In this document: one piece after another, positions 1 to 46,967 of the stretch
Position numbering within the stretch: position 1 is the stretch's first letter
Layout of the letters: each line of letters begins with the position of its first letter
Source of the DNA: a virus
Lineage: Duplodnaviria; Caudoviricetes
DNA: 46,967 bases
Virus record (IMG/VR): IMGVR_UViG_3300047547_000347
Coordinates: 1 to 46,967 of that record
Strand: one strand, 5' to 3'
The notes under the pieces: generated by a model
The model's database searches: none
What the model was told of the DNA's origin: nothing
Seen by the model: the letters and a program-made list of their open reading frames with translations, nothing else
Translations under genes and position numbers: made by a program

Positions 1-495
1 TGTGCTGAGCGTGTTGAGTCGAAAGACGAGGCGATCATCATCACAGGTGACGATGATCTGTGGCAGTGTCTGACCAGCAATGTGAAGTGGTACAGTCCCA
101 CGCAGAAGCAGTTGATGACGCACGTCAGTTTCAAAGAAGAGTATTATGGGCTTGATCCGTGCCAATGGGCGGATGTGAAGGCACTGGCAGGCTGCAAAGG
201 TGATAATGTAGAAGGGGTTGAGGGGGTCGGAAACATTACAGCGGCAAAGTGGTTTCGCAATCAGCTCAAACCAGACTCCAAGGCATACCAGAACATCCTC
301 AGTAACCTGGACGTGCACAAGCGGAATGTATCGCTGGTGAGACTGCCGTTTCCGGGGTTGGTGCTACCGGAGTTGAAACCGGATGATCGGTCAGCTGAGA
401 AGATGATGAGAGTACAGCAGGAGCTGGGTATTCGCGACAGGCGACGTCCCCGGCCTGGTGTGGTCAAATCAGCAGTGAGAGGATTTGATGTATGA
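1..495 (+). CDS. 5'-3' exonuclease / flap endonuclease (Pol I N-terminal, T4 RNase H-like), 5' truncated by window
   Basis: Frame 1 is open from base 1. IITGDDDLWQC motif and H3TH motif ALAGCKGDNVEGVEGVG. Confidence 0.88.
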   Translation, partial: CAERVESKDEAIIITGDDDLWQCLTSNVKWYSPTQKQLMTHVSFKEEYYGLDPCQWADVKALAGCKGDNVEGVEGVGNITAAKWFRNQLKPDSKAYQNILSNLDVHKRNVSLVRLPFPGLVLPELKPDDRSAEKMMRVQQELGIRDRRRPRPGVVKSAVRGFDV

Positions 496-725
496 GTGAG
501 GTCAAGTACACTCCGTGGCAGTGGGACTTCATTTGTCACCGACCCAGAACAGGCAGTACCTGGTGGAGAGGGAACTTCACTCTTGGTCTTCACATTGATA
601 GCCATCCTAGGTGGATTAATGTGATTGTGTGCCTGGTGTTTGTTGAGTTTGGCATCGGCTGGTATCGCGAAGCGGAGATCACGCAGCCGTACGACACCAT
701 CAATGGAATTCCTTGGCAGCAATGA
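492..725 (+). CDS. hypothetical protein
   Basis: ATGA overlap with upstream stop, GAGG upstream; Trp-rich 77 aa. Confidence 0.55.
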   Translation: MSEVKYTPWQWDFICHRPRTGSTWWRGNFTLGLHIDSHPRWINVIVCLVFVEFGIGWYREAEITQPYDTINGIPWQQ

Positions 726-964
726 GATTAAAACCACTCTGGGACTTTCGTGGATTTTTCAAGAGTTGGCGACCATCTAATCGCCCTGTGCAGTATCGGT
801 GGTGGCCGATACGCATTGGTTGGTGTGCGGGTGGTAATCACGCTCTGTTGTGCTGGCATGGGTGGCCTGATAAGGGTGCAGAGATTTGGCCTGATGCCAC
901 TTACAAGACGTGTGGTTGGACTCTGCACATTGGCTATCTTAGGATAAAATTTGGACGTCCATGA
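722..964 (+). CDS. hypothetical protein
   Basis: ATGA overlaps at both ends; Trp-rich. Confidence 0.5.
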   Translation: MRLKPLWDFRGFFKSWRPSNRPVQYRWWPIRIGWCAGGNHALLCWHGWPDKGAEIWPDATYKTCGWTLHIGYLRIKFGRP

Positions 965-1455
965 GTGTCCTCTGCCTGGACATCGCGACCACGACGGGTT
1001 GGGCTCTATGGGGCTCGACGTTCGCTGCGCCGCGGTCGGGTTTCGTCTACTTCAAGTCTGAGGAAACCAATGGTCACCGGCTGTTGAACTTCTGGCGGTT
1101 CCTCAACATACCGAGGAACATCGACTGCATCTACTATGAGAAGCCTGGTTCTTTCCAGGGCCGCGGGCATGCGAATAAGGTCGTACCGCACTTGATTGGT
1201 GTGCTGGAGCTGTGGGCTGCACTGCACGAGGTGCCGCTTGAGGGGGTTAGCCCATCTACGCTGAAGAAGTTCGCAACGGGCAGGGGTAACAAAGTCTCCA
1301 AGAATCAAATGCTCCAGGCGGCCTGTTGTATGTGGAGTCGTCAGGTGCAGGATCACAATGAGGCGGACGCACTCGTCCTTCTTGCATACGCGATGAAGTT
1401 GAATGATTATCAGCCGGCCTGTCTCACCTTCCCATCAACAGCTTCAGCTGTTTGA
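961..1455 (+). CDS. ruvC: RuvC-like Holliday junction resolvase
   Basis: VLCLDIATTTGWA, YYEKP, SPSTLKKFATGRG and DHNEADAL match the RuvC acidic catalytic pattern. Confidence 0.85.
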   Translation: MSVLCLDIATTTGWALWGSTFAAPRSGFVYFKSEETNGHRLLNFWRFLNIPRNIDCIYYEKPGSFQGRGHANKVVPHLIGVLELWAALHEVPLEGVSPSTLKKFATGRGNKVSKNQMLQAACCMWSRQVQDHNEADALVLLAYAMKLNDYQPACLTFPSTASAV

Positions 1456-2032
1456 TCGACCCATCAAGAGCATTGCTTCTGCTCGGACGTCGGTGGGTTC
1501 TTTCTACGAAGACTTGACCGCCCGCGTGCTGGGTGGTCAGCGGCACGTCTGCTCTTCATCTTCTGAGTATTGTCCAGATGTGTCCATCGGTGAACACATC
1601 TACCTGGAGTGCAAATCAGTCGGGTTCACGAGCAAGGTCATTATCTACCACGGCCGGTTGGATAAGGACTTTGATTTCAGCACCACTCACCTGTTGTTCT
1701 ACGCAGTGTGGCGGCATGCGGTGCGAGTGAAGCCTTACCAGACTGTGGAGGATTTGCATGCTGCACTGTTGATAGGGACGCAGTGGCTGGCTATCGTGCC
1801 GTTTGATGAGATTTGGAGGTTGGCCCATGAGCAAAAACTGGTGAAGCTCAACTCCAAATCGAATTACATCACTGGGTACCAGATACCCATCAAGCACATT
1901 GAAAAGTGGAAGTTTATGGAGTGGCGGTATGCAGGCGAAAACCACTTGTCGCTGCCCAGGCAGAAGTTTTCGCGAAAAGGGCGACAAGTGGGTGTGCCTG
2001 TCGAGGCCGATGCCGCCCAAGAAGTCATTTAG
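1403..2032 (+). CDS. putative PD-(D/E)XK nuclease-like protein
   Basis: FYE...CPDV...YLECKS pattern; start uncertain. Confidence 0.5.
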   Translation: MIISRPVSPSHQQLQLFDRPIKSIASARTSVGSFYEDLTARVLGGQRHVCSSSSEYCPDVSIGEHIYLECKSVGFTSKVIIYHGRLDKDFDFSTTHLLFYAVWRHAVRVKPYQTVEDLHAALLIGTQWLAIVPFDEIWRLAHEQKLVKLNSKSNYITGYQIPIKHIEKWKFMEWRYAGENHLSLPRQKFSRKGRQVGVPVEADAAQEVI

Positions 2033-2476
2033 ACTCAAGTGCCTTAGGTGTGGATGGAAGTGGTGGTCCCGTTGTCGATATGTCGAGCAATTGCCGGACC
2101 ACGTTGAGCAGTGTCGGTCGGGGTTGACTGATGAGGATGTGTTGCAACGCCTCCTTGATGGCACACTGGTGGTGAGTAGGGTCGGTGTGCAGTCTTACAA
2201 TTTACAGCGGTGGAGCGGTTGGATCACACTCAAGGTAGAGTACCGCTCATCTAACGGCAGTCCTGAATATCGCTTCGCACGATCTGTGCCCGTGGCAAGA
2301 AGAAGAAGGTCGCACTGCATCGGTTGGTGTGGATGGCAAATGAAAAGAGAGTTCCACCGTCAGGCTATGATGTGCATCACAGGCGGCATGATGTGCTGCA
2401 TCCAGATAGGTTCAGCAATTTGTTGCTGGTGCCTTCTTCTGTCAATCGATCGCGTCAAGTAGAAGACGATTGGTGA
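2010..2476 (+). pseudogene. HNH endonuclease interrupted by a 1-nt frameshift near 2278
   Basis: ATG 2010 frame reads to ...SPEYRFA. The -1 frame from 2279 reads TICARGKKKKVALHRLVWM...GYDVHHR..D...DRFSNLLLV...VN...W* and ends in a GTGA overlap with the next gene. Confidence 0.75.
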
Positions 2477-3615
2477 TTCGCACAGCACTCATCCAGAACT
2501 TTCAGGCACACGAAAAACTTCGTGTTGACTTCGACCCGCACGTGACGACGATTGTCGGGTCGTCCGATATCGGGAAGTCCGCGATCATTCGTGCACTGCG
2601 GTGGGTGTGCCAGAACTTCCCGCAAGGTGTGGACTTTATTCGGGAAGGCTCTTCCGGTTGCACCGTCAAGCTCCTTGTGGATGACTACTCAGTCACTCGC
2701 AAGCGTGGTGTGACTGGTGACAATCTCTACTTCTTGAACGATCGGGAGTTCAAGGCGTTCGGAACTGGAGTGCCTGAGCCCATTGTAAAACTGCTCAACG
2801 TCAACGATGTGAACTTCCAGGGGCAGCACGATTCATCTTTCTGGCTGTCACTGTCGGCCGGTGAGGTGTCGAGGCAATTGAATGCTGTTGTTGATCTCAG
2901 CATCATCGACACGTCGCTTGAGAACATTAATCGGAGGATGCGGCAGGCTTCCGATCAAGTCGATGCTCGGCGTGCTGTTGTTGAGCAGGCGAAGATTAAG
3001 AGAGATGAGTTGGTCTGGGTCGAAGAAGCACATACCGACTTACAAGCGGTCGAAACCGTGCACACTCAGCACCGCGTAGCCACCGCGTCTGCGGTACGGT
3101 TGCGGGCCCAGGTGCATAGTGCACGATCCCAACGGGGCCACCAGCAAGCCGCAACGCAGCACCTGGAATACCTGAAAAAGGTAGGTAAGGCCGCGAGCCA
3201 GTTGTTGCAGGTAGGTACGCAGCGTAGAAGAATCAAATTCTTGGTTGATTCTGCGGTTCAGCGTCGAGATTTAGTGCAGCAGGGCGTACCTGACTTGGTG
3301 GTTTTGGTCGCCAATGCTGAGTCATGTCGATTGGCCCAAGATCAAATCAAGAAGTTGTACGGGATTCTCAATCCGCTCCGGCGTGCTCGGCGTACGATTG
3401 ATGGTGGTGTGCCTGATGTGAGTGGATTGGAGAAGGTGCACCGAGAGTATGTCGCAGTCGGCAAACAGGTTAATCGTTTGCTCTACAAATTGGAAAGTCT
3501 GAAGACGACTCGACGCGACTTGGTTGAGTATCGCCGAAGATTGCAAATGGCTGAGACTGAATTGCAAGAAAAGACACAAGGGCGGTGCCCGGTATGCGGG
3601 CAGCCGATGAAGTGA
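2473..3615 (+). CDS. SbcC/Rad50 (gp46-like) ATPase, N-terminal half
   Basis: QNFQAH, Walker A GSSDIGKS, Q-loop NFQGQ, coiled coil, terminal CPVCG zinc hook. No Walker B. Confidence 0.88.
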   Translation: MIRTALIQNFQAHEKLRVDFDPHVTTIVGSSDIGKSAIIRALRWVCQNFPQGVDFIREGSSGCTVKLLVDDYSVTRKRGVTGDNLYFLNDREFKAFGTGVPEPIVKLLNVNDVNFQGQHDSSFWLSLSAGEVSRQLNAVVDLSIIDTSLENINRRMRQASDQVDARRAVVEQAKIKRDELVWVEEAHTDLQAVETVHTQHRVATASAVRLRAQVHSARSQRGHQQAATQHLEYLKKVGKAASQLLQVGTQRRRIKFLVDSAVQRRDLVQQGVPDLVVLVANAESCRLAQDQIKKLYGILNPLRRARRTIDGGVPDVSGLEKVHREYVAVGKQVNRLLYKLESLKTTRRDLVEYRRRLQMAETELQEKTQGRCPVCGQPMK

Positions 3616-4538
3616 TGAAAGTCCTCGCGATACTCTGCTCTGATATCCACCTCTGCCACCTAGCACCGGTTGCCAGGTCGGCAGAGCCGGATTGGTATGC
3701 CGCGATGAAGCGCCCGCTGGAGCAGCTCTGGCAATTGTCATCTGCTCAAGGTGCTCCGTTAGTCATTGCAGGTGATATCTTCGATCGTTGGGACACGAAA
3801 CGTGAAGGTCAGCCGGAGCTCACCAATTTTGCGATTGAGGTGTTCAGTCAATTCAACTGGGGTGTGTTTGCAATCCCTGGTCAGCACGATCTGCCCAATC
3901 ATCGCCTGGATGAGATTCATCGATCAGCCTTTTGGACGTTGATACGGTCTGGTAAGGTGCAGATGCTGAAGCCGGGATACGAGTCACGTATCGGCCGTCT
4001 CGCACTGCATGGCTTTCCCTGGGGCGTGCCAGTAAAACCGAAGGTGGAATTGTCGTCGGGTGTAGTTCATCTGGCTGTTGTCCATGCCTACATCTGGAAG
4101 GCCGGGTGCAGCTACCCAGGTGCCGACGAAGAGCAGCACGCCGTCAAGTACCAGGCCAAACTCAAGGGATTCTCCGCAGCAGTGTTTGGAGACAACCACA
4201 AAGGATTTATGATAGGTGATCGGCTAATGAATTGCGGCACGCTGCTGCGTCGCAAATCAGACGAGAAGGACTATCGACCGCAGGTTGGATTGCTGTACGA
4301 CGACGGTCACATCGAGCCGCATTTCTTAGACACGTCGGCAGATCGATTCCTGGAAGAGCCTTCTGCCAAAGTGGTAGGAGAGGAGTCGGATGCCGACGTG
4401 TCGAGTTTTCTTGACCACCTCAAGCGGCTGAAGGCTGATCCACTCAACTTTCGTGAGGCGGTGACGCGAGCCCTTGACCAGAAGAACTTGCCGCCCGAGA
4501 GTAATGTCCGGCGGTTTGCATTGGAGAGCATGGCGTGA
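3612..4538 (+). CDS. SbcD/Mre11 (gp47-like) metallophosphoesterase nuclease
   Basis: SDIH, AGDIFD, PGQHD, VVH and GDNH motifs. Confidence 0.9.
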   Translation: MMKVLAILCSDIHLCHLAPVARSAEPDWYAAMKRPLEQLWQLSSAQGAPLVIAGDIFDRWDTKREGQPELTNFAIEVFSQFNWGVFAIPGQHDLPNHRLDEIHRSAFWTLIRSGKVQMLKPGYESRIGRLALHGFPWGVPVKPKVELSSGVVHLAVVHAYIWKAGCSYPGADEEQHAVKYQAKLKGFSAAVFGDNHKGFMIGDRLMNCGTLLRRKSDEKDYRPQVGLLYDDGHIEPHFLDTSADRFLEEPSAKVVGEESDADVSSFLDHLKRLKADPLNFREAVTRALDQKNLPPESNVRRFALESMA

Positions 4539-4705
4539 CGGATCCCGATCTGGATTTCCTGCGGCAGTTTGTGGAAGATGTTCGGCAGCTTCGTGAGTAC
4601 CAGAAGGTCAAAGACCAGACTCGCGAAGACTACGATCTGGCTGTCTGTAAACGAGTTGAAGCCGAGATCGACGCCAAGCTGAATCTCATACCACGGAAGA
4701 TGTAG
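4535..4705 (+). CDS. hypothetical protein (56 aa, below ORF-track cutoff)
   Basis: GTGA overlap, GGAG RBS; MTDPDLDFLRQFVEDVRQLREYQK... Confidence 0.6.
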   Translation: MTDPDLDFLRQFVEDVRQLREYQKVKDQTREDYDLAVCKRVEAEIDAKLNLIPRKM

Positions 4706-4724
4706 TCAACTCGTAGGGCCGCAC

Positions 4725-4976
4725 ATGGCACGTGATGCTCCGGTCTACCTGCCTGATGAGGCGGACATCTACTACCGTGCCACGGCTGAGAAGTTTTTCA
4801 AGGTCCGCCATTGGGATGTCCGTGTCGTCAACCAGATCATGCTGCATGACAATCCATCCATAGACGCTGTGGAGAGATTGGTGCGTGTGTATGGTGAGGA
4901 CTACGCCTACCAACTCATTCAGAGGGTGAACAGTGATCAGTATCGAAGAGTACGAGAAGATCAAGAAGAAGGCTGA
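4725..4976 (+). CDS. hypothetical protein
   Basis: 83-aa ORF filling the gap in the operon. Confidence 0.55.
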   Translation: MARDAPVYLPDEADIYYRATAEKFFKVRHWDVRVVNQIMLHDNPSIDAVERLVRVYGEDYAYQLIQRVNSDQYRRVREDQEEG

Positions 4977-5178
4977 TGAGCGTCGCAACGCCGTCGCTCA
5001 GGCCGAAGGCGCCTTGGAGCAGCTCTTGAAAGACTTGAAGGAGCACCACGGGTGTGACTCCATCGAGGCGGCTGAAGCACTGTTAGCCAAACTGGAAAAA
5101 GAGGAGAAGGAACTCGAGGCGGCGTACAATACGGAAGTTGCTGCCTACAAAGAGAAGTGGGGAGAGCTGCTGAAATGA
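4933..5178 (+). CDS. small coiled-coil protein, possibly associated with split SbcC
   Basis: Highly charged heptad-like helix; GAGG RBS. Confidence 0.7.
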   Translation: MISIEEYEKIKKKADERRNAVAQAEGALEQLLKDLKEHHGCDSIEAAEALLAKLEKEEKELEAAYNTEVAAYKEKWGELLK

Positions 5179-5342
5179 GCCGATACCGACCTGCCGATTT
5201 GAAACCTGGTGACGCCTTCTTCTTAATGGCTGTCACTTTTTATCTCTGGCATAAGGCAGGCGGCAGTTGGTGGGTGTTTCTTCTGTTTGGGTTTATTGGC
5301 GGGCTCATCAACGCCTTCTACAGGTGCCGGAATCCAGAATGA
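5175..5342 (+). CDS. small membrane protein
   Basis: ATGA overlaps; two short hydrophobic segments. Confidence 0.55.
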   Translation: MSRYRPADLKPGDAFFLMAVTFYLWHKAGGSWWVFLLFGFIGGLINAFYRCRNPE

Positions 5343-5629
5343 CAATCGAAGAACACACGGTACTCGCAGAGCGACTGACAAAGGCCGATGCGATTAAATC
5401 GCGGTGGGAGGCCTTGAAGTCAGAACGGGTGCGGATTGGGGCTACATATTCGTTTTTCATTCAAGAGCGTTTGGTGGCCACCAATATGGGGCCGATGGGA
5501 GGATTTGGTCTGACGCTCCCGGCGGCGGTGGATCGTGCTATCACTCTGCGTGAAACCATTCGATTGGAGTTGCGTCAGCTGTATGATGAGGCAATCAGGG
5601 TGCTCGAAGAGGAGTATGCTGCACTGTGA
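5339..5629 (+). CDS. hypothetical protein
   Basis: ATGA/GTGA overlaps; starts MTIEEH. Confidence 0.6.
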   Translation: MTIEEHTVLAERLTKADAIKSRWEALKSERVRIGATYSFFIQERLVATNMGPMGGFGLTLPAAVDRAITLRETIRLELRQLYDEAIRVLEEEYAAL

Positions 5630-6231
5630 TTACTCCAGCAGAAGATGTCCTTGACCTGCGAGCCATTGTCGAACGCAAACGGATTGAGCAGGCGTCCGCA
5701 GTAGGCTCACTCAAAACGGCCCGTGAGCTGTTGATGCAGGCAGACGACTACTACACGGAGGTGCAGGAGGCTCACGCACTCATCCAGTTGGTTGCTCAGG
5801 CTGTGCAGCAGGAAGCACATCAGCAAATCGCCGGCGTAGTCAGCCAGTGCCTGGAGTCTGTCTTCGACGACCCATACGAATTCCAGATTGGGTTTGATCG
5901 CAAGAGAGGCCGCACAGAGGCAGAGTTGTTATTTGTGCGGGAAGACATCAAAGTCGACCCGCTCACAGGGTCAGGTGGCGGTGCAGTAGATGTGGCGGCA
6001 TTCGCACTGCGGCTGGCGTGCCTGGTGCTGTCACGGCCTGCGATACGCCCATTACTCGTGCTGGATGAGCCGTGGAAGCATCTATCTACCAGATATCGTC
6101 CTCGACTTCGTGTTCTGGTACAAAAGTTGGCTGAGGATTTTGGAGTGCAGTTTGTTATCGTGACACACTCTGATGAGTTCAAGATAGGGAAGATAGTAGA
6201 TTTGGGTGATGGGGATAATCTACCTAGCTAA
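5626..6231 (+). CDS. SbcC/Rad50 ATPase, C-terminal half
   Basis: Short coiled coil, signature-like SGGG, Walker B LLVLDEP, H-loop VIVTHS. No Walker A. Confidence 0.88.
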   Translation: MITPAEDVLDLRAIVERKRIEQASAVGSLKTARELLMQADDYYTEVQEAHALIQLVAQAVQQEAHQQIAGVVSQCLESVFDDPYEFQIGFDRKRGRTEAELLFVREDIKVDPLTGSGGGAVDVAAFALRLACLVLSRPAIRPLLVLDEPWKHLSTRYRPRLRVLVQKLAEDFGVQFVIVTHSDEFKIGKIVDLGDGDNLPS

Positions 6232-6898
6232 GAATTTGACCAACGGGAAGAAGTACGTAGGTCAAACGATTCACTCTACCCATGAGCGTCGCGGGTATCG
6301 TCGAATTTCGCAGAAGCCACTTTCTGCAAATGATAGATACTTTGAGCGGGCTCTGAAGAAGTACGGTTATGATGGATTTGAGTGGCGGATTTTGTTCGAT
6401 GGTGTGACTCCTGAGGAGATGGACGTTCTTGAGATTGAATGTATGCAGGTTTATGAAACTCTCCATCCTAAGGGATACAATCTCAGAACTGGTGGCCGAG
6501 CAGGAGGTGCCCATGCCCGACCAACACGAATCAAGTTGATCATTGCTCAACTTAGACGTGACCCCGCTACAAGAAAGCACACAGCAGAAGCAAAAGCCAA
6601 GATAGCCGAATCTAATAGACGTCGAGGTGTGTCGCAGGCAACACGTCTGAAGATTTGTAGGTCAGTGGCGAAGATCAAGGAGGAAGATGTTGTCACAATC
6701 AGAGAGCGCTACGCTGCTGGGGAGCTACCGCAGCACATTGCAGTAGATTACGGCTGTAAACGGGACAACATTATTGCCATTGTGAAGGGTACCTCATGGA
6801 AGTATGTGGGCGGTCCCTTAGGGGCTCGGCCAAGAGGTGCTCGATGTGGTGAGCAGAATCCTCGATGGCGGGGCGGTAAGAAGAAACAAGAAGATTGA
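6206..6898 (+). CDS. GIY-YIG homing endonuclease with NUMOD3-like and HTH-like tail
   Basis: GIIY...NGKKYVGQT, ALKKYG..F.W, GYN, KHTAEAKAKI. Confidence 0.88.
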   Translation: MMGIIYLAKNLTNGKKYVGQTIHSTHERRGYRRISQKPLSANDRYFERALKKYGYDGFEWRILFDGVTPEEMDVLEIECMQVYETLHPKGYNLRTGGRAGGAHARPTRIKLIIAQLRRDPATRKHTAEAKAKIAESNRRRGVSQATRLKICRSVAKIKEEDVVTIRERYAAGELPQHIAVDYGCKRDNIIAIVKGTSWKYVGGPLGARPRGARCGEQNPRWRGGKKKQED

Positions 6899-6901
6899 TT
6901 C

Positions 6902-7384
6902 ATGTTCAGCATGGTGTACGGCGATCTCTGGAACTACCACCCCAATGACTGGATTGTCATTACGACAAACCTGGGATGGAAGCAGGATGGTAGTGCCGTG
7001 ATGGGTGCTGGTCTCGCTAAAGATGTCGATGACCGGTACCCAGAAGTTGCACGGTGGTACGGTGCGAAGAACCGCTGGCGTGATACGCATCAGCCGTTGG
7101 TGGACTTGTACCACCCGAAGAAACTGATCATGCTGCCCACGAAGAAACTCAACTACGCCAAACCATTCTTGTCCTGGAAGTTCGACTCAGACGTAGAGTT
7201 GATTGAGCAGTCGCTTAAAAGCATGGTCGCTGAAGTGGAGAAGTTCGGTGCCCCTGGCATTCAAGAAGTTTACCTCAGTCCGCCTGGATGCAGCAATGGA
7301 AATCTGAAGTACGGTGACGTGAGTCAGATGCTGTTTGATGTGCTGGGACCGTCCAAAGTGGCATTTGTGATTGTGAGGCGATGA
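6902..7384 (+). CDS. macrodomain (ADP-ribose binding/processing) protein
   Basis: YGDLW, IVITTN, AVMGAGLAK..RYP, LPTK and PPGCSNG match short phage macrodomains. Confidence 0.8.
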   Translation: MFSMVYGDLWNYHPNDWIVITTNLGWKQDGSAVMGAGLAKDVDDRYPEVARWYGAKNRWRDTHQPLVDLYHPKKLIMLPTKKLNYAKPFLSWKFDSDVELIEQSLKSMVAEVEKFGAPGIQEVYLSPPGCSNGNLKYGDVSQMLFDVLGPSKVAFVIVRR

Positions 7385-7809
7385 TGGAATCTGTCTTTAC
7401 TTCCGTTGAAGCTGAACTGGAAGATCTCAAGGGGTACATCGCCAGCTGTATAGCGATGCTGGAAGGTGAAGGCAAGGGACTGTTGGCTGTTCAGATTGGT
7501 CGCATTAAGGAGGAAAATGATCGGCTGAAAGGGAAGTGCCGTAATCTTGAGGCGGCAATCCGCAAGCATCGGGATGAGCGAGGTGACGATCGTTGTTGGA
7601 AGGATGACGAAGAACTCTATCAGGTCCTTTCAGAAGGATACACACCGCCTGAACGTGATACGGCTGTTGAACTGCACAATTGTGAGAAGTTCATCGCCTG
7701 CCGTCAGAACCCAGCGACGGTGTATGTCAGCCCGCAGCGACGTATTGAGGAATTGTTACAGGAAAACGAACGACTACGAAGACGCACTGAAGGATTTGAT
7801 CCAGCATAG
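7381..7809 (+). CDS. hypothetical coiled-coil protein
   Basis: ATGA overlap; 142 aa; RGDDRCWKDD core. Confidence 0.7.
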   Translation: MMESVFTSVEAELEDLKGYIASCIAMLEGEGKGLLAVQIGRIKEENDRLKGKCRNLEAAIRKHRDERGDDRCWKDDEELYQVLSEGYTPPERDTAVELHNCEKFIACRQNPATVYVSPQRRIEELLQENERLRRRTEGFDPA

Positions 7810-7821
7810 GCAGGCACAAAC

Positions 7822-8028
7822 ATGATGTTGACGATACATGAAGAACAGCTAAGGGAGTCTGCCGCCCGGTGGGATGCACTTATGCGGTCAGGCCGTATCA
7901 GGATCATCGGTAGCACGACTGATGGCAATCACATTGGTGTAGAGTTCTGGAGAGACTATCCGATTGAACTAGAAGCATCTGATACAGCCCGATTGCGATT
8001 GATGGAGTACGCTGATAGCTTGAGATAA
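7822..8028 (+). CDS. hypothetical protein
   Basis: 68-aa ORF ending the block. Confidence 0.55.
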   Translation: MMLTIHEEQLRESAARWDALMRSGRIRIIGSTTDGNHIGVEFWRDYPIELEASDTARLRLMEYADSLR

Positions 8029-8075
8029 TGACTGAGCCAGTCACGTAACACTCGTAACATTCCAAAATACTCGGC

Positions 8076-8105
8076 TTGAATGTCTACGTACCTGATGGTT
8101 AAGGT
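8076..8105 (+). promoter_or_regulatory. possible sigma70-like promoter
   Basis: TTGAAT-18nt-TAAGGT in an AT-richer intergenic gap. Confidence 0.3.
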
Positions 8106-8146
8106 ATGTGGACTCATTTCATGATTCTGGTGAAAGTGGATTTCTA

Positions 8147-8968
8147 ATGCCGAGACGGAAGAAAAAGCTGGTTGGCAAGATCGCCGAGAACAATGCCATG
8201 CGGGAGGCACGGCTGACTCGGATAGAGGACATGCTATTACGTGGTATCAAGAACCAGGCGGTGATAGCGAGAGCGTTTGGCGTCAGTGAGTGTCAGATCA
8301 GTAAGGACGTGACGAAGATCAGGGAGCGGTGGGGGCAGCGTGATCCTGATAAGAAGGAGATGCAGAAGCAGGAACGACTGGTGCAGTTGGAGGACATACT
8401 GCGGCAGGCACTGAATGCGTTCGACCGTAGTAGACGTGACATTGAAGACTACAAGGTGATTGTGACGCCGTGTGAAGGTTGTGGTGCGACTGGCAACTAC
8501 ACGAACAAGGACGGTATGAGTGAGCCGTGTAGGCGGTGCGGCGGGAAGGGTAAGCATGTCCAGGAGACGACTACGGTGAAGGAGTCGCCGGGTGATCCGT
8601 CATTCCTGAAGCTGGCCAAAGAGTGTGTGATGGACGCTGCACGGTTACAGGGTGTGGTGACGGATGGTAAGGTGGGCATGCTGCGTACCGTGGCTGAGAC
8701 AGAAGGCATCGGTGGTACTACTCGTGAGAGTGTGGAGCTGTTCTACGCTGATGTGCCGGCCGACGACATCATTGGCGCCATGGTCGCACTGGATAAGCTG
8801 CGGAACCGCCAGAAGAAAAAGTTGGAAAACTCTCCAATTATCACGACGGCCGTGCAGACTCAGGCGTATGATGAGGATGTAATACCTGCACAGCATACGG
8901 AGAACAGCAGTGAAGATCAGCGTACCGAACGCAGTGGCGGAAAAGCTGAAGAAGACGTTGACGGATGA
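8147..8968 (+). CDS. HTH DNA-binding protein with CxxCxxxG zinc finger; candidate terminase small subunit
   Basis: QAVIARAFGVSECQISKDV HTH, helical segment, CEGCGATG...CRRCGGKG, GDPSFL. Confidence 0.55.
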   Translation: MPRRKKKLVGKIAENNAMREARLTRIEDMLLRGIKNQAVIARAFGVSECQISKDVTKIRERWGQRDPDKKEMQKQERLVQLEDILRQALNAFDRSRRDIEDYKVIVTPCEGCGATGNYTNKDGMSEPCRRCGGKGKHVQETTTVKESPGDPSFLKLAKECVMDAARLQGVVTDGKVGMLRTVAETEGIGGTTRESVELFYADVPADDIIGAMVALDKLRNRQKKKLENSPIITTAVQTQAYDEDVIPAQHTENSSEDQRTERSGGKAEEDVDG

Positions 8969-10577
8969 AGGCGTCGTCAATCCTGACGAATTCCGATACA
9001 GAGATAATTTCGACATCGACCTGACCGGACGGCCTGCTGATCAGTTGGATCGCCTGCAGGCACTGTTCGACCCGTATGCTAAAGAGAAGGGCATGCGGAC
9101 GGTCATTCGAGATTTGTCAGCCTGGATCTCTATCCAGGCTGGTGACCTGCCCAAGATGAAGACGTGCAAGGATGGTGAAGGGATCCTGAAGGCGTACGTC
9201 GCTCGATCCAAACGTCGCCACCTCTACCATACGTCGTCGGGTACGACGGGATCACAGTCACTGCCGTATTACGTGTCGGAGATCAAGTTTCATCCGCCGC
9301 GTGGTCGAGACAGTCCGGCGTACCTGGAACTTGACATGGTCTATTTTGACTGTGGCGAGAAGTGTACGCGGTCTCTGACATGGCGAACGGACGAAGCCCG
9401 CGGTTGCACTCCGATGCAGTTGTTGGCGGAGAGGGGGTACGTGCTGGAGTCCGTCATCCTGCGTGATGACTACGAATACTTCTTGGAAAAGTTTCGTGGG
9501 GTCATTCATGCGGTGGGTGAGCAGTATCTGGGTACCGGCACTGTTGAGTTGGCAGACACCCGATCGTACTGGCGACAATCGATTGTGCTGGATGATGAGC
9601 AAGGTAACCCCGCCAAGGTTGTCGTGGATCTCGTGAACGAAGATGGCACAAAGTCATCTTCCAAGTTGACAAAGATCAACGGTGACTTCTGGTTGTCGGC
9701 TGAGGAGAAGAAGAAGAGGGACGACACAGATTCGGACGAAGCATACGTGCCGTCCTTCGTGCCGGAGGTGCCGACGCATCCGTATGTCATCTGCTTCCAC
9801 CTCAAGAAGCATGAGCGGGTGAAGCTTCACGTCCAGAACATGACGAAGTACGAATACAACTCGAAGGCCAAAGACAACCTGGTGCTGCCGAAGCGTGATG
9901 AGGCACTGCTGGCGGTGCTGTTGGCGGATACCAAACTCAACTTCCAGGATGTGGTGGCTGGTAAGAGCGGCGGTGTGGTGGTGTTGTGTCAAGGGCCTCC
10001 GGGAACAGGCAAGACACTCACTGCTGAGACGTACGCCGAGGGGATGCGGCGTCCGTTATACAACGTGCAATGCTCGCAGCTCGGCTTGACGCCGGAGGCA
10101 CTGGAGAAAGAATTGTTGGTGGTGTTTGCCAGAGCCGCCAGGTGGAATGCGGTGTTGCTGTTGGATGAGGCCGACGTCTACATTCATCAGCGTGGTAGTG
10201 ACCTACATCAGAACGCCATTGTCGGTGTGTTCTTGCGAGTGCTGGAATACTATGACGGTGTGCTGTTCATGACGACCAACCGAGCAGACACAGTCGACGA
10301 CGCCGTACTGTCACGCTGCACGGCACGTATCACTTATGGGGTGCCGCCGGTAGAAGATCAGCGACGCATCTGGGTTCTGTTGACGGCGGCTAATGGCTTG
10401 ACGTTGCAGAAAGAAATTCTCAATGACATTGTCATCCTTCACAATGATCTGTCTGGTAGAGACATCAAGAACTTGGTTAAGCTGTGCATGATGGTGCACA
10501 AGCACACCGGGCGGGCGTTTAATGCGGACCTGGTGAAAGAGATGCGAGTGTTCAAGCCCACATTGGAGAGCAAATGA
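8910..10577 (+). CDS. AAA+ ATPase
   Basis: Walker A GPPGTGKT, Walker B LLLDEAD, sensor-1 MTTNR, arginine finger SR. Confidence 0.92.
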   Translation: MKISVPNAVAEKLKKTLTDEGVVNPDEFRYRDNFDIDLTGRPADQLDRLQALFDPYAKEKGMRTVIRDLSAWISIQAGDLPKMKTCKDGEGILKAYVARSKRRHLYHTSSGTTGSQSLPYYVSEIKFHPPRGRDSPAYLELDMVYFDCGEKCTRSLTWRTDEARGCTPMQLLAERGYVLESVILRDDYEYFLEKFRGVIHAVGEQYLGTGTVELADTRSYWRQSIVLDDEQGNPAKVVVDLVNEDGTKSSSKLTKINGDFWLSAEEKKKRDDTDSDEAYVPSFVPEVPTHPYVICFHLKKHERVKLHVQNMTKYEYNSKAKDNLVLPKRDEALLAVLLADTKLNFQDVVAGKSGGVVVLCQGPPGTGKTLTAETYAEGMRRPLYNVQCSQLGLTPEALEKELLVVFARAARWNAVLLLDEADVYIHQRGSDLHQNAIVGVFLRVLEYYDGVLFMTTNRADTVDDAVLSRCTARITYGVPPVEDQRRIWVLLTAANGLTLQKEILNDIVILHNDLSGRDIKNLVKLCMMVHKHTGRAFNADLVKEMRVFKPTLESK

Positions 10578-10807
10578 AGATTTTATTTCTGACGATTGCG
10601 GTGTTGAGTGCATTGGTCGGGATCTTCGAAATCGGTGAGGTGACATCGCCTACTCGGCATGAGTGTGGATTTTGCGACGCTGTGTTTGAGATTAAGGGCG
10701 CCAAGAAAGTGCTCGACGGCGAAGCGGCGGACTGCTGGGACTTTACGTGTCCTAATTGCAAGGTCCTCAACAGTCGTTGGACGTCGCCGGACGAGACACT
10801 GCCGTAG
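10574..10807 (+). CDS. small zinc-ribbon protein with N-terminal hydrophobic segment
   Basis: CGFC...CPNC; ATGA overlap. Confidence 0.6.
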   Translation: MKILFLTIAVLSALVGIFEIGEVTSPTRHECGFCDAVFEIKGAKKVLDGEAADCWDFTCPNCKVLNSRWTSPDETLP

Positions 10808-10908
10808 AGAGGGTGTGCAGCGGTATACAATGGAAATGCTCGGCGTGGTGTGATTCCTCTATCTCTTATAATCCATTTGAGGTAGGAAAACCCACGCCGG
10901 GCACTTTT

Positions 10909-11337
10909 ATGAAAGACACTGCGATGCACATCAGCGAGTTCAGCTACATCAATCGGCAGCGGTGTGAATCGCCGAATGGATTCAATCACACACTCAATAG
11001 TTGGTCGGGGTCCGATTGGTTGACTGCACTCGTTGGTGAAATTGGTGAGGCGGCGAATGTGATGAAGAAGCTGAATCGCATTCGTGACGGCATCCCAGGA
11101 AATAAAGAGGGTGAGGACGAAGAAGCCCTCACGGCGAAGTTGCATCGGGAGTTCGCAGATGCCTACATCTATCTCGATCTGTTGATGCAGTCGTACGGGA
11201 TCGTTCCTGAGATGGCGGTCCTCAATAAGTTCAATGAAACATCACAGTCCATCGGTTACGAGAGGAGCAGAGATGCGAAACAGACAGACAGTCAGCGATT
11301 GGGAACGCCGGCAGCTACTCAAGGCCGGTTGGCATGA
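10909..11337 (+). CDS. MazG-like NTP pyrophosphohydrolase
   Basis: ALVGEIGEAANVMKK...REFAD..IYL (ExxE...ExxD). Start may be 10924. Confidence 0.85.
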   Translation: MKDTAMHISEFSYINRQRCESPNGFNHTLNSWSGSDWLTALVGEIGEAANVMKKLNRIRDGIPGNKEGEDEEALTAKLHREFADAYIYLDLLMQSYGIVPEMAVLNKFNETSQSIGYERSRDAKQTDSQRLGTPAATQGRLA

Positions 11338-11677
11338 GCACACCAGTGACGGTCGCTGGAGTAAGGGCACCAGCCGCCGTCGCCTGCGTAAGCTCGACGC
11401 ACTGATCAAGGAGGGTGTGCGGGCGGCTGTTGTGGCACCTGTGGTGACCGGAAATGATCTGCGACTGCCGACCGGTCCCACGCATGCTGGCGGCACGGAC
11501 GTGCGGCTGTCGCTGGCTGAGCTGTGCAATCGCAAGCGGCATCGCGTTAAGGACAAGAAGCCGCGTGGCAAGGATGCGGTTGCTGCAAACAAGCGGCGGA
11601 AGAAGCGAGTCCGCATCAAGCCGATCCATCCGCATTCCAAGACGCGACGAAAGCATGCCGTCACTGCACCGGAGTAG
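11273..11677 (+). CDS. basic hypothetical protein
   Basis: GAGGAG RBS; Arg/Lys-rich. Confidence 0.55.
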   Translation: MRNRQTVSDWERRQLLKAGWHEHTSDGRWSKGTSRRRLRKLDALIKEGVRAAVVAPVVTGNDLRLPTGPTHAGGTDVRLSLAELCNRKRHRVKDKKPRGKDAVAANKRRKKRVRIKPIHPHSKTRRKHAVTAPE

Positions 11678-11684
11678 TTTACCG

Positions 11685-12008
11685 ATGTGGAAGTACACCC
11701 CGACTGGTTTCGATGTCATCGTTGCTGAGTGTGATAGGTGTCACGCAAAAGCCGTGTTTGAGAGTATCGGTAGGGTGGTCGATCATCCGCTCTTTGATTT
11801 CGGTCCTGGTGTGCTGGTAGTCGGCGGATTGTTTTTGACAAAGGATGGTTACAGTCCGCCGACTATCTACTTCAAGGTTTACGATTTGAGTGGCAACGGG
11901 ACATGGGAGCGAGGTAGTTGTGATTGTCCTGTGCACCGGCACGTGAGGATCAACGATACACGAGGTTTGGTGGACTTGTCTGAGATCGAGTTCAAAGAGG
12001 TGGGGTGA
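11685..12008 (+). CDS. hypothetical protein, Cys/His motifs
   Basis: GGAG upstream; CDRC...CDCPVH. Confidence 0.55.
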   Translation: MWKYTPTGFDVIVAECDRCHAKAVFESIGRVVDHPLFDFGPGVLVVGGLFLTKDGYSPPTIYFKVYDLSGNGTWERGSCDCPVHRHVRINDTRGLVDLSEIEFKEVG

Positions 12009-12211
12009 TGGCTTACGACCTTCGCGTTCACCGAGTAGAGACTGGTGTTTGGAAGAGGAGGTATCGGTACCAGGCGTGGGTGGATGGGGAGTTCGTAGGC
12101 GAGTACCCGACCAAGAAAGAAGCCACAGAGAAGGGATACGTTCGAGTGTGCAATAACGCCGAACGCGACGCTGCACTGTCCGTGGAAATCAGTGAGGAGC
12201 ATGGATTGTGA
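12005..12211 (+). CDS. hypothetical protein
   Basis: GAGG RBS, GTGA overlap. Confidence 0.55.
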   Translation: MMAYDLRVHRVETGVWKRRYRYQAWVDGEFVGEYPTKKEATEKGYVRVCNNAERDAALSVEISEEHGL

Positions 12212-12258
12212 ATACTGTGGCTTGAAGTCGCCTGCTGCGACTGTGTAACGTGCCTGCT

Positions 12259-13848
12259 ATGGCACGAAGAACACCTGAAGAACTAGACGCGGAAGAAGCA
12301 CGAGTACTCGCCGCCTATCGAAAGTTGGCGGCGAGAGACTTTATGGTCTTTGTCCGCGGGCTGAAGATTGCCGGGCAGCGGGGACCTGCTGTCTTTGAGA
12401 GTGTCGCTACACCGATGCAGCTCGAGGTCTTTCAAGACATCGCTTCATCGCTGCATGCTCTACGCGATGGTCAGATGCCTGAATGGCCTCGGTGGTGGAT
12501 CGAGCGAACCAAGAAGGCTTCCAAGGACGCAGATCTCGCTGTCATCATTCTGTGGCTCATCGCTTTCGCAGAACGTCCTTTCTACGCCCAGGTAGGGGCC
12601 GGTGACAGAGACCAAGCCGGCATCGTGAAAGAGCGTATCAGTGTGCTGCTGCATCTCAATCCGTGGCTCACGGAATATGTCGAGATGGTGCAATGGCACA
12701 TCAAGAGCAAGCAGCTGATGGTGAGTGGTGCTCCGATGGCCCACCTCGACATCATGGCGTCAGACATTGGCGGTGCACACGGCGGTACTCCCGATCTGCT
12801 AGTCGTCAACGAATTGACCCACATCACGAAGTGGGAGTTCGTGCAGAACTTGATGGACAATGCGGACGGTGTTGCTCAAGGTATGGTGATCGTAGCCACC
12901 AACGCCGGCTACAAAGGTACGCAGGCTGAGGTGTGGCGTAAGAATGCGTTGGCTGGCAAGCGGTGGCGTGTGCACATCTGGGACAAGCCCGCGCCGTGGC
13001 ACAATCAAGCAGCGATTGAAGACGCCAAGACACGTGAGATTAGTAAATCACGATTCAATCGATTGTGGTGGGGTAAGTGGGCGAGCGGGAAAGGAGATGC
13101 ACTTAGCGAAGATGCCATCGATGCAGTGTTCAATCAGAAGGGTTGGAAGGAGCTGGTGTACCCGATTAAGGGGTACCACTATGTGGCGGGTTTGGACATC
13201 GGTGTGCATCACGATCACTGCGGTTTCGTGGTATTGGGAGTCCATCCGCGACGTGGTGTGATTGATGTGGCGTGCCTGCGTGCATGGGAGCCTGGTCCCA
13301 AGGGTGCTGTGCAGCTACCACTGGTAGAAGCTGCTGTGACTGCACTGTGCACTTTGTTTCATGTCAAAGGAATGTTCTACGACCCGCATCAAGCGATTTT
13401 GATGGCACAGCGGATGCAGTCTGTCATCCCGTGCTATCCACTGCCGTTCACGACCACCAACCTCAATAAGATGTGCAACTGTTTTATTCAGGTGGTGGAA
13501 GGTCGGCAGTTGCGATCGTTTGACATCGAGGACGGACGACTGCGACGTGATTTTGGGAAGTTCAACATCGTTGAGAAGTCCTACGGCTATCGACTGGAGG
13601 CGTTACGTGATGCTTCTGGGCACGCCGACGTTGGTACCGCACTGCTGATTGCTCTGCCTGCTGCTGTAGATTTGATGAATGGACTCAGCTTCAGTCCGGA
13701 TGACGAACTGATGGAAGCATACCAGGAGGATTTGACAGAGAAGGAGATTGCAGAGCTGCCTGACGAGCTTCGCGACATCTATGAAATGGGCGAAGCCGAT
13801 GAACTGGAAGCCCTCTATAAGCGGCGTCCAGATTATGTGGGTGCGTGA
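12259..13848 (+). CDS. terL: terminase large subunit
   Basis: Q-motif region, variant Walker A ERTKKASKD, A.DRDQA, variant Walker B LLVVNE, coupling motif ATNAG, RNase H-like GLDIG..HD, YDP, HADVGTA. Confidence 0.85.
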   Translation: MARRTPEELDAEEARVLAAYRKLAARDFMVFVRGLKIAGQRGPAVFESVATPMQLEVFQDIASSLHALRDGQMPEWPRWWIERTKKASKDADLAVIILWLIAFAERPFYAQVGAGDRDQAGIVKERISVLLHLNPWLTEYVEMVQWHIKSKQLMVSGAPMAHLDIMASDIGGAHGGTPDLLVVNELTHITKWEFVQNLMDNADGVAQGMVIVATNAGYKGTQAEVWRKNALAGKRWRVHIWDKPAPWHNQAAIEDAKTREISKSRFNRLWWGKWASGKGDALSEDAIDAVFNQKGWKELVYPIKGYHYVAGLDIGVHHDHCGFVVLGVHPRRGVIDVACLRAWEPGPKGAVQLPLVEAAVTALCTLFHVKGMFYDPHQAILMAQRMQSVIPCYPLPFTTTNLNKMCNCFIQVVEGRQLRSFDIEDGRLRRDFGKFNIVEKSYGYRLEALRDASGHADVGTALLIALPAAVDLMNGLSFSPDDELMEAYQEDLTEKEIAELPDELRDIYEMGEADELEALYKRRPDYVGA

Positions 13849-13928
13849 TGGCTTGTTGATTCCACATCTTCGCCTACCGTAAAGGACAACGCGGTGCCGC
13901 CTTCGAAGAAAGGCGTCTGGCCTTCTTT

Positions 13929-14270
13929 ATGAACGAATTCGGGAGGCACTCATTGACCCCATTTCAGGCGTTGGCTTCTTGCTTTGCAATCAGCTCATTT
14001 GCAGGGCTGGCAGCACTCCTTCGATCAAATACACCTCTCACTCTTCGTGCGATTTTATCGGCGACAACGTACAGCGGAGCTATGGGCCTGATTATCGGGC
14101 TGCTGTGGTACACCGAGTACGGTGAGAAGAATCCATACCTCATGTTGGGTGTCGCAGGACTCGCCGGCATTGGCGGTGTGACAGTGATTGATCTGGCTGT
14201 CATTGCGTTCAAGAAGAGCGGGATTACATTCAAAATCGTAAAAGCGGATGAAGAAGAGGCAAATCCCTAA
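13929..14270 (+). CDS. putative holin (LydA-like, about 3 TM segments)
   Basis: 113 aa, three Gly-rich hydrophobic segments, charged C-terminus. Confidence 0.65.
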   Translation: MNEFGRHSLTPFQALASCFAISSFAGLAALLRSNTPLTLRAILSATTYSGAMGLIIGLLWYTEYGEKNPYLMLGVAGLAGIGGVTVIDLAVIAFKKSGITFKIVKADEEEANP

Positions 14271-14911
14271 TGGTACAAGAACGCCACGCCCGAAATTGGT
14301 TGTCTGCTGTGTTGTTGGTGATTTGTGCTGTCTTGATTGGTGTGCTGGGGACTGAAGCCAAGAAGCAGAAAGATCGAGCACAGATTGCGGATGGGCGGCG
14401 AGCGAGAGCTGATGCTGCTGCGGTTGATGCCAGCTATCGACGTGACTTGGCTCTACGGCGGGCTCATCTCATTATTGAGTCCAGCGATGTTGCTATCATC
14501 GTTTGCGATAAGGAGGGCATCATCATCGCTTGCAATGCAGCAGCAGAAGTGCTGTTGGGTTGGGATCATAAGGAGGTGGTAGGCCGGCACTCATCGTTGT
14601 TCGTGCCGGAAGCTTATCGCGAGCGGCATATCAAGGGTCTGGAAAGAGCCTGTAAAGCCCTGGAAGAGTATGAGGGTGATTGGCGGTTGACCAGTGATAG
14701 AAGAGTACTGACAGCCCTCAAGAAGGATGGTACGGAGGCGGAGTTTGTGGCGTCAGTGCGAGCCATTAAGTATGGAGAGAATATAGATTTCATTCTGACG
14801 CTGACACCGAATGCACCTCCAAAAGAGGGGCCATTGATGTTGCGGAGCCCTCAACCGTTGTCAACAATTGAGCATGGCAACCTGCTGGAGTATTCTGCTC
14901 CTAGAAGGTAG
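14270..14911 (+). CDS. membrane-anchored stand-alone PAS domain protein (FixL-like)
   Basis: N-terminal TM helix, helical linker, PAS: AIIVCDKEGIIIACNAAAEVLLGW...VVGR..LFVPEAYRERH...LTALKKDGT. No output domain. Confidence 0.88.
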   Translation: MVQERHARNWLSAVLLVICAVLIGVLGTEAKKQKDRAQIADGRRARADAAAVDASYRRDLALRRAHLIIESSDVAIIVCDKEGIIIACNAAAEVLLGWDHKEVVGRHSSLFVPEAYRERHIKGLERACKALEEYEGDWRLTSDRRVLTALKKDGTEAEFVASVRAIKYGENIDFILTLTPNAPPKEGPLMLRSPQPLSTIEHGNLLEYSAPRR

Positions 14912-14951
14912 TGGCGGGCTTTCACAATCCTGTTTGAGAGGAAGAGGAACG

Positions 14952-15179
14952 ATGACACGTGACGACATTGCTGCGGAACTGAATGGTGTTCGAGGTGCAG
15001 GCTTTGCCGCATCGGCGGATTATGAAGCGGCTGTTGATCAGGTAGCCGTGGCACACGCCGCCGGCGTCAGTGGGATCGTTGAGATCCTGACTCTGGTCAA
15101 GCTGCTGCTGCCGTTCTTCCAGGACAACCTGCCGGCGTTGATCGATCTGCTGAGCAAGCTGTTTGCGCCGAAGACGTAG
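14952..15179 (+). CDS. small amphipathic protein
   Basis: GAGG RBS; hydrophobic C-terminal helices. Confidence 0.65.
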   Translation: MTRDDIAAELNGVRGAGFAASADYEAAVDQVAVAHAAGVSGIVEILTLVKLLLPFFQDNLPALIDLLSKLFAPKT

Positions 15180-15203
15180 ACAACGGAAGCGAGATGTCCC
15201 GGT

Positions 15204-15252
15204 GCCGGTGTGGTGAGCTCCCCAAAGTTTCCACCACACCGGCCTCTTTCTT
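15204..15252 (+). terminator. Rho-independent terminator-like hairpin
   Basis: GCCGGTGTGGTG / CACCACACCGGC 12-bp stem followed by CTCTTTCTT. Confidence 0.65.
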
Positions 15253-15280
15253 GCACTGAACAAACGTGGCGAAACCTCCA

Positions 15281-16453
15281 ATGAATATCTTTCTGTTGGC
15301 ACTGCTGTGGGGTGGCCCGTTATTCGGGCAAGTTGACGATACGGCTGATTGGCGACCAGTCCCGACGATTGCAGTCGCCGCTGATGAGGTGTCGGCTGAC
15401 GCACCAAAAGCCAGCATCACTATGTTGGACGGTGAACCCGTCCCGACGACGGTGAAGCCGAACACGGTGTTGTTCTTTTCGTCGGCCGATGCAGTGTCCG
15501 CGGGCAAGAAGGGATCCATCCTTTGGATCGTATCTCCGGACACGATTGCGAAAAAGAGCCGTCGCCTGGAATTGGCGGGGGCTTCTGTGTTGGTCGTGGA
15601 GGTGGGACCCGATCAGTACATCTTGACTGTGCACCAAGTCGCTATCAGCAAGGGCGGCGAAGGTGATGTACAGACGATCACGATACCGGTACGCACGGAC
15701 GGCCCACCGCCTGACCCCGATGTGGATCCCACGCCGATACCGATCAATGAATCGTTGACAGACTTCCTCAAGCGGGAAGTCTCTGCCGTTGTGAAAGATG
15801 CAGCAGCGAAAGAAGCGTACGAAGGCATCGCCAATGCGTACCAGAGCATCGCAGATACACCGCTGTCGAGTGTTGAGGCGATTGAAGGGTCGACGAAAGT
15901 CGTAGTGGATGCCGCAGCGAAGTCGGTGAAAACTTCTTGGGCTGGCATTCAGACGAAGCTTGATCAACGGCTAGCCTCACTCAAGACGACAGGTAAGCTG
16001 GCGACGGTTACGGATTATGTGGCGACGTGGAAAGAGATTGCCGGCGGTATTCGTGCCGGGCTTGGGCCGCAGCCGCCACCTGACCCGGATGTCGATCCAG
16101 AGCCTGACGTTGATCCTGACGTCAACCCGTTACCTACTCCTGGTCTCCATGTGTTGTTGATCTACGAGCAGGACGATATCACCAACGGCACAATGCCGCC
16201 CGCACAGGCAGGTATTCTTACATCGGTACCGTTTCGTGAAACACTGCAACGCCTAGGCGCCAAGTGGAAAGCGTACGACGACGATACGACGCTGCCGTCT
16301 GACACTGAGAAGGTGTGGCGGGATGCTTTTGCTCTGCCCAGGACGAGCGTGCCGTGGGTGTTTATCAGCAACGGTACCAAAGGCTATCGCGGCCCTTGGC
16401 CGGCGAATGCTGAGGAGGCCACCAGGCTTGTCGAAAAGTACAAACTCAATTGA
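15281..16453 (+). CDS. exported multidomain protein with Pro/Asp linkers
   Basis: Signal-peptide-like N-terminus; PPPDPDVDP linkers separate three domains. Confidence 0.75.
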   Translation: MNIFLLALLWGGPLFGQVDDTADWRPVPTIAVAADEVSADAPKASITMLDGEPVPTTVKPNTVLFFSSADAVSAGKKGSILWIVSPDTIAKKSRRLELAGASVLVVEVGPDQYILTVHQVAISKGGEGDVQTITIPVRTDGPPPDPDVDPTPIPINESLTDFLKREVSAVVKDAAAKEAYEGIANAYQSIADTPLSSVEAIEGSTKVVVDAAAKSVKTSWAGIQTKLDQRLASLKTTGKLATVTDYVATWKEIAGGIRAGLGPQPPPDPDVDPEPDVDPDVNPLPTPGLHVLLIYEQDDITNGTMPPAQAGILTSVPFRETLQRLGAKWKAYDDDTTLPSDTEKVWRDAFALPRTSVPWVFISNGTKGYRGPWPANAEEATRLVEKYKLN

Positions 16454-16725
16454 GATTATCTGTCGAGAGCAAAGAAGCGATCCAAAGACTCCAAGCCGTC
16501 CAGCCGAAACTCGGGGATGGTGATGAGTCGAAGTGTCTACCCGGTTGGATAGACACCTTTGTGCGGAAATTCAATTATGGTGAAGGGTACGAGCTAACTC
16601 ACAACGCAGTGAGTAACCTGTGCCATACGCTTATCGCTGCTAAGATCCGGACTGATCGGTTGGTTCGGGAACGTGATGCTGCACTTGCCAAAATCGAGGA
16701 ACTGACCAATGGCGTTTCAAAGTAA
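16450..16725 (+). CDS. hypothetical protein
   Basis: TTGA overlap; fills the gap. Confidence 0.55.
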   Translation: MRLSVESKEAIQRLQAVQPKLGDGDESKCLPGWIDTFVRKFNYGEGYELTHNAVSNLCHTLIAAKIRTDRLVRERDAALAKIEELTNGVSK

Positions 16726-17563
16726 TATCGGCGGCTGTCCGATCATCGACGACGACAATGCACATGAGTTCTTCGACCCGAAGGTGGACGGCGAACGGGT
16801 GTGCAAGGGACGGATGCCGCGTGACTTTACTCGCGAGCCTCTTGGGTCTCTCGGTTTCGCTGCCCCCTTCAAAGACAAGGTGAAGTTGATCCCACGTAGT
16901 GATTGGGATTTGCTCATCAAGGAGAAGCAGGAACGCCGTGAACGCATCAAGGACATGTTTGACTTTCACAAGATGAGAGTCAAAAACCAGGGCCAGACGA
17001 ATTACTGCTGGATTAACGCCCCGGTGCATGCGATTGAGTTGGCTCGCACCAAAGCCAACCAAGAGTATGTGGAGCTGTCGCCGGCGTCGGCAGGAGCGAT
17101 GATCAAGCGGGGAGCCAATGTCGGAGGCTGGGGGACAGAAGGTGTCCGCTGGCTGGCTGAGCACGGTCCCGTCCCGTCATCGATGTGGGGCAATAATCAG
17201 TTGTCCGGTTGGCGGGAGTTGGATGCCAAGTACGGCGCCGAGCGAGCGAAGTATCGCGTTGAAGACTGGATTGAACTCACGCCCAGGAACTTCGACCAAG
17301 TCGCATCGCTGTTGCTGTACGGCATCCCGGTGTGTGTCGGTCTCAATTGGTGGGGACACGAAGTCACGCTGTGGGATTTGGTGAAGTTGGATGGCACTGG
17401 ACGGTACGGTGCCTACTTCGGCAATAGTTGGGGACCTTCTTGGGGCGATAACGGTCAGGGGGTGTTGACGGAATCCAAGGCCACACAGGATGACGGTGTG
17501 TCGCCGATCGTTGTTGTGGGCGGTGACGTGAAGAAGTTGTTGACGCCGTCCCTGTCGCTGTAA
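16709..17563 (+). CDS. papain-family (C1) cysteine peptidase
   Basis: VKNQGQTNYCW (Gln oxyanion, catalytic Cys), WWGHEV (His), NSWGPSWGDNG (Asn). Confidence 0.92.
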   Translation: MAFQSNIGGCPIIDDDNAHEFFDPKVDGERVCKGRMPRDFTREPLGSLGFAAPFKDKVKLIPRSDWDLLIKEKQERRERIKDMFDFHKMRVKNQGQTNYCWINAPVHAIELARTKANQEYVELSPASAGAMIKRGANVGGWGTEGVRWLAEHGPVPSSMWGNNQLSGWRELDAKYGAERAKYRVEDWIELTPRNFDQVASLLLYGIPVCVGLNWWGHEVTLWDLVKLDGTGRYGAYFGNSWGPSWGDNGQGVLTESKATQDDGVSPIVVVGGDVKKLLTPSLSL

Positions 17564-17575
17564 AAGAGGTTTGTC

Positions 17576-18523
17576 ATGCTGCGATGTGTCTGTACTTTCC
17601 TGTTGCTCACTCAGATTGCCGGTGCTCAGGACTTCCAATGGAAGTTCGAAGATGAGCAGTCGCCGGCATTCAAGTGGGCACTGACGGATGACGGGGACCA
17701 CCGCGAGAAGACAGTGGTCGATCCGCTTGACTGTGTCTTCAAATTCCAGATCGGTCGGTTTCTGGGCTCATGTGTGCACATCGGCGAAGGGTTTTTCTTG
17801 ACTTGCGATCATGTGATTGCGAGAGCACCTGATCAGCCCGTGAGAATCGATGATGTTGCAGCGGACGTCAAGTCAATCAACCGGTCGAAGAATGGTGACC
17901 TGGCGATCGTGCACTGCCCAAGTATGGCCCACCTACAGTTCGCACCGTACAGCGTCAGGCCGGTGGTTGCTGGTACCCCGTTAGTGTTTGCGGGGCGTTA
18001 TACCAAGCGGTCGGCGGGGTTGGCAAACGGTATGCGGTACACCCGTGGTGTGGTGCAGGTGGATCTCGCTGCCGGAGAACCGTGCACCCGTGAAGGTGAT
18101 AGCGGTGGTGGGGCCTTCGATACTGATGGTAATTGTGTTGGCGTGTTGTTCAGCTATCTGGAGGGTCGGACAGGTATTCTGATTAGTCCACTCGCCATTT
18201 CGAAAGATGTGCTTCTTGATAAGGAGGCGGCTGTAGCAGTCACCGCTGAGGAGAAGCCTACAGCAGACCATGGGTATCTGTTCACTGCGACATGGTGTGG
18301 ACCGTGTCAGACTGTGCATGCGAAAATCCTGCCTGGTGTGAAGCAGAAGTTGAAGGATAAAGGTTGGAACCTCGAAACTCAGTTTCAAGAGATTGATACC
18401 GACCAGCATCCTGATCTGGTGACAAAATTCAACATCAAGAAGATCCCGTGCTGGGTATTTGTGGACGCTGATGGAGAAGAAGTGTCCAGATTTGTCGGAG
18501 TCAGCGAACCGGCATTGCCATGA
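17576..18523 (+). CDS. exported trypsin-like serine protease fused to thioredoxin domain
   Basis: Signal peptide; LTCDHV, DLAIV, GDSGGG triad; C-terminal ATWCGPC...IP. Confidence 0.9.
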   Translation: MLRCVCTFLLLTQIAGAQDFQWKFEDEQSPAFKWALTDDGDHREKTVVDPLDCVFKFQIGRFLGSCVHIGEGFFLTCDHVIARAPDQPVRIDDVAADVKSINRSKNGDLAIVHCPSMAHLQFAPYSVRPVVAGTPLVFAGRYTKRSAGLANGMRYTRGVVQVDLAAGEPCTREGDSGGGAFDTDGNCVGVLFSYLEGRTGILISPLAISKDVLLDKEAAVAVTAEEKPTADHGYLFTATWCGPCQTVHAKILPGVKQKLKDKGWNLETQFQEIDTDQHPDLVTKFNIKKIPCWVFVDADGEEVSRFVGVSEPALP

Positions 18524-18693
18524 CCGCAGAAGAAGTTACTGTTCGACAAGTGGTGCAAGAGATGATGCAGCACGAGCCACGACCTAGTCGAATGGTGATT
18601 GAGCAGGCAGTACACAAGCGGGCAGGACTTTTGGGTCGAGCGGATTGGTGGCGTGTGCAAGAACTGTTGGACAAGGTATTAGGAGAAAGATGA
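18520..18693 (+). CDS. hypothetical protein (57 aa)
   Basis: ATGA overlaps at both ends; MTAEEVTVRQVVQEMM... Confidence 0.55.
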   Translation: MTAEEVTVRQVVQEMMQHEPRPSRMVIEQAVHKRAGLLGRADWWRVQELLDKVLGER

Positions 18694-20180
18694 TGTTGAG
18701 GAAACTGTGGCTGTTCGTGTTATTGTTGCCGTACACCGACGTTCTCGCCGACGGTCCGCTGTTCAGCATCTGGCACATCGACGGCCACGGGTACGCTTGG
18801 CAGCAGGCGCAGATCGACGCGGGGCTGCCACTGGAATTCTCGCTCCGCATGCCGCAGTACGCCCGGTCGTCCGGTGCCGCGTACATGGCGGACCTGAACG
18901 GTAACGCGGCGTTGATCGCCACACAGCGGTCTGTGGCACTGCGGATGAACAACATTCCCCCGGAAGTGACGAGCACGGTTCCGCCGCCTGCTGTGACTGA
19001 GGACAACTGGCGGGAGTGCTACACCTGCGTCGTGCGTCGAGCGGATGGCACGTTGCGGGTGACGTTGTTGCCGTGCCCGCTAGGACCGACGGATCCGTGG
19101 GCGGAAGTTGGTCGCAAGTGGGCAACGTCTGTCTGGATGACGCGACTTCAGGAGATTCTGCCGACCGTTGATAGCTTCGTGCTGCGGGAGAACAACGAAG
19201 GGAATCGGGTCGTATTCAACGACCTGCGGACGCGAGTGAAGGTCAACGGCGTTATCACTTGGCCGTGGAAGTCGCGAGCCGAACTGGAAGCAATTGACCT
19301 GCGAATCGCTGAGTGGGTTGAGGAGCGTCGAGACCGCGATTCAACGTCGTGCATGCCGGAGTTCACCGTTGCCGACAACGCCCACTACCACGCCCTGTAC
19401 GCGGGGATGGATGCCGCGATGGTTCCGGGATGGCAGGGGAAACTGCGGACGGTCGGCTACGGTGGATTCGTCGAGAACCGACAGAACGATACGGCGTCGG
19501 TGCAGATGTACCTCGGATACTTCAAGGACGGGAGCCTCACTGATTCGGACTACATGCGGGATTACAACGCGGCGGCTGCGGAATGGCCTGCGGCGGGGTG
19601 GCGGGAGTGGAGCATCCGTCCCTGTGGTACTGGTCCGAGATTCATCTACGAAGGTGCTCAACTCGGACTAACGGCGGCGATGGACCCAACGTCGTTCGGG
19701 GGGTGGAATGCCTGGCTGGCGTGGGCGAGCCATCAGCCGGGAATTGATTTCCGAGCGGTTGAGTGGCACTCGGCACAAACGACGCCGCGGCAACTGATCT
19801 TCGCTTCCACAGGGACGAGCACGATTCAACAGGTCCACGTTGACTCACTCGCCGCGATTGGCCGGAGCGATCTGCTGACGGCGACGGTGGAGGATTACGA
19901 ACGGGCGGTGCTGTGCCAGTTCCAGCGGGTGCATACGCATCCGGTGCTGAATCGGTACTGGCGTGAGGGCGAGACGGTGCTGCTGCTGACGTCGCCGCTG
20001 AACACGTCGACCGTGAACCGCGTTTATGCGACGGAGACGACGATTCCTGGAATAAGCCAGACGCTGCTGACGGTTTACACGCCGTGCGACCTGAGCGGTG
20101 AGATTCAGGTCGGCGGGTGGACGGTTCCGGCGAAGCGGTTTGCGTATTACCTCACAGGCGCGGTTCTGGAAATTGAGTAA
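18690..20180 (+). CDS. exported hypothetical protein (about 496 aa)
   Basis: AGGAG RBS; signal-peptide-like MMLRKLWLFVLLLP..VLA; Trp-rich; visibly GC-richer than neighbours. Confidence 0.75.
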   Translation: MMLRKLWLFVLLLPYTDVLADGPLFSIWHIDGHGYAWQQAQIDAGLPLEFSLRMPQYARSSGAAYMADLNGNAALIATQRSVALRMNNIPPEVTSTVPPPAVTEDNWRECYTCVVRRADGTLRVTLLPCPLGPTDPWAEVGRKWATSVWMTRLQEILPTVDSFVLRENNEGNRVVFNDLRTRVKVNGVITWPWKSRAELEAIDLRIAEWVEERRDRDSTSCMPEFTVADNAHYHALYAGMDAAMVPGWQGKLRTVGYGGFVENRQNDTASVQMYLGYFKDGSLTDSDYMRDYNAAAAEWPAAGWREWSIRPCGTGPRFIYEGAQLGLTAAMDPTSFGGWNAWLAWASHQPGIDFRAVEWHSAQTTPRQLIFASTGTSTIQQVHVDSLAAIGRSDLLTATVEDYERAVLCQFQRVHTHPVLNRYWREGETVLLLTSPLNTSTVNRVYATETTIPGISQTLLTVYTPCDLSGEIQVGGWTVPAKRFAYYLTGAVLEIE

Positions 20181-20557
20181 TGCCAATCAAATCCTCCACC
20201 ATCGTTGAGGATTCTCCCCAGATTGACGGGCGGCGGTACATCCGTGAAGTCCATACGGACGACGTGGGAGTGGAGCATCACGTCACGTATCTAGCAGAGA
20301 GTAAGGAGGACGTGGAAGCTATACTCCCTATCCGGGTCTCACAGATCGACGAGCAGATCGCGGAGAAGCAGGTAATAGAGCAAGCCCTCATTGTGGCTGA
20401 GAAGGAACGGGCAGTTGAGTTGCTCAAGTTGGGTGATGAATCAATCGCCAAGATTCTGATGGTGAGTGGTGATGCTGTTGCCGAGGAGAAGGTGAAGTTG
20501 GAAGATGTGGCCACGAAGGTGATTGACGTGAAATCGGCTGAGAAGGTTGTAAAATAA
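20180..20557 (+). CDS. hypothetical protein
   Basis: TAATG overlap; charged helical C-terminal half. Confidence 0.7.
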   Translation: MPIKSSTIVEDSPQIDGRRYIREVHTDDVGVEHHVTYLAESKEDVEAILPIRVSQIDEQIAEKQVIEQALIVAEKERAVELLKLGDESIAKILMVSGDAVAEEKVKLEDVATKVIDVKSAEKVVK

Positions 20558-21979
20558 ATGGCGGATACCTACCTCAGTTCGGTTGACGGCTCCGATGGCG
20601 ACGACGGCTCAACGTGGGCACTCGCTGATGCTACGGCTGCTGCCGCTGTGGTTGCTGCTGGTGCTGGTGGGACGGTCTATGTTGATAGTGCTCACTCGGA
20701 AGCACCGGGGGCGGCACTAACGATTGCCAGTCCCGGCACGCACGCCTCTCCGACTCGGCTATTGAGCGTGGATCGCTCCGGTAATCCAGAGCCACCTACT
20801 GCTATTCTTGCCGGGGCGGTATTGTCTGCCGGTGCTGGCAACTTCGCGGTAAACATTCAGGGTGTTAGTGAGATTGTTGGATTTACTCTCAAAGGAGGGT
20901 CATCTGGTAACTCTTCCCACGTTTCCTTTGGAGGTACCTCACAAGGTGCCATACTAGAGAACTGCCGTGTCGAACTACCCAGTACCGGCACATCTCAAAT
21001 CAATATCGGATCAACTTCTTCTACAGAGAATCCGATTGAATGGCGTGATGTTGTTGCGAAGTTTGGGAGTGTTAACCAAAAACTGGTATTCAACCAAACT
21101 AAATTTCGGTGGCGTGGTGGAAGCGTCGATCCTGCCGGATCCGCTCCAACAACGATCCTTGTGCCATCCTCTCGTGGCATAGATGTTGAGTTGTATGGTG
21201 TAGACCTATCACATCTAGGGTCTGGCAAAAGTCTCGTAGATGTTAGTGCGACTGCTTCCGGTCGCGTACTACTTACAAAGTGTAAGCTAGGATCGAGCGT
21301 GGCTGTTACCGTAGGGTCATATCCTAACATTGGCGGAATTGAAGCCATTCTTGTTGATTGTGACTCAGCCGACCCGTCATCCGCAGGTCATCGTTACTAC
21401 AAAGGTAATTACTGTGGAGTAGTAAAAAACTACACAGCGATTTACCGATCTGGTGGTGGGAGTGATGTAGGTATTCCGCACAGTCGTCAAATGGTGTCGA
21501 GTGCCGGAGCACGAGTTGCTAGACCACTGGTCTATGACATCATGTTCTGGAATGAGACATTGAATGCTCTCAATCTTGCCTGCGAAGTTGTTAGCGACGG
21601 TGTGACATTCAAGGATGACGAGTTGTGGATGGAAGTTGACGCCATGACTAACAGTGGTACTCCGTGGGGAAGCATCACGAAGGACCGCATCAGCACCATC
21701 CTCACAACTCCCGCGAACCAAACCACAAGCAGCGAGACATGGACGACAACGGGTCTCACCACTCCGACGAAACAGAAACTCGAAGTCAGCGTCACGCCTG
21801 CAGAGAAGGGCTGGGTTCGCTGCCGCATCTGTCTGGCAAAGCCGAGTAGCACGGTCTACATCTGCCCGCTTATTACGGGGCTGGGGTTTAAGAGTGGTCG
21901 GCAGTGGCAGTCGGCGGATGTGTATGTGATTGAGGGGGCAGCTGGTCGTGGTGCTTATTCACAAGTAGGGATTTTGTAA
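20558..21979 (+). CDS. putative virion surface / beta-helix-like protein
   Basis: YLSSVDGSDGDDGSTWA N-terminus resembles pectin-lyase-fold proteins; Gly/Ser/Thr-rich. Confidence 0.55.
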   Translation: MADTYLSSVDGSDGDDGSTWALADATAAAAVVAAGAGGTVYVDSAHSEAPGAALTIASPGTHASPTRLLSVDRSGNPEPPTAILAGAVLSAGAGNFAVNIQGVSEIVGFTLKGGSSGNSSHVSFGGTSQGAILENCRVELPSTGTSQINIGSTSSTENPIEWRDVVAKFGSVNQKLVFNQTKFRWRGGSVDPAGSAPTTILVPSSRGIDVELYGVDLSHLGSGKSLVDVSATASGRVLLTKCKLGSSVAVTVGSYPNIGGIEAILVDCDSADPSSAGHRYYKGNYCGVVKNYTAIYRSGGGSDVGIPHSRQMVSSAGARVARPLVYDIMFWNETLNALNLACEVVSDGVTFKDDELWMEVDAMTNSGTPWGSITKDRISTILTTPANQTTSSETWTTTGLTTPTKQKLEVSVTPAEKGWVRCRICLAKPSSTVYICPLITGLGFKSGRQWQSADVYVIEGAAGRGAYSQVGIL

Positions 21980-21980
21980 A

Positions 21981-22292
21981 ATGGCGGCACCGTACAATCC
22001 ACCTGTTAAGAATGAAGACTTTATCTTCTACGTGGCATTAAAGGCTACGGCTGATGGGAGCTTCAAAGTCAACCCGACGCTGGCTGCGGGTGATGTAAAG
22101 GTGAAGAAGGACAGTGGGGCTCCGGCTAATCTGGGAACGCTTCCGGCGGTGGACAACTCGGCTGAAATCTGGGTGAAGGTGACGTTGACGTCCACAGAGA
22201 TGAATGCTGATAATGTGTGCATTCAATTCATCGATCAGACCAGCCCAAAAGAGTGGGAAGATTACGCCATCAGTATCCCGACCACCGCGTAG
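21981..22292 (+). CDS. putative small structural protein (beta-sandwich)
   Basis: NPTLAAGDVKVKKD...LTSTEMNAD; beta-rich composition. Confidence 0.6.
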   Translation: MAAPYNPPVKNEDFIFYVALKATADGSFKVNPTLAAGDVKVKKDSGAPANLGTLPAVDNSAEIWVKVTLTSTEMNADNVCIQFIDQTSPKEWEDYAISIPTTA

Positions 22293-22301
22293 TGAAACAT
22301 C

Positions 22302-23054
22302 GTGTTCCGTGTCTACTTTGGAAACTTTGTCGCCGGTGACGTCTCTAGCGCCAGTTCGGCGTCGAGCAATTCGAGCTCATCTAGCAGCAGTTCCAGTTCT
22401 TCTCTGAGTGACACCACACAGAGTGATCAGAGCTCGCCTAGTTCTGTATCATCTCTTTCTTCAGAATCTTCTAGTAGCTCATCTTCTTCATTGTCAAGTT
22501 TGAGCTCTGTTAGTAGTCTGAGTTCATCGTCTGTATCGAGTGCGTCGTCGCAGTCGAGCTCATCACTTAGCAGTCTGTCGTCTCTATCGAGTCAGAGTGA
22601 AGAGTCCAGTCAGTCGTCAAGTTCTTCATCGGTATCGAGTAGCAGCCTCTCGTCAGTCAGCAGTCAGTCATCTAGTTCGTTGTCGTCGGTGAGCTCAGCT
22701 TCGAGTGATAGCAGTTCAAGTAGTTCTTCCAGCAGTAGTTCTTCCTCATCTAGTGTTAGCAGCTCATCTGTCAGCTCATCTTCGTCTTCGAGCACGTCGT
22801 CATCGCTGTCCAGTGTTAGCAGCCTATCGGTAGAGTCTCAGTCATCGCTGTCATCGACCAGCAGTTCGCAGTCCAGTTCTAGCAGCAGCAGTTCGTCCAG
22901 TAGTTCCAGCAGTTCCACTGGATTGATTGAATTTCCGGTGAGCAAGCGTGTGTCGCATGTCGGTGTCTTTAGTTCAGGTGCAACGCACGTCGGTGTGAGC
23001 AGCAAATCTGTTAGTCATGTGGGTGTGCACAGCAAGACGGTAGCCAACCCGTAG
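22302..23054 (+). CDS. poly-serine protein with C-terminal (S/T)HVGV repeats
   Basis: About 190-aa Ser-dominated tract using both TCN and AGY codons with no stop. Confidence 0.75.
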   Translation: MFRVYFGNFVAGDVSSASSASSNSSSSSSSSSSSLSDTTQSDQSSPSSVSSLSSESSSSSSSSLSSLSSVSSLSSSSVSSASSQSSSSLSSLSSLSSQSEESSQSSSSSSVSSSSLSSVSSQSSSSLSSVSSASSDSSSSSSSSSSSSSSSVSSSSVSSSSSSSTSSSLSSVSSLSVESQSSLSSTSSSQSSSSSSSSSSSSSSSTGLIEFPVSKRVSHVGVFSSGATHVGVSSKSVSHVGVHSKTVANP

Positions 23055-23098
23055 GCTCTGGTATTGCGAATCTGGCGAATTCCGGTAGGCTTTGCGAT

Positions 23099-23446
23099 AT
23101 GTCACTCATCTATGCGTACAAGTCGAGAGGGCTGACGAAGGATTTGACAATCCTCGATGGTGCCGGTGCGGCTGTTGAGCCTGGTGATAACGATGAACTG
23201 CGGATCAGCATCGGACGGGAAGGTGCGACACCGCTGCTGACGTTCACCAGTGACGCTGCGACTGCTAACGGCAGCAGCATCACAAAGAGCGGTGGAGTCG
23301 ACGGTAGCCATCGTATGCGATTGGACGCCGCTGATCTGAATTTTGCGGCTGGTTGTTATACGCTCATTTTCGACTATCTTGATAATGCTGACGCGGAGGA
23401 GTGGAAGAACATCTCCCGCCAGGTCTTCGTACTCGAGGACACGTGA
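23099..23446 (+). CDS. putative Ig-like structural protein
   Basis: 115 aa, beta-rich, TGATG coupling to next gene. Confidence 0.6.
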   Translation: MSLIYAYKSRGLTKDLTILDGAGAAVEPGDNDELRISIGREGATPLLTFTSDAATANGSSITKSGGVDGSHRMRLDAADLNFAAGCYTLIFDYLDNADAEEWKNISRQVFVLEDT

Positions 23447-24243
23447 TGGGTAGAATTCTTGATATCTCAGAAGCTCTCCTCCTCCTCGGTCTCACAGAGC
23501 CGACTGAGGTGGAACGAGCAGTTGTGCAGCAGTGCCTGGGAATGGCGGAAGGTGCTATTAGGCGGCACCTGCGATACGACCCGGTGCAGAGCACTCGCAC
23601 AGAGTTCTACCCGACACAGGATCTCTCCGCACAGGCGAGAGGTTCGACGTGGGAGGTAAGTGACACCGTTGCCTACACACGGCAGTTGGCAGGTGCCTCG
23701 ACTGATGAGTTGCAACTGTCGGGTATTCCAGTCCGGTCAATCACGTCGCTCTATGTTGATCATGATGGTCGGGCCGGTTCTCGATCAGGTTCCTTCGCTG
23801 CTGAGACGCTGTTGACGCAAGGGGAAGATTACTTCCCAAGTTGGGACAAGTATGACAGCAGTGGGAATCCGGTTAGCAGTGACGGCATTATCCGGTCGCA
23901 GGGCCGTTGGCCGTTGGTTGCCGGTGCTATTAAGGTGGTGTACGTGGCCGGCTTTACGGCAGCCGAGTTCGGGGGCTCAGATACCGTTCTTGATGCTTCA
24001 CCGATCCGTGAATGTGTGATCGATGAGACCACCCGCCGAGTGCAGAAGCACATGAGTAGGGCCAAGAAGGCCCTGGCGGGCTGGACGGGTGGTCCACTCA
24101 CATCAGAATCACTCGGGAAGTATTCGTACAGCGTGGATGGTGCGACGCTTGCCAAGCTGGTCGGTGGGTCGAATGACCTGCTGGGTGAGACTGTCGCAAG
24201 ATTAGAAGAGTACGTCAACTGGGGCTGGATGTTGACAGGCTGA
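23446..24243 (+). CDS. head-tail connector / adaptor (gp6/gp15-like)
   Basis: N-terminal helices AEGAIRRHL, PVRSITSL, IKVVYVAGF, SESLGKYSYS. Confidence 0.75.
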   Translation: MGRILDISEALLLLGLTEPTEVERAVVQQCLGMAEGAIRRHLRYDPVQSTRTEFYPTQDLSAQARGSTWEVSDTVAYTRQLAGASTDELQLSGIPVRSITSLYVDHDGRAGSRSGSFAAETLLTQGEDYFPSWDKYDSSGNPVSSDGIIRSQGRWPLVAGAIKVVYVAGFTAAEFGGSDTVLDASPIRECVIDETTRRVQKHMSRAKKALAGWTGGPLTSESLGKYSYSVDGATLAKLVGGSNDLLGETVARLEEYVNWGWMLTG

Positions 24244-25133
24244 TGACACTAAGAGGAAGATCAGTGAGTCGAACAAGAAAGCCAGATCCAATCGATCGCC
24301 CGTACATGCAGGAGATCCAAGAGCGAGCGATTCGGATTGAAGCGAACGTCACGTATAAGTGCAACGCAGTCTGTGAGCACTGCAACAAGGCTGTCGGTCT
24401 CGTCAAGTTCCAAAAGGCGGATATGACGGTTGAGCAGATGCGGCAAGCCGTCGACCAGTTGATTGAGCAGAAGATCGATGTGCGGCGTTTCACATTCTGC
24501 GGTGGTGAGCCGATTGCACATCCGCACCTGCAAGAGCTGATCAATGAAGCAGCAAGGCTCCCCGGGGTTCGGTACGGATTTCGCATCCTTACGAACGGAC
24601 TTCGGGCTTCTGAAGAAAAGCGTGCTGCGATTGATCTGCCCAAGCGATTTCAATGGGTCGTCAACGCCATCGACGACATTGACGATCCTCTCTCCGGTAA
24701 AAACGACCCGCTTGCACGTCCCAACCGTCGGTACCATACGCCATTCTGGGTGTCACCTGCGGACGTCGGGTTAGAATCTAAGTTCGAAAACTGTACTGTC
24801 AAGGGTTGGTGCGGTATTGGGCTGGATTCGACTGGGTGGTCGATGTGCGGCAAGGCGAGAATGTTCGGTGAGTTGTTTGGTATCGACCCCTCGATGAAAG
24901 AGGGTGATATCATGCAGCACGTCAGTACCGGCATTCCAGAGATTTGCAAGCACTGCCAATACGGACTGGAAGACGGTGGACGCAGTGGTAGACGTATGCG
25001 AGGGATGAAGGGACCCGCACACGAGATTGATCGACAGGTGCGGCAAGGGAAGATGGCTTCCATCAGTCCGACGTTCGTAGCGGCGTTTGCACAGCACAAA
25101 GAACAACCGTTGATTCAACTTGAACGTTTCTAA
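24243..25133 (+). CDS. radical SAM enzyme with twitch/SPASM-like C-terminal Cys cluster
   Basis: CNAVCEHC (CxxxCxxC), GGEP, LTNG; C-terminal C..C..C..CKHC. Confidence 0.92.
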   Translation: MTLRGRSVSRTRKPDPIDRPYMQEIQERAIRIEANVTYKCNAVCEHCNKAVGLVKFQKADMTVEQMRQAVDQLIEQKIDVRRFTFCGGEPIAHPHLQELINEAARLPGVRYGFRILTNGLRASEEKRAAIDLPKRFQWVVNAIDDIDDPLSGKNDPLARPNRRYHTPFWVSPADVGLESKFENCTVKGWCGIGLDSTGWSMCGKARMFGELFGIDPSMKEGDIMQHVSTGIPEICKHCQYGLEDGGRSGRRMRGMKGPAHEIDRQVRQGKMASISPTFVAAFAQHKEQPLIQLERF

Positions 25134-25144
25134 GGAGGGAATCA

Positions 25145-25285
25145 ATGCTGCGACGATTGCTGTACCTTCTCACTTTTGGTTGGGTACGCTCGTCTGCGAG
25201 CGGCGCCTGTTGCCGTTCTGATGGTTATTTGGAGTGCTACCAGGAATACGACTGTGATGAAGTAGACATCCGAAGACCACTATGA
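25145..25285 (+). CDS. 46-aa Cys-rich peptide
   Basis: TAAGGAGG RBS; MLRRLLYLLTFGWVRSSASGACCRSDGYLECYQEYDCDEVDIRRPL; ATGA overlap with next gene. Confidence 0.6.
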   Translation: MLRRLLYLLTFGWVRSSASGACCRSDGYLECYQEYDCDEVDIRRPL

Positions 25286-25653
25286 GCCTCCTCGAACGAT
25301 TCCCGCATCGCTGCACAATTCGCCGACGTACTCGAGTGAAAGACGAGTACGTTGGTTCTCGCGACATACCGGAAGTGCGGTACACTGACATTGAGTGCTG
25401 GGAGCAGGAGGCCAGTGCTAACTCAGTGATGAAGTACGATAAGCGGGGTATCAGCATCAGCCGTGAGATCTTCTTCCTGGCTGATTACGGATTGACGGAG
25501 CAGGATGAAATCGTCATCACCAAAAGGAACGGAGTTGCAGTAGCGAACCAGGTGCCCCTGGATGTAAAATCCCGCAGCGAGCCTGATGCATCTGCAGGAC
25601 TGGGCGTGGTCTTCAGTGTGATGGCTGACATTCAAACTGGACGTTTGCAGTGA
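25282..25653 (+). CDS. head-closure (stopper)-like protein
   Basis: HRCTIRR..DEYVG..C.EQ pattern, 123 aa, near the adaptor. Confidence 0.6.
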   Translation: MSLLERFPHRCTIRRRTRVKDEYVGSRDIPEVRYTDIECWEQEASANSVMKYDKRGISISREIFFLADYGLTEQDEIVITKRNGVAVANQVPLDVKSRSEPDASAGLGVVFSVMADIQTGRLQ

Positions 25654-25739
25654 ACTTGAGAGATCCTTTCCTCTCTGCGTAGTGCCGACGGTTGGTCTGT
25701 TGGCAATTTTGTTGGGTACGCGCTTGAAAGGAGGGCAAC

Positions 25740-26000
25740 ATGAAGCCCGAGCTCGGAAAGTTGGTTGTCTATTGTGACCCGCGTGGTGTGGATCACGATG
25801 CTTTGATCACTGCCGTATGTTCGGATACCTGCGTCAACGTGATCTTCGTGTCGGGAGACGAAACCAAGCAGGACAACTATGGACGCCAGGTAGAGCGGCA
25901 GACGTCGTGCTGTTATGTTTCATCCAACTGGCCGCATGGTAATTACTGGCGGTTTGTGGGTGATGCGAAGCTGCCGTACACGAAGCCGCTGCAGGTGTGA
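25740..26000 (+). CDS. hypothetical protein
   Basis: AAGGAG RBS; 86 aa. Confidence 0.7.
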   Translation: MKPELGKLVVYCDPRGVDHDALITAVCSDTCVNVIFVSGDETKQDNYGRQVERQTSCCYVSSNWPHGNYWRFVGDAKLPYTKPLQV

Positions 26001-26060
26001 TAGGTAACTCGCCTTCTTGGAACCGAGTAGGGACCTACAACGGAAGGTAGAGGAGTTGAA

Positions 26061-26402
26061 ATGAAAGTCACCGTCACATCCATTGAAGAGTTTTTCGAAT
26101 GCCTCGACGCTGAAAAGCAGATTTACCAAGGCACTATCCGGGTGTGCACCGGCAAGAAGCCGCTTGATCCACCTGGTAGAATTCAGGTGAAGTTTGAAAT
26201 CATCCTTCAGGCGTGCACCTTGGTGGAGGTTGAGGAAGGCGGGCAGTATCTCCTCCAAATCGGCATCTCGTGCGGTAAGGATTACGAAGACCAGGGAGGG
26301 GAGCGACCGGGCTCGGCACTAGCGAAATCCTATCGGGATCGCATCGCTGAGTATGCTCGCAAGAGGGCGTGGCGTGTTTTACCAGGTGTCATCGAAGAGT
26401 AA
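26061..26402 (+). CDS. hypothetical protein
   Basis: GAGGAG RBS; 113 aa. Confidence 0.7.
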   Translation: MKVTVTSIEEFFECLDAEKQIYQGTIRVCTGKKPLDPPGRIQVKFEIILQACTLVEVEEGGQYLLQIGISCGKDYEDQGGERPGSALAKSYRDRIAEYARKRAWRVLPGVIEE

Positions 26403-26409
26403 GAAGAAT

Positions 26410-26733
26410 ATGATCGATCCACTCGTCAATCACAATGATTCGAAGGCGGCTCAGGAGGCGTTCCTGAACCAAGCAGTTGAAGCGACTGAAACCTCGCAGT
26501 GGATGGGCGTTGTTTTCAGTTTGCACGGAGACAAACTGCGAGCGGCGTACACCACTTCCAATTTCCCGAAGGTCGAGCTGCTGAACGCTGTCGAGCGGCT
26601 GCGTGAACTGATCAACCGAGAGCTGTCGCCGCCTGCGCCTGAGCCGTTGTCGGTCGCTGCTCGCTTCCGTGATCAGATCATCGAGAAGTCGATGAACGGC
26701 CAGGCACACGCGGAAAGCGAAGGTGCCGGTTGA
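26410..26733 (+). CDS. hypothetical protein
   Basis: In-operon ORF starting MIDPLVN. Confidence 0.6.
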   Translation: MIDPLVNHNDSKAAQEAFLNQAVEATETSQWMGVVFSLHGDKLRAAYTTSNFPKVELLNAVERLRELINRELSPPAPEPLSVAARFRDQIIEKSMNGQAHAESEGAG

Positions 26734-27125
26734 TTCAACGCATCATCGCCTACGTACGATTGTGGGTGGGTTGGGGTTCCGTGTCTGCTCAATTGGTAGC
26801 GACACGGAATTTGGTGTTACGCCTCCAGGCAGAAACTCGTGACCGGGATCAACGATTGGAAGCGGCGGTTCGAGAGATCGACGAACTGCGAGCGACGCTG
26901 CTGAAGAAGTTCGGCAACTACCAAGCAGAACTCGAAACTGCTCGGCTGCTGAACAAGAAGTTGGATGCGGCTTTGCAGGTAGAGCTGGAAGCGATCCAGG
27001 CGAAGGACACGATTGTGATCCCAGGACTCGTGGCGGCGAATCAGACATTGATTGATCGATGGGAAGCTGAATCCGCAGTGCACAAACTGCGGTCACTTCA
27101 CGCTTCCGCTCAACGCAGCGAGTAA
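26730..27125 (+). CDS. coiled-coil hypothetical protein
   Basis: TTGA overlap; hydrophobic N-terminus then coiled coil. Confidence 0.6.
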   Translation: MIQRIIAYVRLWVGWGSVSAQLVATRNLVLRLQAETRDRDQRLEAAVREIDELRATLLKKFGNYQAELETARLLNKKLDAALQVELEAIQAKDTIVIPGLVAANQTLIDRWEAESAVHKLRSLHASAQRSE

Positions 27126-27131
27126 GGTGCC

Positions 27132-28940
27132 ATGCCCTCCGCCACGATGAAGGCTTTGGAGCGTTCATACGCTCTTTCTAACTCTACGCAGCTCCGTTAT
27201 ATGGAGATGCAGAAGGCCGGATCGACGGGGATGATCGATCTGGATGCCGGCAGTGGTGGACTGGCTCAGCTCAGCCAGTTTCAAGATCAAGCAGCCAACC
27301 GCCAGCGGTACAGTCTGTTTCGTGGCCACATCTACTCCGCAGTCAACGCGATTGCGATGGAGGCTGCCGGTCAGCCGGTGCATGTGGGTAAGCGAAAGAA
27401 GAAGGAGAAAGAGAAGAAGCCCAAGGACAAGAAGGATTACTCGCATCGGTCGAAGATGACCATTGCACTGCGAGCCAAAGCTGCCCGCAGTGAGATGGAA
27501 GTGATTGATGATCACGATTTGCTAGACAACCTAGAGTATCCGAACCCCATCCAGACCAAATGGCAGTTCGTGTATTCCTTCGTCGCTAATTTGAGCCTGA
27601 CTGGTTGGGCTTTTATCGTTGGTGGCAAGAAGAACGAAGAAAAGGGCAAAGGTGGTGGGTACGAGTGGTACTCGGTGCCGACCACTTGGGTACACCCGGA
27701 TCATTCGCAAGGTGCGTTTTCACGCTACAAAATCTACAACCCGAAGGATGCAGCCGGCGCCCAGAAGGAGAAGTGGATCCTGGGTAACCAGGTGAAGTTT
27801 GCCTACCTCCCTAATCCGTCCGATCCGATGGCCGGCTTGGCTCCTGCTGCTGCACAAGCAGCAGCAATCAGGATTGATGAGTACATTCAGTCGTCGCAGA
27901 CGGTGTTCTTTGAGAACGGTGTATTTCCGTCTGTGATTGTGACGGTGGGACAGAACCCGCATCCTGACCTGGGTACAGCAGGCGGCAGTCGGCCGCGTCT
28001 CAGTGCACCGCAGCGGCGTCAGGTGTATGCAGCAATCAAGAAGGTTAGTAGCGGCATTGCCAACTATGGTAATCCCGCGATCGTGGACGGCTTGATCGAG
28101 AAGATCGAACGGCTGTCCGCCACGCAAAATGAGATGGGTTGGGAGAAGAGCGAGAAGGCCGTTCGCTCCCGCATCCTATCCGCCTTTGGTGTGCACCCGT
28201 TCATCCTCGGTGAGGAGATGGCTGGATCGTATGCCCAGGCATACATCGTCCAAGATCGTTTCTTCAAAAAGGTCAACACGTTCCTTGATCTGCTCAGTGT
28301 GGTGATGAGCGGGTTTATCGGGGAAGGCGAACTGATCACTGAGTCTGAAGATTTGATGGTGTGGTGGGAGGCGTGCAAGGCTACTGATCCCAGCATGGAG
28401 AAGGCGACGTGGGAGTCAGCACGCAAGAATGAAGACGTTAGCCAGAACGAGTTTCGGGCGTGGATGGGCTTGCCTCCTGATGACGATGATGAGGAGGCGA
28501 TTATCAACGCATCGGTCGTGCCGCATGTTGCAAAGATTGCAGCAGATGCGACGGCTGGTACGATTACACCCGAGCAGGCACTCGCACTGCTAACCGGACT
28601 CGGGTTGCCGGAGGATGTGGCCAAAGAGATCGCAGGCGAGGGACCCCCAGAACCACCGCCTGGCGCCGACCCGGCGTTGATGGGTGCTGTACCAGGGCAG
28701 CCCGGACAACCACCACAGGCACCAGGCAAGCCGGGTGCAGTACCAGGTAAACCCGGTGCAGCTGAACCAGTTGCGGCGGCCAAACCAGCCCAGCCGAAGA
28801 AGCCGCCCAAATCTGCTACGCCTGCAGAAGAGTTGGCCAAGGCAACTGAGTCTTTGGATATGGCCATTTTGCAGCTCGAGGAAGAACCGCACCAGGCCGT
28901 TAGGCGGTTACTGGAGCGAGCCTCTCTGGTCGATGCATGA
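27132..28940 (+). CDS. portal protein (HK97 family)
   Basis: IYSAVNAIA, PNPIQT, LSLTGWAF, FFENGVFPS, ILSAFGVHP, NEFRAWMGLPP; Pro-rich C-terminal extension. Confidence 0.92.
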   Translation: MPSATMKALERSYALSNSTQLRYMEMQKAGSTGMIDLDAGSGGLAQLSQFQDQAANRQRYSLFRGHIYSAVNAIAMEAAGQPVHVGKRKKKEKEKKPKDKKDYSHRSKMTIALRAKAARSEMEVIDDHDLLDNLEYPNPIQTKWQFVYSFVANLSLTGWAFIVGGKKNEEKGKGGGYEWYSVPTTWVHPDHSQGAFSRYKIYNPKDAAGAQKEKWILGNQVKFAYLPNPSDPMAGLAPAAAQAAAIRIDEYIQSSQTVFFENGVFPSVIVTVGQNPHPDLGTAGGSRPRLSAPQRRQVYAAIKKVSSGIANYGNPAIVDGLIEKIERLSATQNEMGWEKSEKAVRSRILSAFGVHPFILGEEMAGSYAQAYIVQDRFFKKVNTFLDLLSVVMSGFIGEGELITESEDLMVWWEACKATDPSMEKATWESARKNEDVSQNEFRAWMGLPPDDDDEEAIINASVVPHVAKIAADATAGTITPEQALALLTGLGLPEDVAKEIAGEGPPEPPPGADPALMGAVPGQPGQPPQAPGKPGAVPGKPGAAEPVAAAKPAQPKKPPKSATPAEELAKATESLDMAILQLEEEPHQAVRRLLERASLVDA

Positions 28941-31900
28941 CAACTGCTATCTTGGATAAGATCAGGCAGGTTAAAGCCGCAACTGCTGCGGTGCAGTTGA
29001 AAATGCGGTTGCAGCAGCGGGACTACCATCGAGCCGCCTTTGAGCAGCTCCACCTGAAGAAGGTTGAGAAGGTTGAGGCCGATTTGCAAGAATCGCTAGA
29101 GCCTCTCTTCGCCGACCAGATCAAGTCGGTTGAGACGAAACTACGGAAGCTCGCTGCCTCCAAAAAGAAAGCCTTCTGTCCGACAGGACCGGGAGGTGGT
29201 GTCGACCCGACTTGTGGGTCAGGAGGAGGCGGAGCAGCGAAGGTGGGTGCTGGAGAAATTCCAAAGCCGCCTAAAGTGCCTGCTGTTTTGCAGCCGAAGT
29301 ACGACGAGATTTACGCAGCAGCAAAGAAAGGCGATCGTGCTGCGGTAGAAGCTGTTAAGACAAATCCGAACGCACAGTCTCCGTATCCAAAGAAGTTGCA
29401 CCAGTACAAGACTGAGGTACTGGCTGCGATGGACACAAGCAAAGGCGACGGGAAGAAGCCCTCCGCTCCAAAAAAGGCGGACTTTACCATCGAAGAGCTG
29501 GTTGATGCCCCGGGGAGGGACGTTCAACAGGCTATGGCTAAGTTGGGGTTGAATCATGCAACTGTCGAGCAAATTGCTCGTGCGGCGGGGGCAATTTCTG
29601 GAGCTCACGTTCAGATTGCCGCCGGTGTGCTGAACGAGTGGATTCGAGTGGATGTCCAGCACGAAGATTACAAGGCAGTTCGGGTATTTGACAAAGAGGG
29701 ACTCAATAATGCGAATTTCAGCGTCACCAAACCTGGGAGTGGGCTTGGTACCCGCATCTTTTCTCAACAGGTAGCTGAAGCGTCATCGCTTGGGATCAAG
29801 AAAATCCACACCTATGCGGCTGGCGAGCCGGACATAGCCAAATTCAACGGATACTACACCTGGCCTCGATTAGGGTACGATGGCAGGATACCTCGAAGTA
29901 ATATGCAGAATGCTGGTAGGAAATTACTCAAGCAGCAATTCCCCGACGCCAAGAAAATCAGCGATTTGATGCGGACTAAGGCCGGTCGGGATTTTTGGAA
30001 GAATCACGGTGCGGGAGCTTCGTTGCAGTTTGATCTCTCGCCCAATTCACAATCAAGGCAGGTGCTTGATGCCTACGTCGCAGCCAAATTCGGATCAGGA
30101 GCAGCAGGTGGAAAATCCGCCGGAGATGACTTCAGAAGACGACGAGCTGCTGGATCAGATCTGGGACAACCTCCCGACGGCGAATACGTCTGGGGAGGAG
30201 AACCCGGCACCCTAGCCAAGAAGGTATTCGACCCATCGGAGTGGGACGAAGAACTTATTGACCGAGCACTCCCGCCGTTAGCTAAGGCGATGGCGGTTGA
30301 GATGCTGCGGGCACTGAAAGAGTTGGGTGTTGACCCACGGCGACGTAAGCCGAGAAAAGACGTCAAAGCCTCCACCGCCACTGAATGGATGGAGGACTGG
30401 AACATCGACCTAGAGGACGTTGTCTTTGATACTCCGTCTGGTGGTATCTCCATGGGGTTTGTGACGGAGTACCCGACATGGATGAAGACCGAGATCAAGA
30501 ATCGGCTGCAAGAAACCTTCGAGCAGGACTATTGGGCGAAGGTCAACGAGACGACCTTTGGTGACATCGAAGGTTACCTGAAGAAGGGATTGAAAGACGG
30601 CTGGTCCATCCAGAAGATGGCCGATGAGATCATGCCGCAGCTGATGAATCAAGGTAACTACGCTGAGTGGCGAGCCAAGACGATTGCTCGCACTGAGAGT
30701 GGTAATGCGTTGAATGGGGCTCGTGTTGCAGCAGCGGATAAGTTGATTGACGAGATCCCCGAACTGCCGATGAAGAAGGTGTGGTTGTCCGTGCTGGGTA
30801 CCACCACCAGACGGGAGCATGCTGACCTGGACGGAGTGCCCGCCAACAAAGACGGCTTATGGAAACTAGGTGGTGTCTGGGTACGTTGGCCGGGTGATAT
30901 TAATCTTCCAGTGGCGCAGAGGGCGAATTGTCAGTGCACTATCGTGGTTTCTTGGGGAGTTACCGATGAGTCGGCTGAAGAACTGATTGCTGAGTACGGT
31001 CAACGGCTGGCCGAAGATGCACCGGATGAGGAAAAAGCGTTCTGTCCTACCGGTCCCGGAGGTGGTGTAGATCCGACTTGTGGAAGCGGCGGCGGAAGTG
31101 CCGGACCGAAAGCCGGCCATGATTCACGTGGGGTGCCTATGCCGCCCAAGGTGCCGGGCAGTATCCAGCACAAGTTCGATTCCATCTACAACGCATCACT
31201 GTCGGGCAAGAAGTCCGATGTCGAGGCAGTCAAAACCAATCCAGACGCACAGTCACCGTACCCGAAGAAGTTGCACCAGTACAAACTGGATGTACTGAAG
31301 TCGATGGATACGGCAGTTCCCACTGCAACGCCTGCGGCGAAGCCGGTTGAGCAGCCGAAACCGGCTGCTGTTGAGGCTCCCGTTCCCAAGCCGATCCCGA
31401 TGCCGAAGCCGGCAGTGATGCCGAGCACGGCTACCTCAGACGGCTTCACTATCGCGGAGAAGAAGCAGCGGTTTGATGAGCACCTAGCCAAGGCGCAAGA
31501 ACTGCTTCCAGAGATTCATAAACTCGATAAAATCAGTCGAGACAAGAGTCTCACATCTGCAAAGAGGATTCAAGCTCGCCTTGATCACAAGCGAGTGAAC
31601 GCTGCTCGACAGGCTCTCCTTTATAAGGCACAGACAGAGAGGATGTCTGCAGAGGCGGCAGATCCGAAAGGGTATCGGCAGCTTCGAGAGGAATTTGAAG
31701 CGAAGCACGATGCATACACCAAAGCCGATCAACAGTTTGCGGAAAAGTTGGTGGCAGCGGGCGTGACCGCAAAAGAGGACTACCATTCGTTCAGTGCCTT
31801 GGATATAGGTTCGAAAGGATACAGTTTTGATAATGATGATCCGTATCCCCGTCAGGCAAAGAATTATCCGGGACTGACACGTGAACAGTACACCGAAGCT

Positions 31901-32839
31901 CAGGAACTATCAGCACGATACAGCGAGCTGCGAGCACAGGAAGACTTCAGCAAACCGTATTATGGAGAACCGGCAACGCCTCGGCAGTTGAATCAAACTG
32001 GCTTGAATGCACCTTCGCCCATTCTTCCTGGTAAGGTTGGTCAAGGTGGGGCGGACGACGCTACACGTGATTTTATGGGTCAGGCTGAAATACTGATCCA
32101 AGTCAAACCGAATGCGTTCGTGAAGATTGTATCTACCGAACGCATCAAGAACAAATTCGAGGGTGGTGCGACAGGTAGTGTCGGTGCTGGTAATTCCGAC
32201 TACAACAACTCTCGGAAAACGGCAGAAGCTCGGACCTTTGATATCGATCCCGAGGCCCCAGCAGCCAGTCGCCCAGTCTACGGGTACCTGCAACATCCGG
32301 ATCGGGCGGTATCAAGTGCTGCATCAATGGGCATGACTTACGGCACGGTGCAGGTGGTGTTGAAGCCGTCCGCAAAAGAACGTACGTCGTACACCGTCGG
32401 TGATTCGCTGGATGATTATTCGAAGACATTCCAGCAAGCGGGGTCTGTATCAAATCCAATCAACAACAATTTCAAACCGGAAGTCAAGTACGAGTACCTT
32501 GCAGAAAAACCGGAAAGAATAGTCAAGGCTGGACCTACGAAACAGGATTGGTTCGTCACCACTGAGGTGGGCGGACAGACGATGTCTTCAGATTCAGGTT
32601 ATGTGTTGAAGCTCTCGCCGCAGTACATCGAAGCACAAATTCATGGAGGGATTCAGTTGTCTGACATTGCAGCCTTCCGAGTTCCGCGTGGACTTGAGAT
32701 TCCCGACAAGACACGCACCAAACTTCAGAAAGCTGGCGTATCATTGATTGAAGTGCCGCCTCGGCACCCGTCTAGTTTCTACGGGATGGAAGATTGGGAT
32801 TCGGCGTTGGTGGATTCTATCAACCCGAAGAAAGACTGA
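28937..32839 (+). CDS. MuF/SPP1 gp7-like head morphogenesis protein with inserted GNAT-like domain and C-terminal DUF3626-like domain
   Basis: MuF core about 30500-30960 (IARTES, KKVW, TRREH, RWPGD, NCQC). GNAT-like GSGLGTRIF...NGYYTWPRLGY. C-terminal RPVYG, YG, TVGDS, YIEAQIHG. Confidence 0.85.
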   Translation: MTTAILDKIRQVKAATAAVQLKMRLQQRDYHRAAFEQLHLKKVEKVEADLQESLEPLFADQIKSVETKLRKLAASKKKAFCPTGPGGGVDPTCGSGGGGAAKVGAGEIPKPPKVPAVLQPKYDEIYAAAKKGDRAAVEAVKTNPNAQSPYPKKLHQYKTEVLAAMDTSKGDGKKPSAPKKADFTIEELVDAPGRDVQQAMAKLGLNHATVEQIARAAGAISGAHVQIAAGVLNEWIRVDVQHEDYKAVRVFDKEGLNNANFSVTKPGSGLGTRIFSQQVAEASSLGIKKIHTYAAGEPDIAKFNGYYTWPRLGYDGRIPRSNMQNAGRKLLKQQFPDAKKISDLMRTKAGRDFWKNHGAGASLQFDLSPNSQSRQVLDAYVAAKFGSGAAGGKSAGDDFRRRRAAGSDLGQPPDGEYVWGGEPGTLAKKVFDPSEWDEELIDRALPPLAKAMAVEMLRALKELGVDPRRRKPRKDVKASTATEWMEDWNIDLEDVVFDTPSGGISMGFVTEYPTWMKTEIKNRLQETFEQDYWAKVNETTFGDIEGYLKKGLKDGWSIQKMADEIMPQLMNQGNYAEWRAKTIARTESGNALNGARVAAADKLIDEIPELPMKKVWLSVLGTTTRREHADLDGVPANKDGLWKLGGVWVRWPGDINLPVAQRANCQCTIVVSWGVTDESAEELIAEYGQRLAEDAPDEEKAFCPTGPGGGVDPTCGSGGGSAGPKAGHDSRGVPMPPKVPGSIQHKFDSIYNASLSGKKSDVEAVKTNPDAQSPYPKKLHQYKLDVLKSMDTAVPTATPAAKPVEQPKPAAVEAPVPKPIPMPKPAVMPSTATSDGFTIAEKKQRFDEHLAKAQELLPEIHKLDKISRDKSLTSAKRIQARLDHKRVNAARQALLYKAQTERMSAEAADPKGYRQLREEFEAKHDAYTKADQQFAEKLVAAGVTAKEDYHSFSALDIGSKGYSFDNDDPYPRQAKNYPGLTREQYTEAQELSARYSELRAQEDFSKPYYGEPATPRQLNQTGLNAPSPILPGKVGQGGADDATRDFMGQAEILIQVKPNAFVKIVSTERIKNKFEGGATGSVGAGNSDYNNSRKTAEARTFDIDPEAPAASRPVYGYLQHPDRAVSSAASMGMTYGTVQVVLKPSAKERTSYTVGDSLDDYSKTFQQAGSVSNPINNNFKPEVKYEYLAEKPERIVKAGPTKQDWFVTTEVGGQTMSSDSGYVLKLSPQYIEAQIHGGIQLSDIAAFRVPRGLEIPDKTRTKLQKAGVSLIEVPPRHPSSFYGMEDWDSALVDSINPKKD
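29168..29233 (+). repeat. KAFCPTGPGGGVDPTCGSGGG motif, copy 1
   Basis: Peptide repeated at 31034 and 43948 with synonymous codon differences. Confidence 0.95.
30108..30215 (+). CDS. overprinted 35-aa acidic mini-protein nested in the MuF gene (alternative frame)
   Basis: AGGAG (30097-30101) 6 nt before GTG 30108; MENPPEMTSEDDELLDQIWDNLPTANTSGEENPAP*. Confidence 0.5.
   Translation: MENPPEMTSEDDELLDQIWDNLPTANTSGEENPAP
31034..31099 (+). repeat. KAFCPTGPGGGVDPTCGSGGG motif, copy 2
   Basis: Identical peptide to copy 1. Confidence 0.95.
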
Positions 32840-35439
32840 TGATGAGAACGCTGAGAACTCAGTACCTGCCAGAATCGCAGTGGTTGTACCTCAACAACGC
32901 TCTCGTCGTTGGCTTCGACTTTGACTCTGAACAGCCGGTGTTGCAGTACACACCAGGAGAAGAAGTCACGCTGCGAATGGCTCAGCGGGTGGCTTGGGAT
33001 CAAGGAGAAGAGGCGTTTGACAAGGATGAATTGGAACTGATTGAAAAGGCGATGAGGCCGTTTCGGCGTGATGACGAAGATACTGATGGACCAGAGAAGC
33101 CCAAAGGAGGCGCCGGCTCCGGAAACTTTTCCCACCTCGGCCGTGCCGGAAAAGTAGGTGGATCGGGACAGGGTGGAGGTCCCGTCAAAGATCAAGAAGG
33201 CAAGTTCATCCCAGGAGCTGTCGGTAAGACACTCGGTGTCGATACCAGCAGTTGGGATAAATCGTCGTCCAATGCACAGTGGGCGATGAAGAAGCTGTAC
33301 AAGATGGAACAAATGGCGGCAGCCGGCCATTGGAGCCTACTTGCAGCTCATGCTTGGAAGACCAACGCACAGTACCCAGATAAGTACAAGAAGGCGGTGC
33401 TTAAAGCCCAGGAGGGTATTCAAGCACTCAAGACCAAGGCAGTCAATGCACCACCGGCAGGCACCACGCCTGTGGCTAATCCGCCGGTACCCGCACCGGT
33501 GCCGAAGTGGAACAAGGTCGGTGGTCAGCTTGGTTCGAATCCAGGCGGTACCTACGAATTTGAAGGGAAGAAGTTCTACGTCAAGTTCCCAGCCGACCCA
33601 GATGCAGCTCGGACAGAAGTGCTGGCGTGCAAGCTGTACGAAGCAGCCGGTGCAGATGTCGTCAAGGCACACCTAGTTGAGATTGACGGGAAGACCGCAG
33701 TCGCAACGGAGTGGCTTGATACCAAGGCCATTGACTATGGTAATGCGGGCCAGAAGCAGAAAGCACAGGAGAACTTCGCAGCACACGCCTGGCTGAACAA
33801 CTGGGATGCGGTTGGTGCAGTAGGCGACACCAACAATATGCGGATGACGGCTGATGGTAAGGCCGTGATGGTGGATGCGGGTGGGTCTCTGGATCGCAAG
33901 GCGACCGGCGGCAAGAAGGTGTTTACGGATGATCCTGCGGCGTGGGACGACATGCGGAATCCGAACATCAATCCGTCTGCTGCAAAGGTGTTCGGATCGA
34001 TGACACCCGATCAGTTGACACTGTCAGCGAATAAGATTTTGTCTGTCAGTACTCAACAAGTTGACGATCTGGTGGACAAGTACGGGCCCGGAACTGTTGC
34101 TCAGAAAGCTGCACTAAAAGCGACACTCTACAATCGGCAGGAGGCGATTCTCAAGAAGACGGAAATCGTTATCCAGAAACCTGCACGAGTGTCGACTCAG
34201 CAGACAGAGGATCCCACTGAATACGTTCTGACAGGGACGACGCCGGGCGGGAGCATGATCTACACGGCTGCTGCTCCTGCTTCTAAAGTCCCGATGGCCG
34301 TACCACCGCCGCCCAAGGTCGCGAGCTACGCACAGCAGCACGGCGACAAGATGAATGCGATGTACGAAGCCGCACAGTCCGGCGACATCGCAAAGGTGAA
34401 TGCAATCAAGACGAACCCGAATGCCAGCAGCGCCTGGCCGAGCAAAGTCCACGCCTACAAGATGCAGGTATTGGCGGCGATGCAGTCAGGCGGGAAGGCA
34501 GATGGCAATCACGTCGTGCAGAAAACAACGGCTACCGGGCAAAAGGTAACGATCAAGTCCGAGTCCTTCCCAACCAAACCAGTTTTTGTTTCTAAGAATG
34601 CTGCACAGAAAGCAGCTAACGAAGCAGCAGTTGAGCAGGCGTGGAAGCACGCCGAGGCCGGTGACTTAGCATCGCTGCAAGGGATGGACTTGCCGGCGTC
34701 GCCGAAATTGAAGCAGTGGCATTCAGAGTTGGCGTCTGAGCTATCGGTTCAGCTCAATCCTCCACCGCCGACCAAGTCGCTTTCAGAAGGGTACATCGAG
34801 GCGACGTCTCATATTTCTGGCAAGTCCGGGAAAGAAGGTCTTCAAAAGATCGGGTACTGGACGGTGTTGGGTGATGTGGGCGGTGTGCCTAGCGACTTCC
34901 CTGATGGCGGTTCGAGAACCTTCCCATCCAAGGCTTGGGATGATGGTAATTCGAGATACGAAGCTCTGCCCGGACCGCAGAAGACAGAGCTTCTGAGTTA
35001 TACCGGCGGCGGTTACAGCTCGATCAATTCATCGCTGCGGACGGAAAGTAGTCCATCGGCTAGTGCGATGAATGCAGCAAAAGGCGCAATGAATGCTGCT
35101 CTTACTCTGCCGACCGGATACACGTTGACACGAGGCCATACCGGTTCTGAGAAAGAGTTCAAGAACCTGAAACCCGGGATGGTAGTCGCGGACAAAGGAG
35201 TGTTGAGTACCAAAGCGAAGGGAAAGTGGAGCGGTAACATCCAGTGGAAAATCAAATTAGGGACAGGTGTGAAAGGTGTGCCCGCCCGTCAGTTTTCACA
35301 TCATGGGCATGAGAACGAAGTCATCCTGCCGCCCAATTCGCGTATGTTGGTTACGAAAGTGATAGCGAAGAAGGGCGGTTACTTTGATGTGGAGGCTATT
35401 GCACTGCCCACTCAAGATTCACAATGCTGCCCACCGTAG
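32839..35439 (+). CDS. multidomain effector: HipA/PI3K-like kinase domain plus VIP2-type ADP-ribosyltransferase
   Basis: GQLGSNPGG, YVK, TEVLA, NWD...NN, MVDAGG kinase motifs. YTGGGY..IN..LR, LTRG, VLST, ENEVILP (R-S-E ART). Confidence 0.82.
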   Translation: MMRTLRTQYLPESQWLYLNNALVVGFDFDSEQPVLQYTPGEEVTLRMAQRVAWDQGEEAFDKDELELIEKAMRPFRRDDEDTDGPEKPKGGAGSGNFSHLGRAGKVGGSGQGGGPVKDQEGKFIPGAVGKTLGVDTSSWDKSSSNAQWAMKKLYKMEQMAAAGHWSLLAAHAWKTNAQYPDKYKKAVLKAQEGIQALKTKAVNAPPAGTTPVANPPVPAPVPKWNKVGGQLGSNPGGTYEFEGKKFYVKFPADPDAARTEVLACKLYEAAGADVVKAHLVEIDGKTAVATEWLDTKAIDYGNAGQKQKAQENFAAHAWLNNWDAVGAVGDTNNMRMTADGKAVMVDAGGSLDRKATGGKKVFTDDPAAWDDMRNPNINPSAAKVFGSMTPDQLTLSANKILSVSTQQVDDLVDKYGPGTVAQKAALKATLYNRQEAILKKTEIVIQKPARVSTQQTEDPTEYVLTGTTPGGSMIYTAAAPASKVPMAVPPPPKVASYAQQHGDKMNAMYEAAQSGDIAKVNAIKTNPNASSAWPSKVHAYKMQVLAAMQSGGKADGNHVVQKTTATGQKVTIKSESFPTKPVFVSKNAAQKAANEAAVEQAWKHAEAGDLASLQGMDLPASPKLKQWHSELASELSVQLNPPPPTKSLSEGYIEATSHISGKSGKEGLQKIGYWTVLGDVGGVPSDFPDGGSRTFPSKAWDDGNSRYEALPGPQKTELLSYTGGGYSSINSSLRTESSPSASAMNAAKGAMNAALTLPTGYTLTRGHTGSEKEFKNLKPGMVVADKGVLSTKAKGKWSGNIQWKIKLGTGVKGVPARQFSHHGHENEVILPPNSRMLVTKVIAKKGGYFDVEAIALPTQDSQCCPP

Positions 35440-35447
35440 AGTGAGAT

Positions 35448-35975
35448 ATGGCTGACGAAGAACTAGAACTTGAAGAACGCGAAGATCTAGGCGAAGAGTT
35501 TGTCTTTGCGGAAGCCCTCAGCAATGCCCAGGTGGAAAACTATCTGGGCGATCAATCCACGATCACGTCTCTGGTCCGCAAGGCGATCGATGACTTGACG
35601 GAGAAGTTCCAGCACATCGACGATAAGGACAATGCGGAGAAGATCCGCGTGATGAAAATGCTGGCGCAGCGAAATGGTGTGGTGCTGCTGGGTAAAAGCC
35701 CGCTGTTCAAACCGCTGCCAGGTTGGAATGAACCTGGTCGTATCGATGTGTTTCTCGCACACTGGATGGGGTCGGCGGAAACTGACTCTGACAAGAGAAT
35801 GGAGCACGTCTTCGTTATTCTGTTCAACAGAATTCTGGAGATTGCGGCTTATGCCGGTGTACCGGGTGTGTTACCAGAGCAGTGGCAGTTCCAGGTGGAT
35901 GCTGTCATCCACGAGTTTGTGAATCTGTGTCTTGGCATTGACTTGCCGACACAAGCCTTGATGGAAGCCCAGTAG
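35448..35975 (+). CDS. acidic hypothetical protein (possible ART/kinase partner)
   Basis: Directly follows the ART domain; very acidic N-terminus. Confidence 0.7.
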   Translation: MADEELELEEREDLGEEFVFAEALSNAQVENYLGDQSTITSLVRKAIDDLTEKFQHIDDKDNAEKIRVMKMLAQRNGVVLLGKSPLFKPLPGWNEPGRIDVFLAHWMGSAETDSDKRMEHVFVILFNRILEIAAYAGVPGVLPEQWQFQVDAVIHEFVNLCLGIDLPTQALMEAQ

Positions 35976-36301
35976 TGTCTCGAAGAACAAAATCTCCTGT
36001 CATCCATACGAACACGCTGCAAGCCAGTCGTATGGATGACATCGCTCTTTGTGAAGCGGTCGAAGAGCGATTCATCACGCTGTGCAATTCGTACCTCCAG
36101 ATTCGAGGAGTGATGCTAGTCCCGCCGTCCGAATTGGACAGGGACTTACTGCTGTGGCGTACCATGCGTAAACGCCACAAGACAGCAGACTTCCGCAACA
36201 CAGCGGACGAGCTGAAAGCCGTACAACGTATTGCTCAATGGACTCTGGACGTCAACGACAAACTTCGAAACCAAGAGGCGAAGGTTTTGGAGTGGAGGTA
36301 G
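35975..36301 (+). CDS. hypothetical protein
   Basis: TAGTG overlap; 108 aa. Confidence 0.6.
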   Translation: MSRRTKSPVIHTNTLQASRMDDIALCEAVEERFITLCNSYLQIRGVMLVPPSELDRDLLLWRTMRKRHKTADFRNTADELKAVQRIAQWTLDVNDKLRNQEAKVLEWR

Positions 36302-36304
36302 CCC

Positions 36305-36577
36305 ATGCTGTGGTACGTACTCCTCTTTGCTGTTGGTGTGTTTGTTGGTTTTTGCATCCGGCATTGCCAGATGTCGTGGTCGGATGAAGTGATCCTCGGG
36401 GTAGTCAAAGACTTGAGTCTGGATTGCAGCATCTGCATCGAAGTGGGGCCTGGTCGTCTGTGCATTTCAAAGTCAGACGATTGGCCCGACATGGATGCAG
36501 ATGACGATGACGACAGTGAGGACGAAGCCACAATGCCGCCTGATCCATCCGATCGACTCCAATTCTCGAATAACTGA
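36305..36577 (+). CDS. small membrane protein with acidic tail
   Basis: GGAGG RBS; N-terminal TM segment. Confidence 0.6.
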   Translation: MLWYVLLFAVGVFVGFCIRHCQMSWSDEVILGVVKDLSLDCSICIEVGPGRLCISKSDDWPDMDADDDDDSEDEATMPPDPSDRLQFSNN

Positions 36578-37005
36578 TGGCCGTTCCAATTCTATCTGAT
36601 GTTGACATGTCTCGGCCCCGTTTTAAAGACGGGGATCGATTGATAGCTCGTGTGTCAACGGAGCTGCGGGCCGACCAACGTCTTATCTTGACGAAGACAA
36701 TTCGGAAGTTTGCACACGCGGAGGTGCGTCCCTGGATCGTCAATTGCCTGAAGACCAGTGTAGATCTCATTCGTGCTGGGCGACGTGAGAATCTTGTATC
36801 TTTGGTTCACGTTGAACCAGATGCCAAGACAAAAGGTGTGATGAATCTCAGCCTTGGTGTAGTTGACTTTATGGATGGTGATATTCTTGAAGTCACCACA
36901 CGTCGGATGGAGTCGCATCAAATACGGGACATGCAGGCGATGCTGCGGGATTGGTCAGGACGACAAATTGAAGTGAAAATTCTTGCAGGAGCGACGGCCC
37001 TCTAG
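36577..37005 (+). CDS. hypothetical protein
   Basis: TGATG overlap; followed by terminator. Confidence 0.65.
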   Translation: MAVPILSDVDMSRPRFKDGDRLIARVSTELRADQRLILTKTIRKFAHAEVRPWIVNCLKTSVDLIRAGRRENLVSLVHVEPDAKTKGVMNLSLGVVDFMDGDILEVTTRRMESHQIRDMQAMLRDWSGRQIEVKILAGATAL

Positions 37006-37036
37006 ATCGTTGGCACCTTCTTGGTGTGGCTGTCCG

Positions 37037-37075
37037 ATCGGTAACAGACTCTTGTCTGTTACCGATTTTTCGTTT
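37037..37075 (+). terminator. Rho-independent terminator
   Basis: ATCGGTAACAGAC-TCTT-GTCTGTTACCGAT perfect 13-bp stem followed by a T run. Confidence 0.85.
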
Positions 37076-37085
37076 GCCTAATGTC

Positions 37086-37113
37086 TTGTTAGCGTCTTCG
37101 GTACGCTTATAGT
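37086..37113 (+). promoter_or_regulatory. possible promoter for head gene block
   Basis: TTGTTA-16nt-TATAGT immediately after the terminator. Confidence 0.35.
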
Positions 37114-37160
37114 GGGGAAGATCTCAGGCATTCACGAGAGACAATGATCCGGGGTGATCG

Positions 37161-37712
37161 ATGAAGAATGTAACTTTCTATCTTGGACCGGCGACAGACA
37201 TCCTGGCAACCCGTCAGTTGACGATCACTCGTATGCCGAATGCGAGTGACGGCACGACCATGCCGTCCGCGTCGCACGATGCGGACGCTGGTGCAGGGAA
37301 CTCGTTCGTAACGGTCGCCCTCGCCAGCAATCAGATCTTCCAGGCTAAGCTGGTTGACACGCTCGACACCGGCGAAGTCGCACGCCCGCAAGTCATTCAG
37401 TTTCACACGGGGGACATGGTGTTCCCGGGTCCTGCGGTTACCGACGGGTACCTTCGTGTCTACGCTGTAGAAGACCTGAGCAGTTCCAGCTCGGTCAGCT
37501 CTAGCAGCCTCTCGTCCAGTTCTGCTTCGTCGGTTAGTTCGGCGTCCAGCGGCGAGTCGAGTCAGTCGTCCAGCAGCCTGTCGAGTTCCAGTAGCTCGGT
37601 GTCGAGTAGCTCCAGCCACTCGTCCAGTTCTGCGTCGTCGGTTAGCTCGATCAGTTCGGCGTCTTCGGCTTCCAGCAACTCTTCGAGTAGCTCGTCCAGC
37701 AGCACGTCGTAA
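37161..37712 (+). CDS. beta-domain protein with C-terminal poly-serine tail
   Basis: About 105-aa folded-looking domain plus about 75-aa Ser tract. Confidence 0.75.
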   Translation: MKNVTFYLGPATDILATRQLTITRMPNASDGTTMPSASHDADAGAGNSFVTVALASNQIFQAKLVDTLDTGEVARPQVIQFHTGDMVFPGPAVTDGYLRVYAVEDLSSSSSVSSSSLSSSSASSVSSASSGESSQSSSSLSSSSSSVSSSSSHSSSSASSVSSISSASSASSNSSSSSSSSTS

Positions 37713-37804
37713 TGAACCGGATGGTCCAGTCTTGGAATCGTTCGCAGTCGCGGCCTAGGTACACAGGGCCGGACAGCGTGGTAGTAGATGAGGAGAGGAT
37801 TCAA

Positions 37805-38119
37805 ATGGCTGATCGACGTCCATTGCCGGGTGAGAGTGTTGCACTCACCAAGACACAGCTCAAGAACATCGTGACCGCTCTCAAGGAGCGATCACTTGAT
37901 CAGGTGCTGGTCATCCGTAATGAGACCTACGCCGCACTGAAGCGGCTGGAACTCGAGCGTGATGTGACCAAGAATTGGGAAGGGAATCCCAATGGCAGCA
38001 ATCAGTTTGATATGCGGTCGATCCTGGATTGGGTCCGCCGCATTCAGAAAGATGATCTCGTCGCTGTTGATCAACTGTTGATCATCGACGCCACAGCCTG
38101 TGCACGCGGCGGAAGCTGA
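37805..38119 (+). CDS. hypothetical protein
   Basis: GAGGAGAGG RBS before ATG 37805; frame open from 37712. Confidence 0.65.
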   Translation: MADRRPLPGESVALTKTQLKNIVTALKERSLDQVLVIRNETYAALKRLELERDVTKNWEGNPNGSNQFDMRSILDWVRRIQKDDLVAVDQLLIIDATACARGGS

Positions 38120-38412
38120 TGTACATCGGATACGCACAAGTAGCCTGCACCAATGCCGTCAAAACGGTAACGGACTTCGGCACGGTTCCTGCCGAGGCTA
38201 CACACGTTGAGTTGCAGTGTGCTGCCTCTGCGGGCGGCATCAACTACACCATGGACAACGTAACGGTGCCGGGTGATCAGCGTGGAATGTATCTCGCTGC
38301 TGCCCATCCTCCGAAACTGTTCGAGATTGCTGATTTCAAGCGAATCAAGTTCTTGAGTGTGGATGCGGCATCGTCGCACTTGCACGCTCACTACATCGGA
38401 CGGCAAACGTGA
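38119..38412 (+). CDS. putative small structural protein
   Basis: TGATG/GTGA overlaps; beta-rich 97 aa. Confidence 0.6.
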   Translation: MYIGYAQVACTNAVKTVTDFGTVPAEATHVELQCAASAGGINYTMDNVTVPGDQRGMYLAAAHPPKLFEIADFKRIKFLSVDAASSHLHAHYIGRQT

Positions 38413-40322
38413 TCGATACGCACGACCAACTGGTTCGAGAGATCCGTGCTCGTCAGCAAAAGCAGACGAGTTTTAATTACGGTATCTCTACGGCAGATGC
38501 GTACGTCAAGACGATCTATGAGTGCGTAGGTTCCGATTTGTGTTACCGGTACGCCGCTAAAGGTAACACCAGTTTCGATGACGTGATGCGGAAGGCGGCC
38601 AAGACGCTGACTTACTCCAACCCCGACATGGAGGTGGAGGAGAAGGCGACGGACATTTACGCCCAGGGACTGTTGCCGGACGGCATCGAGCTGCCCAAGA
38701 ACACACTGATGGTCTTCCGCCACGTGCTGACCACGCCGCGGAAGGATCGGGACGGTGACATCCTGCGAACGCAGGGTGCGGAGATCGATCCCAAGATGCT
38801 GTTGCTGTGGCAACACGTCCATACGCTGCCGATTGGCAAATACCTCGGCACGCATTCGCAGAACTCAAAGAAGCTGGTGGTTTACAGTGCGATCGTTGAC
38901 ATGAACGATCTTGCACACGATTCAGCGGTGATGATTGAGAACGACATGGGTCGGTTCTCACATGGCTTCCGTGCCATCGCGTTCGACAACCTCAAAGAAG
39001 AGGGCGGCGGACGCACGTCGGGCAAAGGAGGCTTCGATGTCAAGCAGTTTGAAGTCATGGAAGAGTCCCTTGTGTCCGTACCGTCTAATGCCGACGCGGA
39101 CGTCGAGGAAGTTATCATGTCCCTGGTGGAAAGCAAGAAGCTGACAAGCCCTCTGATGAAGGGGGTCGGTCGGCAGATTCGGGAGAAGTCGATGGCGAAG
39201 TCAACCACCGTACCGGTGAAGCTGGACCTCCAGGTAATGCTCAACGGGAAGAACATCGATGCAGAGTATGGACTCGAAGAGAAGGGCGGGGGCAAAGAAG
39301 GATGCGGTTGCTCCGGCGCATCAGGAGAAGAAGATGGAGCTGCCGACAGCAAAGCGAAAGGTCCCGACGACCAAGAAGTGACGTGCAGTTGCGGCAAGCC
39401 GGCAAAGGAGTGCGACTGCAAGAAGGACGACAAGAAGGCTAAGAAGGCCATGTGCCCCGACTGCGAATCACCGCTCAACGAAGACGGTATCTGCGAGGAG
39501 TGCGGATACGGAATGGAAGAAGAGAAGGCTGCCGTCGACCAAGACGAAGCCGACGCGAACAACGACATGGGCGTTGTGATGTGCCCGAGCTGCGGCACTG
39601 TTGCACTGGTGGACGGCAAGTGTCCCAAGTGCGGCAGCACACCGGCCAAGGCGCCCAAGGCCTTCCAGCCCGACTGGAGCAAGGGGTACGTAAGCGGGTC
39701 AGCACTCACCGGGTCGTGGGAAAACATCCAGTCCGGCCTGTACGAGAAGGTCACCGCCTTCGCCAAGCAGAATGGAATGGACCTCAGCAATCAGCCAGGC
39801 GGCGGTTACGCCTACCTGCTTGCCACCTACGATGGTAATGCGGTCATCGCAGTGAGTCAGCCGACAGGTGAAGCTTCTTACTATCGAGCCGAATGGAAGA
39901 TGACGGACAAGGGTCCGAAGTTTGTCGGCTCGATGAAGGAAGTGCGGATCGAAGTCAGTACGGACATCATCGAGAAGTCGATCAAGTCCGGTCGCGTACT
40001 CAGCGGCAAGAACAAAGCTGCATTGCAAAACGTGCACGACAGCATCGATGAACTGGATCAGAAGGAACTGCTGCTGTCCAAGGGCGGTCGAGCTCTGTGT
40101 CGCCAGAGTAAGACGACGCTCGTTGAAATCATCAAGGCGTGTGATCCGCCGCCGTCTCAGGTGTCGGTGCTGGACATCACAGCGAAGGATGCAATGGCTG
40201 AGTTCCTCATCAAGGCGACGCCTGAAGAGATGGAACGCATGACCAAGACAATTGAAACCCTGAAGTCCATCGACAAGCGGGACAACAGGACGAAGCAGAT
40301 CCGAGCTCTTGTGAGCCGGTAA
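38409..40322 (+). CDS. HK97-type prohead (maturation) protease with zinc ribbons and C-terminal extension
   Basis: DRDGDIL, LLWQH..LPIGK, FSHGF, EESLVSVPSN; CxxC pairs; KSGRVLSGKN. Confidence 0.9.
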   Translation: MIDTHDQLVREIRARQQKQTSFNYGISTADAYVKTIYECVGSDLCYRYAAKGNTSFDDVMRKAAKTLTYSNPDMEVEEKATDIYAQGLLPDGIELPKNTLMVFRHVLTTPRKDRDGDILRTQGAEIDPKMLLLWQHVHTLPIGKYLGTHSQNSKKLVVYSAIVDMNDLAHDSAVMIENDMGRFSHGFRAIAFDNLKEEGGGRTSGKGGFDVKQFEVMEESLVSVPSNADADVEEVIMSLVESKKLTSPLMKGVGRQIREKSMAKSTTVPVKLDLQVMLNGKNIDAEYGLEEKGGGKEGCGCSGASGEEDGAADSKAKGPDDQEVTCSCGKPAKECDCKKDDKKAKKAMCPDCESPLNEDGICEECGYGMEEEKAAVDQDEADANNDMGVVMCPSCGTVALVDGKCPKCGSTPAKAPKAFQPDWSKGYVSGSALTGSWENIQSGLYEKVTAFAKQNGMDLSNQPGGGYAYLLATYDGNAVIAVSQPTGEASYYRAEWKMTDKGPKFVGSMKEVRIEVSTDIIEKSIKSGRVLSGKNKAALQNVHDSIDELDQKELLLSKGGRALCRQSKTTLVEIIKACDPPPSQVSVLDITAKDAMAEFLIKATPEEMERMTKTIETLKSIDKRDNRTKQIRALVSR

Positions 40323-40329
40323 CCAACGC

Positions 40330-40914
40330 ATGTCGATCATCTACTGTGCGGTCAATCGGGTAAACGGAAAGCGATACATCGGGAAAACCCGTAATGCGCT
40401 TTCTGCAAGACGTCGAACGCACGAGTTGTGTTCGTTAAAGGAAGCGGGTGTACGTTTTTGCTTCCATCGGGCTTTAAGAAAGTACGGACATGCGGCTTTT
40501 GATTGGGAAGTGCTCTTTGAGGGAGTTGTTAGTCGACAGGTCTTGAGTAAACTTGAAATAGACTTTATTCAAGATCTGCAGACGCAGGCGCCGGATGGAT
40601 ACAACATGACGCCGGGCGGCGAAGGCGGTAATCATGGAATTGAGCACACCCGAAAAATGCAGGCGAAAGCTGTTCTAGCTAATACCGGCAGTAAGAGGTC
40701 ACATACAATTCGGCAGAAATGTCGAGAGGCTCAGATAAAAAGATTTCAATCCCAAGAACAAAGACAAGCGGTCGGGGCTTCCCGTAAAGGTAGGACTTGG
40801 GAAGAGATCTACGGAACCGAAAGGGCCCAGCAAAAGCGGCGGGAATATAGCTTGCGAATGCTGGGAAACGGGAGAGGGAACGGTAGAGGAGTAGCTGTCA
40901 ACGGTGGTCGTTGA
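40330..40914 (+). CDS. GIY-YIG homing endonuclease
   Basis: IIY...NGKRYIGKT, ALRKYG..F.W, GYNMTPGG; paralog of 6206..6898. Confidence 0.88.
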   Translation: MSIIYCAVNRVNGKRYIGKTRNALSARRRTHELCSLKEAGVRFCFHRALRKYGHAAFDWEVLFEGVVSRQVLSKLEIDFIQDLQTQAPDGYNMTPGGEGGNHGIEHTRKMQAKAVLANTGSKRSHTIRQKCREAQIKRFQSQEQRQAVGASRKGRTWEEIYGTERAQQKRREYSLRMLGNGRGNGRGVAVNGGR

Positions 40915-40955
40915 CGCTATCCAGACTGTAGTGAGTTGACGAAAGGATAGCACCT

Positions 40956-42593
40956 ATGCGACTCACCAATAAGATGCGAAAGTGGCTCATCGACGAGTGC
41001 AACGTCAAGGCGACGTCCACTGACGATGAGTTCAAGAAGGCCGCCGGCACGGCGTTGGCGGCTGGCACCTTGACCGCGGAAAAGCTCACTGAGTTGTCCA
41101 CGACCAAGGAAGACGAAGAGGCCGACGACGTGGTCAGCCTGTTCAAGGGCATCTCGGACACCTTCAAGGACATCAGCAAGTCGCTGAAGACCGACGAGAA
41201 GTCTGGTGAAGCCGAAACCAAGGACGGCGAAGAGCCGGACGGCGAAAAGTCTGCAAAGACGACTAAGCCGACCGGCGAGAAGGCCAAGCCTTCGATGCTA
41301 GAGAAGCTCTTCACCCGGTCCGCCGGACCTGTCGATGAGGACGTCGATGGCGAAGAGAAGTCCTTCAGCGTTCGCATCAAGGAAGTTGCGGAGCAGTACA
41401 CCGACACCAAGTCGGCCCTGACGTTCCCCGAGTATACGGATAAGGGCAAGGCCCATCCGTTGGCCGGCAAGCCGGTCAAGGACTACTCGGAAGGTGCGTC
41501 GCGGACGATCCACGAGGCGTCGGACCTGGACAAGGCGGTTGCCGGAGCGTACGGCAAGTTCCTTGTGCAGACTGCTCGGCTCAAGAGCCGGTCGCTGGCG
41601 TTTGCTCAGCTTCCCCAGCACGACAGGGAACTGCTCTGCCATGCGATGGAGAAGATGACGTGGGGTGGATCTTCGGATGGCGGCGATTACGCCGACATCA
41701 AAAACCGCCGCCTGACGCCGGCAGAGCAGAAGGCCCTGATCGACGACAGCACTTCGGGCGGCTTGGAAGCTGCTCCGATTGTTTTCGACGACATGGTAAT
41801 CCAGACCCCGCTACTGAACGGCGAACTCTACCCACTGGTGACTCAGGTTCCTCTGGACCGCGGTCGTCGGGTGGAAGGTGTGTCGGTCGGCAACGTGACT
41901 GGAAGCTGGGGCGGTGTCGATGACACGGCTATCTCGCTGTTTAACACGGCGAGCTACGTCGCAGCCTTCGATACGACCATCTTCCGCTGGGAAGGTGCGA
42001 TCCGGCTCGGACTGGACTTCCTGTCCGACACGCCGATTGACTTCGGCCCGATCATCACCGCTCAGTACGGTGAACGGCTGCTTGAGGACCTGGACGATGT
42101 CATTGCCGTCGGCAATGGCACGACCCAGCCCGAAGGCATCATGACCAAGAGCGGTACCACCAGCGTCAGCTTCGGTGGGGCCACGTCCATCGGCAACTAC
42201 GAATCGCTGCGGTTCGGCGTGCCGAAGAAGGAGCACAAGGCGAACGTCAAGTCGTCCGCCGTGTTCGTCGGGACGGAAACCAGTTACCAGCGGGTGCGTG
42301 CTATTCCGGTCGGAGCGAGCGATGCTCGTCGCCTGGGCGGAATGGATTACGACTCGTACTCCTGGATGCAGCGGCCGTATAAGATCAACGAGTCCTTGAC
42401 GAACTCGCAGATCTTCTACGCCATCCTTGCACGGTACCGGATGTACCGTCGGCGTGGACTGTCCATGCGGCAGTCGACCGAGGGTGACACGCTGATCCGC
42501 AACAACGAGTTGCTGATGGTCGCGATGGCCCGATACGGCGGTCAGCTCGAGCGTGGTGCTTGTGCTGCTGTCACGTCGACCGCACCGGCCTAA
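40956..42593 (+). CDS. major capsid protein (HK97 fold) with long N-terminal scaffold/delta region
   Basis: KALIDDSTSGG..P, LDD..AVGNGTTQPEGI, RYGG; downstream of protease and followed by terminator. Confidence 0.92.
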   Translation: MRLTNKMRKWLIDECNVKATSTDDEFKKAAGTALAAGTLTAEKLTELSTTKEDEEADDVVSLFKGISDTFKDISKSLKTDEKSGEAETKDGEEPDGEKSAKTTKPTGEKAKPSMLEKLFTRSAGPVDEDVDGEEKSFSVRIKEVAEQYTDTKSALTFPEYTDKGKAHPLAGKPVKDYSEGASRTIHEASDLDKAVAGAYGKFLVQTARLKSRSLAFAQLPQHDRELLCHAMEKMTWGGSSDGGDYADIKNRRLTPAEQKALIDDSTSGGLEAAPIVFDDMVIQTPLLNGELYPLVTQVPLDRGRRVEGVSVGNVTGSWGGVDDTAISLFNTASYVAAFDTTIFRWEGAIRLGLDFLSDTPIDFGPIITAQYGERLLEDLDDVIAVGNGTTQPEGIMTKSGTTSVSFGGATSIGNYESLRFGVPKKEHKANVKSSAVFVGTETSYQRVRAIPVGASDARRLGGMDYDSYSWMQRPYKINESLTNSQIFYAILARYRMYRRRGLSMRQSTEGDTLIRNNELLMVAMARYGGQLERGACAAVTSTAPA

Positions 42594-42637
42594 TGTGTAC
42601 GAGGGGTGGGCTTCACGAGGGCCCACTCTACGCCACG

Positions 42638-42689
42638 CCTGGCCGTCGGTTTTGTTCTTCGGCCGACGGCCAGGTTTGTCTTTGCTTTT
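42638..42689 (+). terminator. Rho-independent terminator after capsid gene
   Basis: CCTGGCCGTCGG / CCGACGGCCAGG 12-bp stem plus T-rich tail; a second hairpin lies at about 42604-42628. Confidence 0.8.
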
Positions 42690-42740
42690 ATCGAAGAACA
42701 TCTGTATAGCTGATCGAAGAACAAAGAAAGGAGGGCAAAC

Positions 42741-43358
42741 ATGCCCACTGCGACACAAGATTCGCCGGCCAAAGAGGCCCAAATCGACTCAGTGATTCCG
42801 CCGTTCGGGATCGAGGCAGACCATCCGCGGAACTGTGACCTGATCATTCAGGCAGTACCGGGATTGATTCTGCGAAGTGCGATTGACACGTCCAAAGGTG
42901 TGCGGGACGTCCGCACTGGCCAGATGGTGATCCCGAAGGATCAGATCATCAACATGGGCGACTTCCCCAAGACGCCCGGCATGCAGTTGCACGTTAATCC
43001 GAACGACTGCACTTACGTGGTGATTGATCCGCTTGCAAAAGATGAGCGGATCATGGAATTGGTGCAGCAGTGGATCCGCACCAAGACTCCTTACCGTAAT
43101 GCCAAGATCAAACTTGAGCACACGGTGGAAGGGAAGCTCGACCGCCATCGGATGAAGACGCTGTGCCGAGAAATGGTGTGGCTGGTGCAGGCCAACGAAG
43201 CCAAGAAGGTCCGCGGCAGTATGCCGGACCTGGAAGACCTCGAGGCGTTGCCTGGCTACTTCATGCTCAACCCCGGAAGCCGCGTGCAGAACACGCAGCC
43301 GATATACGAGAAGGATTTCGAGGCGTGGGTTGATCGCCTTGCCAACCAGGGCGGCTGA
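42741..43358 (+). CDS. hypothetical protein
   Basis: AAGGAG RBS; 205 aa. Confidence 0.75.
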   Translation: MPTATQDSPAKEAQIDSVIPPFGIEADHPRNCDLIIQAVPGLILRSAIDTSKGVRDVRTGQMVIPKDQIINMGDFPKTPGMQLHVNPNDCTYVVIDPLAKDERIMELVQQWIRTKTPYRNAKIKLEHTVEGKLDRHRMKTLCREMVWLVQANEAKKVRGSMPDLEDLEALPGYFMLNPGSRVQNTQPIYEKDFEAWVDRLANQGG

Positions 43359-43360
43359 AC

Positions 43361-43879
43361 GTGGCGAAGAAGCCAAGTGACGGACTTAGTCGCGAAGAGC
43401 GACGTATCAGATCGATTGAAGCTGCCCGCCAACGACGTGTTGACCGGGCAGCGACAATTGACATACAGACGCAATGGTTCATCAAGGAGGTGTGTGGTAC
43501 GGTTAGCCTGAGCCTCAAGAAGAGGGTCAGGATTGCGACTGAGCTTGTCAAGAATAAGATCATTCGCAACATCAGCCGACCGGTTACCAAGACAGTCAAG
43601 ACCCATTTGGAGAATGGAAAGCCGGTACAGCGTACAGTCGTGTCTGATCGGTCTAAGAAGGGAGAGTTCCCCAAGGCCGATACAACGCAGTTGATGAAGA
43701 CAATTTTCAGTGCGTATGAAGAGCCGGGGGAAGGGAATTTTGCGGGGTTTGTGGGAACCCCGCTGGACTATGGAGTGATGCTGGAAACCTTGCCGCAGCT
43801 CGATCGAAGTTTCCTTGTGCGAACACTGAATGAAGAACGCGACAACGTGATGGCGATTTTGTCGGGACCGATCAAATGA
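43361..43879 (+). CDS. HK97 gp10-like neck/tail completion protein
   Basis: GEFPKADT..L, VGTPLDYG..LE, RSFL; position in neck region. Confidence 0.7.
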   Translation: MAKKPSDGLSREERRIRSIEAARQRRVDRAATIDIQTQWFIKEVCGTVSLSLKKRVRIATELVKNKIIRNISRPVTKTVKTHLENGKPVQRTVVSDRSKKGEFPKADTTQLMKTIFSAYEEPGEGNFAGFVGTPLDYGVMLETLPQLDRSFLVRTLNEERDNVMAILSGPIK

Positions 43880-44355
43880 AAGTTGACAAAGTCAAATTCG
43901 CCGATTCGATGGCCAAGGCTGCTACCAGTTTCGCCGCCCTTGCCGAGAAGGCGTTCTGCCCGACTGGACCAGGTGGCGGTGTGAACCCGACGTGCGGATC
44001 AGGAGGCGGATCAGGAGGCGGATCAGGCCTCTCTCCAGAGGCTGCCAAAGAGCGGAAGGCATTGACGAAGATGATGCCTTCCGGATCGAAGGCCACAGCC
44101 GACGGCGTTCGATGGGAAAAGAGAGGCGGTCAGGCCGGAAAGAAGATCTTGTCTAAGTTGGTAGAGAAAGCCACTGCTGCTGGGTTTGTTCAGCAGACAC
44201 ACGAATCACACTCGTCGCAGGCTGGTCCGGTTGGTAGTGGCCAGGTTTACAAACATCCAAATGGACACACTCTTCGGACTGATAAGAGTTTTGGTGCGAC
44301 GGCTGACAGCAACTGGTACTCGGCGACATTGACCTTCGGATCAGGACCTGCGTGA
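43876..44355 (+). CDS. small protein carrying the KAFCPTG motif; candidate head-packaged protein
   Basis: 24-aa leader, motif, Gly-Ser linker, about 105-aa unknown domain; ATGA/GTGA overlaps. Confidence 0.75.
   Translation: MKVDKVKFADSMAKAATSFAALAEKAFCPTGPGGGVNPTCGSGGGSGGGSGLSPEAAKERKALTKMMPSGSKATADGVRWEKRGGQAGKKILSKLVEKATAAGFVQQTHESHSSQAGPVGSGQVYKHPNGHTLRTDKSFGATADSNWYSATLTFGSGPA
43948..44013 (+). repeat. KAFCPTGPGGGVNPTCGSGGG motif, copy 3
   Basis: One substitution (D to N) relative to copies 1 and 2. Confidence 0.95.
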
Positions 44356-44849
44356 GCATCGTTACACTGTCCGCTGACTCGGTCATCGCCTCCATCTGGA
44401 CACAAGGGCTGGATTGGGAGTTTAAGAAGAACTGGGCTGAGGCGAATCGAAACCAATACGAATCTCTCCACGATCAAGAAGCGACACCCGGCCAACCCTT
44501 CCCGTACTGCGTGATTGAAGTCGGCAAGGTAAAAGTCGACGCCCGAATGACAGGGCACGACAAGAACGAGAAACACCAGATTGTCAGCGTGCCAGTTGAG
44601 TTTAGAGTGCACGCCAGAGGGATGTCCGGGTCCGGTAAAACAGCCAAGGCAATAGCGGGTGAGCTGGCGGATGCTGTACTAGCCTACTTTGGGGGCCACC
44701 CCACCACAGCACCTAAGGCAGCCACCTTGTCGCAGGGAACTTTGCTGTTAGTACAGTACCAAAGCCACTTCGGCACCCGCACCGGCGATGAAGAGTACCA
44801 AATCACGATCAACTACCTGGTTCAATTGGACCAGCAATACCAGACGTAA
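44352..44849 (+). CDS. tail terminator-like protein
   Basis: PFPYCVI motif, size, position before the tail tube gene. Confidence 0.65.
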   Translation: MSIVTLSADSVIASIWTQGLDWEFKKNWAEANRNQYESLHDQEATPGQPFPYCVIEVGKVKVDARMTGHDKNEKHQIVSVPVEFRVHARGMSGSGKTAKAIAGELADAVLAYFGGHPTTAPKAATLSQGTLLLVQYQSHFGTRTGDEEYQITINYLVQLDQQYQT

Positions 44850-44858
44850 GGACGCCCG

Positions 44859-45590
44859 ATGACTCGTTCACTCCAGTCGCCTAAGCTCGTCATGCAGCTC
44901 ACCGCAGCGGTGAAGAATGTAATGACGACGGATACCGGTCGTTCCGCATCGGGCAGTGTCAATCATGATGTCACTCGCACGATGGCAGATGGTGTGAGTG
45001 ATCTGCAAGCCAGCCGGGCGTGGGAGTACAAGGCGACGATCCTCAGCGGGGCCGATCACGTGATCGACCTGTACGACCTGGGCGGTATCGACATCGGTGC
45101 TGGTGCAGGTGCTGACATTGTCGGTCAGCCGATGACGCTGGAAGAGATTGCAGTTATTCTTATTGAGAATCAGAACGCGATCACCGACGCTGGTCAGCTT
45201 GAAATCCAACCGGACGGAACTGCCGGCTGGACACCCATTGGGATCCACACCGTCGCAACGGGTGGGGCTTTACGCGGTCAAGGGGCATTGGCCAAAGTCC
45301 AGGTTGCGGAAGCTGGTTTCAACGTGACGGATGCCAGCAGTCACCGCATCAAACTGACAGCCAATGGTGGTGCTGTTGCTTTCAAACTCTCGATCCTTGC
45401 TCGTCACGACGACGACGATTCGAGTTCCAGCAGCAGCAGCAGTTCGTCGTCCAGTAGTTCTTCCAGCAGTAGCAGCGTCTCTTCGTCTAGTGTTTCCAGC
45501 AGCTCGAGTGTATCGTCCTCGAGTGCTTCCAGTCTCAGTAGCAGCAGTTCAAACAGTTCGTCCAGCTCTTCCAGCTCTTCCACTTCGTGA
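44859..45590 (+). CDS. putative structural protein with C-terminal poly-serine tail
   Basis: About 185-aa beta-rich domain, DDDD, then about 55-aa Ser tract. Confidence 0.75.
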   Translation: MTRSLQSPKLVMQLTAAVKNVMTTDTGRSASGSVNHDVTRTMADGVSDLQASRAWEYKATILSGADHVIDLYDLGGIDIGAGAGADIVGQPMTLEEIAVILIENQNAITDAGQLEIQPDGTAGWTPIGIHTVATGGALRGQGALAKVQVAEAGFNVTDASSHRIKLTANGGAVAFKLSILARHDDDDSSSSSSSSSSSSSSSSSSSVSSSSVSSSSSVSSSSASSLSSSSSNSSSSSSSSSTS

Positions 45591-45595
45591 GGTGA

Positions 45596-46030
45596 ATGAT
45601 GTCGTCAGAAACCGCATTGACCGGCAGAACTGGAAAGTTCGTAGTCGCGTCAACACTGATCGCCCGCACTACGTCTTGGTCGGTTAACCCGACCATGGCC
45701 AGTACCAGTGAGTGGGGTGACAGTGACGGCGAAGGGTACACGAACCGGGCGGCCGGTAGACGTGATGCGACCTTCGAGGCTGAAGGCAAGTACGACACGG
45801 CCTCCGAGCAGTTTGATTTGTTTGTGCCCGGCGACATCGCTGTCGCTGTGTTGTGGATGGACAACGTTGCACTGTACTGGGACTTCCCGCGTGCACTGTG
45901 CGATGACTTCAGCTTGTCTGTCGACATCGACAGTGAAGAAGTCATCGGCTGGGACTCCAGTTGGGGTGCCGACGGCATCTTCTATCGACCGGGACAGAGC
46001 GGGGCGACCAGTCGCTCGTTGCCGGCCTAA
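45596..46030 (+). CDS. tail tube (major tail) protein
   Basis: TGRTGK, TSWSVN, AGRRDATFEAEG, FSLSVD pattern; precedes terminator and chaperone. Confidence 0.75.
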   Translation: MMSSETALTGRTGKFVVASTLIARTTSWSVNPTMASTSEWGDSDGEGYTNRAAGRRDATFEAEGKYDTASEQFDLFVPGDIAVAVLWMDNVALYWDFPRALCDDFSLSVDIDSEEVIGWDSSWGADGIFYRPGQSGATSRSLPA

Positions 46031-46054
46031 GCAGATTTTATGTAACAGTTGACT

Positions 46055-46092
46055 AACTCCTGGCGGGCGTGAGCTCACCAGGAGTTTTCTTT
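46055..46092 (+). terminator. Rho-independent terminator after tail tube gene
   Basis: AACTCCTGG / CCAGGAGTT stem plus TTCTTT. Confidence 0.75.
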
Positions 46093-46099
46093 AACCGAC

Positions 46100-46783
46100 A
46101 TGGAGAAGAACACCATGGCAGAAGACGTAGCTCGTGCGGTGCAAGCCGAAAGTCCGGATCCGTTCACTATCGCAGGCAAGGAGATCAAGCCTCGCGGACT
46201 GACGCTGAAGGAGTTGGCGGAAGTTGAACGTGATTGTCTCAATCGCTATCGACGACAGTATCTGGAATCCTACCGCGACAATCTCGATCTGCTGACGCCG
46301 GAGCAGCGGGATCGTGTCATGCTGGAGAAGATCGAAGAGACGGCCCGCTGGGACCTGACAAACCTGCCGCCCAAGTTTGCAGTGGACTGGCAGAAGGTTC
46401 GGCTCAGTCCCAAACTGCGGGAGTTTGTCGACCAGTACCTGGAAACCCAGGACGAGGGGGTGACACTGCCGGAAGAAGAGGCAGCCGTCAATCGATTTTA
46501 CAAAAAGTTGGTAGGTGCATTTGTCGATCAAGGTATGCTCAGTGATGCTGAGTACAAGCAGATGACGGGCTCTGACAGTCCCAAGACAAAGGTCCCGTAC
46601 ATCAGCTGGTGGATCACAGGTTCGCTGGATGGCCAGATCTCAATGGTCTGGATGTGCTGTGGTGGTCAGGTGACACGAGCGGAGATTGAGTCTGATCCAC
46701 TCGTGTTGAAAAATCGAGGCAGGCTGCTTGAGATTGCCCAGAGCATTGAGACGTTGTCGGCTCCCGACTTGGGAAATGGGTAA
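46100..46783 (+). CDS. tail assembly chaperone (gpG-like)
   Basis: Follows the tail tube gene; ends ...DLGNG* across a slippery site. Confidence 0.75.
   Translation: MEKNTMAEDVARAVQAESPDPFTIAGKEIKPRGLTLKELAEVERDCLNRYRRQYLESYRDNLDLLTPEQRDRVMLEKIEETARWDLTNLPPKFAVDWQKVRLSPKLREFVDQYLETQDEGVTLPEEEAAVNRFYKKLVGAFVDQGMLSDAEYKQMTGSDSPKTKVPYISWWITGSLDGQISMVWMCCGGQVTRAEIESDPLVLKNRGRLLEIAQSIETLSAPDLGNG
46771..46777 (+). other. programmed -1 ribosomal frameshift site (G GGA AAT)
   Basis: In-phase X XXY YYZ two codons before the stop; the -1 frame is open to the window end. Confidence 0.8.
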
Positions 46784-46967
46784 GGCTCACAGAAGATACG
46801 GGTGATGCTGCTGAGCCTGTGCTGGATAATCATCCGCATGATTTGATGTGGGGTATCGGTCCACGTCATGTCAGGATCTTGTGTGACAATCCCATGGATG
46901 GTGGACACGGGTACTCGCCGCGACAAGTCGGTGACATGACGCTCGATGCAATCATCATGTTGCTGAC
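46778..46967 (+). CDS. gpGT-like frameshift extension (partial; coordinates approximate)
   Basis: -1 frame reads WVRLTEDTGDAAEP...YSPRQVGDMTLDAIIMLL, resembling gpT C-terminal motifs. Confidence 0.7.

Follow-up and report, generated by a model that had tools for sequence, protein, structure and literature searches.

Holin timing follows membrane energisation and, in T4, superinfection as well. The locus described here raises the question of whether a holin could also answer to a dedicated sensor protein: a holin-like gene overlaps the gene for a membrane-anchored PAS protein, and we asked what such a protein might do beside a holin. The DNA analysed, hereafter the window, covers the whole of a linear virus record (46,967 bases; Caudoviricetes; IMGVR_UViG_3300047547_000347) with a completeness estimate of 50%. 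A preliminary description made from its sequence had proposed either a haem-, O2- or redox-responsive regulator of lysis timing or a decoy of host sensor kinases.

The gene pair and its setting

Profile scans of the window identified terminase, portal, head protease and capsid genes. The gene pair lies immediately downstream of the terminase large subunit (Table 1), and we therefore assign it to the late gene block. The TAATG overlap reported in the preliminary description is present as claimed, with a single A belonging to both reading frames, and its motif positions were also correct: LFVPEAYRERH occupies residues 110–120 of the PAS protein and RRVLTALKKDGT begins at residue 144. A search of positions 13600–15400 found no promoter or terminator consensus on the + strand, and no structured RNA was detected 5′ of the window holin gene (z = 0.68). 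Among 22 upstream regions, z fell below −2 in L003 (−3.2) and L023 (−2.1) alone, and there was no common fold.

Table 1. Positions of the gene pair, its upstream neighbour and the haem-type residues in the window
Feature	Position	Strand	Remarks
Terminase large subunit	12250..13848	+	phrog_9, E = 3.9e-17; immediately 5′ of the holin-PAS pair
Holin-family ORF	13929..14270	+	113 aa, stop TAA; LydA-type (holin superfamily III) family protein by remote homology; three predicted TM helices, predicted N-out/C-in
TAATG stop/start overlap	14268..14272	+	Translational coupling inferred
TM-PAS ORF	14270..14911	+	213 aa, start at the A common to both ORFs; TM (~10–28), coiled coil (to ~71), FixL/DosP-type PAS (~66–180), disordered tail
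His120	14627..14629	+	Aligns with FixL His200 (B. japonicum), the proximal haem ligand
Arg126, Arg145	14645..14704	+	Counted from the aligned His; correspond to the propionate-contacting Arg206 and the O2-contacting Arg220 of FixL

The upstream product appears to be a putative LydA-type holin, an assignment made by remote homology. It matches PHROG holin families 6384 (E = 7e-6) and 175 (E = 2e-3), and its structure model contains helices at residues 11–32, 39–64 and 69–96, so the proposed identity as a three-TM holin-like protein holds at the family level. We assembled a holin family of 31 members from 9 database proteins and 21 loci. All 31 members match phrog_6384 and 19 match phrog_785, and P1 LydA and P1 LydC each match both of these PHROGs; on this basis we place the family, tentatively, with the LydA-type holins. 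The Pfam LydA family (PF16083) was matched at E ≤ 0.1 by 13 of the 31 (best 4.3e-9), and the window holin itself falls below the cut-off (15.2 versus 28.4 bits, E = 0.023). Direct profile comparisons were not significant with either P1 LydA (hhalign E = 0.37) or P1 LydC. When the window holin was compared with viral models using Foldseek, the best matches were mostly holins, all at E ≥ 0.027, with a LydA-labelled holin at the top (E = 0.027). The predicted orientation follows from the loop charges (mean K+R of 2.9 in loop 1, 2.0 in the C-tail and 0.7 in loop 2), and the predicted outer loop of the window holin is short, at about 5–9 residues. No holin-PAS fusion was found among longer proteins in 8000 scored candidates, which is weak evidence.

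The region 3′ of the pair (14952–18523) opens with an ORF for a 75-aa product whose C-terminal half is hydrophobic or amphipathic. A long hairpin follows this gene at about 15200–15250 (z = −2.26; 3 of 200 shuffles were equally stable), which we do not call a terminator. The same region encodes a 390-aa signal-peptide-like protein carrying PDPDVDP repeats, a papain-like C1 peptidase (weak match, E = 0.0017) and a fusion of a trypsin-like protease with thioredoxin. Given that no endolysin was recognised in the window record at its 50% completeness, this protease block could act in envelope breakdown; it was not found after the pair in the other scanned loci. Elsewhere in the window, positions 28937–35439 encode a Mu-F-like head protein of 1300 aa that contains DUF3626 and, after it, a protein of 881 aa bearing an Alt-like ADP-ribosyltransferase domain. 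A related pair of GIY-YIG-type homing endonucleases is encoded at 6206–6898 and 40330–40914, one of them between the head protease and capsid genes. A Planctomycetota host, our first guess, was not borne out: in 401 genomes of that phylum the holin profile matched nothing beyond the seed MAG and, weakly, a single frame of 427 aa, and the C1 peptidase matched none of 201 genomes, compared with one of 201 in a second phylum. The three MAG loci bear three different phylum labels. Two of the related loci, L022 and L024, lie on phage-like contigs from MAG bins that carry the labels Nanopelagicales and Aquaspirillum, which need not name the hosts.

Recurrence of the pair in related loci

Conservation of the gene pair had been set beforehand as a test of the preliminary description. 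Holin-seeded scans yielded loci L002–L024 together with L026 and L031; the four further rows of the scan that gave the last two were repeats of L002–L005. We dropped L012, whose proteins equal those of L002, and L021, which ends inside the holin gene, leaving 23 distinct loci. A TM-PAS gene lies directly 3′ of the holin gene in 19 of the 23; 17 of these exceed a Pfam cut-off, and those of L003 and L004 fall just below it. Because the arrangement recurs in so many distinct related loci, the pairing is not a matter of chance. Contig ends cut 4 of the 19 PAS genes, and all 15 complete ones lack an output domain. In all but one of the 19 PAS loci (18 of 19) the junction between the two genes falls in the range −23 to +16 nt, with start codons chosen by us. 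When holins were clustered at 60% identity, a PAS partner was present in 14 of 16 clusters, spread over the tree and over GC contents from 0.39 to 0.62; L026 and L031, which have no PAS partner, stand outside this count.

The partner gene varies in form. L006 and L014 each encode two PAS domains, L020 carries two TM-PAS genes in tandem, and the PAS_3 subtype occurs in L006, L009 and L014. In the remaining 4 of the 23 loci the slot holds another membrane protein, consisting of a TM plus an unclassified domain in L002 and of 2–3 TM segments in L005, L026 and L031; the PAS profile matched none of these four partners. On the branch formed by L005, L026 and L031, L005/L030 has a YspA-SLOG gene upstream, and visual inspection showed look-alikes in L026 and L031.

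Purifying selection acts on both the holin and the PAS gene. The dN/dS of the PAS gene is 0.09–0.22 in all nine pairs compared, and that of the holin gene 0.05–0.13 in the seven of nine that were computable. Holin and PAS distances correlate weakly over 14 pairs (rho 0.32), and 141 of 5000 permutations gave a value as high; kinship alone could explain this correlation.

PAS-seeded locus scans yielded no loci, and the converse question, whether such a PAS gene always follows a holin gene, was tested indirectly only. An independent phmmer search with the PAS protein returned, among its best 150 matches and its own fragment aside, eight short single-PAS relatives of 188–235 aa; the others were long multi-domain proteins, mostly kinases or cyclases. 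Three of the eight agree with holin matches in source and in the length of the longest contig (62453, 2157 and 4767), a hint that they perhaps lie on the same contigs as holin relatives. No relatives turned up when viral contigs were scanned with single proteins. In tblastn searches of 50,697 GenBank phages, neither of the two window proteins nor the L024 PAS protein was matched, and the L006 and L014 proteins gave weak kinase-type or unannotated matches only.

We also scanned the neighbourhoods of 14 pairs for lysis genes, covering 138 of 197 listed or added ORFs on the + strand only. The sole adjacent endolysin is an amidase immediately 5′ of the pair in L004/L029, one of the 14 neighbourhoods. 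PG-binding or M10 peptidase genes lie about 4–5 kb downstream in L008 and L024, and no wall hydrolase was found in 11 of the 14. Amidase_2 and PG_binding_1 were matched in none of five partial virus records, including that of the window. Glycosyltransferase genes flank several of the related loci. A gene for a 2H phosphoesterase (2H-SAK) directly follows the pair in 6 of the 14 neighbourhoods (L006, L008, L011, L013, L022 and L024), and in some loci it is fused to, or precedes, an InPase domain.

A haem-type PAS domain behind a membrane helix

The downstream protein has a single hydrophobic stretch at about residues 10–28 (mean hydropathy 2.5) and a PAS domain above the Pfam cut-off (PF00989, E = 9.8e-13, residues 66–166; TIGR00229, E = 6.7e-15). 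Its AlphaFold model (pLDDT 88) shows one helix from residue 3 to 71, a PAS fold at 75–180 and a low-confidence disordered tail. Coiled coil and PAS are arranged much as in the dimer modules of kinases, and the phage clade has traits of its own in a longer F-alpha helix and an RAIKY motif. Pfam and NCBIfam gave the PAS domain alone in the 213 residues, in agreement with the earlier claim that the protein lacks a kinase or other output domain. NF041777, which models the full-length FixL sensor kinase, scored 31.5 bits against a cut-off of 850. No kinase or receiver domain was found in the window contig, and no HisKA domain in three related virus records.

The assignment of the domain as FixL-like was likewise upheld. 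As a single sequence its best match is FixL (E = 2e-7). When the PAS family profile was compared with the PDB, the 14 best matches were DosP, FixL and FG214 (E ≤ 4e-13), with the next at 2e-9, and the top 10 Foldseek matches were all haem-PAS domains. Thus, the nearest solved relatives by both sequence and structure (PDB 1d06, 1dp6, 8js5, 1s66 and 10jx) are haem-PAS proteins, with which the window protein shares the PAS fold and the equivalents of His200, Arg206 and Arg220 (FixL numbering as given in the available portion of PMC10765370). It differs from these proteins in having an N-terminal TM anchor and no kinase, EAL or HTH output, in about five extra residues after F-alpha, and in being phage-encoded and tied to a holin. 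It also has no equivalent of FixL His214, a secondary propionate contact; the window protein has Arg139 at this position, and 10 of 18 rows have Leu.

The F-alpha His is kept in 23 of 27 aligned rows and replaced in four. Across the 11 closest sequences, with identities down to about 35%, it never changes, whereas the columns beside it do. The arginines are less widely kept: of the 27 rows, 10 have R or K at the Arg126 position and 8 have R at the Arg145 position. The window protein combines the F-alpha His, distal Arg and propionate Arg of FixL/DosP-type haem-PAS domains, which form cluster 3 of PMC10468136. The available text of that source names the F-alpha His as the primary determinant of haem binding and puts its retention at about 60% of the cluster. 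Because the best matches are of the FixL, DosP and FG214 type and the His is so widely kept, we predict that this PAS clade probably binds haem. Stabilisation of O2 is plausible for the window's subgroup only. Natural His-less variants occur in L003, L011 and the first copy in L020. Some relatives have lost the haem ligand yet stay selected, since the His-less L018 gene and the first PAS gene of L020 remain under purifying selection. At L020 (8350–9458) the tandem TM-PAS genes follow one holin gene, the first without the haem His and the second with it, and form a natural control pair.

We then considered on which side of the membrane the PAS domain lies. The basic residues after the TM helix had been taken to place it in the cytoplasm, which fits the window copy (K+R of 2 before the helix and 4 after). 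The argument does not generalise to the family, because in 21 of 29 TM-PAS proteins the N-side carries the more positive net charge, with the two sides equal in 4 and the N-side lower in 4 (15, 7 and 7 by K+R alone). In most relatives, the flanking charge would point to an exported, periplasmic PAS. According to the accessible part of PMC10468136, true PAS domains are mostly cytoplasmic and reported extracytoplasmic ones have been reclassified as Cache. On balance we lean slightly towards a cytoplasmic domain. The N-tails are basic, with Arg8 present in at least 90% of the A5 set of TM-PAS relatives. In lambda S107, a basic N-tail keeps its helix from crossing the energised membrane. By analogy one may speculate that the basic N-tail of the TM-PAS protein is a latch of the same kind, and basic residues on both flanks might equally fit a helix that crosses on depolarisation only.

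Candidate roles of the TM-PAS protein

The TM-PAS gene is best read, by analogy with phage P1, as occupying the slot of the antiholin gene lydB, which would make its product a dedicated partner of the holin. Our leading reading, which we hold tentatively, is that the protein is the putative holin's dedicated regulator and at the same time a haem-type sensor, acting through His120 so that the time of lysis would vary with the oxygen or redox state of the cell. Coupled translation would supply matched amounts of the two proteins late in infection. The TM helix might then pack with the holin helices and restrain hole formation in the manner of an antiholin. As happens in FixL and FG214, a change in haem state could alter the PAS dimer or the coiled coil, and thereby the grip on the holin. 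A predicted complex of holin residues 1–108, TM-PAS residues 1–183 and haem scored 0.02 and 0.00 against a mark of 0.32, in a run in which controls were not folded, and counts neither for nor against this reading. This reading is weakened by the replacement of the His in four rows and the retention of the distal Arg in just eight, by the missing His214 equivalent, by the scarcity of adjoining endolysins and the four loci with another membrane protein, by the N-side charge of most relatives and the weak correlation of holin and PAS distances, and by the sub-threshold PF16083 score and non-significant P1 comparisons of the holin. A broader form, in which the haem-PAS domain gates a LydA-type holin so that a widespread group of aquatic and sediment phages times bursting by gas or redox state without a change in transcription, is doubtful. 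If true, a cofactor-bearing sensor acting directly on a holin would make the lysis clock responsive to chemistry as well, linking viral killing to the oxygen gradients of sediments and of stratified water.

The TM-PAS protein could instead be blind to ligand, a structural antiholin or obligate second holin subunit whose PAS domain serves merely as a dimerising scaffold. We rate this as somewhat unlikely. It would account for the His-less genes that remain selected and for the PAS_3 and non-PAS proteins found in the same slot, and the available text of PMC13056207 offers a precedent in LysF1a/LysF1b, a two-protein holin with a single-TM partner. It sits poorly with an invariant His among variable neighbouring columns in the closest sequences, and with L020, where the adjacent His-less and His-bearing copies suggest two jobs. 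An unlikely alternative is a periplasmic sensor, either N-in/C-out or cleaved and exported like T4 RI, that senses an envelope or superinfection signal and brings about lysis inhibition. The basic N-tails and the N-side charge of most relatives argue for it, as does T4, where periplasmic domains mediate the action of both the holin T and the antiholin RI (PMC11413866, portion available); the predominantly cytoplasmic location of PAS domains (PMC10468136, in the accessible part), the more basic C-side of the window protein and the short outer loop of the holin argue against it, and inspection by eye revealed no conserved cleavage motif in the TM-PAS proteins.

A role outside lysis seems quite unlikely. 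The PAS protein might interfere with host signalling as a decoy, by forming heterodimers with FixL-like kinases, or export of phage proteases or glycan enzymes might be the task of the holin-family protein; these readings draw on the rarity of adjacent endolysins, the kinase-like coiled coil and PAS, the protease genes after the pair in the window and the flanking glycosyltransferases. Against them, P1 lydA-lydB too lies apart from the endolysin gene of its phage, as the accessible text of PMC9025707 describes, and the clade-specific PAS traits do not resemble mimicry of host kinases. The decoy suggested in the preliminary description gained no positive evidence; a decoy needs no fixed coupling to a holin, and the coupling is left unexplained. 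That the gene is the degenerating remnant of a sensor kinase once captured by the phage, beside the holin by accident, is highly improbable. Most PAS relatives among the best 150 matches are indeed long kinases or cyclases, but this reading is already largely refuted by the retention of the pair in 19 of 23 loci, the low dN/dS of the PAS gene and the uniform length of 188–235 aa among the closest single-domain relatives.

Holin regulators, haem-PAS sensors and a phage PAS sensor are already known, and here a probable haem sensor, as judged from sequence, seems to fill the regulator slot. VqmA-Phage is soluble, carries a DNA-binding domain and works as a transcription factor in the choice between lysis and lysogeny. 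This protein, from vibriophage VP882, resembles the TM-PAS protein as a phage-encoded PAS sensor bearing on lysis (PMC8284805, as far as its available text describes), and differs in not being a membrane partner of a holin. The gene order of P1, a LydA-type holin gene with an overlapping downstream regulator gene, is the same as here (AF234172). P1 LydB differs in that it contains no PAS domain and has no detectable homology to the PAS family (hhalign E = 0.23; no A7 profile match); the available part of PMC9025707 gives it no predicted TM and an unknown mechanism. Separate proteins also retime the holin in T4 (holin T with RI and RIII; PMC11413866) and phiKZ (gp142/gp143; PMC12894885), and in T4 the retiming answers a signal. 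These are class III single-TM holins, and the accessible portions of the two sources do not describe the regulators as PAS or cofactor-binding proteins. In mycobacteriophage, LysF1a and LysF1b pair a multi-TM holin-like protein with a partner carrying one N-terminal TM, both being needed for correct lysis; this system acts on a Gram-positive envelope, and the available text of PMC13056207 does not mention a sensor domain. Our literature search, which left subscription journals mostly outside its coverage, found no published PAS partner of a holin, and the pairing of a holin with a haem-type PAS protein is apparently undescribed so far.

A look-alike arrangement exists in a cultured phage. Foldseek comparison of the PAS domain with viral models returned several short PAS proteins of uncultured phages, a 240-aa protein of Cellulophaga phage phi19:1 and, more weakly, a PAS fold in phi18:3. 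In phi19:1 (L033:4399–5425), gp107 is weakly LydA-like (E = 0.049) and its gene overlaps that of the 240-aa gp108, to which we assigned the Foldseek match by size and which has a hydrophobic anchor in addition to the PAS fold. Since gp108 fails to match the PAS profile, this pair would be a parallel case. Both proteins are annotated as hypothetical, and their genes sit about 1.5 kb before the lysozyme gene.

Follow-up and report, generated by a model that had tools for sequence, protein, structure and literature searches.

A Cys-loop peptide behind predicted prohead-protease sites may mark effector-like units in phage head genes

How a phage chooses, processes and ejects the proteins carried in its head is understood in few phages. 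The locus described here raises this question through a 21-residue peptide, K-A-F-C-P-T-G-P-G-G-G-V-[DN]-P-T-C-G-S-G-G-G, present in three in-frame copies in the window, the whole 46,967-nucleotide stretch of viral DNA analysed. We propose, giving the scheme an even chance of being right, that effector-like units on a MuF protein and its neighbours are cut after Lys in the prohead and keep the Cys-loop following the Lys, referred to here as the tag, as a handle for retention or ejection.

29168..29230, + strand: predicted cut site (K78 of a 1300-residue ORF) and tag copy 1 (sequence pattern; cleavage predicted)
31034..31096, + strand: predicted cut site (K700 of the same ORF) and tag copy 2 (sequence pattern)
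43948..44010, + strand: predicted cut site (K25 of a 159-residue ORF) and tag copy 3 (sequence pattern)

A back-translated tag pattern matches the window three times and none of 100 shuffles. Compared pairwise over 60 nt, the copies show 13, 13 and 17 differences; third codon positions account for 11, 12 and 14 of these, respectively, a divergence indicative of protein-level selection and not of DNA homology. The earlier note had reported one peptide at 29168, 31034 and 43948 with synonymous codon differences, and both observations stand; a second kind of tag and a tag-like peptide, also in the window, had been overlooked. No curated family covers the tag: 24 tag segments had no Pfam match (best E 0.24), PHROGs (best E 0.03) and NCBIfam gave no family, the PDB gave no match (best E 0.2 and 0.7), and no description was found in the literature searched. 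A possible likeness of the tags to the DNA-binding hook motifs of small terminases was considered; none of the 24 segments had a library match that would bear on it.

Two of the copies lie in the MuF polyprotein, which follows a portal gene that has no tag.

27132..28940, + strand: portal protein, 602 aa, without a tag (PF04860, E 2e-27)
28937..32839, + strand: MuF polyprotein, 1300 aa (domain matches, tags, model)
29258..29437, + strand: helical module of about 60 aa behind tag 1, no known family (BLASTP, model)
29477..30106, + strand: cargo 1, candidate GNAT-fold acetyltransferase (model, Foldseek, profile search)
30566..30943, + strand: MuF (Phage_Mu_F) core domain, aa 544–669 (PF04233, E 5e-8, over cut-off)
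31133..31306, + strand: helical module, second copy (BLASTP)
32147..32665, + strand: cargo 2, DUF3626-like domain (PF12294, E 7e-5, under cut-off)

The polyprotein runs from an N-terminal helix through K78 and tag 1, the helical module, the GNAT-like domain and the MuF domain to K700 and tag 2, beyond which are the second helical module, a Pro-rich linker, a helical region and the DUF3626-like domain. The module behind tag 1, helical in the predicted model, matches the region behind tag 2 and, in the next gene, residues 503–565 of an 881-residue protein (BLASTP, E about 1e-13 and 1e-11); PHROGs gave no match under E 0.2. A different cargo had been described after each tag, which holds for the sequence beyond the module but not for the module itself, the first element met behind both MuF copies. 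Cargo 1 is likely to be a GNAT-fold acetyltransferase: its predicted model has a pLDDT of 90 (45, a poor fold, from the single sequence), the top Foldseek rows are nearly all GNATs, yet with a best E of only 7e-3, and six of eight rows of a profile search (best E 0.09) are acetyltransferases by name or the same protein. A homologue of cargo 2 also sits behind a Lys and tag in phage G012; a solved relative of this DUF3626 unit was looked for and none was found.

Downstream are a second cargo gene, a small ORF with the tag-like peptide, and the stand-alone gene that carries the third tag copy.

32794..35439, + strand: second cargo gene, 881-aa ORF (PF03496, phrog_802)
33103..33168, + strand: second tag kind, G-G-x-G-S-G-N-F-x-H-x-G-R-x-G-x-x-G-G-S, after K104 (codon 33103; sequence)
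37970..38008, + strand: N-P-x-G-x-N-Q-F peptide after K87 (codon 37970) in a 135-aa ORF, 37712–38119 (sequence)
43876..44355, + strand: stand-alone 159-aa cargo gene, amid head–tail joining genes (tag; no family match)

The second cargo gene, likely to start at the ATG at 32839 or 32842, comprises the second tag kind after K104, a kinase-like domain (aa 236–460; weak matches only, HipA_C at E 0.017), the helical module and an ADP-ribosyltransferase (aa 723–858; PF03496 E 1e-8, Alt-like phrog_802 E 4e-4). Its tag kind has 164 distinct copies in viral contigs, with a variable preceding residue. The 175-aa gene that follows has homologues behind the MuF gene of phage G010 and in G008. The N-P-x-G-x-N-Q-F peptide is possibly a third tag kind, a weaker case than the other two: the motif stands behind Asn sites in four N-class phages, and a narrow DNA pattern for N-P-x-G-x-N-Q found nothing in viral contigs, where looser protein matches exist. 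The 159-aa cargo has a 25-aa leader, K25 and tag 3, and an α/β domain of about 100 aa of no known family; the protein matched nothing in Pfam, PHROGs or NCBIfam, an atlas search gave no usable family, and its homologues bear other tags behind K or E sites.

The tag, with consensus F-C-[PA]-T-G-x-G-G-G-x-[DN]-x-[ST]-C, is common in viral contigs. Among 74 tagged ORFs are 22 MuF, 10 portal and 7 protease fusions, and 33 of the remaining 35 lie within 4.7 kb of a MuF, portal or protease gene. The tagged units, swapped freely between phages, include ADP-ribosyltransferases, GNATs, 2H phosphoesterases and others; when 102 were scanned, 62 had no Pfam match and others resembled ADP-ribosyltransferases, anti-CBASS-like 2H enzymes, RelA/SpoT and topoisomerase IB. 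Searches of 50,697 GenBank phage records (low-complexity filter on) revealed no cultured carrier, and a further search returned only matches at E 6 to 9. The earlier note had held that a motif common in non-phage proteins would count against it; with only three loci in 185,579 cellular genomes, a common cellular-protein motif is ruled out.

Cleavage in front of the tag can be compared with maturation of the capsid, for which the window holds both components.

38409..40322, + strand: prohead protease (S78/HK97 type) with long extensions (PF04586, phrog_80, TIGR01543, alignment)
40956..42593, + strand: HK97-fold major capsid protein with an N-terminal extension of about 259 aa; predicted cut K259/A260, codon 41730 (PF05065, TIGR01554)

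With a delta-like capsid extension and the His and Ser motifs of an S78 protease, the head maturation module has the predicted components of an HK97-type system. The HK97 capsid cut follows a Lys. The protease matches phrog_80 (E 3e-12) and, under cut-off, PF04586 (E 0.002) and TIGR01543 (E 9e-6); His136 and Ser184, presumably catalytic, are invariant in an alignment with four of four homologues. In the capsid protein PF05065 and TIGR01554 are both over cut-off, and the TIGR01554 match begins at residue 255 (profile position 98 of 385), in agreement with the fold start proposed near K259, whose context, AEQK/ALIDD, is likewise as reported. This place is homologous in 18 other capsids and aligns with LEGK/ALN of the RcGTA capsid (6tb9); the main text of the RcGTA paper contains neither 'cleav' nor 'protease', so that a cut at the aligned Lys is not confirmed there. 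A single-sequence search of the capsid against the PDB found nothing.

Lys precedes the tag in only 12 of 171 copies, which rules out a Lys-specific system; nor is the tag confined to S78 proteases, and the HK97-type specificity first suggested does not hold as stated. Among the tag copies of one genome the preceding residue is instead constant: it agrees in 186 of 192 pairs (31 genomes; shuffle mean 60, maximum 94) and, with proteins clustered at 50%, in 462 of 482 pairs (110 proteins), versus 293. Near the library-defined capsid start, a residue of the phage's own class followed by a small residue occurs in 35 of 35 capsids, as against 70 of 175 for other classes, over an interval that was picked after viewing the sequences and is lenient, with a 40% background; the classes matched are K, R, N, E or F/Y. 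The E site of G036 falls at the interval's edge, and the only tag of that phage reads GGE/AF. Within PF05065, all 15 R-tag phages have Arg at the equivalent place, and all 4 K-tag phages have Lys. Directly after the protease core are R/S (5 of 5), Asn (13 of 13) and E/S (3 of 4), counted over proteases with the anchor motif found; the S78 K class has no Lys site there. The protease-scaffold of the L-tag phage holds six L/A or L/S sites, one of which, GLKL/A, resembles the tag's GLEL/A. Out of sample, the second tag kind gave, by eye, D/S, D/A or D/G before the capsid fold in all 7 D-tag phages whose PF09950 match is strong, and R-[AT]-[AL]/ in all 5 A/L-tag phages. The genomes are related and amount to about six independent lineages, with near-identical records (G001/G027; G014/G017/G039). 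When profiles were used blind to predict the class from the sequence behind the protease core, only 16 of 33 genomes were assigned correctly, against 13 of 33 for the largest class alone (four more were dropped as too short); among the failures were both XkdF-type K phages and 4 of 5 R phages.

That the polyprotein stays whole, its within-genome sameness arising only through local duplication of tag copies, is very improbable in our estimate. Duplication would account for the sameness, many SPN3US head proteins are uncut (PMC10052503, in the sections cited), and the blind scaffold test is weak; the match at the capsid boundary in five classes and its repeat with the second tag in two further classes are left unexplained by duplication, and beyond P4 the sequence is not shared within genomes. 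Cleavage at the tag sites by each phage's own prohead protease is strongly supported by these sequence comparisons. The earlier note's idea that the maturation protease cuts just before the tag gains from the preceding residue tracking the capsid site, and its view that MuF is a polyprotein processed into effector-like units gains from tag placement and residue matching together. It had named a Lys not conserved in homologues as a reason for doubt; literally this is the case, but the residue follows the capsid's own site, and the non-conservation strengthens the predicted cleavage.

What the tag does beyond this is a separate matter. It always starts two residues past the predicted cut, with a prohead protease nearby in all residue classes, and the protease families of the tag-bearing classes probably share one fold. 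The tag may thus do no more than complete an optimised protease site on its downstream side, as a small turn that the prohead protease fold binds for fast cutting, with no later role. We regard this as unlikely: the capsid and protease sites of the same phages have no tag, several different tags fill the same place, and five tagged proteins keep a leader of 4–8 residues, little more than a cut site, so that site and tag stand at the very start with nothing there to separate. No tagged protein (0 of 119) starts directly with the tag.

Tags are much alike between classes (similarity 4.75, versus 5.17 within genomes), whereas P4–P1 are not (-0.81 between classes versus 1.6 within genomes). A leader shared upstream of the cut was not found overall (P22–P5, -0.75 within genomes versus -0.87 between classes); where a small gene stands alone, its leader shows only a weak amphipathic tendency (mean z 0.67; above zero in 13 of 19). 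Possible shared leaders were seen by eye as single cases, in three G006 genes.

The lack of a general leader, and the need of an entry route for the 35 of 74 tagged ORFs without a portal, MuF or protease domain, would suit a packaging signal that draws the precursor in by binding to prohead or scaffold, the first half of the 'packaging or ejection' originally proposed. We consider it distinctly unlikely, and the less likely half, because the other 39 of 74 are fused to a portal, MuF or protease domain, frequently with several tags per ORF, and the tag does not change from one to another of four portal and four capsid families; moreover, the T4 targeting sequence is N-terminal and the N-terminal peptides are removed (PMC9958956, in the sections cited). 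The constancy of the tag across unrelated capsids, and its presence on existing head components, lead us to favour a role after cleavage, in retention or ejection.

The tag might instead be a junction between cassettes, or a structural cap such as a loop closed by a disulfide or a metal; it would then aid the shuffling of modules or protect new N-termini, and ejection through it would not be required. The free exchange of units between phages and the two invariant Cys of several tag kinds fit such a function; Cys-free kinds in the same position speak against it, as does the third-position divergence described above, and we hold it to be improbable.

The post-cleavage reading that we prefer starts from what the sequence shows: tags occur only in or beside head genes and split the polyproteins into units of a few hundred residues. 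Precursors with a MuF, portal or protease part would be carried into the prohead by it, and the products of stand-alone genes by the short leader before the cut; taken together, these routes are probable. Each phage's own protease would then, very probably given the comparative support, cut one residue-class-specific bond, here K/A, and the freed unit would carry a 15-residue Cys-loop tag at its new N-terminus. We give slightly less than an even prospect to the next step, in which the tag, once exposed by the cut, would serve retention and ejection by way of DNA, the exit channel, a host factor or some other partner that phages have in common despite unrelated capsids. By analogy with T4 Alt and IPI, the enzymes may act early in infection on the host or its defences.

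Repeated up to about ten times per chain and recurring in unrelated phage lineages, the tag could tentatively be a portable, protease-unmasked ejection signal, one of several interchangeable Gly-rich loops placed behind each phage's own maturation site in unrelated tailed phages, a generalisation that we doubt somewhat more than we believe. If so, any enzyme domain placed behind a tag would become injected virion cargo, protein ejection from phage heads would for the first time have a general sequence code, the injected arsenal and the protease specificity could be read from a genome, and the tag could be used for delivery. Were the tag to drive ejection, the long-open question of an ejection signal would be directly testable with a 15-residue peptide. 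The junctions offer a testable rule, by which the residue before the tag predicts the specificity of the maturation protease, and the domains behind them a catalogue of candidate injected effectors.

Processed, ejected head proteins have precedent in T4 and SPN3US, as the cited sections describe (PMC9958956, PMC10052503). T4 IPI–III and Alt are loaded into the prohead and trimmed by gp21, and IPI and Alt are injected (PMC9958956, sections cited); the putative cargo here resembles them in being non-structural and in including an ADP-ribosyltransferase. In T4 a conserved signal of about 10 aa is N-terminal, and N-terminal peptides are removed (PMC9958956, same sections), whereas here the peptide follows the predicted cut and would stay. 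A T4-type signal N-terminal to the protease site is not seen here, P22–P5 not being shared overall; a T4-type match of cargo site to capsid protease site is predicted. In SPN3US/phiKZ, gp245 cuts at A-X-E in capsid, portal and ejection proteins, as established by mass spectrometry, and long propeptides come off single proteins, with no shared post-cut peptide described in the cited sections (PMC10052503); one protease motif across head proteins is the common feature, here predicted from sequence. HK97 shares its protease and capsid families with this phage. From its capsid protein a 102-residue delta domain is cut off, and a gp4 segment can carry GFP into the capsid; the gp4/gp5 descriptions cited mention neither a cargo polyprotein nor a retained tag (PMC4351075, PMC11626933).

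Phage polyvalent proteins combine many effector domains per chain among virion genes, and fusions to MuF, portal and capsid peptidase have been noted (Iyer 2017, PMC5512222; Iyer 2022, PMC9503650, sections cited). Several disparate effector domains per chain near virion genes are also found here, and ART-PolyVal, GNAT, 2H and zeta-toxin kinase domains are shared (PMC5512222, PMC9503650, same sections). The processing proposed for polyvalent proteins is through an internal metallopeptidase, and the cited descriptions hold no repeated junction tag or prohead-protease-matched site (PMC5512222, PMC9503650). A Pfam search of the window's own proteins found no polyvalent markers (MPTase, ART-PolyVal, LPD); ART-PolyVal occurs in 8 of the 102 tagged units, all of other phages.

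In MuF polymorphic toxins, MuF is fused to enzymatic domains, with head loading and delivery with the DNA proposed (PMC5576092, PMC3482391, sections cited); the main text of Jamet 2017 (PMC5576092) contains neither 'cleav' nor 'motif'. The MuF domain itself is common to both (here PF04233 at E 5e-8), but cargo here flanks the MuF core on either side and also occurs on portals and proteases and in separate genes (compare PMC5576092, PMC3482391, same sections). Unlike the toxin layout of an N-terminal MuF and one C-terminal toxin, the core lies at aa 544–669 behind a GNAT-like unit, and the C-terminal domain is DUF3626-like, under cut-off. Downstream of MuF, where MuF polymorphic toxins have a cognate immunity gene, lie here the second cargo gene and then the 175-aa gene.

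Three copies of the Cys-loop tag (F-C-[PA]-T-G-x-G-G-G-x-[DN]-x-[ST]-C) stand in frame in the window at 29168, 31034 and 43948, spread over two genes, the first two within the 1,300-residue MuF protein and the third in a gene for 159 residues. The pattern matches none of 100 shuffles of the window, and third codon positions hold 11/13, 12/13 and 14/17 of the pairwise differences between copies; the three synonymously diverged peptides described in the earlier note are thus a real feature. The record is linear, of 46,967 bases and about 50% completeness, and its genes run in the order portal, MuF, an ORF of 881 residues that encodes an ADP-ribosyltransferase domain, small genes, S78-type protease, GIY-YIG gene, HK97 capsid and head–tail joining genes, including the tagged 159-residue gene.

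Features of the window, by window position
14270–18523: PAS-domain gene, papain-like gene and trypsin–thioredoxin gene
29258–29437, 31133–31306 and 34300–34490: unnamed helical module of ~60 residues, behind both MuF tags and in the 881-residue protein
33103–33168: second tag kind, Gly-rich, directly behind K104 of the 881-residue protein
33499–34170: domain with kinase-like invariant residues
35448–35975: 175-residue gene after the kinase–ART gene
37161–37712 and 44859–45590: two genes, each encoding a long poly-Ser tail at the end of its product
37970–38008: third Gly-rich peptide, N-P-x-G-x-N-Q-F, behind K87 of the 135-residue gene product
40330–40914: homing endonuclease gene of GIY-YIG type, lying between the protease and capsid genes

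The suggestion that each copy precedes a different cargo held for the later domains; directly behind both MuF tags stands one and the same kind of helical module, which recurs in the 881-residue protein and in another tagged phage genome, G010. Past this module, the first unit continues into a domain whose model (pLDDT 90) resembles GNAT acetyltransferases, with consistent but weak fold matches (best E 7e-3). The second unit ends in a DUF3626-like domain, and the third is a domain of ~100 residues without a family. The kinase-like domain, common to tagged proteins of six other phages, has weak matches only, to HipA_C and PI3K. Homologues of the 175-residue gene lie behind the MuF gene in G010 and also occur in genome G008, its product being a possible immunity or chaperone partner. 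For the trypsin–thioredoxin gene, the nearest atlas clusters are in Planctomycetota, no more than a hint of the host.

In viral contigs at large, at least 163 stretches match the exact degenerate pattern (about 200 estimated), whereas a scan of 185,579 prokaryote genomes with a pattern of this type gave 4 stretches, at 3 loci; by eye, these 3 loci are small contigs whose genes resemble phage head modules. A motif common in cellular proteins, which the earlier note had named as a finding that would speak against its reading, is thereby rejected. No cultured carrier was found among 50,697 GenBank phage records, no structure containing the tag in a PDB search, and no prior description in the main texts of mostly open-access literature. 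Fifty of the larger tagged records were taken into the capsid search, and 60 stretches from 42 of these served for gene context. These 60 stretches hold 74 tagged ORFs (MuF 22, portal 10, protease 7); of the 35 others, 33 have a MuF, portal or protease gene no more than 4.7 kb away, and the remaining two are pieces of one polyprotein split by stretch ends. Searched against 50%-identity representatives, the 159-residue protein matched 478 proteins at E 0.001, and 119 of the 150 among the matches listed bear 366 tags, at a median spacing of 248 residues.

The residue directly before the tag (P1) defines classes of phages. Among 171 distinct copies, from 161 loci among the matches listed, R precedes 85, N 53, K 12, E 7, L 6, Y 5 and F 3, so that the Lys proposed as a constant of the site precedes all three copies of the window without being a general rule. 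Within genomes, P1 is identical in 186 of 192 pairs (F and Y pooled; shuffle mean 60), and within proteins in 462 of 482 against 293 (110 listed tagged proteins of the 50%-identity set), counts that overstate independence because the tagged genomes form about six lineages and some genomes are near-identical. Farther upstream than P4, the copies of a genome have no sequence in common.

Classes, their proteases and the site where the capsid fold starts (arrow, predicted cut)
K: S78 or XkdF proteases; EQK↓AL in the window
R: S78 protease; ESR↓A or DSR↓A
N: DUF2213-like protease; N↓A
E: phrog_29592/133-like; E↓S or E↓A
F/Y: phrog_976/3894; Y↓A
L: protease-like gene with no Pfam name; no capsid extension, but L↓A or L↓S at six places of the L phage's protease–scaffold

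Every class with a capsid extension has its own residue at the start of the capsid fold, a pattern that includes the EQK↓AL to which the earlier note had drawn attention in the window. In HK97, the delta-domain cut follows a Lys. Near the library-defined capsid start the own residue occurs in 35/35 cases and other classes' residues in 70/175, within a capsid interval chosen after the data had been viewed and leaving out the L and XkdF-K classes, whose capsids have no extension; the XkdF-K case for a matching site is unconvincing. A result against this match is that of a blind profile test on the sequence that follows the protease core, which picked the correct class for 16 of 33 genomes, not counting four whose regions were too short to use. 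A 13-capsid profile puts the boundary on LEGK↓ALN of the RcGTA capsid (6tb9), whose cleavage is not addressed in the main text of PMC7296036. The window's protease (38409–40322) has an acidic, Cys-rich stretch at residues 295–410, with several CxxC pairs and K↓A sites (for example, EEEK↓AAV), and in G010 (L225:11895–15197) the prohead protease is fused to an AAA ATPase domain.

An independent check of the match between P1 and capsid came from the second tag kind (G-G-x-G-S-G-N-F-x-H-x-G-R-x-G-x-x-G-G-S), present in 164 distinct copies in viral contigs behind K, D, L, N, H, A, E or F. At its first 80 loci, 58 of 67 within-contig pairs agree in P1, against 15, and by eye a capsid site that matches is present in all 7 D-tag and all 5 A/L-tag phages (30 records searched, 13 matching PF09950, 12 loci read). 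Genomes with the Cys-loop tag have four further tag kinds, again placed behind the residue of the class, and the N-P-x-G-x-N-Q-F motif also stands behind Asn sites in N-class phages. Homologues of the 159-residue domain are found behind the Cys-loop tag, behind the related peptide C-G-G-x-G-S-G-x-P-G-P-C after Lys, and behind Glu sites; in four (P0089, P0126, P0131 and P0092) the domain adjoins L-x-E↓A sites, which are typical of T4-type proteases. These four suggest that large phages use the same cargo.

The simplest reading of these junctions is one of two parts, a P4–P1 that varies with the protease of each phage and a tag that stays constant regardless of it. Cleavage before the tag is therefore likely; no cleavage at the tag is a rival reading. 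None of the 119 listed tagged proteins begins with the tag itself, and five have a leader of 4–8 residues that is almost purely cut site, as though maturation were needed to unmask the tag. The phage's own protease would cut at P1 and free the units, and the exposed tag would act after the cut, in the retention of each unit in the head and its exit together with the DNA. This role is put forward tentatively. Rival functions are an enhancer of the protease site, a structural cap and a packaging signal. Against the last, and for a role after the cut, the same tag spans four portal and four capsid families, which fits a binder of the capsid surface poorly, and proteins that are already head components need no tag to enter. 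Overall, this is probably a protease-processed head cargo system.

T4 gp21 trims head proteins including Alt, some of which are injected (PMC9958956), and the window's system is predicted from sequence to work like this one and like that of SPN3US (PMC10052503). Membership in the T4 targeting-sequence family was rejected because the conserved part stands behind the predicted cut. HK97 has a 102-residue delta domain cut off (PMC4351075; bioRxiv 2022.09.09.507160) and a gp4 segment that brings GFP into the capsid (PMC11626933), and the 80alpha minor capsid protein gp44 is an ejected DNA-end binder (PMC7290940). Tagged units draw on a cargo stock common to MuF toxins (PMC5576092, PMC3482391) and polyvalent proteins (PMC5512222, PMC9503650); identity with a standard MuF toxin was rejected for the window's MuF system.

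Of 105 units, 102 were scanned against Pfam, each trimmed to at most 520 residues, and 40 matched a family at E 0.001, six of these MuF only. The matches comprise ART-PolyVal (8), ADPrib_exo_Tox (6), 2H phosphoesterase (4, three also matching Acb1 under the cut-off), DUF2924 (3), zeta toxin (2) and, once each, RelA/SpoT, topoisomerase IB, HNH, peptidase C39, GGACT, Ntox46, cysteine dioxygenase, histidine phosphatase and pentapeptide repeats, plus a few weaker ones. The tagged MuF units whose 2H phosphoesterase domains match anti-CBASS Acb1 weakly (L192:7782–8756, L196:16309–17121 and L237:7293–8492) are candidate virion-borne anti-defence enzymes. The RelA/SpoT domain is tagged and stands alone in genome G006 (L223:8689–9417), and the tagged topoisomerase IB is in genome G011 (L189:352–1215).

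Follow-up and report, generated by a model that had tools for sequence, protein, structure and literature searches.

Small genes that lie fully inside another gene, in a shifted frame and with a start signal of their own, are known from Rz/Rz1 of phage lambda and D/E of phiX174, and both pairs presumably began when a new frame was overprinted on an older gene. In the type II GNAT toxin-antitoxin systems AtaRT, TacAT and ItaRT, the antitoxins are DNA-binding ribbon-helix-helix proteins encoded upstream. Here we describe a locus in a 46,967-nt stretch of tailed-phage DNA (IMG/VR record IMGVR_UViG_3300047547_000347, hereafter the window; present in freshwater metagenome runs according to a database look-up), in which a GNAT-fold domain within a MuF head protein is accompanied by a small ORF nested out of frame. 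With the GNAT systems named above the window shares the fold and the small partner, as set out in the accessible parts of PMC7180214, and TacT2, TacT3 and AtaT are among its tied structural matches (Z 6.7-7.2). The partner in the window, however, lies downstream, measures 35-48 aa, consists of one acidic helix and is without a family match, and the GNAT sits within a head protein, the MuF N-terminus lying upstream of it. Judged against the general anatomy of those antitoxins, the pair is not a member of AtaRT/TacAT. Unlike the small genes of Rz/Rz1 and D/E, that of the window also occurs free-standing and fused, and was seemingly engulfed as a component of a mobile cassette.

Closer in genomic setting are the MuF polymorphic toxins, for which the accessible text of Jamet et al. 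2017 (PMC5576092) reports a small ORF following the toxin gene in 89.4% of 191 cases. As described there, and as in the window, a tailed phage has in its head module a MuF gene with an added enzyme domain, directly behind which comes a very small ORF. In those systems, however, the toxin forms the C-terminus and the small ORF stands downstream as a gene of its own, whereas in the window the enzyme domain precedes the MuF core and the small ORF is nested in another frame. By its proposed working the pair resembles a MuF toxin-immunity system. The window has the MuF domain, the location in the head module and the small ORF after the enzyme domain, and lacks the C-terminal toxin extension, with the GNAT ending at aa 384 and MuF spanning aa 544-669. 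The word acetyltransferase is absent from the main text of PMC5576092. Polyvalent proteins, as far as the accessible parts of Iyer et al. 2017 (PMC5512222) describe them, likewise are virion-associated and built of several domains, GNAT, ART and MuF among them, and their delivery upon infection has been proposed. Like these, the window's protein joins several effector-type domains in one virion-associated polypeptide of 1300 aa, combining the GNAT fold, MuF and a DUF3626-like region (DUF3626 below cut-off). The same parts of that paper describe two GNAT families, RimI-like and from other phyla, and mention no peptide partner or nested gene; RimI is among the tied fold matches of the window's GNAT, the polyvalent GNAT families being compared by description only. 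No nested partner in a MuF gene was found in the part of the literature that the searches covered.

The host ORF of the nested gene (28937..32839, plus strand) encodes a MuF (phage head morphogenesis) polyprotein and follows a portal gene (27132-28940). Its assignment is based on its portal, protease and capsid neighbours and on PF04233, which matches aa 544-669 (E 4.7e-8, 34.2 bits versus a cut-off of 29.6); this MuF core (30566..30943, plus strand) is matched by PHROG head morphogenesis families as well. Downstream of the MuF gene lie an ADP-ribosyltransferase polyprotein, a weak match to a prohead protease, and the capsid gene. The GNAT-fold domain (NGYYTWPRLGY family) occupies 29540..30088 on the plus strand and is a predicted acetyltransferase effector. 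The preliminary description of this DNA had called it GNAT-like from the sequence, which is now backed by an AlphaFold model of residues ~200-384 (pLDDT 95.7), by Foldseek and VIA matches, and by PF00583 in homologues. The top structural matches are nearly all GNAT acetyltransferases, although the scores are only moderate: the best Foldseek E is 1.5e-3, and the best VIA match has Z 8.4 with an rmsd of 2.8 over 98 residues. PF00583 is detected in 10 of 72 homologues, but the copy in the window gives no match. A GNAT fold for this region is supported. Of the acetyl-CoA loop R/Q-x-x-G-x-A/G, the G-x-G part is nearly invariant in the 72 homologues, and the window reads KPGSGLG, without the R/Q. 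Searches for the family gave 2,712 matches at E 0.001 or better among cluster representatives, and genome matches were mostly Planctomycete bins; viral contigs scanned with single proteins yielded no match for the GNAT and none for the MuF core.

What had first drawn attention to this region was a possible mini-gene hidden in the MuF gene. Its elements are all present, with AGGAG at 30097-30101, 6 nt, GTG at 30108, 35 codons and TAG at 30213-30215, in a frame that is +1 relative to the 1300-aa ORF. The +1 frame is in fact open from 30009, and a start at GTG 30108 is less well supported than one at ATG 30069, which gives an ORF of 48 aa with a net charge of -12 (30069..30215, plus strand). Within the last GNAT helix, the GAT that encodes the Asp of L-D-A-Y gives rise to this ATG, and the Asp codon is GAT in seven of seven nested loci with Asp at the site, versus one of 20 fused, partnerless or other-frame loci (Fisher p 9e-6, ignoring kinship). 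A Shine-Dalgarno-like stretch 5' of it, inside the same helix (30055..30064, plus strand), yields an anti-SD duplex of -11.1 kcal/mol, compared to -6.6 kcal/mol for the AGGAG and GTG (30097..30110, plus strand); among 294 ATG/GTG triplets in the region, 8.5% reach -9. SD-like pairing is stronger at the start of nested loci (p 0.003), the signal being strong in five of ten and weak in the remaining five. Furthermore, the nested locus L196 keeps QQVENPPE without a GTG there, and its upstream site is a TTG with a strong SD. Taken together, the conserved ATG, the SD energies and the pattern in L196 make the 48-aa form the likely product, while GTG 30108 may be a second start and is probably an internal Val. 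The codon preceding the ATG differs among nested loci (CTT, TTG, TGG, CTC, TTA), which fits initiation rather than slippage. No sigma-70-like promoter was found in 29300-30500, and no unusual RNA structure at either ATG 30069 or GTG 30108.

The conserved peptide core, ENPPEMTSEDDELLDQIWDNL, is encoded in the +1 frame at 30111..30173 (plus strand), as indicated by its score against a position matrix, its conserved Trp and its substitutions. Over the bases of the nested ORF the main frame reads GDDFRRRRAAGSDLG, previously described as off-frame filler. This holds over the core, where the main frame is Gly/Arg filler; over the tail (30176..30215, plus strand) the main frame is MuF scaffold again (DGEYVWGGEPGTL), as the sequences of the relatives P0015 and P0008 show, and it is the nested ORF that is filler. 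MuF-like sequence had been thought to resume at the stop of the mini-ORF. Comparison with the empty site in P0015 places this at ~30176, 13 codons before the stop, and by the same comparison the overlap comprises three zones, which we read as GNAT helix over peptide leader, peptide core under filler, and MuF scaffold over peptide tail. Translation of the MuF core from 28937 must read through the nested gene.

An assembly artefact is ruled out by two metagenome contigs that match the window with zero differences (29709-30262 from run X1 and 30085-30356 from run X2; one sample, possibly the window's source), and by the hidden signature of the peptide in 27 other proteins. We also observed that contigs of run X1 end at 30235-30262, and that nearby coverage by a run from another study is confined to 30235-30390, as though the MuF scaffold, but not the insert, were common to relatives.

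To place the nested peptide, 195 loci were fetched with a GNAT alignment, giving 226 profile matches, from which 187 distinct ends were kept that reach the domain C-terminus and have downstream DNA. A position matrix was trained on 42 non-nested homologous peptides, with the window and nested cases excluded. The window's peptide scores 36.4 bits, whereas the runner-up across all six frames of the window reaches 8.9 and no reverse-strand control in the 187 regions exceeds -3.2. By these scores it belongs to a previously unannotated family, LT/SxEDExxLDxxW, in which the Trp of the core is conserved in at least 90% of 72 homologues. A peptide lies within 330 nt of 81 GNAT ends (the 42 training peptides included) and 106 ends are without one. 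The small ExxLDxIW-type gene that was to be sought behind free-standing GNAT homologues is there, as 47 of the 187 ends carry the peptide as a separate gene; the other layouts are in-frame tails (26, of which 15 terminal and 11 internal), nested +1 ORFs (seven, including the window) and one nested +2 ORF. Two further nested variants, L065 and L087, were found by eye. The second of these (L087:3998) shares the overlapping ATG and has a strong SD, but its nested +1 ORF encodes a divergent acidic peptide that lacks the Trp. The separate-gene loci L006 and L062 also share the overlapping ATG, which suggests a route to nesting through loss of the GNAT stop.

Starting from the peptide instead, a DNA pattern for it matched viral sequences 18 times. 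Eleven matches have a GNAT end at most 90 nt upstream, and include the new nested loci L196 and L210; of the seven without GNAT, six look like chance and one, L203, is an apparent true homologue without a detected GNAT. A search of 50,697 annotated phage records gave no match, the peptide has no PHROG family, an Atlas search gave only a lead of 0.75, and a search with the free-standing peptide of P0182 returned one relative. While the 48-aa and 35-aa products are absent as exact sequences from a collection of 15 billion proteins, a free-standing homologue is present. The short stand-alone GNAT homologues, mostly from Planctomycete bins, have the peptide in eight of 68 loci, versus 48 of 70 long polyprotein loci (leaving out 29 loci cut by contig ends). 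The domain can therefore exist without this partner, and toxicity is not assured. Stand-alone GNATs without the acidic peptide (L161, L162, L164, L176, L179, L193 and other Planctomycete loci) often have another conserved small gene behind them, with an AKTTGNAKKVA motif.

The preliminary description further proposed that a two-gene unit had been captured by the MuF gene, and this gains support from an empty site in P0015 and from the presence of the cassette at other MuF sites. In the window, the inserted cassette (29168..30175, plus strand; boundaries approximate) consists of a Gly-rich FCPTG linker, a short helical module, the GNAT-fold domain and the filler. It splits the MuF N-terminal scaffold, such that the flanking helices are 351 aa apart, as opposed to 16 aa in P0015, where YVWGGEASTLAKKVFDPSEW stands directly after the first MuF helix, between and after the two helices. 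Nested cassettes follow the second MuF helix in P0015, P0019 and P0131, and the MuF core in P0026. Since the cassette is found at differing MuF sites, the GNAT domain and the hidden peptide move together. A MuF core is detectable downstream in 16 of 28 nested proteins.

So what would such a hidden peptide do? The locus is best read as an effector-immunity cassette of the MuF type in which the immunity gene has come to be nested, its start signal lying inside the last helix of the enzyme. We consider it rather probable that the nested peptide, likely made from its own start at ATG 30069, binds and restrains the GNAT as an immunity partner. The cassette would have originated as an effector gene with a small partner gene. 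In the course of its insertion ahead of the MuF core, it would have lost the GNAT stop, leaving the MuF frame to read through the partner out of frame, and this read-through would let the effector sit inside a virion polyprotein while a free partner is kept. Made from the same late mRNA, the peptide would keep the enzyme off in the producing cell, and would likely not accompany the MuF-GNAT protein into the virion and on to the next host. A model of the in-frame fusion L070 has a disordered linker and a confidently placed peptide (pLDDT 94-98, pTM 0.87; uncontrolled, contacts not seen), and looks as if the peptide docks on the GNAT. A fold search with the L070 fusion model returned GNATs, which barely tests the peptide. 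Simple charge neutralisation is argued against by the partnered GNAT domains not being more basic, with a median charge of 0 versus +9 for unpartnered ones.

The most serious competitor, to which we give a clearly smaller chance, accepts that the peptide is made and binds the GNAT, and takes it for a chaperone, activator, substrate decoy or head-loading adaptor of a non-toxic enzyme, for instance one that acetylates a host defence protein. Such a role would suit the stand-alone chromosomal homologues described above, which mostly do without the peptide, as well as the frequency of in-frame fusions (26/187), which indicates that a permanently tethered peptide is tolerated. Moreover, AcrVA5, an acetyltransferase that acts as an anti-CRISPR, belongs to the group of tied structural matches (Z 7.7, rmsd 2.6, 90 aligned). 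However, a small acidic gene behind a MuF-locus effector is the usual immunity layout according to the accessible text of PMC5576092, and one peptide often accompanies several GNAT copies, as 36 of 68 multi-domain proteins contain a bare GNAT copy together with one that is partnered or terminal, an arrangement that fits a diffusible inhibitor. In 16 of 68 multi-GNAT proteins no partner was found in the protein, a point against the immunity reading.

Whichever role it has, the nested gene is very probably real and translated. Over 19 codons in eight nested loci (28 pairs; L010 dropped as a near-copy of L003), synonymous changes make up 114 of 375 changed codons in the +1 frame versus 32 of 370 in the main frame, and the replacements have a mean BLOSUM score of +0.25 versus -0.97, although these figures are overstated because the nested loci were chosen by motif and the pairs share ancestry. 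The comparison of both frames, which had been suggested from the outset, hence favours +1, and points to purifying selection on the nested frame. Together with the conserved initiation signal, this gives the locus two features of dual-coding genes, the SD remaining weak in half of the cases. It is improbable that the +1 frame is instead the slowly decaying remains of a partner gene that read-through has engulfed and that is no longer expressed. Nesting by chance is easy, as the matching frame is already open in 24 of 67 non-nested peptide genes, so that some cases may be young, and in an unrooted, weakly resolved GNAT tree (15/153 branches starred) the nested state is scattered, with 18 changes. 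Nevertheless, nested relatives retain motif, open frame and start codon even though their GNATs share just 33-46% identity with that of the window, and the window's sister P0008 (support 99) is still nested across a path of 0.75 changes per site.

Nesting extends beyond the loci with DNA. The main-frame sequence of proteins was scored for its fit to a +1 peptide hidden beneath it. Of 159 read-through ends, 28 exceeded the maximum of 250 null windows, one of them being the window's own protein and some being near-copies of each other or of the loci. Among 42 proteins with a single internal GNAT, 35 keep a partner (20 nested +1, two nested +2, 13 in-frame), and three of the seven scored as bare show an in-frame peptide by eye. 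Both sets are biased to the window's close relatives. The mini-gene had been called overprinted. For the core the direction is probably the opposite; the peptide gene also exists free-standing, and the MuF filler therefore likely overprints the peptide core, the tree being unrooted and weakly resolved.

Least probable of all is a +1 ribosomal frameshift adding the peptide as a C-terminal tail of the GNAT, so that a short product that restrains itself would be made alongside the full-length MuF protein. In-frame tails do exist, the SD-like stretch adjoins CTT-GAT in the window, and in three loci the peptide is found in the -1 frame together with an in-frame N-AAA-AAG run. The invariant feature of nested loci, however, is the ATG and not a slippery codon, and a shift at CTT-GAT would remove the conserved Tyr of the last GNAT helix. 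In these three loci (L016, L048 and L057, with GNAT ends at L016:3962, L048:4064 and L057:3941) a start codon is absent within 75 nt and the run lies just 3' of the GNAT end, and a programmed -1 frameshift appending the peptide is possible there. L052, L091 and L174 are also without a near start, and have no N-AAA-AAG run.

It is tempting to consider a wider scheme, which we put forward tentatively and would sooner doubt than assume: virion polyproteins would stack internal effectors by swallowing effector-immunity cassettes while keeping the immunity genes nested, and the members of one peptide family would switch among four states, standing free, fused in frame, nested in +1 or appended by a -1 frameshift. 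Annotation would then overlook a whole layer of immunity genes concealed in polyvalent proteins. The partner gene described here, conserved in a shifted frame, escapes ordinary gene calling. C-terminal MuF effectors leave room for an immunity gene behind them; effectors buried in polyvalent head proteins do not, and a nested out-of-frame partner is a concrete candidate answer to how these are restrained. Furthermore, the core of ~20 residues is a minimal candidate inhibitor of an uncharacterised phage GNAT family, and the gene layouts form a natural series for studying the origin of overlapping genes.

Several other features of the head module deserve mention. A module of FCPTGPGGGVDPTCG linker and a short helical unit ending in KLHQYK occurs twice in the MuF protein (29168-29440 and 31034-31310); a unit related to the KLHQYK module recurs in the ORF at 32794-35439, and the FCPTGPGGGVDPTCG linker in that at 43876-44355. 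Lys-Ala/Lys-Ser motifs stand at module boundaries of the MuF protein (28937-32839; aa 78, 393, 477 and 700) and, in the region 38409-42593, at aa 259 of the capsid protein. Prohead cleavage in HK97 occurs after Lys, and by analogy these motifs are possible candidate sites for the prohead protease. Of the 28 nested proteins, 14 have KS where the cassette ends, which is ambiguous, as Asn-Pro in the +1 frame also yields KS. The first 70-85 residues of the ADP-ribosyltransferase polyprotein (32842-33100) resemble a small acidic partner of the preceding DUF3626-like domain; this putative partner, without a PHROG match, appears fused to the next gene. Within the same ORF (32794-35439), the stretch 33500-34150 bears, by eye, a resemblance to a HipA/PI3K-like kinase, where Pfam gave only ADP-ribosyltransferase. 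Directly after the ADP-ribosyltransferase lies an acidic 175-aa ORF (35448-35975) without a Pfam or PHROG match, a candidate immunity gene. A GIY-YIG-like gene (weak match; 40330-40914) lies between the protease and capsid genes, and the ORFs at 37161-37712 and 44859-45590 carry long poly-Ser tails.
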